Shown: piece after piece, positions 1-64,000 of the stretch
How positions within the stretch are numbered: the first letter of the stretch is position 1
Layout of the letters: every line of letters begins with the position of its first letter
The notes under the pieces: generated by a model
What the model was told of the DNA's origin: nothing
What the model saw: the letters and a program-made list of their open reading frames with translations, nothing else
The model's database searches: none
NCBI GenBank assembly: GCA_032718475.1
Contig: JAUCBJ010006803.1
Location: 1-64,000 of the forward strand
DNA length: 64,000 nt
From: Nemertoderma westbladi
Taxonomy: Eukaryota > Animalia > Xenacoelomorpha
Direction: 5' to 3'
Made by a program: the position numbers and the translations under genes

Positions 1-148
1 AAAGAATCATGATTAAGTACTCGGCCTTTTTGTAAGTTAATCACAATAACCAAGCTGGCTCATTAGTCTGGCTTATTACATTGCTGCCTTTGAGTAGAGG
101 TGAGGAGTAGTGGTTGGACTGGTTCCCCTTCCAAGCTAAGCTAGGCAT

Positions 149-1810
149 CAGGGCCCGTATGGTGATCATAATATCTTGGGGGGCAGAAGCCAAATCTGGG
201 GGGGCAAACCCATAACTGGGATTTGGGGAGCATACAACAAAGTAAGAGTTAAATTAGTACATAAATATAATCAATATTGTTGAAAGGTGTGTGGGGCGAG
301 CCACGAAATTGGCGGGGCCTTGCCGAACTGACACTGTTAAGTTAAGTATCTCAATAATGGCAAATAGTTGTTGACGTAATGATTTCATTAACGTAACATT
401 CGTCACATTTAAAGCTGTCGAATTGAAAATTTGTACTCATAAATATGTCCAAAACTTGACATTATATAGCAACTTTTGACATCAACAGTTCAACAGTCTC
501 CTGCTAGATGGCTACATGTCTAAGCATTAAATGTCCTCCCATTTCTTTGATTTTAAACCGTTTAAGCGGAAACTTGGCAGAATTGTACTAGACCATTAGC
601 TATGTCATTTGGCATTTGGGGGCGTTTATAAAGTATGTCACGCAAATTTTCTAGTTTTTTGACCCCCCACCCCCTCTGTCACTCTGTCACAAAGTGTCAC
701 GCAAGCTCGACCCACCCCCCCCCCCTCCCCCTCTGTCACAAAATTTTTTTTTCGTAAATCTATACCCTACCCCCCAGACGAAAAAAAATATTTTATTTCA
801 ATAATTTAATAACAGTTAGAAAGCACAATAGAAAGTGAAACATTTCTACTGAAGTAGTTCTTACTAAAAGCCTATACATACTTTAGCAGCTTCAAACTAC
901 AATACTGTACATGTACAAGGCAGATTAGAGAGGGGTGCCCTGTTAATGTTAGGGATTAAATTCAATGTTATTGAGTTTATTGTTTTTTCCTTAGAGTTTC
1001 CCACTCATCTACAAATGTGTTGGTCAAAGTCAAGCTAACATTAAAGCATACCGTAGAACATCGCCGTGACCGTCACAAAAGTCACCCCCCCCCCCCCCCC
1101 CCCCCCTATGTCACAAAATGTCACGCAAGCTCGACCACCCCCCCCCCCCCCCCCGGATTGCGTGACCTACTTTATGAACGCCCCCTTTAAACTTTTTCTG
1201 GAGGTCTTAAAAATCGACGGCAGTTTTCAAGCCTGCCTCTAGGCTGGTGTAAAGTGATCAAGGGCATCTGCTTAGATTTTGCTTATATTTCTTTCAAGTT
1301 GACACTTACATAAGTTTATATCACGTGCTGCGCGAAGGACCCACTTGAGGTATAATATGGTTAAGGTTAAGTTACACCAAATTATAGATATGGATACCAC
1401 CGCAAGTAACCCTCACCGCCTATCCTTTTAGCTGCAAGCTGGCTCCCAAATTACAGACAAATAGACAATGGGTCAACAACAAACAACCCCTGGTAGCCAA
1501 TGAGAGACCTGGAGCTTTCCGGTATTTTTAGTAATAATTACAGGTAGGTACAGTAGCTTAATGTCATATAGTATTATATAATTGGACCAAAATGGGATGG
1601 TGGGGAGTCAGGTCAGTGTGTAGAAGTGTGTATCCCTTAGTATATCAATGTGTATCCAATAATATTGATCACTGGGGTCAACACTATTATTATTAATTAA
1701 TTGTGAACAAGACGAGTGAACAAGACATCTCTGGGGGGGTCAGTGGGACTTGTCTGGGGGGGCAGTGCCCCCAAGCCCCCCCCCCCCCCCCCCCGCACGA
1801 TACGGGCCTG
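149..1810. mobile_element. Non-autonomous hAT-type TIR element (MITE)
   Basis: Ends CAGGGCCCGTATGGTG / CACGATACGGGCCTG are imperfect inverted repeats flanked by the 8-bp direct repeat CTAGGCAT (141-148, 1811-1818). No ORF. Confidence 0.8.
618..1185. mobile_element. PIF/Harbinger-like MITE nested in the hAT MITE
   Basis: TIRs GGGGGCGTTTATAAAGTATGTCACGC / GCGTGACCTACTTTATGAACGCCCCC, with TTT on both flanks (3-bp TSD). Internal poly-C tracts and TGTCAC repeats. Confidence 0.7.
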
Positions 1811-1876
1811 CTAGGCATGCTTGCTATTGCAAGCATGCCAACGAAGGAGGGAGCTAGAGCTGGAGACGGGACATTT

Positions 1877-2193
1877 TAATCAGTTAATTACGATTATATC
1901 ATTTAAAAACACATTTCTTAAAGCAAATCTCTTGAACTAATTAAACAGTATAATGGAATGGGGTATTGGGAATACAGTTGTATAATTTTTAAGTATAATT
2001 ATTTAAATCTTATACTATAAAATAATTTATATCCGTTAATAGGCAGGTTGAAAATTCTGTTTTTACCCTAATCAACTTAATGAACTAATTAACTACTATT
2101 ATCTTAGCTTCTCGAAGGCCACACGGAAATCCAACTTTGAAAATTTCTAAACCCTTATGCTAAGCTCGCTTACTTTCGTGGCTCGCCCCACAG
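1877..2193 (-). repeat. Dispersed repeat, inverted copy of 63071-63495 (Helentron/HINE-like family)
   Basis: Reverse-complement similarity to 63071-63495 by eye. The terminal motif GTGGGGCGAGCCACGAA recurs near 291, 2473, 6790 (rev), 47515 and 63071. Confidence 0.6.
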
Positions 2194-2469
2194 TGCAATA
2201 ACAATAACTACCGGTACATCGTGCTTGGCTTCGGATTAAATAATTATTGTTAACGATAAAAAGGCATCAATCATTCAAATTCATTTATTATTCATAATAT
2301 TGAACCTTCGAGCTCGAGCCATCAGCAAAAATTTCGGGTTAATACAATCAATATTATGATTGAAATTGAGCTAAATTTCATAATAAAACTTTTTTGCTAG
2401 TAATGAACCTGCATGTATATAGGCGGGGTGAGTATTTTGTCAAAAATTTTGGTGTAGGGGCCTCCTATA

Positions 2470-4070
2470 ACTGTGGGGCAACCCACGAAGTTGGTGGAGC
2501 CAGCGAACAGATTCGTCGAATTTAACGCTGTCGAGTTAAAAAGATGTAGGCATCAATAACACCAAAAGTTGAGATGTTTTAGATACTTTCAGAAACCATC
2601 AGTTCAACAGTCTCGCGCTAGAGGGCTACATGACGAAGCATTAAATGTCCTCCCTTTTCTTTTCTTTTAATCCGTTTAACCTGAAACTTGGCAGATCTTA
2701 ACTAGAAAACATACTGTCTTTGTGGTGTCGGTAATCGGTCAGCAGTTCTCCAGTCTGTCGATTGAGGGTGAAATGTATGAAAGTTATAACCTTCATTTCC
2801 TTGATCTTAATCCGTTTAAGCTGAATTTGGAATTGTACCAAACCACATGTTGTAATTGAAAACACAAGCAATTTATATGAATATACAATTTAATATTTAA
2901 ACAATGTATAATAATAATATTAAAGAAATTAATTATACTAACTAAATAAACAAGAAACAATATGAAACAATCTTGACTTACAATTCATCACACAACCACC
3001 ACTTTTTCCAATCCTCTCTGCCTCTCCTCTATTCTCTCTCCCTCACTACTCACTTTCTCTCACACAGCTGATTACCTTAGATTATACACTATTATTGAGA
3101 ATATTAAATAATCACAATGTTGTCTTTTGAGGAAGGCGATTCATCTGCAGTTATCCAGTCTGCCGGCTGCCGCTAGAGGGCGAAATGTCTAAAAGTGAAA
3201 ACCTTCCTTAATTTTGTTAACATTAACATTTCCTTAATTTTAATTCGTTTAAGCTGAATCTTGGCATAATGCACTACAAACATGAGTGCAGTGGGGCCTT
3301 AGTGCAGCAAAAGTAGTCCTGCAGTTCTCTGGACTGCCCCTAGTGGGCAAAATGTCTGAAAGTGAAAACCTCCCATTTCGTTGTTCATACTCTTGGAAGC
3401 TTAGCTTATACTATAGTGGACTTTAGCTTCCTTATACTATAGTGGACTTTAGCTTCCTTATACTATAGTGGACTTTAGCTTCCTTATACTATAGTGGACT
3501 TTAGCTTCCTTATATTATAGTGGACTTTAGCTTCCTTATACTATAGTGGACTTTAGCTTCCTTATACTAGCTCAGTGGACTTTAGCTTCCTTATACTATA
3601 GTGGACTTTAGCTTCCTTATACTAGCTCAGTGGACTTTAGCTTCCTTAAACTATAGTGGACTTTAGCTTCCTTATACTAGCTCAGTGGACTTTAGCTTCC
3701 TTATACTATAGTGGACTTTAGCTTCCTTATACTATAGTGGACTTTAGCTTCCTTATACTAGCTCAGTGGACTTTAGCTTCCTTATACTAGCTCAGTGGAC
3801 TTTAGCTTCCTTATACTAGCTCACAGATTGCGTGTGGGGAGGCTGATCGGTCAGCAGTCTGCCGCCATGGGGCGAAATGTTTGAAAGTAAAACCTTCTCT
3901 CATTTCGTTATTTTTTATGCGTTCAAGCTTAAACTTGGCAAATATAAGCACTAGACCACCTAGAGACTAGGTCTTTTTGGGGAGGGTAATCCATCTAGAG
4001 TTCTCCAGTCTACCGCTAGAGGGCGAAATTTCGCAAATGCCAATCTTCTCCCATTTCGTATGTTATTTAT
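2470..4070 (+). repeat. Degenerate tandem ~130-140 bp units of a repeat family
   Basis: Recurring CCGCTAGAGGGCGAAATGT...AAAACCTTC...TTTAAGCTGAAACTTGGCA blocks, also at ~480-610. Confidence 0.55.
3405..3823 (+). repeat. 26-29 bp minisatellite, about 15 copies
   Basis: Unit CTTATACTATAGTGGACTTTAGCTTC with variant CTTATACTAGCTCAGTGGACTTTAGCTTC. No unique spacers. Confidence 0.95.
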
Positions 4071-5649
4071 AATAATTTCGACCGCGCACATATTTTCTAA
4101 ATCTGAAGGAGAAATCTGCTCATATTTCTTTGGAGCAACACTTAAACAAACCCACGTTTACTCCACGTACTGTACGCCCCACTTCGCGTATCGTGTACCA
4201 GTTTCGAGACTTTGTATAGTTATAAACGTCGTCAGGATGCGTTTAGCATAAATATTTTAAAGACAGGACGAGCGCAACGAGGTTAATAATGAAAACATGT
4301 ACTACGTTTATAAACCAACTCTAGTTTAGCATACATACACATCGAACGTTGTCTCATTTTGTTCAGTACCAGTTGTAGTGGAATAGTGTTTTAAGCTTTA
4401 TTAGGTTACCAGATTACATCTCGAACGCAACGAGGGTTGCGACATTTCTTGCAATCAAAAATAATTAATCTAATAAATAAATATTATGCCATACTATACA
4501 TTTTATATTTATTAACAATAAAATACGAATGTTGTTAGTTATTTACACTAACGGAATATCAGTGTATTGTATTATATTATATCCGCAACCAGTGTACGAC
4601 TAAATATATATGCACCAAAAATAGAGATAATAATATGCTAGCAAGTTTCTTTTGACGCAAAATAATTCCCTTTGACTCTTTAATCTTTTCAAATAAATAA
4701 CTTTGGCCCCAAATAATACCGCTATAATAGTAGTACCTTCTCCAATAAATTAAATAAGTACAGTTATATCCAACGTATGGCTTACTAATTAACATGAATT
4801 GTGCACTGGAGAACATAACTGTTATAAAAAACACGGTAGTCTTTAAAATAAAAGCCTTATAGAATAAGTGCTATAAATAAAAACAGCGCAATACGCAAAC
4901 CAGAGATTCACTCAAATGCAAGTTTAATTTTTCGATGGAAAAATAAAAGCACCTGCTTCAATATAATGTCGATAAATAGCGAGACACCGCCAAACTAAGC
5001 CGAATCATACAATAATAAATAGTAAAATAATTAAATCATTATTTGGTGGGATTTTAAGACAAACGTATTTGGTGAAACTGAATATTTATGGCGAGTCATT
5101 GAAGAAAAAGTATTTTAATTTTTCGAAATACGGTACGTAGGTATTTAATTATATAGGTAATTTCATAAAATGTTTCACAAATAGTTTCCCTGTTTTATCG
5201 CCCATTTCGATAAAATAATATCGAGTCATTTATTTCGGAAATAATAAAAATATTTTCGAAATTAAATCGACATTGAATGTGAGAATATTTATTTTTAAGG
5301 GTGGTGTTCAGCTTTTCTTCAAGAAAATGACGTCAGTTATATTTCATGTGACCATAGCACTTTGTACCGGTAGCACAAGACTTTATTTTTCAGATTATGT
5401 TATGAGAATAAAATAAAAGAAGATCCTGAATTATATAGTCCAGTGAACTTTAATGTTGAATAACGTGTTTGACTACATTTTTGTATTTGCTCCAAACTAG
5501 GCATTAGGCTATACTATGTTTCAAAACAAATTCTTTATTATTTCTGACAACTTCAGTCAGTAGTATTTAGACTGATGTACTGCGCCAATAAACGAAATAA
5601 ACACAGCGTTCCTATAGCAGTATAGGAACGAGACCCGATAAATAAACAG

Positions 5650-6348
5650 CTAGTCGTTCAAAGAAGAAAATACATGTTTAACGATGTAACCAAAAACGAT
5701 TGCGCCGATGATAACGAGGCAGTTGGCTGCGGCCCCGTAGTAGGAACCTTGACCCCGTCTGCTGTCCGTCGGGGCCCCGGACACTAAGGGGTCTGCGCAG
5801 TTCGATGTCTGCAACTCCAGACAACGCCGACCCTGTATGGCAACCATCTCCGCGTGAATCTCCTGAAACAGTTCGGGAATTACATTATCTTTTAGGTTGA
5901 ACTCGACTGACTGGTAGGAAAGCTGTCGCTTAGTTGAGTCTCCAGTCTCCACGCTGCCCAGAGTCGGAGCAGTCTCCAGCATGAAGCTGAGCAACCCCGT
6001 CAGTATGGTAGAGACACTCCACGCGGGGTTCCACGAGTCTGGATGAAAGTCGCTTATAGATAAACACAACCTCGTGTTGACCTTGAACCGTCCGTTCGGT
6101 GTGGTCATGTATATAGCGGGAGGTTTAAACGGGAATTCTTGGGGGAACACTAGTTTCCCGTGGTAGAATCCGCCTTCGTAAAGGGATTTCTCAGGGCCCT
6201 TTACGATGTAGTGCCATTCTAGTAAGTTGGATGGAAGAGGAGCAGCTGTTATGTAAGGGACGGGGTCTTTGACAATACGAATATAATCTTGTTTTAGTCG
6301 AGCAGCGGCCGTCGAATTTATACGTTTTTTAGGAGGATTTGATGTCAT
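5650..6348 (-). CDS. UBE2J2: Ubiquitin-conjugating enzyme E2 J2 (Ubc6-like), intronless
   Basis: RLKQDY..I.KDPVPYI, FPFKPPAIYMTTPNGRF, RLCLSISDFHPDSWNPAWSVSTIL with catalytic Cys, and a C-terminal TM anchor. First ATG (MTSNPPKK) at 6348. Confidence 0.93.
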   Translation of the reverse strand: MTSNPPKKRINSTAAARLKQDYIRIVKDPVPYITAAPLPSNLLEWHYIVKGPEKSLYEGGFYHGKLVFPQEFPFKPPAIYMTTPNGRFKVNTRLCLSISDFHPDSWNPAWSVSTILTGLLSFMLETAPTLGSVETGDSTKRQLSYQSVEFNLKDNVIPELFQEIHAEMVAIQGRRCLELQTSNCADPLVSGAPTDSRRGQGSYYGAAANCLVIIGAIVFGYIVKHVFSSLND

Positions 6349-8216
6349 TTTAGAAATAGAAACCAGGTAACATACGATCTCTGATACCGGTATAGAGAAT
6401 GAAGAAGCAGTACCGGTATAACAGTACAGTATGAGTAGGCCTAATCCAGGTGTCGGATGTAGTGTATGACAGTACACAGTTAGTCAGTACTGCTGCACTG
6501 CAAAACAGCAGTATGAGTAAGAGTTAGGCCTACAGTAGGCCCACTATTACTGCAATGTACCGTACCAGTTACTAGTGAAAACAACAGTAAAGCAATACCG
6601 ATGGCGACAATATAAGCAACAATGCAGTGCCCCCAGTGACTACTGTACGACTGTATCTTACGGCGTCCCTGGACCGCTGACGATCTGTGTCAAGGACTTC
6701 TAGAACATAGTATTTATTCAGGATGTCAACGATGACAAATATTGACTCAAATGCACACCCCTAACAGTGTCAGTTCGCTAAAGGTTCCAACAACTTCGTG
6801 ACTCGCCCCATAGAGTGCAGTTAGACTTGCAGATTTAGTTTTTATTGTACACTAACAGTTAGTTTAGTTAGATTATTTATTAGCTCTTCCATAAAACAGT
6901 AATATAGTATTGCATAAACCTATAAGGAAATAACAGTAGTGGGATATATGCCGCCAAATCGCAGGCGAGTAAAGCGCGGGAGCCCCCTAGCTGCCTAGTC
7001 ATAAAATATGGAGATTACTGTATGATGGATGAACATTATGAGTGAAATTATGGATGAAATATGAAGATATTACTGCATACAACCCAACACCATAATACGG
7101 ACACGGGGACACGGAAAGATACAGTAGTACAGTATGTTCTAGAATAAATTAAATCAATCAGCAGTAAATCGGTCAAAGGTAATTTTTAGTAATTGGTTTA
7201 TCCAGCTCGAAAAGAAGAATCCTTAGTTTTTTAAAAGGTGTCGTGTTTTTATTTGAGTTAAATTTTATGGTAAATTTGTTCCACAGCTGAGCTCCGCGCA
7301 CCGCTACACAATGATTGATAGAAGAAGTTTGCCCAGCCTAGGCCTACATTATTCTTACAATAGACTCATTTACTGTATTTGGCCCCAGCCTGCCAGCCTA
7401 CATTATTCTTACAATAGACTCATACTTTACTGTATTTGGCATTAACTTTTCAGTCGCACTATATTATTAGAATCAAACTTACAGTATGTTATAGTTCTTT
7501 GATATCATTCCAGACGTCACATATCGCGATGTTGCCCGCAATCAGAGTATCGCACTCAACCATGACATGGTAAATTAACAAATCTAAGTGGGTTTTGTAC
7601 AGATGTAATATACCACGGTCGAAATAGACGCTATGTCATCTTCATCTACGACTATTGGAGGCTCTGTGAAAAACCATCCATGGCCGTACAGATGCGAAGC
7701 CCAAACAGATGAGGTTTCATTGTATTCTCTTACCGTACTAACTCAGTCTTATCAGTGTCAATCTCATTGAACAATCTGTCTATCATATTTATATCCATGT
7801 GAACCTGATCGAGTTCATTGTACCACCTGCTAAAACTGGCTATTAAAAAAATACTAATACTACTAATATTGTTACTATAATTATAATAACAATAAACTGT
7901 ATGCAAACTGTATGCTTTATTTTTTTTTTAGGCCTACCTACTACAGTATTAATGAATATCAGGTCAGTAAACAAATCAACACTGCATGCGAGCTTCGCAT
8001 CCTGAATAAATAATACTACAGGTACTGTATGTCCTAGATTTTATAGTCCTGATATTTTATTAGTACAGTCCATAGAGTGCAGTCAATTTTTGGATTTTTG
8101 GCTTTTACCCTAGTAGTAGTTACATTCTGCATTTACCGGTAGACCTAAGCAGATTTCAGATTTGTGTTCGTTTGTACTGCAGTACTGTTAGATGCAGTGT
8201 AATCCAGCAATCTGCC

Positions 8217-9455
8217 ATGTTTAAGCTTACAAACAGTGTGGTTCCGTTGAGGGAATCCGGAGTTCGCCTATTTCGGAATCCGTACAGCTCGCGAAGGATA
8301 CAGTTCGGCTTGCGGAATGTTAGTAACGCAAATCGTGATGCCTTAATCAAAACCTCAGAACTGATGATAAAGTTAGGGTGGAATAAAAAATCTATCGAAG
8401 GTTTAGTTAAAGGAGTAAGTAAAGAGAAGGGAAAGTCTGGAGGAAGAAATAAACTGGAGGGTCTTTTGGGTTCCTACGAACGATGGTTAAAAAATAGATT
8501 CCCGAAAGCCTACGTGTACCACATGGCGTTTAAGGATGGGTTGAATAATTTGTACTCAGATACGAAGCATTGGATCTACCTGGTACCCAAACAGGACTTA
8601 CACAATCTCCAACCATGGGATTTACGAAGTCTAGAGATAGGCATGAATTTCCCTCGGGCGTTGATTATATCGCTTCCCGTGGTTATAGTCGGGGCTATTC
8701 TACCCGAGGCCCTCATCCTAGCCGCCCCATTATTCTACTACGCGCCCCATCACTCTTTGGATCAACGGTTTCAGCTGTTTTATCTGAAGGAAGAAGCCGC
8801 CAAGACCATCTCGGTTATAACCAAGGAGGCCGGGGATTCTATTTTAGATTGTCATCTACGCACGTTGACCTCCCATCCTGGGTTACCTCTGGAGGATAGA
8901 GCCTCGTTCCGAGAGCTTCTAACTCTGTTAGATAACCCAACACGCACCCCAACCAACGGACAACATCTAGCTGGGTTGCTAACGGATTTATTCTCCAGCC
9001 ACCGGGATAAGATACCCCGACTTTACTGGACGGCTTTAGCGCGTTCTCAGTTCCAGTCTCGGTTCCTACCCGTCTGGCTGATTCGCTCCCGTCTGCAGAA
9101 ACGCGCCACTATCCTCAGCGCTATGGACTCAGTTATACGTAGCGAGGGAGTTCATTCTCTGAGCTGCGATTCGCTAACTACTCAGTGTTTGTATCGTGGG
9201 TTGCCAAGCAGCCTCTCGCAGACAGCAATGCGTCACCAACTGGATATCTGGTTATCGGTCTCTCGATCTGTAGGTCCTGTCGTTTTCTCCGATTTCGCAC
9301 AAATATTAACTTATCTCCATCTGCTACTCGCGGCCTCTCGATATTTCGGTAATCATCAACCCGACCGCTGGAATTCCCACCAGTTTATAGCCAAGGAACG
9401 GAAAGATAAACTCGTGAGAACCAAAACTAAGTATATTTCCCGATTAATCAATTAG
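8217..9455 (+). CDS. LETMD1: LETM1-domain mitochondrial protein (LETMD1-like), intronless
   Basis: gccATG start, Arg-rich presequence-like N-terminus, Pro-containing TM segment, and LETM1-type motif D.VIRSEGVHSL....L...C..RGL. Confidence 0.72.
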   Translation: MFKLTNSVVPLRESGVRLFRNPYSSRRIQFGLRNVSNANRDALIKTSELMIKLGWNKKSIEGLVKGVSKEKGKSGGRNKLEGLLGSYERWLKNRFPKAYVYHMAFKDGLNNLYSDTKHWIYLVPKQDLHNLQPWDLRSLEIGMNFPRALIISLPVVIVGAILPEALILAAPLFYYAPHHSLDQRFQLFYLKEEAAKTISVITKEAGDSILDCHLRTLTSHPGLPLEDRASFRELLTLLDNPTRTPTNGQHLAGLLTDLFSSHRDKIPRLYWTALARSQFQSRFLPVWLIRSRLQKRATILSAMDSVIRSEGVHSLSCDSLTTQCLYRGLPSSLSQTAMRHQLDIWLSVSRSVGPVVFSDFAQILTYLHLLLAASRYFGNHQPDRWNSHQFIAKERKDKLVRTKTKYISRLIN

Positions 9456-10050
9456 CTCGATTATTTAATAAACTGTATCCGCAAATAGATGTAATTAAAT
9501 TAATGTAATTTAGTAGGTCATGGGGGGAATCTACATATTTTAGTGAAAAAAACATTAAATTTAGTGGAAAATCAATTATTTTATTGACCAATAAAATTAA
9601 TGCGTTAAATAAATAACGTCTGAAATAATTGAGATACCATACAGTAGGGCCCGATGATATGTTTTTGAATTCATCACAAATCATTATCCGTTTTAATCAG
9701 TGACAAGTAAATGTCCTTCCCATGCTAAATCAATTTTATCCTATTTATCCGCGTTTAATAATAACACACCCCGCCACTCGAGTCAAGGTACCATGTTAAT
9801 TACGGAAAGTTTCATTCATGAAAGAAAACATTTTTTTTTGCTAAGTCGTGCGAATGACTTAGTAACCCGTGCGAAGGTCTTTCGCACCTATACAAAGTGG
9901 AACAAATGTGATGAAAATTCGCCACATTCCCAAGTATTTCACAGATCCAGTTAGGTAATACAGTATATATTCTATTATTAGAAAACCGTTAGGACTTCTT
10001 ACTGTAAAAGTATTCACTATCTATCTATCTATGTATACTACCTATGTATA

Positions 10051-10631
10051 CTATCTACGTACTACCCCGGACTGTTTCGGTTCCCATACATAATTTGATA
10101 ACATCGGAAGTACTTTACTTCTCATGTATTTTTTGAATGTTGCTGGTAGTTTTTTCGATAACAAAGTGTCAGAACGTTCATGAAAGGTTATATCATCCTG
10201 AGAATCAAGCATCCCGTCTGTATCAAATATCAATTTAATAATCTCTATGCGAGCGATTTTATCAACACCGCAATCTATCAGATGTTTCGTTACATTTTTC
10301 CTTACATGCAACACGCATATTAGTGTATGGGAGTTAGGAAATGCAATACGGATTGCTTTCCTTAAAGCTGCTTCTTCATCTGAACCAAGACACAGTTTTT
10401 CTAAAGGTTCACCATCTAGTCGGGCGCGTAAATTACATAGGAAAATATAAAATACTAAAAAATCTGATTTTCCATGGATAAATATGGGTCCAATAAATAT
10501 GGGATGATCACCCGTGTCATTGCATACCACTGATAAATTCTTGTTAACACTAGATGTTACTAGGACACGACCAAGATTAAAGGTCTTATCAAAAGATAAT
10601 ACACATGATCCGGCACAGCAGAATCGTTTAA
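10051..10631 (-). pseudogene. MULE/Mutator-family DDE transposase, C-terminal fragment
   Basis: FDKTFNLG, GSDEEAALRKAI..AFP and ICVLHVRKNV (CxxH) motifs. Joins 19020+ in frame when the Helitron is removed. Confidence 0.85.
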
Positions 10632-10777
10632 TCCTACTAATATAATAGCTCAAAAGTACTGCGACGACTACTACTACTACTACTACTCCTAAGTTGGTAA
10701 TATCTCACTGTTATTTCTAATTCACAATGCTAATCAAAGGTCAAGCACATTATTATGATTGTTGAGTTGGAAATCAA

Positions 10778-11592
10778 TTGTGGCGGTGAAAGCGAAAAGG
10801 TACCTTAAGGTGAAAATGACGTTTTGAGAAAATCGTATTTAAAGAAAAATTCAATTTTCAAGTCAAAATTTTCAATTTTTTTATTTTCAATGTGATATAT
10901 GCAGTTTTTAATGAGGAATCCAAATCTGTTAACGGTATGTTAACAGCAAGCTTAGTTTTGGAGATAGTCAGCTTTGATTGAGGGTAGTCAGAAGTTTTGA
11001 AATTTAAATTTCATTCCCGATAGATATTATGTTGTTCTATGTAGATTTACTCTTATAAATTAATTTATATGCCTTATTATTCCAATAGAAAACTATCTTC
11101 CAGTTATTTTCAATATGTTTGCTTGTCAATCGGTCTCTTAGTTGTTCACGTGCTGCTCGGAGTCCCAGACTTGATAAAAACCCAGCATAGTTGTTCACGT
11201 GCTGCTCGAAGTCCTGGCTAGAAAAAAAGGCCGCATAGTTGTTCATTAGTTTGCTAATGCACATTCCTGTTACACATTTTGCCCCTCAAGCCTTAACATC
11301 ACAACACAACCCCCGCCTCACTCCAATTTAGCAAACTCACTTTCAAGATATTTTGTAAGTAATCCCTACGACTATTAAAATACAACAAAAACTTTAACGC
11401 GATTTACTCATAGTAGTATATTTTCCATCTGGTTGTCTTGCCAATACTTAAATTCTAATAACTCTTGATGTACTCATCCAATCAGGATGATTTATAGCTC
11501 ATTAGAGAGCTGAGATGTTGGCCAATCACATGCAATATCTAACTCAAAAACCTCATTTTCACCTTAAGGTACCTTTTCGCTTTCAGCCACAA
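10778..11592. mobile_element. Foldback/MITE-like insert with ~50-bp inverted ends inside the Helitron
   Basis: TTGTGGC..TGAAAGCGAAAAGGTACCTTAAGGTGAAAATGA at 10778-10828 and its reverse complement at ~11543-11592. No clear TSD. Confidence 0.6.
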
Positions 11593-12419
11593 GGACATTT
11601 CAGTAACAAGAGTTGTTTCCATAATCACCAGCTGTTAATAAACGGATTATTACCATTCATTGAAGGATAACAATGCCAATCAAAGGTCAACCACAATTTC
11701 TCAAACCAACTGCTTATTAGTTTTGTTTCCAATCCCCAGTAAATGAATTGCATTGCATCAAGTATCATCAGTAAGAATAGGTAGGTCACTGTAAACAAAA
11801 TTTGTACTGTATATTTGTCGCAACAGAACAAGTACGAAATTCTGTATAAATTATGATTTTTTGAGAAGCCGTTCTGAAATACAATTTATTTTTACTTTAT
11901 AATAAAACGGAAGCTGAAACTTTTAGCATTGGATTTATCTCCCGAACACGCAAATCTCCTTCACGGATAACAGGATTATGAACCGTGATCAAGGTAAGAT
12001 ATTGAATGTATATTACATAATATTAAATTTTTTGAATCGTTACACAGTAGGTCTATTATTATTTTTATGTATCGTTATCCAGAGTACGGTATTACCATAG
12101 ATAGGCAAAATAATTTTTTGTTCTTTTTCATGCTTGCTCCATCAGAGGCATTATTTGATCCATTAAAATAGTTTACGAAATTAAACAATTAATTCTAGAT
12201 ACAACCCTAATAATATTTTGATGCAGATAGAGTGAGAAGGTGCAGTAGGTGCGGCAGTCACACTAAAGGACACCCATTGCCGCTTGGAGAGAAGTGTGTT
12301 CAGATGGTAAACAAATCGGAATTGGATAAGCGGCGGGTAAATAATGGTGATGCAAGGAAACGGTATCAAACTGCTGACAGACAAAGAAAAAAACAGAGTG
12401 ATGCAGTTACTGCTAGAAA

Positions 12420-12735
12420 CAGAAGTGCAAAACCTTCTGCAATGGCTGCTGCCAGAGTGAGAAATGCAAAACCTTCTGCAATGGCTGCTGCCAGGGTGAG
12501 AAATGCAAAACTTTCAGCAAAGGCTGCTGCTAGAGAGAGGAATGCAGAACCTTCAGCAAAGGCTGCTGCTAGAGAGAGGAATGCAGAACCTTCAGCAAAG
12601 GCTGCTGCTAGAGAGAGGAATGCAGAACCTTCAGCAAAGGCTGCTGCTAGAGAGAGGAATGCAGAACCTTCAGCAAAGGCTGCTGCTAGAGAGAGGAATG
12701 CAGAACCTTCTGCAATGGCTGCTTCTAGAGCGAGG
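12420..12735 (+). repeat. 39-bp coding repeat (ARERNAEPSAKAA, ~8 copies) in RepHel N-terminus
   Basis: Tandem GCTGCTAGAGAGAGGAATGCAGAACCTTCAGCAAAGGCT units in the 12232 ORF. Confidence 0.9.
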
Positions 12736-13011
12736 AATCAGCAACCAGCTGCATTGGTTGCTGCTAAGAAGAGGAAAGCGGATCCTGTTGTTCAATCTGA
12801 AGCGAGGAAACGAGCGAAAACTGCCCCATCACTCACAAAGGCAAGCAAGCGGGCACATGATGCTAGAGAAAATAGTAAAAAATCAAAATATAAGTTAGCA
12901 TGGTATCATCATGGGGAAGTTAACTCCCTTATAAAATCCCTTCCAAAGATTAATGAAACGTGCAACTCCTGTGGGGCGATAATGTTCCCTTGGGAACTTT
13001 CAAAGACACCT

Positions 13012-13637
13012 ACTACTACTACTAGGATCGGCATGCTGCATTGCAGCTGCATTTTTAAGAATGCTGTGCCGGCTTGTCAACAAAATTGCACCGCCACAAC
13101 TCCCTATCACCCATGACATTTGCTAGATCATCCGCATCTTTAAGGCCAGTGTCCTTTAAGATGCGTCTCAAGAAAGTCATGGGCTGTCCACCATGCTTAT
13201 TCACTCCATGAGGCTGCCAAAGTACAAGATTATGCACTGGCTGGTCCTCACGGCGAAAGCAATGTCCTGCAAAGCGGAGGCGATTTTGTTCTAGTGTCAA
13301 GCTTGGGGGAACCAATGAGACACCTCCAATGTTATATAGTGTCTGGTTGGAGATGTGTGCATTGTACTTGAAACAATGTACCCGGCGTAGCATTCTTGTG
13401 AATGTGCCATCCAGAGATTTGGTGTCCTCAGCAGTTAGAGCCCAGCATGGACTCCCGTAGAGGAGTACTGGAACTACTGCTGCTTTAAATAATCGGACCT
13501 TAAGTTTCCGATTAATTCTAGGTGACTTCCAAATCCTGGAAAGCCTATTCAAGGCTGCCCATGCCTTTCCCTTACGTATTCGAAGGTCCTCACCTGACTT
13601 CCGGATCCATGATCCCAGGTAACAGAAGTCGTAACAG
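13012..13637 (-). mobile_element. 5'-truncated RTE-clade LINE fragment inserted in RepHel
   Basis: FCYLGSWI...RKGKAWAALNRL..IWKS, LLYGS..W, RLRFAGHC..R and DRELWR motifs. (TAG)n tail and 9-bp TSD AAGACACCT (13003-13011, 13638-13646). Removal restores WELSKTP-AGGSKVFSACC. Confidence 0.9.
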
Positions 13638-16600
13638 AAGACACCTGCAGGTGGTTCGAAGGTATTCAGTGCATGCTGTAACTATGGAACAATCCAGTTA
13701 GTACCCTTCAAGGATCCATCGCATAACCTCCAAAAACTCTATTCCAGGGACAATACCAAATCGCGGAATTACCTTGATAATATTAGGGCTTATAATGGAT
13801 TAGTGGCAATGGCATCCAAGTGTATTACTGGAAAGGAAATTCAGTTCAATAAGGGTAGAGGTCCCAAACCCTACAAGATGAGTGGGCAGATGTATCATCT
13901 AACCCCATCACATTTACAGTACTTCCTAACAGAGACACGGCTCCAAAGTTTTCGCAGATCTTTATATTCGACAAGCAATATGAAACAGATAATAGGTTAA
14001 AGCACAGCCATAATGCGAACAACAACATCGACAGAGATACTCTCGAAATCCTTCAATATGAACTGGATAAGATCAATCCATATGTTAGAGAGTTTAAAAA
14101 TGGTTCCAATGTATTTGAAGAAAACCCAGGCAAACAATTAAAGATGGTGTTCAAAGCCAAGGGATCCTGGGCAGCCAAGAAGATGACTAAGAATACGGAT
14201 GTTCCTGAAGTTGTGGTAGTTGCCCCAGGAGATCAGACAGAGCCTAGGGATGTAATACTTTACAGAACTCAGTCCGATCATCCAAATAACCACAGTACAG
14301 TCAGAATTGACGAGAACCACCTGATGTATGACCCCGTAGCTTATCCTTTGATTACACCTCATGGTGATTGCGGTTACAGCATTGACTGTGACATCCGGAA
14401 GTCCAACGGAAGGAAGATAAGTGCCATGGAGTTTTTTCGATTCCAGTTGCAGGTGCGAGACAATTTCAACACGCTCCACAAGTCTTGCAGGCTAGTGTGC
14501 GATGTGCAATGCTACATGTGCGATCAATGGAGCAAAATAGAGGGGAGTCGACTTAAGTTTCTTCGATACAATCAAGATAAGCTTAGGGTGGAACAGTACA
14601 GCGGTTTACAGGATGCTCTAACTCAAACGACAACAGACAATGTGAATCAGAGTGAGGTTGATAAAATTGGGCAACAGATCATTCTCCCTGCCAGCTTTAC
14701 TGGGTCTCCTAGATACATGTACAAGCACTATCTAGACGCCCTGGCCATTGCGACAAAGTACAGAAAGTTCGATCTATTCATCACGATTACTGGAAACCCC
14801 AGGTGGGATGCGGTTAGAGACAACCTGTTTAGCAGTCAGCAGCCCTCAGATAGACCTGACATAATGAACAGGATATTCAAAAAGGTGTTGGACGAACTGC
14901 TTGACGATTATTAGCTCTGGAGTATTTGGTGCCATGAAAGCGAAGCTGTACACTATTGAAGGGATGATGCGAGGTCTGAAGCACCAAGCACGCTCACATC
15001 CTTCTGCTGCTACATGAGATCTTGACAGTAGAAGATATAGACGAGATCATTAGTGCATAAATTCCGAACCCAGAAGATAATGCTGAGCTGTATCAGATTG
15101 TCTCTAAATGCATGCTCCATGGTCCATGTGGTTCAGTTTTTCCTACTTCCCCTTGCATGGTTGATGGAGTTTGCAGTAAAGGATTTCCCAAGGACTACCA
15201 CGAGGAGACTGTGCTGCCTAATGATGGTCATGGTTATCCACTCTATCACCGGAGAAAAGAGGGCCATACAGTAGAGTAAAATGGATTCAAGTATGACAAC
15301 AGGTGAACAACTTTATTAAATTCACACCACTTAAGTTTGATATATTTTTGCTTGAATTTATATATACGTAAGAAAATCCATTTGTAAATTTAACATGAAT
15401 CCTATTAGCATTGATTTTAATTAATTAATTAAACAACCACCATTAGTGGCATCGTTAATACAACGGCAAAGTTGTTATCGCTGTTAATTTGTACCGGTAT
15501 ATTAAATGAAATAGAACACATATTACACATTTTTACACATTAATAACACAATCATTGTGTACATATTAATTACACAATATTGCAATATTACAATGTAAAT
15601 ATCTGTTTTCAATATTTCAGGTGGGTTGTTCCTTACAACCGTTATCTTCTTCAGAAGTTCAGCTGTCACATTAATGTTGAGTATGTTGGGTCCTTCCATA
15701 CTATTAAGTACATTTATAAGTACGTTCATAAAGGAGTCGATGTCTCTACCATAGGGATTGATTCAAAAGAGCAGAAACAAAATAAGGATGAAATATCTCT
15801 CTTCGTCAATGCCAGGACCATTGATGCCCACGATGCTCACTGGCGAGTAATGGAATATGGAGTTCAGGGAAGGTTAGTTGAAAATTAATGATTCCCTCTC
15901 AATGGTTCTTTTAAAATAAATTCAAATTTTTTGATCAAGGAACTTTCGACCAATTATATATGTGCATTTAATTGTAACATTAAGCAACTACTGCAATATC
16001 AAACTATACTAACCAGGACGTTACAGTACAATATAATTAATTTACTTTTTAAGATTTCCCGCTGTTATTTCCTTGGCGATCCATACAGACGGGCAGCAGA
16101 ATATTGTGTTTCACGATGGTCAGGCAGAAAAGGCATTGAATGATGCTAGGGATACTACCCTCTTAGCATTTTTCAAGCTAAACCAGATAGATCCTTCTGC
16201 TAGACTGTATCTATACCAGGAAATTCCAGAGCACTATGTGTGGTCTAATAACTCATGGATGTTGCGCAAGAAGCAACCAGATGAGAATGCTGTACCAAGG
16301 ATGATTGGTCGAATCAACAATGTCAGCCCTACACAGGGTGAACGATTTTACCTGAAGATGGTACTCAGTCACATTCGGGGTCCGCAATCATACAAGGACT
16401 TGATGTTCTATGAACATAAACAGTATATTACATTCAAGGCGACGGCAATGGCAATGGGGTTGCTAGAGGATGACTTTGAATGGAAGCAGGCTCTCACTGA
16501 TATAACTGAATATGGGTCCAGCAGGCAGATTAGGGCCTGCTTCGCTGTCATACTACAGTATTGTCTCCCAACCGAGCCAAATAAATTGTTTCAGCAATTT

Positions 16601-18984
16601 CTCCACTCCATGAGCGATGACATCATATATGATGAGATGAAGAAAGCTCACTGTTCTAGGGAGACTGTGGACATGGGGACAGTTGAAGACAAAGTTCTGT
16701 CTTTGATTAATGATGAACTGAGTCAGATGGGATCAAGCCTAGATAGTTTCCCTGACATGCCACAGCCGAGGGCCATCACTGACGAGGAGAGGTTGACAAG
16801 AGTATTTAGTGAGGAGCGGTACGATGCAGTTAAACAGGTAAAAATCGTCAGCATGTTGGAGCCTAAGTTAAACGAGGCACAGTCAGCACTATGTGGGGAG
16901 ATTTTCCAAGCAGTAAATGCAGAGACTTCAGGTCATGGACGCACAAAACAATTCATTCTCAATTCTCCTGGTGGATATGGAAAAACGTTCACATTCACCG
17001 TTATTGGTGCCAAGATCAGGGCTGAGGGAGGAATTGTACTCATGGTGGCCAGCACAGGTTTGGCTGCTCAAAATCTGGAAGGGGGAAGGACGGCACATAG
17101 CCGTTTCAAAATTCCAAGTAACATAATGGAAGACTCCACATGCAACATCAAGGCCCAGAGCGATCTAGCAAAGCTGATCAGGGCATGTTCACTCATCATC
17201 TGGGACGGGATTTTCAGTGTGCATCGGTTTATTATTGAGTGTGTGGAAAGGAGTCTGCGGGACATTATGGATTGTGATGAACCGTGGGGTGGAAAATTGG
17301 TTTGTCTTGGCGGCGACCCCAGGCAGACTCCGCCGGTGGTTAAGAGGGGTGGTCGACCACAGATAGTTCGAGCATGTGTACAAATGTCTCATCTCTACCC
17401 TTGCATGAAGGAGCACAGGCTAACACAAAATATGCGAACTGATCCTGGTGAGTTGGAATTCTCCAGTTACCTTCTCAAGTTGGGGGAAGGGCATGAAAAG
17501 ACATATGAAGAGGAGGGCGAGAACAAGATCAAAATACCATTAAATCACCTTACTACATCAGTGAAGGATTTGATCAACCTTACATTCCCAGACTTGGAGT
17601 ATGGCTGTCACGGATCAGACAATATAATCAATGGCGCTATATATACTCCATTAAACCAGAATGTCAAGGAAATAAACGATCAATGCATCAGCAAATTTCC
17701 TGGTGAATCAAAGCAATATCTGTCTGCCGATTCTATTCTTGAAGACAACCATAAAGATACTCTTCCTTCAGAATTCATCAATTCGCTCACTCCCTCTGGC
17801 CTTCCTGATCATCGTTTAATCCTGAAGACTGACTGTCCTGTGATGTTGCTACGAAACCTTCAGGCTGGATCCAACAGTTGCTTGAGGAATGGGACAAGGA
17901 TGATAGTGATTCAGATGATGGGTAGAGCTATCGAGTGTGAGGTTGCCGTTGGGACGAACAAGGGTCTACGAGTATTCCTGCCCAGGATTCCGCACCATGA
18001 CAGAAGCGATGAGCTTCCCTTCACTATTGTCAGGAGGCAATTTCCTATCAGGTAAATATTAAAATCACGTACGAAGATAGACATGCAGCTTTAAAACATT
18101 TTTATCGTATTATTGTTGTGAGTTCTGAAATTTTCGATGTGATTTCAGTTCAGTTGTGAATTCAGCCGGGAATTTGAAATTTGGACATTACGTCGAAGCA
18201 TATGGTTCCAAAATAATACTTTTTGCTAAAAATGCGCCATTCCTTTTGACAAACCTTTCAAAATTTACATTGCGGCAAGATATGGTTATAAAATATTTCG
18301 CATATAGTCTCCAAAACATTACAATATTCTAATTTAGATTTAATTATTTAGTTAATTAATTCCATTTAATTATTCTAAATTAAATTTAATTAAATACTAC
18401 AGGTTGGCTTTTGGAGTTACGATAAATAAAGGTCAGGGCCAGGAGAATGAGAGAGTTGGAATCTACCTACCCAAGCCGGTATTCGCTCATGGTCAACTTT
18501 ACACCACCTTCTCTAGAGGAAAGAGGAAGGAGAACGTTAAAGTAACAATTATAGACAATGATGAGGGTTATACAGACAATATTGTTTACAAAGAATTAAT
18601 CTAAATCTATCTCCCGTTATATTACTTATTATCAATTTAATTATACTCAGTACCACCGTTATTTCAAAGTTGTCTGTTACTTACACTACTCTATTATGGT
18701 CACTATAATTTTGCACTATCGTATTATTTTGTATGTAATAATTAATTTACGATAATGAGCTGCCAGTATATTAATCTTTTTTATATTCGAATATAAAGTG
18801 TCTAGATCGATATACTACTTTATATATTTTTTAAATTTACTTTGCTTCTGCTTTTTGTAAAGAAGTTCCATATACTAATAAAAAGTGGGTGGCTGTTCAA
18901 ACTCGGAGGACACACGCAGTAGGCATACCAAAATTTCTGTCGATTCAAATTACGAACTCTGCTTATCGCTTGTATAAAATTGTA

Positions 18985-19020
18985 ACTAGCAATTGCGCGC
19001 CGAAGGCGCGCATTGCTAGT
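18985..19020 (+). other. Helitron 3' terminal hairpin and CTAG
   Basis: ACTAGCAA T TGCGCGCC GAA GGCGCGCA TTGCTAGT. Confidence 0.9.
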
Positions 19021-21159
19021 ATCAGTAATCTGTTGATTATTGTATAAAATTATTGATGGAATATCGTCTTTAATATGAATAACACTTTGAACATACTCGT
19101 TAGATTGAACCAATGTTGTAATATGTTGAATCTGATCAGCAAAATTTCCTTTGCATCACAAATCTGAATCGTTGTCCAATGCGCATGTTTTCTGTAATCT
19201 TCTATTCTTCAATTGCTTTATGTTTCGTGGAAGATGTCCAAGTTCATTATCAAGCATGGCTTTGTATGCTTTTTGGGGAGAATTCATTTCAACCATTTCG
19301 TCAATTTTATCAAGAGTTTCTTCTGGGGATCGAATATACTGAGTTGATGGAATAGCATGAGCACACACTTCCTCCATATCGGCTACCTTAGTGCAGGACT
19401 GGCAATGGCATAGAATCTAGCAAATTTCAATGAGCCGAATTTGAATTGAAACTTATACAAATTATAAAGGGGAATTAGTTTATTCAAATTAAATTTAATT
19501 TAAATTTAATTTGTAGGTAGAGAAGAATGCATAAAATGTATAACGTTTTTCATCGGGTGAGTTTTTATTATTATCGTCGAGTAAAAACACTTTACATGAA
19601 GATGCTTCTAATCAAAAATATTGGAAATTGCTTTTGATTCAATACCAGTCTCCCTCCTACCCCTCCTACCTATATTGCAATTTAAAGTTTCCAGAATTTC
19701 AGGTGATATTGATGTTTTAGTTATGTATGTCACACGCTTTTTGAAAGAAGAGTTTGCCTTTAAAGTTGTGAAATGCTTTTCAATGTCTATAATATTTTTG
19801 GGTTGTGGATCCAATGGAATATAACGCCGCTTACGATTTCTTATTTTTTCGAGGCAATATTGACCGCTTGAAGTAAATAATCTGTTATTAATTTGCCCAT
19901 TTTCGTTCAAACTATAAGACACTTCGATAGAAGTTCCGCTATGTGCATCCCATACACCACAATCATCCTCATACCGTGCTTTCTCATTTGATTTTGCTTG
20001 TATATTTGACATATTATCTACAATGAAAAAACTGTTAGATTTGTTTCCATTTGGGACCTTAGATAGGCATCAACTGTGCAGTACTCAAAAAGTTATCATC
20101 AAGACGTCCTCCAATATTCTCAGCTTCGCATAACATGATAAAATCTTTTGAAGATTGATTTGATGATTTATGAAAATATTGCGGCTCGGGGATATGCTTA
20201 AGAACATGTATGGAACATATTGAATTGGAGTTAGGATCACTTTCACTTGCACAACTATCACCAGAATTATAACTGAATGATGAACTAGTTTTACGGAAAT
20301 GTTGTTGTTGGGAACATATCGACTCGGAGCTATGATTATCAGCATTATTATCAACAGAATCGTCACTGGAACCAGTGTCATTATCGCTTGAACGCGAATC
20401 GCACGTGTGTGATATTTTAACGTAATTAGTTTCAGGGTTATTAGTAAATCGTTTACTAAAAAGAACCACAAAATGGTTCAGTGTTGTAGATTTTAGCAAT
20501 TTCAAGGAACCCATAAAGCTCCACATAATGGTCGGACAAGCTGAATCTTTTTGAACACCATCTGAAACACCACGACCTATAACCCTTCGAGAATAAACGT
20601 CACTTAACCGAATAAGTGATGTAGAATCTAATGGAGGCATATATGAATTTATGGGACTTCCAATAGCTGCAGAGATCGCATATATAGTTGCAGTTGGCAA
20701 CCCACCCCAAGAACCTAGTTTACTACAATCTGTCAACATTTTCATAAAAGGTGGTACCACTACATATGCAGACTCAATTAAGTCGACAAAATCATTTTCA
20801 TCATAATATCGCCTATGTTTTATTAATTCAAGTGTAGTAAATAATCTAATCATTATGTGGTTAGAATCTGAACCATATGCTGCCAGTGATACAGCACGAT
20901 ACAGGCAATTACCATCTCCAGTGACATATAACGGATAATAGTCTTTTAAAATCCCTGAATCGAATTCCTTCAGTAACTTTTCAGCAGACTGATCTATCGG
21001 ACTGATCTTGGTCGGAATCTTAACAGGGGGACATTTTATGTCGTAAGTGTGCAACAGTAAATCTTCATTATTAACTGCTGTGAATAATTTATCTTCCTTT
21101 GTTACATTGTTTAAGAGACCTTCGCGCAGCACGTAGCGTACTCCAACATTGTTTAACAA
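19020..21159 (-). pseudogene. N-terminal part of MULE transposase gene with OTU/vertnin-like protease domain
   Basis: GDGNCLYRAVS and NHFVVL motifs (20059-21159). A frameshifted continuation KVPNGNKSNSFFIVDN leads to DDCGVW, PRNIKQLKN and IILYNNQQITD, which abuts the Helitron. Confidence 0.75.
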
Positions 21160-21445
21160 GCTGTTGAAACGTTTAAGAGACCTTCGCGCAGCACGTGGTG
21201 TACTGTAACATTGTTAACAAGCTGTTGAAACGTTTAATAGACCTTCATGCAGCACGTGGGGTACTGAAACAATCTGTTGAAACGATTAAGATACCTTCCT
21301 GCCTTCACGCAATATGTGAGATACTGAAACAATCTGTTGAAACGTTTGAGATCTTCGCGCAGCATGTGACGTACTGTAACATTGTGTAACAAGTTGTTGA
21401 AAAGCTTAAGAGACTTTCGCGCAGCACGTGGCGTACTCCAAACAG
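21105..21445. repeat. Degenerate ~55-65 bp tandem repeats upstream of the OTU-MULE ORF
   Basis: Repeated TGTTGAAACGTTTAAGAGACCTTCGCGCAGCACGT. Confidence 0.8.
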
Positions 21446-21482
21446 TGCTGCCCCCGTGCACCATGTCGTGCCCAGGCTGGCG

Positions 21483-21556
21483 TGCCCCATCTAGGGATCG
21501 AACCAGGGCTTCCTAATCGGAAGCCCAGGAATGTTACCAATAGACCAAGCTACTGC
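21483..21556 (-). pseudogene. tRNA-derived sequence (Glu/Gly-like pseudo-tRNA or SINE head)
   Basis: Minus strand reads TGGTCTATTGGTAA (A-box like), ATTCCTGG and GGTTCGATCCC (B-box). The acceptor stem does not pair well. Confidence 0.6.
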
Positions 21557-21684
21557 TTGATCTAGGGTCTCGCTGCAGCTGTGCTTCTAGCGTACAACTG
21601 TGCTGTTTGCTGTACAGGGTACAGCTCTAGTCATGCCCATATAGCCGTATGAACAGACCCATGTACCTTGTTAGTGTTACAGCA

Positions 21685-22405
21685 TGTAAAAGCTTTTGCG
21701 TAATTAACCGGTTATTTTCCCGTAAAGTACTCTGTACTTAACTTTACTGCTTTTGCTGTCGGTTGTTCATTATATTTGTTGATGAAATATTATATCGGAA
21801 TACTGATCAATAGTCAGACACCCCAATCTTCTTGATATACTAAAGGTTAGAGAGACCGGTTACATATAAACGATTGCGTCCTATGTTAAGTGGTTTGAAG
21901 TGAATCTAATGCTATTTCATAGGCCCGACATAAATTGTATGTTGCTCTCTTTATACGTGACTAAATTTAGTGAAGGTCGGCAGATTAGTGTGCAGTATTG
22001 TGCAGCATTGTGTATGATTGTAACTGATAACAAAGCATCTCCTAAAGAATGCGCCATATACGTGAATCTATAGCCTTTTCGTTGTGTCTAGTTTAAGTCA
22101 TAACTCTGTTTACATATTTAGAGCGCCACGTCCTAAAGGAACTGTTAATATTTCCCGAAAGTGAATAATATTTGTCAGAGATTATATATTACGATCAGTC
22201 GAATAATACAGTAGGCTTACACCATCAATCATTAAGCTTCCAAATTCAGTCTCCCGGGTATATCCAGCGGGTGAATGATTGCGCATAGACTGGCTTCGGC
22301 TAATGTAGTGTATCAAATACTCGTCATAGGCTAAAGACTATATATCATCTAAAAGACATCCTAATTTGGCAGGTTAAACTGTCAAAGGTCTTAAAAGCGC
22401 AAACA
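21685..22405 (+). repeat. Outer element 5' LTR (internally deleted, 721 bp)
   Basis: TGTAAAAGC...GCGCAAACA. Near-identical to 45750-46946 except for a ~476-bp deletion and a few substitutions. Confidence 0.92.
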
Positions 22406-22416
22406 ATAACAGATAT
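22406..22416 (+). promoter_or_regulatory. Non-tRNA primer-binding site candidate, outer element (ATAACAGATAT)
   Basis: Immediately follows the LTR end, does not start with TGG, and is the exact complement of ATATCTGTTAT at 46184-46194 in the intact LTR. Confidence 0.7.
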
Positions 22417-22754
22417 TTGGTTCTGATTGCGGTGTAGGCAATAAATACAGTTTAATATTGTTTTGGTAAAAACAATAACAGATAGTGCTTCTAGATTGCG
22501 GTGTAAGCAATCTAGTCGAAAGTACCGGTCGACCGGTAACCAGTAGGCCTGACTGCCTGATCATCCGGACCGGTACCTACAGCAGTACAGGTACAACAGT
22601 ATTATTCGATTGTGGTATTGTATACCGGTAGGCTGTTTAAGAGATTAGGGACTGTACACCCCTTGTTTCTTTTGGAGCTTACTTATTTCTGTCAGTTTTA
22701 TTTATTTGTAGGCCAGTATTGAGCAGAAGGCATGTAAGCCTGCTCAGATTGTAC

Positions 22755-23330
22755 AGATAATTTGTAGGCTTGACTGTTGTCTAACTGTTGTTAAGTCTGA
22801 ACGGATTGCAGTGTGTGTAGAGCATCTGTCCGATAAAGTGCTAGTTAGGAAAGTAGGGGCTTCAAGTGCTGTGAGGTAAACCCCCTGTGAAAGAATAAGT
22901 CGTACTACTGGGTTAGAACGCATACTAACTAATCATTTCGGAGTCTGCATATACTGTAGTGTATTTAGGCTTGATAGTAGTCTGCCATCGTTTGGTCTGT
23001 ACTTTGTTTGTGTAGTCTGTACGGGTAGCGTATAATTTTATTTAGATAATTTGTAGGCTGGATAGTTGTCTGGCTGTTGTTGGGTTTGAGGAAATTTCGG
23101 TGTGTGTAGAGCATCTGTCCGATAAAGTGCTAGTTGGGAACGTAGGGGCTTCAAGTGCTGTGAGGTAAACCCCCTGTGAAAGAATAAGTCGTACTACTAG
23201 GTTAGAACGCATACTAACTAATCATTTCGGAGTCTGCATATACCGTAGTTTGTTTAGGCTTGATAGTAGTCTGTCAGTATTTGGTCTGCATTTTGTTTGA
23301 ATAGTCTGTACGCGTAGCGTAATATTTATT
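22755..23330 (+). repeat. Two ~289-bp direct repeats in the outer element leader
   Basis: AGATAATTTGTAGGCT at 22755 and 23044. A homologous pair lies at ~34770-35345 in the inner element. Confidence 0.85.
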
Positions 23331-23947
23331 ATTCAGAGTTTATGCGATTATTCGCAACATTCATATCCCCAAGTTTATTCCTACAGTAATTGTGTTTGTT
23401 ATACATACCGTTATAGTTAAACTAACCCCGGTACTACATCAGGGCTGCTCGGCGTAGGTAAAGACTGGAGATTTTGTGCTTTGGTCACTCCGGCAGATAC
23501 CGTGGTTCTTTTAACTGTTCAAGTATTTTTAACTACTAATTATTTGTTGTACAAGTACTTGTACCTAATTTAGGGTTTAGTGTACTGTACTTTCCGAAGG
23601 TGATTAGTGTGTAGGCAGTATATTTGTGTTGTAAAGTGGTTAATAGGCACGTTGGTTCTGGTAGACCGCGGTAATTAATCTCTAGGTAGGAACACTCCGT
23701 GATACATAACGTAGTACCTATAGCGATACGGTTATAGGTCGTCAGACGGTGGTATTTTCCTATCTGGACAACGCAGTATATTTACTACTACTTATTATTT
23801 TCAAATACCGTAGTAACCTGTCCGTTGTAATAACCAGATATTCTAACCCTTTGTTAGGCTGGTTAGTAGACTTCTTGTAAAATTACCCTAAAAATTCGCA
23901 TTTGTGTATTTGTAATTAAATTTTTGTGTTTATTTAGAGATTGTAAT

Positions 23948-25135
23948 TGTTCGCGCTTTCAGACCTTTGGCAGTTTAACCCGCCAAATTAGGATGTCTTC
24001 TAGATAATAAATCGCTTTAGCCTCTAACAAGTATTTGATTCACTACACTAGTTGAAACCAATCTGTGCGCGATCATTCACCCGTTGGATATACCCGGGAG
24101 ATTGATTTCGACAGCTTAATCGTATTGCTATGTAAGCCTAATGTATTATTCGACTGACAGTATTATATAATCTCTGACAATATTATTCACCTTCGGGGAA
24201 TATTAACAGTTCCTTTAGGACGTGGCGCTCTATCTATATAAACAGAGTTATGACTTAAACTACTCACAACGATATGGCTTAGTTACAATTCACATATATG
24301 GCGCATTCTTTAGGAAATGCTTCGTTATCAGTCTCACTCATACACAATGCTGCACAATACTGCACACTAATCTGCCGATCTTCACTGATTTTAGTCACAT
24401 ATAAAAGGAACACGGACCGAATCATGTAGGGTCTATCAAATAACATTAGATTCACTTCAAACCACTTTAACATAAGTCACAATTGTTATATGTAACCCTT
24501 CTCTCTTACCTTCGGTATATCAAGAATATTGGGTTTCGGGGTTATTTATCGTTATTCCAAATATAATAATTCATCAACCATATTATGAAGAACTGACAGT
24601 AAATAGCAGTATAACAATATAAAGTATGCACAGGTTGTTTGATTAGGTATGGTATGTTATGTTGTGATAAATGCAGATAACGGATATATGTCCTTATAAT
24701 TAAGCCTACTAGTGTAGGGCTAAAGCCGTTCTTCCTGGCTTAGAATCACCAACAACACTAAAAACTGATAAGAATAACTATAAGAATACCAGCTACCCTT
24801 ATTCTACAAAGATCTCACCCACCACAGAGAATGAGCATACAGATAGGAAATTCAGTTCAGTAGATCTGTGATAGGTCAAAATCAAAACCAACTCAAATCC
24901 TATTGGCAGATACAGAAAGCAGGGCTATGGGGCAACGTGGCAATATCAGCCGTTAGCCGTCGTCATGGTAGCGACACTGTTTTCAAGAGTATCGAGCTTT
25001 TACGTCACGAAATTGAAGATTATGTCCTCTAAAGTACAAATACAGAAGAAATGGCTTTTATGTCCTCCAAAACACCAGTACAGCAAGGACACTTTACGGG
25101 GATAATAACCGGCTAATTACGCAAAAGCTTTTACA
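23948..25135 (-). repeat. Inner element 3' LTR (1188 bp)
   Basis: Matches 35779-37002 apart from a 36-bp deletion and one substitution that I noticed. Preceded on the minus strand by GGGAGCGG (25136-25143). Confidence 0.93.
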
Positions 25136-25164
25136 CCGCTCCCAGAAAATGGGATTTAAGTCTA

Positions 25165-26545
25165 TAAAATATAACAAATCACAGTTTCTAAAATATAAAG
25201 ATACTCTAAACAGTTAGTCTTTCTTACGCAGACGGCGTTTACGCAGTTTTTTTGAGGCTAGCAAGAGTCCTTTTCTCTTTGGGGCGAGCCACTTTACTAG
25301 GAGGGCTATAAATCCTGGGTGAAGGGTGCAATATGATTGTATCAGAAGGTGTAGGATTATGGTCGGGGTATCCGCCGTTTCGATATGCTTCTCCTCGAGC
25401 TGATTTTCCTCCGCTCGTAGCTGGATACGTTCATCCAAAACTCTCGCAGAGAATAGGGTTTTCTAAGCTTGATATCTTCTTAGAGATTCGAGATTTCCCA
25501 ATCGAACTGAGATAAGGCCAATTCGTTTATCGATTGGACTTACTGTTATAACTTACGTTTATCTGAACAAACGCAGGTTTCTTTTTTGATCTTTATAGAA
25601 TAGCGTTTAACTCGTTTCGTACAACGCTCTCCTTCACCTTGATGAAGGGTTGTATCGCGTTAAACGGGAACGACCATACGGTTGGATAGTGATATTAGGT
25701 GTCCGCGTCACAATCCGGCTAGGTAAGATGGGCGGCTAGCTAGAAATCACTATCGGAGTGTTACCGATTAATTGTTAGGGTAGCACTAGATCTTTGAACA
25801 GTGAATACAGTCCGCGAGGATCCGCGACACCACCAGGATCGCAGGTCTGAGGTCCAACTAAGGAATGAGGAGGTTTGACCGAGTATTCCGGGACTCTGAT
25901 CGTAGGTTTACTCCAGGATCGTTCGAGCCGAGTGAGCATAGGTGATACGTCAAACAAGTTTGGCTCGAAACTCCAATAAATATAACGAGCACAACTGTGT
26001 TTAACACAACGTTTCCGTGGATGTTTATGTCTTTCCGTTTATTAGTTGGGTCTAGGGCATTTATCGTAATAATACCAAAGACGCACGTCTGGTAGGGGAA
26101 ACGCGGGTGATATTTATTTGTTGTTACAATGCTTCTATCAAGAATTCCAAATATACGTTGGAGTTACCGCGTTTATTTGTTTCTTTAGTGTCTTTTCTTT
26201 CGAGTCGATTTCGAATAGAATTTTCGCATTCGAAATTCAGTTTATGGTTCCGACTCCGCTGGGCAGGATATATAGTCGACATAGTCCGTATTGTGTAAAT
26301 CGATAGGATGACCAGTAGTTAAGAAGCCCATATACGTACCATTACGCTGCGTATATCGAGCAGCGAATTTTCTATAGTCCAACTCGCGCGAGCTGCTCTT
26401 GGGACATTGGCGGTTCGATATAACGACCATCGTCCTCTGCAGCAGTTGGACTAACGTCGCCGCGTATTAAGCTATCAACAAACGCTTGTAAAAGTAGAGT
26501 ATATCGCTCCCCGATACCAAGACCATCTTCTATCAACTCCGTCAT
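25165..26545 (-). pseudogene. Degenerate second ORF of inner element, unknown product
   Basis: Fragments MTELIEDGLG..., FDVSPML... and DERIQLRAEENQ... are collinear with 44157-45723. Confidence 0.55.
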
Positions 26546-28200
26546 ATCTGCTATATATGAGTTTATCCATATTATAATGAGTTTATATTTAGGCGAGCGG
26601 GCGTCGCTGCCTACCCCAATCAACCCCCGGACAGTACGAGATCCTCAGCGCCGATGTGTCGTCGCCACTGTACTTTCGCCAACGACGTAGCCGCACAATG
26701 ACAACGACAACCGGCACAAGTCACTCGACTGTCCGTCCCAAAGGCTTAGATACACCTCAGGTTCTTACTGGAGAGTTAGGGTTACTTTCACAATTGCGAC
26801 TCGCTACTGTAAACACACCTTAGTAGTAACATTCGCCTATAAACTCACAAATACCACACACACAACTTGTCACAAATTACACACACTCGGGTCACTTGTC
26901 CGTTAGTCAATGCCTTCCAGAATGTCACTGTATTATTATGTATCCTTGGATACTATCAGTGCACTATTTATTCCCTATGCTATTCAATGGGACAAGCTTT
27001 CTATTGTTCTCTTAACTCAATTCTAATTCTAGCGTGGTTGTTGCTATGGTGACATTATGTAAAGCTAGCGGTAGAATTAGGGTAATTCCAATGCATACAG
27101 ATCTGGGATGTTATTTAATAGTAATTCTTTAATAGTCAATGTCCTGTTTTATACATGACTTTATGAATTTTATCGGCTATTGACTATGTTTGGGAGACTT
27201 CGCACACTCATACTCATAATAAGATAAATCTCCGCTCCCTTGATCTATTAATTAATGGAATTTTGGGAATGTTATAAATTGCGTAAAAATGGCAATTTAT
27301 TAAATTCATTAAAAGGCATGAATTTAAATTTATTCCCTGAAATTTTATTATTTGATAATTAAATTGACATATTTTGATTCTAGAACATGTCTGGGGACAC
27401 AAGATCCTTAATTCTATGACAATTGTCTTTTTAAGAATATCGGTAAATGCTACGATATCTTAATTGACTAGAATTGTTGAAGGATCTGAATTTTACAGAT
27501 TTTGATTTATTAGATTTGCAAATATTAAATAATTAATATTTGAGATGGGCACCAATTTATTCCAGAACTTGTCTGGGGACGTTAACCACTGATTCTAAAA
27601 TTTGTCTTTCAAGTATATCGGTGGGTGCCGCGATATCTTAATCGACTAGAATTACAGATGGTCAAAAGGTTTAACAGATTTATGTGCGTTTTACGCTACT
27701 GTTAGAGGGACATCACGCTACTATATGTATTATTATATACGGTATGAGAGCAATATCGCACGAAGCAATGTCAGTGTGAAGAGGCAAGTCGTTTCCAAGG
27801 TCTACCCAGAGCTTGGTTTAGCCGAGACACGAGGATCTGAACTTTGCATTCCTAATACTCTGCCTACCAATAATACTTAAATATAGTAGTGGCTTTATTG
27901 TACTTTAATAAGTACGGACATTTCATCTTACTGTAGTCACGTATTTATAATATGATACGGACAGTAAGGAAAGAGGAAAAGAATTATTTCTTGCCGTCGC
28001 ATTAAATATAATATATACGTAATTAAGTAATAAACGCGAATATATATTGCACTAATCTACTAAATAATCGCTAAAATAACATTCTACTGAATAAAATTAA
28101 AGAAAACGATTATAATAAAATTACATAGTAATACATACAGAAATATAAAAATAATAAAATAATATAAAATAAAAGAGTCACACACCCACTCCATATGTTG

Positions 28201-31200
28201 TTACGTTATGGAGTCCCTAGATGTTTGAAGGATTAGGGAGGTGGTCGTGGGAAGAGAATCTTGCCTTCCACAGTTTCCGGAGAGTCCTCCATTCCCTTCC
28301 GGTAAACACAAACGACCGACTGGGTGATTGAGTCGCTGCATCCCGAATACAATTCCAGGTTTCCTCTTCATCCTGGAATAGTGACGATAGAAGCATCGCT
28401 CTAAGTACACGACGGCCTTACAAAGCCGATTCCAGGAGCTATAGTGGTCCGTCGCTCCCTGCAGGAGAGGTGAGAGTCCCTGCGAGACGTCTGATGTTCC
28501 AGAGCTCCAATCGCTCTCTCTGATCTTCATGAAGGATCCACTCGCGGTGGGGAGGTCCAGATCCACGGCGTCGTCCCTGGCAATATGTAATACCGACAGA
28601 TCTATCCCGGGTTCAAATAACTCCGCTCCACCCGTCCGGGTTTTAGGTTTAACTTTCTCCGCTCCCTTGGCTGGTCTAATCTCAGTCGGAGTAAGATGGG
28701 GAGGCCATTCATCCTCCTTACTCAGGAAGTCGGGTTCACCTAACCGGTCTGTAGTATCTGTCAGTTCTTGAGGAGTTGCTCCTCTGGAAGCGATGTCAGT
28801 TGGATTAAACTTCTTGGGGCAATATCTCCATTGATCTACATTGGAGCTAATATCGTCATTATCTGAGGAGTATGGTGTTCCCTCAGTTGGGTCGTCTCCC
28901 TCACTAGTATCATCTTCCCATTCACTCACCTGGCAGACGCGATCTTGAAGCAGTCTTTCTCTGAGCGTTCTACGGGAAGGTCCAGTAAGGTACCAACCTA
29001 CTCTAGTTCTTACCGCATAGGTCTGAAGTGGTTGCGGTTGAGTAGGTCGTTTCTCTAATGTCTCCAGCGCCTCATGCGCGTTTTGACCGATTAATATTTG
29101 TACTCCAGGATAATCGGTGTCGAATCTAGGGATGTTAAGTTGTTGCGCATGATCATCTTCGTCCCAATTATAAGGTTCCACTTGGGTGGTAGCGAAGTTC
29201 TTTATTGCCACCATTTTTACTGACCTTATACTGTATTCTCCTAGTTTATCCTGTGGAGTGGACAACTCACCTATATAATAGTCGGCAGCTACAGTAGAAT
29301 TCCAAACCTGCATGATCCCTGACATGTTTAGCTTGGTTCGGAACTTGGGTTGTCCAGCAAAGATGACTTCGGCTAGTTCTTTATCGATGAATGTTCCTGT
29401 GCTACCGGAGTCCAGGAGGGCGTTCACTATATAGCTCTTCTGAGGTCCGTGAACCCGTAACTGGACTACAGGAAATTCTCGGATTCCTATATTGGAAGTT
29501 GGCGCTTTCCAAGATGGTTGTTGATCTGAAGTAGTTAGGGTGAGGTCGCTGTCTGTGTCTTTCTCATACATGAGTGCTCGATACACTGCGGTGGTGTTTA
29601 TTAAGTAACAGGATTCGTTTTCGTCGGAGAACTCGTCCGTATAGAATCCTTCCATCTCAGATTGATCAGTGTCGTTCACATCACTGAATTGGACATGTAG
29701 TTCGGACTCACTTACCTGACTCGGGCTGTTTCGTTCGAATTCCGTGTGCAACAAGATATGATGTTTTGCGCCGCACTTCGCACACCTTGCGTCGGAGTAA
29801 CAGGTTCGCCGTTGGTGTCCTCGTCTGAGGCAATTATAACACAACCGCTTATCCCACATGACTTCACGTCTATCCTTTAGTGATTTCCTCAGGAATTTAT
29901 CACACGCATTTAAACGGTGGGGCCCGTCGCACAGCACACATTTCGGCTTGATGTTACTTACTTTAACCTGTGCTATGTGGTGCACACTTGTTCTTTCCTC
30001 GGGCTTTCTCACCTGAATTCTTTTAGGAGACGTAGGAAGGGTTTTTTGTACCGGTTCCCTTCTGTCATTGGGTCGAGACTCGGATTTACTTACCTGATCT
30101 TTAGGCATTTTATTGACATAATAAGATCTGTCAGTGTCTTTCCTGCTGTCCTCTCCTTGAGAAGTTTGGCTTTCACCGTCGTCGGTATAACATACTGGTG
30201 TTACCCTTCTCCTAGAAACGGGTTTCTCACTTACCTTGTTTTCCAATGTCTTCTCTCTGGACTGCCTTAGGAGCTGTAATTTCACTTCTCTATCTAAGAA
30301 TGACATGAGATCAGTCATGGTAGGGTCTCGTCGTTGTTGTTCCATCATATATAACACCTTCTTGCCCCAGCGTGTACCTACTCCACCCTTGGGCAAAGTA
30401 GATGCTAAGGCTCCTACAACCATAGAATTCTGGTATTCATGAGACTTACCTAACCAATCTAGTTGTCTACAGATCTCCTGAATCTCATCGGAAAACTCTA
30501 TAATCCCGCTGCTAAGAAACTTTCGGGGCGCCATTAATTTCGCATATAAATACCTAGCTATGTTAGTCCTATTACCATACCTGATGTTTAGTGTATCCCA
30601 AACTTGTCTTAATCCATCTGGATGTCCAATAAATTTTAACGCCATTGACTTGGGAGATCCTTCCAAGCACTCGATGAGGAATCTAAGTTTCTCTCCATTA
30701 GATAGCACAGAGTTCTGTATGTTATCTTTGTAATATTCATTAAAAGGTAACCATTTCATCTCATCTCCATTGAACTTGACGATCTCTCCCACCTTTACCG
30801 CTTGCCGGGCTTCGGTTCTAGCCATTTGACGCGTAAAACTTTCTTGAGCCATCGTATTATTGAATATAGAATTATCGGTATATAAATTTCTCGGATTATG
30901 ATCAGGTCTATAAGGAATATTATTATCAACAGGTTTATAATTACCCTGAATAGGGTTTACTATAGGAGTTTCTACTTCACTAGCAGTATGGATGCGTGTA
31001 GGCTCCACACCTTGCACATGAAATACTTCAGACCTAACGGGTTGACACATTGTTACAGGGGGTGGTGTTATACCCCTTTGTATGTTCACTAATTTATCGC
31101 ATTCTAACGCGATACTTTGCTGCACCTTTTGCAACTCTAACCTACTTTCCCTTACTGTTCCCTTGAGCTGCTGAACAGTCTCTTCCATTTCCCGGACCTG

Positions 31201-33318
31201 CTGAGAGGAGCACAAACAGTGTTCCCTCAGCTGCTCGAGCAGGAGACCCATCTCCCGTCGTCCCTCAGCTACCCACTCAACCGCCGAAGCGGGAGTCGCC
31301 AACGTTGTAGCGGGCGAGCGAGAGACGACGGGCGATAAATTCTTGATACCTCGCTCGGCGTCCAGGACGGGTTCGGACTCGGGAACAATCCTACTGGGCA
31401 CAGGTAGTTTAGTACTGTGCAAAGGGAATCTAGAGGTGGTTTCTGGGAGCACAGGTGTCTCTAGCACCGAAGGGGTGTCTTCGAGAACAGGCCTAATTAT
31501 TTCAGGCTCATCTGTTATAGTAGGGAGTCTTTCTATTTTAATTATTTGGTCTGTGGGCTCTGTACTACCTAAGTTGGTGTTATTTAGTTGCCTTCTAACA
31601 GCTGGAGGCAAATCAGGCAATTTTTGATGGTGGAATGTTCTTTTACGTCTACTTAGACGAGATCTATTTCCCTTGCCTTCAGTATCGGTGGTATCGCCTT
31701 CCTCAGATGATGTGTATCCCTGTCTTTTGGGAGTAGATCGATTCATCATCTGCATATTACTAGCTGTTAACTGTTTATTTATGCAGTCTTGATTCTCCTG
31801 AATGTTTTCCAATTCTAATTGGGTGGTTTCTTCAGTCGCTCTCCGTTCAGCTTCTGCCACTGCCTCTGTGGCCTTTCTCTCAGCCTCGGCCGCCTTTGCT
31901 TCTGCCGCTGCCGCTGCCGCTGCCGCTGCCGCTGCCGCTGCCGCTTTTGCCTCTGCCGCTGCCGCTGCCGCTTTTGCCTCTGCTGCTGCCTCTGCCGCCT
32001 TTGCCTCTGCCGCTGCCTCTGCCGCCTTTGCCTCTACCGCTGCCGCTTTTGCTTCTGCCGCTGCCGCTGCCGCTTTTGCCTCTGCTGCTGCCTCTGCCGC
32101 TGCCGCTTTTCTTTCTGCTTCTGCAGCTACCACTGCTGCTTTCTTTCTGTCTTCTATACGTTTTTTCTTTACTTGCTCTTCTTGGACTCGTGTGATGCGG
32201 AGTTGTTCATCGAATTTAGCCTGATTCGCAGCCCTCATTTCCACATCGATGGCATCCAACACAAGCTTGGTTCCTTCACTATTAGGGCTAAGTCCCTCTA
32301 ACCTTCTCCTCAACTCGTCATCACCTAAAAAACGTTGATAGTCCGACAGATAGATGTCAATGGCATCCCTCTTATGCGGTTTCTCTGCCGTCGCTTCACT
32401 TTCCACTTGGGAATAAGTAGCGTCTGTTGATTCTCCATGGGTTGAGTGCTCCTCCAGCTGAGCTTTCCACTGAGCTGTTCCTTGAACCTGGCGACTCACC
32501 CGTTGAAACCAAGTTTTTACGGCAACTTGCAACGACGTGTCTTGTCTTCGTTTAGAAGCCTCCTCAAAGGCCGATAATATTAACCTGATTCGTAGAATTC
32601 TTTCTCTTACTTGATAAAGCAGCTGTCCCTGCTCTTGAGGTCCTTGAGGTTGTTGTAACAGTTGTTTTTCTACTCGCTCCATAGAGCTGAAGAATCCCTG
32701 TGCGTATCCGGCTGCGGACCTCTTCCACACAGCTGGATCGATGGTTTCCTCGGCTACTCCCATCCGGTGTATGTCTTCCCAGGCAGCTTCGGATAAATCA
32801 AACGGGAGTCCGGGTCCGGGAAAGTTCCATTGCGACTCGACCATGGACTTCAGTTCTTCCCTTGTGTATCCAGCATAACTATCTCTAGTTGAACGCTGGC
32901 TTCTCGCCCAATCGATCTGGTGTTCTTCCACAGCGATCAATAACCTAGTGAGTACGGCTGCAGGAAGGATGAGAAGGGGATCTGAATAAGCCTCATCCGT
33001 CATCCTTGCTCCGCGTTCGGGTGTCAGCTCTGCAGTATCTTCACTACTGGAGCTGTTGAGCCGCTGAGAAATAAGTTCTTGGCTCGCGGGTTGTTGCTGT
33101 TCCGCTGCTTCTTGGTTCCGCTTGACCTGAGCTCGAGTGCCTATGACAGACCTACGATGTTGGACCAGCCTAGGTTCTTTTATTACTACTGGAGGGATGA
33201 CCTTCCTCACAGTGGGAGGTGAACTGAACTTACGACCAGACGGTTCTACGTCTCTATCTGAGTCGCAGATAGTTACATCTAATAAACTGTCTGACAGGTT
33301 CTGCTTAGTATCAGACAT
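28201..33318 (-). CDS. BEL/Pao Gag-protease polyprotein (1705 aa) without RT/RNase H core/integrase
   Basis: DUF1759-type capsid region (KFNGD...W..F, EKLRFL...LEG, L..RYG), three Cys/His knuckles (C..C...H....C, CYNCLRRGH....C, CAKCGAKHHILLH), protease ALLDSGS, RTRVGWYLTGP, then only the NP.D..SRG and SSW.RL remnants of pol. Confidence 0.9.
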   Translation of the reverse strand: MSDTKQNLSDSLLDVTICDSDRDVEPSGRKFSSPPTVRKVIPPVVIKEPRLVQHRRSVIGTRAQVKRNQEAAEQQQPASQELISQRLNSSSSEDTAELTPERGARMTDEAYSDPLLILPAAVLTRLLIAVEEHQIDWARSQRSTRDSYAGYTREELKSMVESQWNFPGPGLPFDLSEAAWEDIHRMGVAEETIDPAVWKRSAAGYAQGFFSSMERVEKQLLQQPQGPQEQGQLLYQVRERILRIRLILSAFEEASKRRQDTSLQVAVKTWFQRVSRQVQGTAQWKAQLEEHSTHGESTDATYSQVESEATAEKPHKRDAIDIYLSDYQRFLGDDELRRRLEGLSPNSEGTKLVLDAIDVEMRAANQAKFDEQLRITRVQEEQVKKKRIEDRKKAAVVAAEAERKAAAAEAAAEAKAAAAAAEAKAAAVEAKAAEAAAEAKAAEAAAEAKAAAAAAEAKAAAAAAAAAAAAAAEAKAAEAERKATEAVAEAERRATEETTQLELENIQENQDCINKQLTASNMQMMNRSTPKRQGYTSSEEGDTTDTEGKGNRSRLSRRKRTFHHQKLPDLPPAVRRQLNNTNLGSTEPTDQIIKIERLPTITDEPEIIRPVLEDTPSVLETPVLPETTSRFPLHSTKLPVPSRIVPESEPVLDAERGIKNLSPVVSRSPATTLATPASAVEWVAEGRREMGLLLEQLREHCLCSSQQVREMEETVQQLKGTVRESRLELQKVQQSIALECDKLVNIQRGITPPPVTMCQPVRSEVFHVQGVEPTRIHTASEVETPIVNPIQGNYKPVDNNIPYRPDHNPRNLYTDNSIFNNTMAQESFTRQMARTEARQAVKVGEIVKFNGDEMKWLPFNEYYKDNIQNSVLSNGEKLRFLIECLEGSPKSMALKFIGHPDGLRQVWDTLNIRYGNRTNIARYLYAKLMAPRKFLSSGIIEFSDEIQEICRQLDWLGKSHEYQNSMVVGALASTLPKGGVGTRWGKKVLYMMEQQRRDPTMTDLMSFLDREVKLQLLRQSREKTLENKVSEKPVSRRRVTPVCYTDDGESQTSQGEDSRKDTDRSYYVNKMPKDQVSKSESRPNDRREPVQKTLPTSPKRIQVRKPEERTSVHHIAQVKVSNIKPKCVLCDGPHRLNACDKFLRKSLKDRREVMWDKRLCYNCLRRGHQRRTCYSDARCAKCGAKHHILLHTEFERNSPSQVSESELHVQFSDVNDTDQSEMEGFYTDEFSDENESCYLINTTAVYRALMYEKDTDSDLTLTTSDQQPSWKAPTSNIGIREFPVVQLRVHGPQKSYIVNALLDSGSTGTFIDKELAEVIFAGQPKFRTKLNMSGIMQVWNSTVAADYYIGELSTPQDKLGEYSIRSVKMVAIKNFATTQVEPYNWDEDDHAQQLNIPRFDTDYPGVQILIGQNAHEALETLEKRPTQPQPLQTYAVRTRVGWYLTGPSRRTLRERLLQDRVCQVSEWEDDTSEGDDPTEGTPYSSDNDDISSNVDQWRYCPKKFNPTDIASRGATPQELTDTTDRLGEPDFLSKEDEWPPHLTPTEIRPAKGAEKVKPKTRTGGAELFEPGIDLSVLHIARDDAVDLDLPTASGSFMKIRESDWSSGTSDVSQGLSPLLQGATDHYSSWNRLCKAVVYLERCFYRHYSRMKRKPGIVFGMQRLNHPVGRLCLPEGNGGLSGNCGRQDSLPTTTSLILQTSRDSIT

Positions 33319-33454
33319 GTCTACGTATACCGTTGAATGTCTACTGCTGTATTACAGTCTGAGCAAGTCTAGTAACTCAGTATTAACTGCTAGCCTAGTA
33401 ATTAATTACCGATACTGCTACTCAGTGTAGTAGGATATATATATAATATATTAG

Positions 33455-33832
33455 AGCACCGGTATGCTTATAGTATATATAACTATATAAGTTTTATTAC
33501 AGACTAGGTTTATCGCAGAATACCGGTATAATTTTAGCACAAATATATATAAATATATAATAGGCCTATCGGGAATACCGGTATACAGCTTACAGTTTGT
33601 AGTATATATAATTCTGGACTAGAATTAATTATAAAGTACCGGTATAATTTCAGCCTAAATTTATAGAAATAAAGATAATAGGCCTATCGTAAATACCGGT
33701 ATGCAGTTTACACTTATAGTGTATATATATAAGTATAATTACAAACTAAAATTAATTACAGAATACCGGTATGATTTCAACCTAAAATTTATAGAAATAA
33801 ATATAATAAGCCTATTGTAAATACCGGTATAT
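33455..33832 (-). repeat. ~120-bp tandem leader repeats with ATACCGGTAT palindromes
   Basis: About three units just upstream of the gag ATG, mirrored at ~37345-37715 in the outer element. Confidence 0.75.
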
Positions 33833-35767
33833 CAATTATTTTAAATAATTGAATTTCTGAACTTTAGGGTTACTTGGTTACTTTACTTACTTTATTACCG
33901 CTATTTGAGCAGTAGTCCAACTGATATTGAGACCTAATGGTTGTGTGGTAGGCCTACTATTTATAAATCGTTAGATTTGATTTATAATATATATATACCC
34001 GTTTTAATGGGTTTTGTCAATGTTTGAAATAAATGTTATTATTTCTGGGGAGTAATCACTACACAAAGCGGTGCGCTTTCAGTGAAGTGTTACTTATAGG
34101 ACACTAAAACAAATAATTCTAATTTACCTAAGTTACTTAATACTACAAATTACGTACAAATCGGGTGAGATTACAATCTCTAAATAAACACAAAAAATTT
34201 ACAAAAAACACAAAATACGAATTTTCAGGGTAATTTTACAAGAAGTCTACAAACCAGCCTAACAAAGGGTTAGAAATCTGGTTATTACAACGGACAGGGT
34301 ACTACGGTATTTGAAAATAATAAGTAGTAGTAAATACACTGCGTTGTCCAGATAGGAAAATACCACCGCCTGACGACCTACAGCCGTATCGCTATAGGTA
34401 CTACGTTATGTATCACGGAGTGTTCCTACCTAGAAGTTAATAGAGCTAATCGAACGTGCCTATCAACCACTTTACAACACAAATATAATGCCTACACTAA
34501 TTACTTTCGGAAAGTACTGTACACTAAACCCTAAATTAGGTACAAGTACTTGTATAACAAATAATTAGTAGTTAAAAATACTTGAACAGCTAAAAGAACC
34601 ACGGCATCTGCTGGAGTGACCGGTGCACAAAATCACCAGTCTTTACCTACGCCAAGCAGCCCGTGTAGTACCGGGGTTAATTTAACTATAACGGTATGTA
34701 TAACAAACACAATTACTGTAGGAATAAACTTGGGGAATGAATGTTGCGAATAATCGCATAAACTCTGAATAATAGATATTACGCTACGCGTACAAACTAC
34801 TCAAACAAAATGCAGACCAAATACTGACAGACTACCATCAAGCCTAAACAAACTACGGTATATGCAGACTCCGAAATGATTAAGTAGTATGCGTTCTAAC
34901 CCAGTAGTACGACTTATTCTTTAGATGGGGGTTTACCTTACAGCGATGGCTGCCCCTACTTCCTAACCGTTCTTTATCGGACAGATGCTTTGCACACACC
35001 GAAATTTCCTCAAACCCAACAACAGCCAGACAACTATCCAGCCTACAAATTATCTAAATAAAATTATACGCTACCTGTACCGACTACACAAACAAAGTAC
35101 AGACTAAACGATGGCAGACTACTCTCAAGCCCAAATAAACTACAGGACATGCAGACTCCGAAATGATTAAGTAGTATGCGTTCTAACCCAGTAGTACGAC
35201 TTATTCTTTAGATGGGGGTTTACCTTACCGCTATGGCTGCCCCTACTTCCTAACCGTTCTTTATCGGACATACACTCTACATGCACTGTAATCCGTTCAG
35301 ACCTAATCAACAGTTAGCCAACAGTCAAGCCTACAAATTATCTGTACAATCTGAGCAGGCTTACACGCCCTCTGCTCAATACTGGCCTACAAATAAATAA
35401 AACTTGACAGAAACAAGTAAACTATACAAAAGAATGAGGGGTGATCAATCCCTATTCCCCTGGCAGCCTACAGTATACAATAGATCACATCGAATAATAC
35501 TAATGTACTTATACGGGAAGTACCGGTTAGGACAGTTAGGCCTACGGACCTACAGAAGTACCGGTTCTGGCAGTTGGACCTACGGGCCTACAGCAGTACC
35601 GGTTCTGGCAGTTGGGCCTACTGACCTACAGATGTACCGTTCAGGTTTACCGGTTGACCGGTACTTTCAACTTTATTGCTTACTGCAATAAAGAAGCTAT
35701 ATCCGTTATTGTTCTTACCAGAACAATATTAAACTGTATTTAATGCCTACACTGCAATACAGACTAA

Positions 35768-35778
35768 ATATCCGTTAT
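35768..35778 (-). promoter_or_regulatory. Non-tRNA primer-binding site candidate, inner element (ATAACGGATAT)
   Basis: Directly follows the 5' LTR end on the minus strand. Exact complement of minus-strand ATATCCGTTAT at 36508-36518 (also 24677-24687). Confidence 0.7.
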
Positions 35779-37002
35779 TGTTCGCGCTTTCAGACCTTTG
35801 GCAGTTTAACCCGCCAAATTAGGATGTCTTCTAGATAATAAATCGCTTTAGCCTCTAACAAGTATTTGATTCACTACACTAGTTGAAACCAATCTGTGCG
35901 CGATCATTCACCCGTTGGATATACCCGGGAGATTGATTTCGACAGCTTAATCGTATTGCTATGTAAGCCTAATGTATTATTCGACTGACAGTATTATATA
36001 ATCTCTGACAATATTATTCACCTTCGGGGAATATTAACAGTTCCTTTAGGACGTGGCGCTCTATCTATATAAACAGAGTTATGACTTAAACTACTCACAA
36101 CGATATGGCTTAGTTACAATTCACATATATGGCGCATTCTTTAGGAAATGCTTCGTTATCAGTCTCACTCATACACAATGCTGCACAATACTGCACACTA
36201 ATCTGCCGATCTTCACTGATTTTAGTCACATATAAAAGGAACACGGACCGAATCATGTAGGGTCTATCAAATAACATTAGATTCACTTCAAACCACTTTA
36301 ACATAAGTCACAATTGTTATATGTAACCCTTCTCTCTTACCTTCGGTATATCAAGAATATTGGGTTTCGGGGTTATTTATCGTTATTCCAAATATAATAA
36401 TTCATCAACCATATTATGAAGAACTGACAGTAAATAGCAGTATAACAATATAAAGTATGCACAGGTTGTTTGATTAGGTATGGTATGTTATGTTGTGATA
36501 AATGCAGATAACGGATATATGTCCTTATAATTAAGCCTACTAGTGTAGGGCTAAAGCCGTTCTTCCTGGCTTAGAATCACCAACAACACTAAAAACTGAT
36601 AAGAATAACTATAAGAATACCAGCTACCCTTATTCTACAAAGATCTCACCCACCACAGAGAATGAGCATACAGATAGGAAATTCAGTTCAGTAGATCTGT
36701 GATAGGTCAAAATCAAAACCAACTCAAATCCTATTGGCAGATACAGAAAGCAGGGCTATGGGGCAACGTGGCAATATCAGCCGTTAGCCGTCGTCATGGT
36801 AGCGACACTGTTTTCAAGAGTATCGAGCTTTTACGTCACGAAATTGCAGATTATGTCCTCTAAAGTACAAATACAGAAGAAATGGCTTTTATGTCCTCCA
36901 AAACACCAGTACAGCAAGGACACGGCCTTTTTATGCCTGGTAAACCAACCACAGAGTACTTTACGGGGATAATAACCGGCTAATTACGCAAAAGCTTTTA
37001 CA
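35779..37002 (-). repeat. Inner element 5' LTR (1224 bp)
   Basis: TGTAAAAGC...GCGCGAACA on the minus strand, near-identical to 23948-25135. Confidence 0.93.
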
Positions 37003-37847
37003 GTAATCTCAACCTGAATTGTACGTAATTTGTAGTATTAAGTAACTTAGGTAAATTAGAATTATTTGTTTTAGTGTCTAACAAGTAGCACTCCACTGAG
37101 AGCGCACAGCTTATGTGTAGTGACTCCCCCAGAAATAATAACATTTATTTCGAACATTGACAAAACCCATTAAACAGGTATATATATATTATAAATCAAC
37201 TCAAACGATTTATAAATAGTAGGCCTGCCATACAACAATTAGGTCTCAATATCAGTTGGACTACTGCTTAAATAACGGTAATAAAGTAAGTTAAAGTAAC
37301 CAAGTAACCCTTAAAATTCAGAAATTCAATTATTCTAAAATAATTGATATACCGGTATTTACAATAGGCTTATTATCTTTATTTCTATAAATTTAGGCTG
37401 AAATTATACCGGTATTCTGTAATTAATTCTAGTCTGTAATTATACTTATATATATACATTATAAGTGTAAGCTGTATACCGGTATTCACGATAGGCCTAT
37501 TATATATAAATTTAGGCTGAAATCATACCGGTATTCTGTAATTAATTCTAGTCTGTAATTCTACTTACATATATACATTATAAGTGTAAGCTGTATACCG
37601 GTATTCACGATAGGCCTATTATATATATAAATTTAGGCTGAAATCATACCGGTATTCTGTAATTAATTCTAGTTACTAATAATACTTATATATACTATAA
37701 GCATACCGGTATTCTAATATTATATATATATCACGCTATACTGAGTAGCAGTATCGGTAATTAATTACTAGGCTAGCAGTTAATGCTGAATTACTAGACT
37801 TGCTTAGACTGTAATATAGCAGTAGCCATTCAACTGTGTAAACAAAC

Positions 37848-40800
37848 ATGTCTGATACTAAGCAGAACCTGTCAGACAGTTTATTAGATGTAACTATCTG
37901 CGACTCAGATAAGGGTGTAGAACCGTCTACACCTAAGTTCAGTTCACCTCCCACTGTGAGGAAGGTCATCCCTCCAGTAGTAATAACAGAACCTAGGCTG
38001 GTCCAACATCGTAGGTCTATCATAGGCACTCGAGCTCAGGTCAAGCGGGACCAAGAAGCAGCGGAACAGCAACAACCCGCGAGCCAAGAACTTATTTCTC
38101 AGCGGCCCGACAGCTCCAGTAGTGAGGATACTGTAGAGCTGACACCCGAGCGCGGAGCAAAGATGACGGATGCGGTTTATTCGGATCCCCTTCTCATCCT
38201 GCCTGCAGCCGTACTCACTAGGATATTGATCGCGGTGGAAGAACACCAGATCGATTGGGCGAGAAGTCAGCGATCAACTAAAGATAGTTATGCGGGATAC
38301 ACAAGGGAAGAACTGAAGTCTATTGTCGAGTCGCAATGGAACTTCCCCGGACCCGGACTCCCGTTTGATTTATCAGAAGCTGCCTGGGAAGACATACACC
38401 GGATGGGAGTAACCAAGGAAACCATCGATCCAGCTGTGTGGAAGAGGTCCGCAGCCGGATACGCACAGGGATTCTTCAGCTCTATGGAGCGACTAAAAGA
38501 ACAACTGTTTCAACAACCACAAGGACCTCAAGAGCAGGGACAACTGCTTTATCAAGTTAGAGAAAGAATTCTGCGAATCAGGCTAATCTTATCGGCCTTT
38601 GAAGAGGCTTCTAAAAGAAGACAAGACACGTCGTTGCAAGTTGCCGTAAAGACTTGGTTTCAGCGGGTGAGTCTCCAGGTTCAAGGAACAGCTCAGTGGA
38701 AAGCTCAGCTGGAGGAGCGCTCAACCCATGGAGAATCAACAGACGCTACTTTTTCCCAAGTGGAAAGTGAAGCGACGGCAGAGAAACCGCATAAGAGGGA
38801 TGCCATTGACATCTATCTGTCAGACTATCAGCGTTTTTTAGGAGATGAAGAGTTGAGGAGAAGGTTAGATGGACTTAGCCCTAATAGTGAAGGAGCCCAG
38901 CGTGTGTTGGACGCAATTGATGTGGATAGGATAGCTGCGAACCAAGCTAAATTTGATGAAAGTATCCGCATCGCTAAGGTTCAAGAAGAACAAGTAAAGA
39001 AAAAACGTATAGAAGATAGAAAGACAGCAGCAGCGGCAGTGGCAGCGGCAGAAGCGGAAAGAAAAGCGGCAGAAGTGGATAGAAAAGCGGCAGAGGCAGC
39101 GGCAGAGGCAAAAGCGGCAGCGGCAGAGGCAAAAGCGGCAGCTGCAGCGGCCGAAGCGGAAAGAAAAGCGGCAGCAGCAGAAGCGGAAAGAAAGGCGGCC
39201 GAAGCGGAAAGAAAAATAGCAGTGGCAGAAGCAGAACGGAGGGCATCTGAAGAGACAACCCAACTAGAGTTGGAAAATCTTCAAGAGAGACAAGACAACT
39301 TTAATAAACAGTTAACAGCTAGTAATATGCAGATGATGAATCGATCTACTCCCAAAAGACAAGGTTATACATCATCTGAGGAAGGCGATACCACCGACAC
39401 TGAAGGCGGAGGAAATCGATCTCGCCTAAGCAGACGTAAAAGAATGTCCCACCAGTCAGAAATTGCCTGATTTGCCTCCAGCTGTTAGAAGGCAACTAAA
39501 TAACACCAACTTAGGTAGTACAGAACCCACAGACCAAATAATTACAATAGAAAGACTCCCTACTATAGTAGATGAGCCTGAAATAATTAGGCCTGTTCTT
39601 GAAATCACCCCTTCGGTGATAGAGACACCTGTGCTCCCTGAACCTACCTCTAAATTCCCTCTGCACAGCACTAAGCTACCTGTGCCCAGTAGAACAGCCC
39701 ATGAGACAGTTCAGGTCCTGGACTCCGAGCGAAATATTCATGATTTGTCGCCCGTTGTCCCTCGTCCGCCCGCTACAACGTTGGCGAATCCCGCTTCGGC
39801 GGTCGAATGGGTGGATGAGGGACGACGGGGGATGGATCTCCTGCTCGGACAGATGCAGGAGACCGTTCAGCAATTCAAGGGCACAGTAAGGGAAAGTAGG
39901 TTAGAGTTGCAAGAAGTGCAGCAAAGTATCGCGCTAGAACGCGATAAATTAGTAAATACACAAAGGGGTATACCACCACCCCCTGTAACAATGTGTCAAC
40001 CTGTTAGGTCTGAAGTATCTCATGCGCAAGGTGTGGAGCCTACACGCATCTATACTGCTAGCGAAGTAGAAACTCCTATAGTGAACCCTATTAAGGGTAA
40101 TTATAGACCTGTTGATAATGACATTCCCTATAGACCTGATCATAATCCGAGAAATTTATATACCGATAACTCGATATTAAATAACACGATGGCCCAAGAA
40201 AGTTTTACGCGCCAAATGGCTAGAACCGAAGCCCGCCAAGCGGTAAAGGTGGGAGAGATCGTCAAGTTCAATGGAGATGAGATGAAATGGTTACCTTTTA
40301 ATGAATATTACAAAGATAACATACAGAACTCTGTGCTATCTAATGGAGAGAAACTTAGATTCCTCATCGAGTGCTTGGAAGGATCTCCCAAGTTAATGGC
40401 GTTAAAGTTTATTGGACATCCAGATGGATTAAGACAAGTTTGGGATACACTAAACATCAGGTATGGTAATAGGAATAACATAGCTAGGTATTTGTATGCA
40501 AAATTAATGGCGCCCCGAAAGTTTCTTAGCAGCGGGATTATAGAGTTTTCCGATGAGATTCAGGAGATCTGTAGACAATTAGATTGGCTAGGTAAGTCTC
40601 ATGAATACCAGAATTCTATGGTTGTAGGAGCCTTAGCATCTACTTTGCCCAAGGGTGGAGTAGGTACACGCTGGGACAAGAAAGTGTTATATATGATGGA
40701 ACAACAACAACGAGACTCTACCATGGCTGATCTCATGTCCTTCTTAGATAGTGAAGTAAAATTACAGCTCCTAAAGCAGTCCAGAGAGAAGACATCGGAA

Positions 40801-42527
40801 AACAAGGTAAGTGAGAAACCCGTTTCTAGGAGAAGGGTAACACCAGTGTGTTATACTGACGACGGCGAAAGCCAAGTCTTCTCAGGAAGAGGACAGCGGG
40901 AAAGACACTGCAAAGATCTTACTATGACAATAAAATCCTAAAGGACGTAAGTAAATTCAAGTCTCGAACCAATGACAGGAGAGAACAGGTAAGAAAAACT
41001 CCTCCTACGTCTCCTAAGAGAATTCATGTAAGAAATCCCGAGGAAAGAACGAACGTGCACCACACAGCACATGTTAAAGTAAGTAACATCAAGCCCAAAT
41101 GTGTGCTGTGCGACGGGCCCCACCGTTTAAATGCGTGTGATGAATTCCTGAGGAAATCACTAAAGGATAGACGTGAAGTCATGTGGGATAAGCGGTTGTG
41201 TTATAATTGCCTCAGACGAGGACACCAACGGCGAACCTGTTACTCCGACGCAAGGTGTGCAAAGTGCGGTGCGAAACATCATATCTTGTTGCACACTGAA
41301 TTCGAGCGAAATAGTCCGAGTCAGGTGAGTGATTCCGAACTACATGTCCAATTCAGTGATGTGAACGACACTGATCAATCTGAGATGGAAGGATTCTATA
41401 CGGACGAGTTCTCCGACGAAAACGAATCCTGTTACATGATAAATACCGCAGTGTATCGAGCACTCACTTATGAAAAAGATACAGAAAGTGACCTCACTCT
41501 AACTACTTCTGATCGACAACCATCTTGGAAAGCGCCAACTTCCAATGTAGGGATTAGAGAATTTCCTGTGGTACAGATAAGGGTCCACGGACCAAAAAGG
41601 AGTTATGTAGTGAACGCCCTCCTTGACTCCGGTAGTACAGGAACATTCATCGACAAAGAGCTAGCCGAAGACATATTTGCTGGACAACCCAAGTTCCGAA
41701 CTAAGCTAAACATGTCAGGAATTATGCAGGTTTGGAAATCTACAGTAACAGCGGATTATTATGTAGGTGCGTTGTCCACCCCCCAGGACGAACTAGGAGA
41801 ACATAGCATAAGGTCAGTGAAAATGGTGGCAATAAAGAACTTCGCTACCACCCAAGTGGAACCTTATAACTGGGATGAGGACGATTTCACCCAGCAGTTT
41901 GAAATACCTAGATTCAACACCGATTACCCTGGAGTCCAAATACTCATCGGTCAAAATGCGCATGAAGCGCTCGAGACATTGGAGAAACGGCCTGCTCAAC
42001 CGCAACCTCTACAAGTTTATGCGGGAAGAACTAGAGTAGGTTGGTACTTTACTGGCCCTTCTCGTAGAACTCTTATGGAAAGATTACCAAAAGAACAGGT
42101 ATATCAATTAAGTGAACGGGAAGTGGAGAGCAGTGAAGTTTACGACCCAACTGAGGGAACACCATACTCCTCAGATAATGACGACATCAACTCCAATGAA
42201 GATCAATGGAGACATTGCCCCGAGACGATCAATCTAGCCGACATCGCTTCCAGAGGAGCAACTCCTCAAGAACTTACAGATACTCCAAACCGGTTAGGTG
42301 GACCCGACTTCCTAAGTAAAGAAGATGAATGGCCTCCTCAGCTTACCCCGGTGAAGATTAGACAGGCCAAGGGAGCGGAGAAAGTAACACAACCACTCAA
42401 TCGCCCAGCTGGTCGTTTATGTTTACCGGAAAGAGACCAAAAACTGTCCGGAAACTATGGAAGGCAAGATACTCTTCCCACGACCACCTCCCTAATCCAA
42501 CAAATATCTAGGGACTCCATAACGTAA
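37848..42527 (+). pseudogene. Outer element Gag-protease, frameshifted
   Basis: Three ORFs (37848-39470, 39463-40941, 41055-42527) collinear with the inner 1705-aa protein, with the same start MSDTKQ and end RDSIT*. Confidence 0.9.
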
Positions 42528-44156
42528 CAACATACGGAGTGGGTGTGTGACTATATTATTTTATATTTATTTTTATTATTTTATATTATGTATGTATTAT
42601 TATGTAATTTTATTATAATCGTTTTCTTTAATTTTATTTAGTAGAATGTTATTTACTGATTATTTAGTAGATCAGTGCAATATATTAGTGTTTATTACTT
42701 AATTACTTATATATTATATTTAGTGCGACGGCGAGAAATAATTCTTTTTCTCTTTCCTTGCTGCCCGTATTACATTACGAATACGTAACTACAGTAAGAT
42801 GAAATGTCCGTACTTATTAAAGTACAATAAAGCCACTACTATATTCAAGTATTATTGGTAGGCAGAGTATTAGGAATGCAAAGTTCAGATCCTCGTGTCT
42901 CGGCTAAACCAAGCTCTGGGTAGACCTTGGAAACGACTTGCCTCTTCTCACTGACATTGCTTCGTGCGATATTGCTCTCATACCGTATATTAAATAATAC
43001 ATATAGTAGCGTGATGTCCCTTTAACAGTAGCGTATAACGCAAAATAAATCTGTTAAACCCTTTGACCATCTGCAATTCTAGTCGATTAAGATATCGCGG
43101 CACCCACCGATATACTTGAAAGACAAAATTCTAGAATCAGTGGTTAACGTCCCCAGACAAGTTCTGAAATAAACTGGTGCCCATCCTAAATATTAATTAT
43201 TAATATTTACAAAATCTGTCAAATTTTAGATCCTTTAACATTCTAGTCGATTAAGATATCGTAGCATTTACCGATACTCTTAAAAAGACAAATTCATAGA
43301 ATCAAGGATCATATGTCCCCAGATATGCTCTGGAATAAAATTGTGTCTATTTAACATTAAATAATAAAATTTCAGGGAATAAATTTAAATTCATACTTTA
43401 ATGAATTTAATAAATTGCAATTTTATACAATTTATAACATTCCCAAAATTCCATTAATTAATAGATCATGGGAGCGGAGATTCACTATATTAAGTGTATT
43501 TGTGTGTGAGAATCTCCAATGTATAGTCAATAGCCGATAAAATTCATAAAATCATATATAGAGAGGATATTGACAATTAAAGAATTACCATTAAATAGCA
43601 TCCCAGATCTGTATGCATGAGAATTACCCTAATTCTACCGCTAGCTTTCCATAATGTCACCATGGCAACAACCACGCTAGAATTAGAAGTGAGTTAAAAG
43701 AACAATAGAAGGCATGCCCCATTGAATAGCATAGGGAATAAATAGCGCACTGCTAGTATCCAAGGATACATAATAAATACAGTGACATTCTGGAAGGTAC
43801 TGACTAACGGACAAATGGCCCGAATGTGTGCAGTTTGTTGCAGTTGTGTTGAATTTGTGCGTTTGTAGGTGAATGTTACTACTAAGGTGTGTTTACAGTA
43901 GCGAGTCGCAATTGTGAAAGTAACCCTAACTCTCCAAGAAGAACCTGCAGTACATCTAAGCCTTTGGGACGGACAGTGAAGTGACTTGTGCCGGTTATCG
44001 TTGTCGTTGTGTAGCTACATCGTTGGCGAAAGCACAGCGACGGTACATCGGCACTGAGGATCTTACACTGTCCGGGGGCAAAAGAGGGGTAGGCAGCGAC
44101 GCCCGCTAGCCTAATATATATAAACTCATTATAATATTGATAAACTCATAGCAGAT

Positions 44157-45723
44157 ATGACTGAATTGATAGAAGATGATCTTGGTATCAGGGAGCGATA
44201 TACTCTACCTTTACAAGCGTTTGTCGATAGCTTGATACGCGGCGACGTTGGTCCAACTACTACGGAGGACGATGGTCGTTATATCTAACCGCCAATGTCC
44301 CGGGAGCAACTTGCGCGTGGGTTAGACTGTAGAAAATTCACCGCTCGCTATACGCATCGTAATGGTACGTATATGGACTTCTTAACTACTGGTCATCCTA
44401 TCGACCTACACGATACGAACGATATAGACACCAAAGGGAAATGGTTTATTTAAATATCATACCCAGCGGAAGCGGAACGATAAACTGAGACTCGAACACG
44501 AAAATTCTATTCGAAACCGACTCGAAAGTGCAGATGTCGAAGAGCCGGATAAACGCAGCGACTCCACCAAATACCTGGAATTCTTGAGAGAAACCTATCT
44601 CGATATTACCAGTCAACAGAATCTAGAAACTCGATATCCTCAAGGTATACCTCATGACCGCATGGTGGAACTCAAACGGCTCTATTCCACTATGATGTAT
44701 CTTACCGCCGATCGATCGCTACCTGTTGTACCGGATAGTTTCGAACGGATGGAGGAATATTGTAAGCTGGAGAAAGATCACTCGCATTTCCCCTACAAGA
44801 CGTGCGTTTTTTGGTATTATTGCGATGAATGCCCAAGACCCAACCAACGAACGGAAAGACATAAACATCCGCGGAGACATTGCTTTAAACACGGTTTTAC
44901 TCGCTATATTTACGGGAGTTTCGAACGAAACTTGTTTGATGTATCACCTACGCTCGTTCGACTCAGACGATCCTTAAATAAACCAATGATCAGAGTTTCG
45001 GAATACTCGATCAGACCTCCTCATTCCCTAGTGAGACTCTTGATCCTATTAGTATGACGGATCCTCCTGAGCTGTACTCACTGCTCAAAGATCTAGTGTT
45101 ACCTGAACAATTAGTCGGTGGCACCCCGGTTGTGGGCTTCCTAGATATTAGCCCATCCTACCTAGCCGGATTGGGACGCGGACATTTAATATCGCTGTTT
45201 AACCCTTACCATCGTCCCGGCTTAACACGATATAACCTGTCACCAAAGTGGCGGAGAGCGTTGTACCAAATGAGTTAGACGCTATTCTACAAAGATCAGA
45301 AAGGGAACTTACGCTTGTTCAGATAAACGTAAATTGCACTAGCAAGTCCAAGCGGTAAACAAAGTAACTATATCTCAGTTCGATCGGGAAATCCAGAATC
45401 TCTAAGAAGTTATCGAACTTGGACGATCCTATTCTCTGCGAGAGTTTTTGGATGAACGTATCCAGCTACGAGCGGAGGAAAATCAGCTCGAGGAGAAGCA
45501 TATCGAAACGGCAGATACCTCGACCATAATCCTACATCTTCTGATGCAATCATATTGCACCCTTCACCCAGGAGTTATGGCCCTCCTAGTAAAGTGGCTC
45601 CCCCCAAAGAGAAAAGGACTCTTGCTAACCTCAAAAAACTGCGTAAACGCCGTCTGCGTAAGAAAGACTAACTGTTTAGAGTATCTTTATATTTTAGAAA
45701 CTGTGATTTGTTATATTTTATAG
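44157..45723 (+). pseudogene. Degenerate second ORF of outer element, unknown product
   Basis: Pieces MTELIEDDLG..., RETYLDI...CVFWYYCDEC...HKHPRRHCFKH, MTDPPELY... and DERIQLRAEE..., separated by stops and frameshifts. Confidence 0.55.
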
Positions 45724-45749
45724 ACTTAAATCCCATTTTCTGGGAGCGG

Positions 45750-46946
45750 TGTAAAAGCTTTTGCGTAATTAACCGGTTATTTTCCCGTAAAGTACTCTGT
45801 AGTTGGTTTACCAGGCATAAAAAGGCCGTGTCCTTACTGTATTGGTGTTTTAGAGGACATAAAAGTCATTTCTTCTGTATGTGTACTTTAGAGGACATAA
45901 TCCGCAATTTCGTGACGCAATAAGCTGGATACTCTTGAAAACAGTGTCGCTACCATGACGACGGCTAACAGCTGATATTGCCACGTCGAACATTTCTTTG
46001 TTCTTTGTTCTCGCTTTGTATGGTCGACCAATCAGAGCGTTTTTTGTCTCTGTGATAGGAGGTTGGATACAGAAACTCAGGAATTCAGTGTTATGTTTTT
46101 GCCCAGAGCCTAAGAACACCGGCTTTTGGCACCTCCGTGTTTCAGTCTTTAGCTTAACATTAGTAGGCTTAATTATAGAACGTATATCTGTTATCGAGTT
46201 ATCTTATCATATCTATCCATAAATTACTAATCTTACGAGTTACCGAGTTAACTCACTCACTTAATAATCATTTATACCTTATCTTTACTGCTTTTGCTGT
46301 CGGTTGTTCATTATATTTGTTGATGAAATATTATATCGGAATACTGATCAATAGTCAGACACCCCAATCTTCTTGATATACTAAAGGTTAGAGAGACCGG
46401 TTACATATAAACGATTGCGACCTATGTTAAGTGGTTTGAAGTGAATCTAATGCTATTTCATAGGCCCGACATAAATTGTATGTTGCTCTCTTTATACGTG
46501 ACTAAATTTAGTGAAGGTCGGCAGATTAGTGTGCAGTATTGTGCAGCATTGTGTATGATTGTAACTGATAACAAAGCATCTCCTAAAGAATGCGCCATAT
46601 ACGTGAATCTATAGCCTTTTCGTTGTGTCTAGTTTAAGTCATAACTCTGTTTACATATTTAGAGCGCCACGTCCTAAAGGAACTGTTAATATTTCCCGAA
46701 AGTGAATAATATTTGTCAGAGATTATATATTACGATCAGTCGAATAATACAGTAGGCTTACACCATCAATCATTAAGCTTCCGAATTCAGTCTCCCGGGT
46801 ATATCCAGCGGGTGAATGATTGCGCATAGACTGGCTTCGGCTAATGTAGTGTATCAAATACTCGTCATAGGCTAAAGACTATATATCATCTAAAAGACAT
46901 CCTAATTTGGCAGGTTAAACTGTCAAAGGTCTTAAAAGCGCAAACA
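45750..46946 (+). repeat. Outer element 3' LTR (1197 bp)
   Basis: TGTAAAAGC...GCGCAAACA, preceded by purine tract GGGAGCGG and followed by TSD CAGCA. Confidence 0.93.
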
Positions 46947-48413
46947 CAGCAGTCATCCTACATAGCATCTCTGCAAACAAAGTCCAATTTTGGAATGTAT
47001 GAATAAATTTCTGCAAAATCATGGCAGCATGGTAGGAATAATGAATTTGGCACAAAAAAACATATATTTATTGAAAAATGATAGAATTTATGATGGAAAT
47101 ATATTTGCAGGACTTTAAAATATTTTTTTTTTAATTTAGAAAAGTCCAATTTTGGAGTGTATTCCGATTTTGGAATCTACCCTCGCACAAAGTTCCAAAA
47201 TTTGAATAATTCCAAAATCGCCTATAATTATACTATATTACTGTATAATAATAATAAAATCTTCCCACTTTAACATATTAACATTTAACACAGTTTAGTT
47301 TAGTTGGTGCCTGGCTGGCTGGGTCCGACGAATTTGTACAAAAAAATACAAAATAGTAGGGCCTGCAATATAGTACAAAAGAGTACAATAAATTACAAAA
47401 GAGTGCAAAAATAGTACAATGGAGTACAAACGAGTGAGAAACGGTACAAGTGTAGTTCAAATCGTGTAGAGGGGCGCACATGATGTGCAAAATAAAACAA
47501 TGCATTGTGGCTGTGTGGGGCGAGCCACGCATTGAGCGGGGCGCTAATCTAGCAGTCAGAAAGTATGACAATAATACAATCTTTTGAGTTTAATGCCGCT
47601 TTTTGTGTTCGAAAAACACATAAACTGTCCCAAGCTGCAAGCTGCCAAGCATGCAGAATTGCAGAAGGCAGGAGAACTCAATAAAATTGCTAGATAGAAT
47701 AGAGAGAGGCATACATTACATTACATACCGACTATACCGTACATAGCCTACATAACGTACCGGTAGTCTATACGTAGCATACTGCATCCTACATACTGCT
47801 GTACTGGCATACAGTCTATCCTTCAGTATATTGGCTACTTTAAGACTATGACAGTATGACGTAAATTTCTGATTTTTGAGTCTCAGTTATACGAGTTTAT
47901 ATTTACCCACTGCATAGTACTGTAGTATCAGAGTATGTACCATATTGCATTATATTGTAGTATACGAACAGTAGCCTACTAACTTTTACTGTATGCCAGT
48001 CAAAATCCACATATGAATCAAAGTTCTATCAATCATTTCATACTTGACCAATGCCGCTATTCAGCTATTGACACTGTACAGCTGTAGCGGCGCATATTTC
48101 TGTATTTCGGCGCCGTTGCATTTGCTTACAATTAATTATATTTGTATAAAAGTGAAGTGCATGTAGTGTATACTGGTATAACTGTATACTACACCTGTAC
48201 ACTTATTATAGGAAGGCATGAAGGGATCTAGGCTGCTAGGGGTCTTCTTAACCTCGAATGATAAGTTTATTTTACCGAAAATAACTTATCTTTTATTGGC
48301 GCAATTGTAGGACTAATCCCATCACATGCGTACTTTTTAACCGGGCTGCCGGGTAATGTACAAATTTAGGAATCGCGTAATTTTCTTAAAATTAATATCT
48401 CATATCTCTCCAA

Positions 48414-48456
48414 ACCACGTACGCGTTTCGACCTTACTGGGTCTCATCAGCGTGGT
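48414..48456 (-). ncRNA. Minimal type I hammerhead ribozyme
   Basis: Minus strand ACCACG CTGATGA GACC cagtaa GGTC GAAA CGC GTA CGTGGT: complete core, 6-bp stem I, 4-bp stem II and a minimal palindromic stem III. Confidence 0.88.
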
Positions 48457-48528
48457 GTCGGATTCGAACCTGGGACCTCTGGACCTCGAGGTGGAAGCAG
48501 AGACTACAACCACTAGGTGCTAGGCTAC
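48457..48528 (-). mobile_element. tRNA-derived Pol III head (SINE-like) abutting the hammerhead
   Basis: Minus strand TAGCACCTAGTGGTT (A-box like) and GGTTCGAATCC (B-box), followed within 4 nt by hammerhead stem I. Confidence 0.7.
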
Positions 48529-49176
48529 AGATTCTTGAGATATGGAGTATTAACTTCAAACTGTCAAAGCCAGCTGCCATTATCAGATTATATTAGCCCC
48601 TGACAGCCTGATTTTTGATTATTGATAGTAACAATGTGTTGGCAAGCTGCAGAGCTGTAGTTTTCGAGGTGTTTGTTATTATACATTTATAATGTATATA
48701 ATACATCTTAATATATAATGCAGCTTGCCAACACATTGTATACTACACTGGTATACAATACACGTTTTGTATGCGTTTCTCGCTAGTTTGTACTATTTTT
48801 GCACTCTTTTGTACTATTTTTCACTTTATTGTACTCTTTGGTAGGCCTACTCTTTCTGTCTTTTGTACTATATCTGTATACAGGTATAGGCCTTTTGTAC
48901 TATTTTGTCAGTCGTCGTCGGACCGGGCTGGCTGGAGGGACAAACTACAAACACGACATTCTCTAAAAGATTTCCGGTTGAAAAATCTGACCACCTACAA
49001 ACTGCAGAACTGAATTTAATTATTTATTTTAGGCCTATTAAATGTATTTATTAGGCCTATCCTGCTATCTGATTATTTTATTTAGTAATTATGCCTACTG
49101 AATTGAATTAGGCTCAGAAGAGTCAGAGAGTACCTACTGGAGTATAACTATTCTGCTATTGAATAATTAAATTAGT

Positions 49177-52142
49177 ATGGAAAATCCACTATTGCAGCAT
49201 CGAACGCAGTTGACGGGTCGTTTAACTTCTCCAAACCTAACCAACAACTTATGTCAGCTTGGTCTACTCACTGGGGCCGTCAATTATTCTAGAGAAAAAA
49301 TGCCAACGAAAGGCGCACTCGGCTTGTCTTCTCAATCAATGTCACTTCGAACGCCGCTACCGCTATCTAATATGAGAGCAACGTCATCGTTGGTTAACAC
49401 TCAACTACAACAAAGTCATGTAAAGTCGGGAAAAAACTATTTGTCATCATCACTTATTCTGCAATCCAATTCCCCTAAGACAACTATTTCCTCTAATAAG
49501 GCGATTTCTATTATAAACACTAAAACATTTTATCTAACGAATTATCAACTGTCGTCACAGAATCCACTGCTGTTGGCACCAAGACTTTCCAAACTTCCAC
49601 AGAAACGTAAAACACCAAGTACCGGTACCGGTACCTTAATAGATCCCTTGACAGCTGGTAGTCTGGAGCTAGGATTACGCAGTCATGGCAACCAACTCCG
49701 GCCGACACTATTGAAACTAGACGGCGGGACCCCTTCTCTGTCGAGGCAGAGATCTCAGGATAGTTGTCAGTCTCTAGACACCCAGACCTCGTCCGTGTCG
49801 CCCCAGTTTCCCGACTACCAGACCATCTCCTTGGCTGGGTCATCTGAATCAAACGCACAGAGTTTGTTCGTTAGTCCCCCAAATCAGATAGAAGATGAAA
49901 TCCCTTGTAAAAGACAAAAACACGAAGATTCGGATGAAGTCGACGTTCTTAAGAAATCCTTTATAAACGGAATTGCGAGCAGTTTGGTTAGCTCTCCGGA
50001 TTACCGAGACAGAAACGACGCAACTCGTAACCGAATAGCCTCGCTGGTCTCTGACGTTGTCGCAGCTGGCGACCCGGAATTCGTCCTGAAGGTCGCTCTT
50101 TATTCCAGACTAGAACTCAACATCCGAACCCCTTCCAATTACCTCGTCGCTTTGGCATCGTTTCATCCGGCTTGTCGACCGTTTCTCAAGCGCTATTTCT
50201 CTAAGATTGTTGTTATTCCGAACGATTGGATCGAAGTCGCAGAAATCTACACGACTTTTTCTGACGGAAGTTTATTGGATGGACACGTTCCAGCCGCGTT
50301 GCGGAAGGTAATGTCTGCGAGGTTTATTGGGTTCGACGAATACCTTCTCGGTAAATATAACAAAGAGAAATCAAAGTTGAAACTCAACAGAGCCAAACTT
50401 TTAAGTAACAAATCGAGAATTCCCAGTAAAACAGTTCCGGAAGTGGGAATAGCGAGACGGCAGTTAACATCAGCTTGGAGAAAAAATAAAAAAGGAAAGG
50501 AAACTGAGTTATCGAGAGACGAAGTTGTTGAGGAACAAAAGAATTCCACTGGAGTTCATTTTACATTGAAACAACTGATAAGGAAACTACATATAACCGA
50601 GCCGGTTTACCATGTGATGTGCATTCTGGGGAAGAAATACCCTGGAAATATGGAGGAATACTACAGGAGTAAACTCCCTGGTGAGTTCGATTCCAGTCGT
50701 GCTGGTATCCGGATGAAGTTGAAAACCCCGGAGACCTGGGAGACCCAGGTGTCTATGAAGGGGAATAAAGCAGAGGTCTGGGAGTCTCTGTTGGACAACA
50801 AGAAGCTCCCGTTCATGGCGATGCTGCGTAATCTACGCAACCTAATTCGCGCTGGAATCAGCGAGAAACACCACGCGATGGTGCTGAAACGCTTACAGGA
50901 TAAATGGCAGGTGACTCGCTCCAAACAGTTCCCCTTTAGATTCTTCTCTGCTTATGAAGCTCTTAATGGCCTCGTTAAAGAGTTTGAGAAGACCGTCCTG
51001 CTTGCTGTAGAAAATGCGGAAAAGTCGTTTACTAGTAAAGGGATGTTTAATAATAAAGCTAAAATGATAAAGAGTTTGAAACAAAAGGGAAAATACGCAA
51101 TGGCTAAACGATTAAAGAAGAAAGGCCAGGCCAAACCGACTAAAGTCTGTCTGTTCGATAAGTCAGTTATCGAGCGGTATAAGAAAGCTTTGGATCAGTC
51201 GGTTAAGATAGCGACGGTTCACAATGTAACTCCTATCGCGGGTTGTACCATAATCTTGTGTGAGGTTAGTTCGGCTATGGATCTCCCCTGCACCGCGGCC
51301 CGGGGTCTAGGGAAGCCCAGGTCGCTGTTGGAGGTCGGCCTACTACTCGGGCTGATGTGCAAATACTGCTGCGAGGACTCCACCTTCTTTATCTACACCG
51401 AGGCTGAGAGTAAAGTAGTCGAGTTAGAGAAAGGCACTATTCTCGACGTGCTGGACAGTGTGCTGAAACTCGCGACAATAATGAAGGGTAAGTTAACGAA
51501 CTGGAAGTCAGATGCGGGACATTCGCCTTGGACGTCTCTTATGGACATGGTCCATGATAGAAGTCAGCTGGACAACCTGATTACCATCGGAACTTCAACC
51601 GAACATATTAGAAATCTCGCGGGTAATTTTACTAGGAAGTATCGCCAACAAGTCAATAAAAACCTCTTGTATGTCAACGTTGATCTTTTAGCCAATACGA
51701 ACGTCACTGACACCCCATTGGCTCATCCCAACGATGTTTTGCTAACTGGATATTCCGACCAAATCCTAAAGTTTATAGCCGAACGTGGGAACAAAGGCCA
51801 ACTGAACCATGTAAACAACATTGACAAAGTCTACCAACTGGACACCATCGATGTGACCCCGGTTACCAATCCTGGGATCGAGACCAAAGCTAAAGTTCCC
51901 GCAGTGGTACCCGTTCATCGTCCCACAGCCCAATGGCGGACCGTTAGAGTATTTATAAGTTCCACGTTCCGCGATATGTTTGGGGAACGCGATATGCTGT
52001 CACGGTACGTGTTCCCGGAACTGCGACGGCACTTCAACCCGTTATTTATCAATGTTTTCGAGGTTGATCTCCGCTGGGGAATCACTGAGGATGATTTCAA
52101 ACACAGTAAATCTGTGGGATTGTGTTTGGAAGAAGTTATCAG
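49177..52142 (+). CDS. TEP1: Telomerase/vault protein component 1, large 5' exon (TROVE, vWA, start of DUF4062)
   Basis: DPEFVLKVALYSRLELNIR, FDEYLLGKYN, TLKQLIRKLHI, PETWETQVS, KLPFMAMLRNLRNL, SKQFPFRFFSAY and VRVFISSTFRDMFGERD. Phase-2 donor after 52142. Confidence 0.92.
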
Positions 52143-53004
52143 GTGGGGTTTACGTCTAATCTAACATTGTAGATTGATTTGTTTTATATATATATTTAAA
52201 GCTTTAGTTACAATTCACGAACGCTTTTCGTAATAAATAAAATTAAAATAATTAATAACTAACTATATTATATTATATACATTATATTTGTAATAAATTA
52301 AGTAATAAATCAAATTTGTATAATTTTATTGAAATTATTTTCAACTCTATTGACTCCTGACTGACATAGACTTCCTTGAACTTGAACTAGAACTTGAAAT
52401 TTATTTGCCATATAGATATATTAATTGCCGTAATTTTACCGAAATCATGGAGTGAGTGTGTGAGAGTATGATATGTCTATGATGGTCTGGATGGCAGCTA
52501 ATAGCATTGCTAGTAAGCGTTACCACCCAGAAAGTGAGAAAATGCATGATGCTGAATATGTGTAAAGAAGTAATGAGGGGTGGGTGGAGGGGGAGCTTCC
52601 TTATCAAGCTCCAGCTTCTCTGTCGGATTTCATTAATATTAATTCACACACTTCAAGGTCTCAATAGTTTTGATGTTAACTGGTATTGAGTCACTACCAG
52701 TTAACATTAATCAAGTCTGTTTGTGAATATAACTCTTATGGTGATTGAAGTTTCTCGTACGCAACACCTGTTATATTCAATCGGTTACCTACCAGCCAGA
52801 ATCCAGTCTAGTATTATTACAAGAAGACACTAAAATCTGAATATTTCAACGTTTCTTTTGGACATTATTATAGATCTAAGTTTATTTAATTTCACTAATT
52901 TGGTTTGTATTTTTTACGCGCTTTAGACCTGCACTTATAGCAGATTAAGCGAGAAATAAGTTCTAGAATATCATATCCACAGGTGCGACTACTTTAATCC
53001 ACAG

Positions 53005-53184
53005 GTGCGACTACTTTATCGGTCTCCTAGGGGAGCGCTATGGGTGGGTACCTGACCCGTCTGCAATACCTAAAGAACCCCAGTTCGATTGGTTGAATGA
53101 GTGCCGTTCCGATATCAGTATAACTGACATGGAAATGCGTCAAGGATTGAAAAAAAACCCTGGAAAATCCTTATATTATCTGAG
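53005..53184 (+). CDS. TEP1: TEP1 internal exon (DUF4062)
   Basis: cag|G TGC gives RCDYFIGLLGERYGWVP...SITDMEM, in phase with the previous exon. GT donor at 53185. Confidence 0.85.
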
Positions 53185-53636
53185 GTACTGAAGTTTTTTA
53201 TACCTGAGTTTTATGCGCTGCTTGACTTTAGCCAATCTATATTAAAGACCTTAACTAGACCTCTGGTACAGGTTCCAGTGCCTATTCTTTTGTACGTAAC
53301 GTAACGTACCGTAATGTCACATACATATAATAATAGGTATTATTACTATTTATGTCCAAATGTATAATAAATTAAGTTTGTTTAATGAATAATAATGGTT
53401 AATGTAATATAATAGTCGTTCCGACTATTATATTACTATTACGTTATTCCTACTAATTTAGTACATGTTGTTCAAAACTAGAAGCTAATAGTGTCTCTAC
53501 CGACTACAGGATCAACTATGTAGGCCTACTACAGTAACTCACTGAATATGTCCAGTTGTAGTAGAAGAACATCTGCCACCGGGAGTGCTGGTCCAGTTCT
53601 ATTTAATTTAATTATTCACATATTTTACCCATTTAG

Positions 53637-53833
53637 GGATAAACTGAAAGTACTTAAAGTCCTGCCGCAGAAGTGGGTCTCGGTATTCTTTCCTGACTCC
53701 CCTGGCCAGGTCCTCCGGTTGGATGAACTTAAACAACTCGTAAAGGAGTCGAGGAAATACTTACCTGGTTACCATAGCAACTGGGTAGGAGAGATTAATG
53801 GGAAACCGGTGCTCGGTGGAATCCACCAGCTAG
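53637..53833 (+). CDS. TEP1: TEP1 internal exon
   Basis: tttag|G GAT gives RD...YHSNWVGEINGKPVLGGIHQLG, resembling the TEP1 Y...WGG...G.P.VGGL..FG motif. GTGAGT donor at 53834. Confidence 0.82.
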
Positions 53834-53839
53834 GTGAGT

Positions 53840-56800
53840 TGGAATGTGAATCGCTGTGGTTCAAGTAGCGGTGTATAATTCGAATATGTAAGGGAAAGGC
53901 ATGGGCAGCCTTGAATAGGCTTTCCAGGATTTGGAAGTCACCGAGAATTAATCGGAAACTAAAGGTCCGATTATTTAGAGCAGCAGTAGTTCCAGTACTC
54001 CTCTATGGGAGTCCCAGTCCATGCTGGGCTCTAACTGCTGAGGACACCAAATCTCTGGATGGCACATTCACAAGAATGCTACGCCGGGTTTATTGTGTCA
54101 AGTACAATACACACATCTCCAACCAGACACTATATAACATTGGAGGTGTCTCATTGGTTCCCCCAAGCTTGACACTATAACAAAATCGCCTCCGCTTTGC
54201 AGGACATTGCTTTCGCCGTGAGGACCAGCCAGTGCATAATCTTGTACTTTGGCAGCCTCATGGAGTGAATAAGCATGGTGGACAGCCCATGACTTTCTTC
54301 AGACGCATCTTAAAGGACACTGGCCTTAAAGATGCGGATGATCTAGCAAATGTCATGGGTGATAGGGAGTTGTGGCGGTGCAATTTTGTCGACAAGTCGG
54401 CACAGCATTCTTAAAAATGCAGCTGCAATGCAGCATGCCGATACTAGTAGTAGAATCAGTGTGGTTCAAGTAACGGTGTGTTCGGTGGAATGTGAATCAC
54501 TGTGGTTCAAGTATCGGTGTGTTCGGTGGAATGTGAATCACTGTGGTTCAAGTAGCGGTGTGTTCGGTGGATGTGAATCACTGTGGTTCAAGTAGCGGTG
54601 CGTTCGGTGAAATGTGAATCACTGTGGTTCAAGTATCGGTGTGTTCGGTGGAATGTGAATCACTGTGGTTCAAGTATCGGTGTGTTCGGTGGAATGTGAA
54701 TCACTGTGGTTCAAGTATCGGTGTGTTCGGTGGAATGTGAATCACTGTGGTTCAAGTATCGGTGTGTTCGGTGGAATGTGAATCACTGTGGTTCAAGTAT
54801 CGGTGTGTTCGGTGGAATGTGAATCACTGTGGTTCAAGTAGCGGTGTGTTCGATGGAATGTGAATCACTGTGGTTCAAGTATCGGTGTGTTCGGTGGAAT
54901 GTGAATCAGTGTGGTTCAAGTAGCGGTGTGTTCGGTGGAATGTGAATCACTGTGGTTCAAGTAGCGGTGTGTTCGGTGGAATGTGAATCAGTGTGGTTCA
55001 AGTAGCGGTGTGTTCGGTGGAATGTGAATCACTGTGGTTCAAGTAGCGGTGTGTTCGGTGGAATGTGAATCAGTGTGGTTCAAGTAGCGGTGTGTTACTG
55101 TGTTCGGTGGAATGTGAATCACTGTGGTTCAATTAGCGGTGTGTTAGGTGGAATGTGAATCAGTGTGGTTCAAGTAGCGGTGTGTTCGGTGGAATGTGAA
55201 TCAGTGTGGTTCAAGTAGCGGTGTGTTCGGTTGAATGTGAATCACTGTGGTTCAAGTAGCGGTGTGTTCGGTGGAATGTGAATCAGTGTGGTTCAAGTAT
55301 CGGTGTGTTCGATGGAATGTGAATCACTGTGGTTCAAGTAGCGGTGTGTTCGGTGGAATGTGAATCAGTGTGGTTCAATTAGCGGTGTGTTCGGTGGAAT
55401 GTGAATCAGTGTGGTTCAAGTAGCGGTGTGTTCGGTGGAATGTGAATCAGTGTGGTTCAAGTAGCGGTGTGTTCGGTGGAATGTGAATCAGTGTGGTTCA
55501 AGTAGCGGTGTGTTCGGTTGAATGTGAATCACTGTGGTTCAAGTAGCGGTGTGTTCGGTGGAATGTGAATCAGTGTGGTTCAAGTAGCGGTGTGTTCGGT
55601 GGAATGTGAATCACTGTGGTTCAATTAGCGGTGTGTTACTGTGTTCGATGGAATGTGAATCACTGGTTCAAGTAGCGGTGTGTTCGGTGGAATGTGAATC
55701 ACTGTGGTTCAATTAGCGGTGTGTTCGGTGGTATGTGAATCACTGTGGTTCAGGTAGCGGTGTGTTCGGTGGAATGTGAATCACTGCGGTTCAAGTAGCG
55801 GTGTGTTCGGTGGAATGTGAATCACTTTGGTTCAAGTAGCGGTGTGTTCGGTGGAATGTGAATCAGTGTGGTTCAAGTAGCGGTGTGTTCGGTGGAATGT
55901 GAATCACTGTGGTTCAAGTAGCGGTGTGTTCGGTAGAATGTGAATCACTGTGGTTCAAGTAACGGTGTGTTACTGTGTTGGGTGGAATGTGAATCACTGT
56001 GGTTCAAGTAGCGGTGTGTTCGGTGGAATGTGAATCACTGTGGTTCAATTAGCGGTGTGTTCGGTGGTATGTGAATCAGTGTGGTTCAAGTAGCGGTGTG
56101 TTACTGTGTTCGGTGGAATGTGAATCACTGGTTCAATTAGCGGTGTGTTCGGTGGTATGTGAATCAGTGTGGTTCAAGTAGCGGTGTGTTACTGTGTTCG
56201 GTGGAATGTGAATCACTGTGGTTCAAGTAGTGGTGTGTTCGGTGGAATGTGAATCAGTGTGGTTCAAGTAGCGGTATGTTCGGTGGAATGTGAATCAGTG
56301 TGGTTCAAGTAGCGGTGTGTTCTGTGGAATGTGAATCACTGTGGTTCAAGTAGCGGTGTGTTCGGTGGAATGTGAATCAGTGTGGTTCAAGTAGCGGTGT
56401 GTTCGGTGGAATGTGAATCACTGTGGTTCAAGTGGCGGTGTGTTCGGTGGAATGTGAATCAGTGTTGTTCAAGTAGCGGTGTGTTCGGTGGAATGTGAAT
56501 CACTGTGGTTCAAGTAGCGGTGTGTTCGTTGGAATGTGAATCACTGTGGTTCAAGTAGCGGTGTGTTCGGTGGAATGTGAATCACTGTGGTTCAATTAGC
56601 GGTGTGTTCGGTGGTATGTGAATCAGTGTGGTTCAAGTAGCGGTGTGTTACTGTGTTCGGTGGAATGTGAATCACTGTGGTTCAAGTGGCGGTGTGTTCG
56701 ATGGAATGTGAATCACTGTGGTTCAAGTAACGGTGTGTTGGATGGAATGTGAATCACTGTGGTTCAAGTAACGGTGTGTTGGATGGAATGTGAATCAGTG

Positions 56801-56846
56801 TGGTTCAAGTAACGGTGTGTTGGATGGAATGTGAATCACTGTGGTT
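53840..56846 (+). repeat. 41-bp minisatellite (~58 copies) in TEP1 intron, first unit separated by the LINE
   Basis: Unit GTGGAATGTGAATCACTGTGGTTCAAGTAGCGGTGTGTTCG, period 41 (e.g. 54661, 54702). Point variants only. Confidence 0.95.
53875..54453 (+). mobile_element. RTE-clade LINE 3' fragment, same family as 13012-13637
   Basis: Near-identical translation NRLSRIWKSPRINRKLKVRLF..., in-frame stop, TAG-repeat tail. Confidence 0.9.
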
Positions 56847-57109
56847 TTTAACTAGCGGGTTATTATCTGGGTTATTATTATCCAATCCTCCAAAGGTTAC
56901 AAATCACCGTGTTCAGGTCTCTTATTGTCTCTTATGTTCATGGTCTCTCCTACACAGGTTGGCATTGTATATAAATCTGAACGCTGTCGGATGTTTCCCT
57001 CAACCCATCTAAATCGCTTTTGTTTTCAATTATCTATATTTTTAATTGCTATATTTTTTAACTGCTACTGTGGACAACCTTATTTAATATCTGCTTATCA
57101 ACTGTCACT

Positions 57110-59680
57110 TTAGTATCATCTTGTAAAACAAGTATTATGCAAGTATTGTACAAGGATAAAGGTTCGAGATCTGGGGCGGTATTCATAAATGTGACTAACT
57201 AGGAACTTAGTCCTAGTCACATCAAGTTAGTAAGTGCTTGTACTAATTCGGTATTCAGAGAAGTTGGTGCGACTTATTACTAACGTATTTAGTACTAGTT
57301 GTTGCTAAACTCGTATTCATAGAATTTAGTCTTACTTAAGTTAGTAATAGCTGTAACTTAAATTTCTAGTCACATAACGATCTGACTAAGTTGGTAAGAC
57401 CGCTTACTTATTGTATATTGGCCTTCCTACATACAGTATGGTTATTATGTTACTGACGACTCCGGCCACATTATACTCTCTTGTTTTTCTAGCGTTCTGT
57501 GTTCATTGCAAATGTGTTGTTGCAGAGAAACTGTCAAATGTAACGACATAAAGCTTTTTGTTTTTAAACATGTCCGACTTAAATTTCAGCTTACATTCTT
57601 GAATGGTGAGATTGCTGCCGAACGGTCCGCGTCCGTTGAAAAATGTGTTTCGCTAAATAATTCTACCATTCGCGAACTTTCGCAAGATGAAAAAGCGGTA
57701 GCGTCCATCTTCATTATTTTCCTCTCTATGGTAGCCAATTGATTATCGCCTTACTAAAAATAATAATTTTTCACTAAAATTTTAACAGGAAATCACTATA
57801 AGATTCAGTTTCCACTAAAATCTATTAATTAACATTAAATCTATTAATTATAAATTATTGCTAAAATGTGGGAAAGGGCAGGTTACAGTGCCACGTTATT
57901 CTAACCTAAATAATGAAGGGATTTTATTACAACAGGCCGTAACAGATTTATTTTTGATGAAAATATATTTTAGGGATAATAAAATTGAGTGGAGGAAATA
58001 TATATTTGATAACGAAAAAAATTTACTGGAAAACAGGAATTGTTTTAGTGACCAATAAAATTAATGGGTTTAATGTAGGCTACCAGTACAACTAAAACAG
58101 TAAACATGAGACATGCAGGGCATAGCTACCGTCCTTAAGTTGAATCTGAAAGCTTTTTGATAAACATAAGTTAAAGTACCGGCACTGCTACAAATAGGCT
58201 GGAACTAAGTTTAGTAACAGTTTATGAATACTGATATTTTTTAAGGGCTAGTTGAAACTAAGTTAAGTCAATGCTCTTACTAAAATCAGTTGTTTATAGT
58301 AACAGATAGCTCTCACTAAACATAGTTGCAGCTCTTACTAAAAGCTGCCACTAAGTAGCTGTAACTAATACTAACTCGATGAATACCGCCCCTGATCCCG
58401 ATTGCTATATGGGTCTAATCTGCAATGCATTTAAAATACTAACTAGTCTGGTAGAGAAAGGTATGAGAAAGCTGGTATCACTCTATTTACCACCAGAACA
58501 ATTTGGCTTCATGCCCGGTTTATCTACAGCAATCACACTGGCGCAATTTATTAATCGTATATATGGCAACCTAACGTTGCCTAGACAACCGCTACACGCG
58601 GTTTATACCGGAAAGCGTTCGATAGCGTTCCACGATAGAGACTACTGTTAAAACTTCAGCACATTTTCAAAATCAAAGGCGCGCTACTCCGGATAATCAA
58701 AGCGATTTTAAGTACAAATGACAAACAAATATATGACGGTTTACGTAAGTCTAAAATAATAAAGCAAGTACGTGGCGTCCTCCAGGGGGGACAGTCTGAG
58801 CCCATTATTGTTCATCATGTATGTTTACGACATTATCAACCATATCAAACGCGCAGCTAACTACATTGCAAACATAATCATTTTGTTATTCACAGACGAC
58901 CTATGGTTTTATAGCGACTCTCTAGAGAAGCAATACAGGCTGCACTAAATGCCATAGCATCCTGGGCAGCCGAGAATGGCCTGAAAGTCAACCTTAGTAA
59001 GACCGCAATAATGAAGTCCAGACGCGGTGGTCGTTTGGCTGCGCCTGATAAATTTACATACAATGGCGAATCTGTGAAAATTACAAACTCATACAAGTAT
59101 TTAGGGGTTACTTTTCAGACTACCCTATTGTTTACCACACATATAAATACAGTTCTTCTTACAAAGGCAATCACAGCAATTCACTATATACCGAACCCAA
59201 AATTACTATCAGTAGTACGTACAGCCCTCAAGTTGTTTAAACTGAAAATAATTCCTATCGCTACATACGGTATCAGAGAAATATGACCGCACATGTCCAC
59301 AGCTAATTTTCACACCCTTGATAAGATTAAATCATCATATTTTAAAGAGCGTAATGGGGCTCCACAAGTCTACACAAAATAGACTAGATCTGGCACTAAC
59401 TGTGGAAAATAACATAGTAAGCGACATCGTGGAGCAATTGAACCAACACCCCATACGCCAGCATATCTGCAGTATTTACAGATAGTTAACAACAAAATGG
59501 CAGAAATACAACCTTCTCCGTACAACGTTATACAGCTCTATTGCCTTCAGTGACAGACGATGGACGGGACATAACTACAAAAACCGACATGTAGTCACTA
59601 GATTCGCAGTACACGGCTTCCATTTCCGGATATGTTGCACCAAAGTATTTCAACAACCCGCACACAGCTGTATCCTGTAA
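57110..59680 (+). mobile_element. Degenerate non-LTR retrotransposon RT region
   Basis: LYKDKG..[MITE]..DPDCY, FKILTSL, EQFGF.PG.ST, GVLQG / LSPLLF, FTDDL and YKYLGV fragments across frameshifts. Confidence 0.8.
57174..58391. mobile_element. PIF/Harbinger-type non-autonomous element inserted in the LINE
   Basis: TIR GGGCGGTATTCAT / ATGAATACCGCCC with 3-bp TSD CTG (57171-57173, 58392-58394). Confidence 0.78.
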
Positions 59681-59699
59681 CCTCGAGCCTGTGGACGAC

Positions 59700-60149
59700 T
59701 TCTAGATCCAGAAGTCAGGACCTTCAAATACGTAAGGGAAAGTAGGCAGCCTTGAATAGGCTTTCCAGGATTTGGAAGTCACCGAGAATTAATCGGAAAC
59801 TAAAGGTCCGATTATTTAGAGCAGCAGTAGTTCCAGTACTCCTCTATGGGAGTCCATGCTGGGAGAAATTAAGCATGGTGGACAGCCCATGACTTTCGTC
59901 TTCGTGAGACGCCACCTAAAGCACACGGGCCTTGAAGATGCGAATAATTTCGCGAAAATCATGGGGGATAGGGAGTTGTGGCGGTGCAACTTTATTGATA
60001 ACTTTATTGATAAGCCGACATAGCATTCTTAATGCACACTGCCAATTGTGGATTGCATGGTGGTGACAAAATATTTTTTGTTTAGCCAGCATAGCATTTC
60101 AATGTGCGTGCAGTTTCAATGCAGCAGGCCGATTATAGTAGTAGTAGTA
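59700..60149 (+). mobile_element. Internally deleted RTE LINE fragment (third copy)
   Basis: Matches the RTE copies on both sides of a deletion after CCATGCTGGG and ends in a (TAG)n tail. Confidence 0.8.
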
Positions 60150-61408
60150 TAGTATGACCAGTCACACGCTGAAGCTTTTTGTGGTTTTGTTTTTACTGCA
60201 TTTCCAATTATTTGCAACGTATGTATAATATAAGTACAAAGATAACCGCGGTTGAGTTAAACATTTTCAGAGGAAGCATTTTCAAGATTAAATTAAAATA
60301 TAAATTGTAGAATTGTCGTCATTTAACATCATTATAGAGGTTCTGTCATACGATTTTATTCAACGTCTATTTTTTAAATTTTTTTTTAAATGTTATTTTT
60401 AAAAAGAAGCGCAACACGAAATAATTTGGCATGTATCATTTGCATTATTATAAAATTTAACTAATTATTTAATTAAATACAAAATAACGCATACAGACAG
60501 TTAAAGCACCCAGACCAAAATTGGTAGTCGCAGTCTTTACTAACTAGATGAATTACATAAATTCAATTTGGAAAAATATATAAAATCGACCAATTGTAAG
60601 ATTGGGAATTGCTACATTATTGATAGAATATTAAATACTGTTGGAATACAGTTAGAAATACCGGTAATGAATGGGATTCTTTTAGGTTCGTTAGGCCAAG
60701 GAATGCCTGTTCACCACCATGGGTGATCTTCCACAGTAAACCCTTCCACGATACCGGTAATGGTAAGTGGAAAGTTGTAAGAAAATATATCGTGAATTAT
60801 ATAATCAATAAATCCAAGTGATGTGCGATACTTAATCCATAATCACAATAACAACAACTATTAATTAATTGCTATTATTGGTTGGACAAATGGATGAATA
60901 TAAAAATTAAAAATAATGCACTTACAATTATTATAAATAAATAAGGAAACCGTTTATATGAATTAACCGTCGTAATATGTTTGAATTATAACAGTCTGTC
61001 TGTACGTTATAACCTATTCCAAACTGTAAGATAGAGAGAGAGAGAGAGGTAGGTATTACTGAGTATATCTCGTTAGTAGAATTATCAATTATGGTCGGTT
61101 TTACGGTGAAACATTAGTGAAACTAAAGAACATTAATAATCACAAAGGGGAACGAACCACTATTAATTAGAGACATTTTACCATTAAACAAGTGTTAATT
61201 TAACAATATACTACAGAAATACCGGTACTGTTTGTTTATAATAATTATCCAAAGCCGAACAAGAATATACAATAAATTGTAATAATTATACGAAATGTAA
61301 TTAAATAATATATTCTTTACAATTATTGTAATTCACAGATACCGGTAACTGCAATCGTAAAATACCGAGGTGATTTCCATCAAGCGATGTTTTAATGGGA
61401 TAATAATT

Positions 61409-62749
61409 CTAGGTAGGAAATTCCCTGTCTGGTAGAACAATAGGGGCTATTATGGTCCAGACGTAGATAATTATGCAAAACCAGGAGGATGAGATCTTAA
61501 CCCAGACTGCTGCCCAACTCCGGCTGGTGGTAGAATCAACCGAGGCGGCACTGGGACTGGACCACTCTGTTATGGTCATCATGAGATATAGACTAGCCAC
61601 CATCAGCATGCAATGGTACAGCGTGTAGCTGTAGGAGACATTGTCCACCTCGTTGTCGACGACTTTACCCTTCTCTGCGGTGTCTCCGTCGGTAGCAGTA
61701 ACTACCACTTCCCCTTCCTCAATCGGCCCGCAACAGCAGCAGAACTGGCCAGGTGCGGGATCCTCGCTGGAGACACTGCGGAGACTCGTGTAGGTTATCG
61801 TTACTATGGCAATAAGGACGCCGACAATGATGCCGATAATCTCGCTGTCGTTTATCTTGACTATGGTGTCTGGAGGTCCGCAGTAGAGACCGTCTGTAGG
61901 GGGTTCATTGGAGAAAGCCGACCAGGTTAGGTACATAACGAACAGGGATATAAAGGATGACTGTAGGAGGCCAGACCGTGGGTTGGCATTTTGTACCTGG
62001 GGTAGGATAGATAGGATACTAACAGCGACGCAAAGGATAAAGTTTATACTGACCACGGCCTTGTTGACTACACAGTGGGATTCATTGGCGTAATGGACGA
62101 GAATTACAATGAATATAGTGAGAGCCCCGACGAAAAACGTTGTCATAAAGACGCAAAGACCGATAAACCAAGCGAGTGCGCCGTCGCCTTCGTTGTAGTT
62201 GACAATCCATAACTTGTTCCAGATGTGCGCCAAGTCCACGAGTTGAAATAGTTGAGTTAGAATAAAGAAAAAACCGCCGACAAGACCGAAGTAGAACCAC
62301 ACGTTGGCGAATGTTGTCGGATTCGGGATATAGAATGCGCCCACGCATATTCCTATAAGAACGAGCAGTTTGAAAAACCAGAAACCGTTTTGTACCTTCG
62401 ATCTGATATCTTTGCTGGATTTCACTCCAATCATTAGTAGCGCCAATAGGAAGAAGAAGGCGGTAAATGCGAACATAAGTCTGTAAACAGCGGTGTAACC
62501 AACCATTAGCGAGCAATTGGACTGGGCCCCGATGTACTGGCAGAACTTATCGAATCCCGGGATCTTCATTAAGGAAGTTTGCACCGAGGGTATGAGCATG
62601 AGGAAACTTACACCCACTCCCATGAGTAGATAGATGGTGTACATGAGACGAGTTGTTACCGACGAGTTACAGGCACTGCAGCAACACGCACACGCCTGTC
62701 CTGTGAGACAACAGGCGGCCTGAGCCAAACAGCATCCTATGCCGCACAT
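61409..62749 (-). CDS. SERINC: Serine incorporator (SERINC/TDE/TMS family), intronless
   Basis: Cys-rich N-terminus, TRLMY, GYTAVYR, RSKVQNGFWFFK, PRSGLLQSS, YLTWSAFSNEP, WVKISSSW.C..IY.WT.IAP.VLPDREF. Paralog number not assignable. Confidence 0.95.
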   Translation of the reverse strand: MCGIGCCLAQAACCLTGQACACCCSACNSSVTTRLMYTIYLLMGVGVSFLMLIPSVQTSLMKIPGFDKFCQYIGAQSNCSLMVGYTAVYRLMFAFTAFFFLLALLMIGVKSSKDIRSKVQNGFWFFKLLVLIGICVGAFYIPNPTTFANVWFYFGLVGGFFFILTQLFQLVDLAHIWNKLWIVNYNEGDGALAWFIGLCVFMTTFFVGALTIFIVILVHYANESHCVVNKAVVSINFILCVAVSILSILPQVQNANPRSGLLQSSFISLFVMYLTWSAFSNEPPTDGLYCGPPDTIVKINDSEIIGIIVGVLIAIVTITYTSLRSVSSEDPAPGQFCCCCGPIEEGEVVVTATDGDTAEKGKVVDNEVDNVSYSYTLYHCMLMVASLYLMMTITEWSSPSAASVDSTTSRSWAAVWVKISSSWFCIIIYVWTIIAPIVLPDREFPT

Positions 62750-63070
62750 AACGCCGAGACTACGTTACCGGTACCAGGGAAGGTACCGGTAGCTAGCGAA
62801 CGTTTACCGCTTAGGTATTAGTGTACGGACGTACGGCGGTTCGGTCCGAGAACTGGTGCCGGGAGACGGAAACAACTGATAGTTCGGATAAGTTCTACAG
62901 ATGGTTAAAAGCACAGGAAATATACGGAACCGTCAGACCGTTGATTAGGTCTAACTACTCAACTACTGAAGTACAGAATACATAATTCTGTAATTGTTAT
63001 GTATCTGTTATAAAATATACTGCATAACATCGGGCAGTCGGGCGTTCATAAAGGGTCAATTACCAGTATT

Positions 63071-63495
63071 GTGGGGCGAGCCACGAAGTGAGTGAGCCTT
63101 AGCGTAGTGGTACCATTAATCAACCTGTCGTTCTGTCGTTCTGTCGTGTTCAATTTTAAACGTTAATAACTCGGCCAATCTTTGATGAAATCTATCCAAA
63201 CTTGGTACACATGTTGTATGGCAAAAGTTTAGAAATTTTCCAAGTAGAATTTCCGTGTGGCCTTCGAGAAGCTAAGATAATAGCAGTTAATTAGTTAATT
63301 AAGTTGATTACGGTAAAAACACCATTTTCAACCTGCCTTTTAAAGGAAATTAATTGTTTTACAGTATAAGACTTCAATAATTATACTTAAAAAATATACA
63401 GATGTAATCCGCATACTCCATTCTATTATAGTTTTTAATTAGTTCAAGTGATTTGCTTTAATAATCGTGTCTTTAATTGATCTAAAGTAATTAAA
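63071..63495 (+). repeat. Helentron/HINE-like dispersed repeat
   Basis: GTGGGGCGAGCCACGAAG start, short (CTGTCGTT)n tract, AAACTTGGTACACAT motif, and homology to 1877-2193. Confidence 0.55.
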
Positions 63496-64000
63496 CCGGC
63501 ATAAAAAATGTATTCTCATTAAATACTGCTCATTTATTGGTTAACATCCAAGTTGGCTTGATTCCCAGCAACACTTGAGGTATTCAGTCAGCCTTGCTTG
63601 TAAGAGGCAGACTGCTGCTGCTGCTAGTAGCCATCCATTCACTCACTCTCCATTGAACTGGCTGATTGGAGGTGTGTGTGTATCGGGTTCAATGACATTA
63701 ATATTATTACTAAAGTAACGTCGGGATGTTAATATTCACTGGAGCTATGAGTCTCTCTGGTTAGTTGAATGAATGAAATAAATAATTGTTTTACTGTTCC
63801 GAATATCAATGTTTATTTCTGTAGGCCAACTTACTGTATTATTATTTAATCTAAATGTACATAATAGTTTAAATAAATTATTTCACAATTTCATTCCAAT
63901 TCATACTGCTTACGCAACCATGCTAATTAGGTATATTAAATGGCAGGATTGTTTTTAATTAAAATTTTTACAGAGCAAACAAGTATATTGTATTTAACTG

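Follow-up and report, generated by a model that had tools for sequence, protein, structure and literature searches.

Probable self-priming of reverse transcription in non-autonomous BEL/Pao-derived elements of Nemertoderma westbladi

Two non-autonomous, BEL/Pao-derived elements in the window (the whole stretch of 64,000 nucleotides analysed here) likely prime reverse transcription with RNA of their own LTR instead of a tRNA. This reading, which draws on the sequence, on predicted folds and on analogy, is favored because the PBS 11-mer pairs exactly with an 11-mer of the LTR and both change in step. At the level of the sequence, the complementarity, the offset to the terminal CA, the matched primer change and the matched changes in the flanking helices are all present. 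New here are, in the predicted structures of both copies, two covarying duplexes that flank the primer site in the layout of the Tf1 ‘pretzel’. A likeness to Tf1 had been suggested in the initial annotation; the case is stronger than was seen there, because both flanking duplexes are predicted and covary.

The elements and their affiliation

The window contains a nested pair of BEL/Pao deletion derivatives, the outer on the (+) strand and the inner on the (-) strand. The outer element has a 5′ LTR of 721 nt (21685..22405) and a 3′ LTR of 1197 nt (45750..46946), which differ by 3 mismatches over 721 aligned nt, a PPT at 45742-45749 and the TSD CAGCA (21680-21684 and 46947-46951). Because its 5′ LTR lacks 476 nt (LTR nt 53-528), the segment holding the 11-mer, the outer primer-PBS pairing is read from the 3′ LTR. 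The inner element has a 5′ LTR of 1224 nt (35779..37002, (-)) with 1 mismatch to its 3′ LTR of 1188 nt (23948..25135, (-)), which lacks 36 nt relative to the former; its PPT, GGGAGCGG, lies at 25143-25136 (-), and its TSD GTAAT at 23943..23947 (+), with the second copy at 37003-37007. The TSDs fix the LTR ends; both elements possess LTRs with TG..CA ends, PPT and TSD, and the PPTs resemble those of full-length BEL loci. With 0-3 LTR mismatches and intact TSDs, the family has been mobile recently. Public contigs of four sequencing runs contain it in very high abundance, and the U5 end has no copy in the JGI metagenomes. Serinc is at most 45% identical to any protein listed for it, which marks the host as a divergent animal.

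The inner Gag-protease ORF (28201..33351, (-); 1716 aa stop to stop) encodes, in this order, a DUF1759 capsid, a triple Cys-His box (residues 1138, 1171 and 1190), an LLDSG protease (ALLDSGS at 1314) and a remaining scrap from the end of RNase H; the outer Gag-protease region (37842..42527, (+)) is spread over three frames and broken by frameshifts. DUF1759 (Pfam; BEL-type Gag capsid) matches both copies with E 1e-12, and BEL-associated Pfam domains occur in 24/24 protein homologs. The triple Cys-His box and the LLDXG..LIG protease motifs, by which BEL/Pao is recognized (PMC554778), are found here as well, so that the BEL/Pao assignment of the initial annotation is borne out by the capsid match, the domains of the homologs and the protease motifs alike. 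Neither copy contains an RT or integrase remnant, only the scrap of the RNase H end being alignable, and the proteins of neither copy match Gypsy or a chromodomain. The elements are thus BEL/Pao deletion derivatives rather than complete members, Pol being absent, and, their Gag-PR being BEL-type, they do not belong to the Tf1/sushi group. The BEL superfamilies BEL, Pao, Tas, Suzu, Sinbad, Dan and Flow are distinguished by RT; in a quick Gag-PR tree (63 rows, no RT) the family sits unplaced on a long branch; the best protein relatives are about 25-30% identical, and a partner that supplies RT was not found among them. The Gag-PR dN/dS is 0.24, and Gag and protease have been kept under selection. 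Since the family is also recently mobile and very abundant, its cis signals have been in use.

Complementarity of primer site and LTR

Outer PBS1, ATAACAGATAT (22406..22416, (+)), adjoins the terminal CA of the LTR at offset 0 with no gap, and inner PBS1, ATAACGGATAT (35768..35778, (-)), likewise follows the inner 5′ LTR directly at offset 0. The candidate self-primers are their exact complements at 46184..46194 (+) in the outer 3′ LTR (nt 435-445) and at 36508..36518 (-) in the inner 5′ LTR (nt 485-495), the latter with a copy in the inner 3′ LTR (24687-24677, (-); LTR nt 449). These matches had been located correctly before. In both elements they span exactly 11 nt, stopping at the LTR boundary, and the primer 11-mers occupy homologous LTR positions in the two subfamilies. 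Each PBS is complementary to the LTR of its own subfamily only: a single compensatory change separates the subfamilies, and the A-to-G in the PBS is matched, as already noticed, by a T-to-C in the LTR. The duplexes have energies of -10.5 and -12.0 kcal/mol, at a cost of 1.1 and 4.1 for opening PBS1. Among 40 of the 174 differences listed against public contigs, none falls at the two 11-mers. The LTR 11-mer had been placed in a short conserved block; 17 nt common to both subfamilies (inner 36526..36542, (-); outer 46161-46177, (+)) lie just upstream of the primer, in otherwise divergent surroundings. Read as branch point and acceptor, it would leave a spacing of only about 7 nt.

Chance in AT-rich DNA is a most improbable source of the match. 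Dinucleotide shuffling of the two elements’ LTRs produces the PBS word in 38/20000 and 20/20000 cases (99 and 58 of 20000 with offsets 0-5 allowed), more often than the roughly 3e-4 put forward initially, and matches of at least 11 nt to the LTR arise from 9/10260 and 6/10618 internal positions. Such a match would thus be expected in 0.1-0.5% of elements, and many elements are scanned; against this, it has been kept, with a matched change, in a stretch with about half of its letters identical between the subfamilies, and independently covarying helices adjoin it.

As the initial annotation had stated, neither element has a PBS starting with TGG: the word is absent at offsets 0-11 after the LTR in either copy and first occurs at offset 12 (outer only) and at offset 58 (both copies). 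The TGG at offset 12 of the outer copy was dismissed as a PBS start, being absent from the inner copy. No 18-nt PBS for tRNA-Arg or tRNA-Gly was found in either copy, and there are no tRNA genes in the 64-kb window. It is unlikely that a host RNA, for example half of a tRNA cleaved in its anticodon loop, is the primer and that the LTR 11-mer acts only as a partner in structure or regulation. A G-U pair would allow a single fixed primer to bind either PBS variant, and CTGTTA in the outer complement presumably corresponds to the anticodon-loop pattern of tRNA-Asn; a cytosolic tRNA carrying AUAU on one side of the stem and U38 would, however, be atypical. Priming by a host RNA would also leave unexplained why an exact complement in the LTR tracks the PBS change, and why other BEL families have matches at intron junctions (see below). 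Half-tRNA priming itself is known in Copia lineages (PMC6317226).

Two other readings of the primer were rejected. Pairing prolonged upstream of the 11-mer has p 0.15 and 0.49 and lacks conservation at 20-30 nt. For the window’s own LTRs there is no need for a primer split by an intron and no support for one, 34/255 controls being equally good.

Predicted fold of U5 and leader

U5 and leader of both copies are predicted to adopt a like fold with two duplexes that flank the primer site. In the outer copy (+), the predicted elements, supported by covariation, flank PBS1 and span 22215..22439: a U5-leader duplex (22215-22223/22431-22439 and 22226-22231/22424-22429), a U5 stem (22279-22284/22397-22402) and a hairpin (22365-22386). 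Their inner counterparts (-), which span 35745..35968 and are likewise supported by covariation, are a U5-leader duplex (35968-35946/35768-35745), a U5 stem (35903-35891/35796-35782) and a hairpin (35818-35797). When the fold predicted for each copy was used to score the other over the 3′ 335 nt, double-sided changes numbered 6 versus 0.8 expected (0/5000) and 5 versus 0.9 (p 0.0006), and broken pairs 8 versus 17.1 and 6 versus 13.7 expected. The U5-leader duplex has an energy of -22.3 with its own versus -13.7 with the other subfamily in one case and of -24.7 versus -18.6 in the other; by energy alone, the outer duplex is ordinary (43/300 shuffles) and the inner one is reached in 1/300. Taken together, the models predict a Tf1-type ‘pretzel’ of three duplexes around the PBS in both copies.

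The inner copy has a second site, PBS2 (35699..35709, (-)), an exact repeat of PBS1 69 nt downstream. A nested fold of the 5′ region of the inner element places the primer on PBS2 (p 0.7-1.0, 9 bp) and not on PBS1 (p 0), because pairing with PBS1 needs a pseudoknot, which the program cannot form. A different U5-leader stem, TTAAACTGT/ACAGTTTAA, had been proposed initially. Its letters are present, but the predicted pair probability is at most 0.001 in both copies; forcing it costs 4.2 and 8.2 kcal/mol, and a local hairpin, preserved through consistent substitutions, outcompetes it.

Other BEL loci

Eight BEL loci from metagenomes were readable with a fixed LTR end. In four of the eight, which represent three families, the PBS matches the own LTR over 12-15 nt across a GTAAGT..TTCAG intron, as compared with 0/255 and 0/200 controls; a GT-AG intron of the LTR thus interrupts the primer-site complement in these loci. 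L019 and L068, also among the eight, have no significant match, and the matches of 11 nt (L015) and 12 nt (L054, low complexity) in the remaining two belong to loci with uncertain LTR ends. For 55 BEL loci whose LTR ends are not fixed, a blind scan was too noisy (13 real versus 10 GA..AC control matches of at least 12 nt). Viral contigs yielded a single locus, which has no 5′ LTR, and none after that. The long branch of the window family falls outside the clade of the intron-primer loci, which are therefore an analogy rather than close kin. Since the primer-site complement of these families spans an intron junction, a BEL primer need not consist of the first RNA bases.

These loci also bear on whether the LTRs and leader could come from, and be copied by, a Tf1/sushi-like Gypsy element, self-priming being real and only the Gag-protease cargo BEL/Pao. 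The missing RT and integrase, the partner not found, and the 11-nt primer at offset 0 within a Tf1-like pretzel would all agree with such an origin. It is nevertheless very improbable: self-complementary PBSs exist in full-length BEL loci too, the PPT is like theirs, and a BEL-type Gag-PR under selection is followed by a scrap of BEL RNase H, as internal deletion predicts.

A model of priming

Self-priming could proceed in the following manner: U5 is predicted to pair with itself and with the leader, leaving the PBS mostly open between the two duplexes. The cap-side copy of the 11-mer may then, by analogy with Tf1, anneal at the PBS as a pseudoknot. An autonomous partner, itself unseen, would provide RT in trans; the RNase H of this RT, if it acts as in Tf1, would cut immediately downstream of the 11-mer and so release a 3′-OH for extension into U5. 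Plus-strand synthesis would recopy the PBS from the primer, and therefore PBS and LTR 11-mer would stay in step.

It is doubtful that transcription starts at the 11-mer: a TATA-like word sits 14-15 nt upstream, versus about 30 expected, and the complements of other BEL families are intron-split. The odds are about even between an 11-mer that opens the RNA and one that forms the 3′ end of a longer capped piece. Alternatively, the 11-mer of the 3′ LTR may prime, the RNA ending or being cut right after it and circularizing onto the PBS. Complementarity and covariation fit this equally, the AT-rich block common to both subfamilies is spaced like a polyadenylation signal, 18-35 nt upstream of the 3′ end of the 11-mer, and further TATA-like CATAAAA words occur near LTR nt 70 and 110. 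We regard it as unlikely, however, given that neither element’s LTR has AATAAA or ATTAAA (R is thus not fixed by such a signal), that the PBS has no T-run for pairing with a poly(A) tail and that the flanking duplexes fit the Tf1 layout.

The model with the cap-side primer is drawn from two subfamilies with one change in the primer helix. Among the observations that speak against it, a fixed outside primer could tolerate the A-to-G change in the PBS as a G-U pair (-9.8 vs -10.5), and the outer copy’s own 5′ LTR is without the primer.

Comparison with known systems

The window elements have in common with Belpaoviridae (ICTV) a DUF1759 Gag capsid, a triple Cys-His box, an LLDSG..LIG protease, TG..CA LTRs and a short PPT. 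In the ICTV profile of this family, priming is by host tRNA at an 18-nt PBS for tRNA-Arg or tRNA-Gly, and BEL/Pao replication is described as poorly understood (PMC8742986); the window elements differ in having no tRNA PBS and in the deletion of RT and integrase. The Tf1 primer is 11 nt long (PMC7175516), and Tf1/Tf2 (S. pombe), Tj1 and Tosmo1-3, Tf1/sushi Ty3/gypsy chromoviruses, have a CA-adjacent PBS complementary to the LTR, as found here. Two more duplexes form in Tf1 between PBS-adjacent and U5 sequence, the layout predicted here, and in the Tf1 group a divergent U3 segment ends shortly before the primer, again as in the window (PMC10085805). In contrast to this group, the window elements have BEL/Pao-type proteins, an animal host, no autonomy, a duplicated PBS unit and a 1.2-kb LTR of which about 750 nt lie beyond the primer, and the likeness is known here from sequence and predicted fold.

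For plant Tcn1 chromoviruses and TAR (Houba, Osr-1) Copia elements, self-priming is predicted from an LTR match of at least 10 nt at 0-5 nt from the LTR end (PMC6317226); the window copies have such a match, whereas superfamily and hosts differ. No published case of self-priming in BEL/Pao was found. With predicted self-priming already in two superfamilies, BEL/Pao would be the third. If true, initiation would be independent of tRNA in animals outside the sushi lineage, the same RNA fold would have been invented repeatedly, and many BEL elements missed by tRNA-based PBS filters would be explained; the RNA cut site and the 5′ end of strong-stop cDNA are predicted exactly.

A wider reading, which is possible though short of probable, is that self-priming is widespread and independently evolved in BEL/Pao: the Tf1 pretzel would have arisen by convergence, with a ready-made primer in the window family and one assembled through splicing elsewhere, and the duplicated PBS unit, able to take the same primer and U5 strand, might act as an initiation switch or parking site. 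In the outer element, this second unit of LTR end and PBS copy (22456..22515, (+)) matches the PBS in 10/11 letters at 22475-22485 and lies partly inside predicted hairpins (22456-22477 and 22491-22515, (+)).

Element anatomy and coding capacity

The outer copy (21685-46946, forward strand) is bounded by CAGCA duplications; the inner copy (37002-23948, reverse strand), bounded by GTAAT duplications, lies within its leader. Both insertions are young, since the LTR pairs are nearly identical (3 mismatches in 721 aligned bases in the outer copy, 1 in 1188 in the inner copy); 476 nt (LTR nt 53-528) are missing from the outer 5' LTR, and 36 nt from the inner 3' LTR. The two copies share only 84-88% identity and therefore represent two subfamilies of one LTR family, which is very abundant in the contigs of four public runs. 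Both leaders carry a ~289-nt tandem repeat (22755-23337 (+) and 35343-34780 (-)). GTAGGC, possibly a protein-binding or packaging motif, occurs seven times on the sense strand at 22406-23942 (+) and ten times at 35778-33316 (-), as against 0 and 1 antisense occurrences.

The inner ORF (1716 aa) encodes a DUF1759 capsid domain, three Cys-His boxes and an ALLDSGS protease, features of the kind listed as Pao/BEL hallmarks in the available part of PMC554778, and all 24 homologs retrieved are BEL-type polyproteins, which bears out the BEL/Pao assignment of the initial annotation. In alignment with these homologs the inner ORF passes from the protease straight to the RNase H end; comparison with them revealed no RT or integrase remnant in either copy. 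The outer ORF is disrupted by frameshifts. Judged from codon substitutions between the subfamilies (dN/dS 0.24 across 1563 codons and 0.10 for the protease), Gag-PR is under purifying selection. Because RT and integrase are missing, Gag-PR is selected and the family is abundant, it is a successful non-autonomous BEL derivative, obliged to borrow RT; that a Gypsy element is the partner is very improbable. The Gag N-terminal region is unusually long (~830 aa), shows purifying selection (dN/dS ~0.28) and contains an Ala/Glu/Lys-rich repeat (31817-32161 (-) and 39017-39235 (+)). The ~3 kb downstream of the Gag-PR ORF (25136-28200 (-) and 42528-45749 (+)) are 84-87% identical between subfamilies and contain neither a common long ORF nor any remnant of RT or IN.

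Self-complementary primer site

In both copies, the 11 nt following the 5' LTR (PBS1; 22406-22416 (+) and 35778-35768 (-)) are the exact complement of an LTR 11-mer of the same subfamily (46184-46194 in the outer 3' LTR, 36518-36508 in the inner 5' LTR), located at homologous places, LTR nt 435 and 485, respectively. The matched change described initially, A/T in one subfamily and G/C in the other, was confirmed: each PBS complements the 11-mer of its own subfamily, and neither pairs with the LTR of the other. The complementarity halts exactly at the terminal CA of the LTR, the required site of the primer 3' end. The exact match in both copies thus stands, but the chance estimate once attached to it, 3e-4, was too low by a factor of 3-6: dinucleotide shuffles reproduced it in 38 and 20 of 20000 cases (99 and 58 with offsets of 0-5), and among internal positions a match of at least 11 nt arises at 9 of 10260 and at 6 of 10618. 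Given the large scan, the 11-nt match is not decisive alone. A fortuitous match is nevertheless extremely improbable, since the matched change sits where the subfamilies are only about half identical on either side of the LTR 11-mer.

Predicted fold and duplicated primer site

The final 200 nt of U5, together with the leader, were folded for each copy separately (ViennaRNA, no pseudoknots), and the predicted architecture was the same in both: immediately 3' of the PBS lies a long U5-leader duplex, immediately 5' of the PBS a stem that closes on the end of U5, and the intervening first half of the PBS stays single-stranded. These two predicted duplexes correspond to the layout of the Tf1 'pretzel', in which, according to the accessible portion of PMC10085805, a central primer-PBS duplex and, on its flanks, two duplexes of PBS-adjacent with downstream LTR sequence are needed. 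With the structure predicted on one copy scored on the other (5000 randomisations), 6 double-sided changes were found versus 0.8 expected (0/5000), and 5 versus 0.9 in the reverse direction (p 0.0006), with broken pairs at about half the expected number; the signal weakens when the full 800 nt are scored (p 0.008 and 0.029 for the kept fraction). In both copies, pairing of the U5 strand is stronger with the leader of the same copy than with that of the other subfamily. Compared with shuffles, the duplex energy is not unusual in the outer copy (43/300) and is in the inner one (1/300). A different U5-leader stem proposed earlier (22374-22382/22447-22455) did not hold, its pair probabilities being at most 0.001; it is beaten by a local hairpin kept through G-C/G-U/A-U exchanges.

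The unit of LTR last bases, PBS and next helix strand is repeated 69 nt downstream in both copies (22456-22515 (+) and 35728-35671 (-)), with the letters of its own subfamily at diagnostic positions. This second unit could form a duplex with the U5 strand that pairs with the first unit (-23.9 and -17.5 kcal/mol), but its first bases are predicted to be sequestered in a covarying hairpin. With the whole inner 5' region in ViennaRNA, the primer pairs with the second PBS copy and not PBS1, the 'pretzel' pseudoknot being outside the program's reach. PBS1 is the site in use, because the LTR ends match it; opening it costs 1.1 and 4.1 kcal/mol versus -10.5 and -12.0 kcal/mol for the primer duplex. 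Single-unit forms occur at low depth in contigs of three of the four runs.

Primer sites in other BEL loci and the transcript start

According to the ICTV profile, the BEL/Pao PBS is 18 nt long and corresponds to tRNA-Arg or tRNA-Gly (PMC8742986). Of 78 metagenomic BEL loci, eight showed a repeat from which the LTR 3' end could be read; TGG begins at offset 0 in none of these and at offset 1 in one, L068. Four of the eight, namely L045 and L049 of one family plus L051 and L060, carry bases at offset 2-3 that match the locus's own LTR over 15, 14 and 12 nt only if a 76-78 nt GTAAGT..TTCAG intron is bridged; none of 255 other boundary pairs and none of 200 shuffles was as good. The remaining four show no match or have uncertain LTR ends; in 55 loci scanned blind, the signal was too noisy to count. 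Self-complementary primer sites in full-length BEL elements are hence confirmed. These loci are not close kin of the window family, since the window protein is only ~25-30% identical to all relatives and occupies a long unplaced branch in a quick tree. The best match spans a GTAAG-type intron in ten marine or environmental LTRs (L045, L049, L051, L056, L060, L074, L076, L039, L023 and L043), with an independently fixed end only in L045, L049, L051 and L060; L049 and L060 have an additional GTAAGT upstream in the LTR. Two further loci, L005 and L006, are apparently tandem BEL elements on a single metagenome contig (18507 nt).

The initial annotation placed the RNA start at the LTR 11-mer. TATA boxes usually lie ~30 nt upstream of the start, whereas the TATA-like word here begins 14-15 nt upstream of the 11-mer, and further such words occur near LTR nt 70 and 110; moreover, as the intron-split loci show, a splice donor can precede the primer in BEL elements, so that the RNA does not have to begin with the primer. 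The 11-mer is still a candidate start: directly upstream lies a conserved block preceded by a divergent segment, much as in Tosmo LTRs (accessible portion of PMC10085805). GTAGGC is also present in the block upstream of the 11-mer.

Proposed priming mechanism

Sequence and modelled structure argue strongly that the feature is real in both subfamilies. The family probably self-primes on PBS1, in the following manner, cleavage, priming and start site being predicted steps: the cap-side copy of the 11-mer would anneal to PBS1 between the two flanking duplexes, the RNase H of the partner's RT would cut just 3' of the 11-mer, as in Tf1 (PMC7175516, in part), and DNA synthesis would begin at the terminal CA. 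Priming by the 3' copy of the 11-mer instead is improbable, as is priming by a host RNA such as a tRNA half. After cap-side priming, plus-strand synthesis may recopy the PBS from the primer, which would account for the matched change with no need for selection to find it twice. The feature would be a variant of a known mechanism; self-priming has been demonstrated in Tf1, with predictions also for Tf1/sushi, Tcn1 and TAR Copia elements (available parts of PMC6317226, PMC4600332, PMC5341516, PMC6934838 and PMC3601003). No BEL/Pao case was found in the literature (supplements, subscription papers, Repbase reports and GyDB pages apart); term look-up gave no mention of PBS or tRNA priming in the accessible text of PMC3118150, PMC554778, PMC12440569 and PMC2774666, and that of PMC3286476 and PMC12451622 held nothing further on BEL/Pao priming.

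Other features of the window

Host-type genes for a ubiquitin-conjugating enzyme, LETM1, TROVE and Serinc (5650-9455, 49171-52164, 61409-62764) appear to be single long ORFs without introns; Serinc shows at most 45% identity among its best 120 matches. In a Helitron-like region (12214-21213), Helitron N-terminal and PIF1 helicase ORFs lie close to 62-nt repeats and a weak OTU-like ORF. Within 54435-57000, a G-skewed 41-bp unit is tandemly repeated more than 50 times, and an adjoining 438-nt stretch recurs inverted at 13016-13453.
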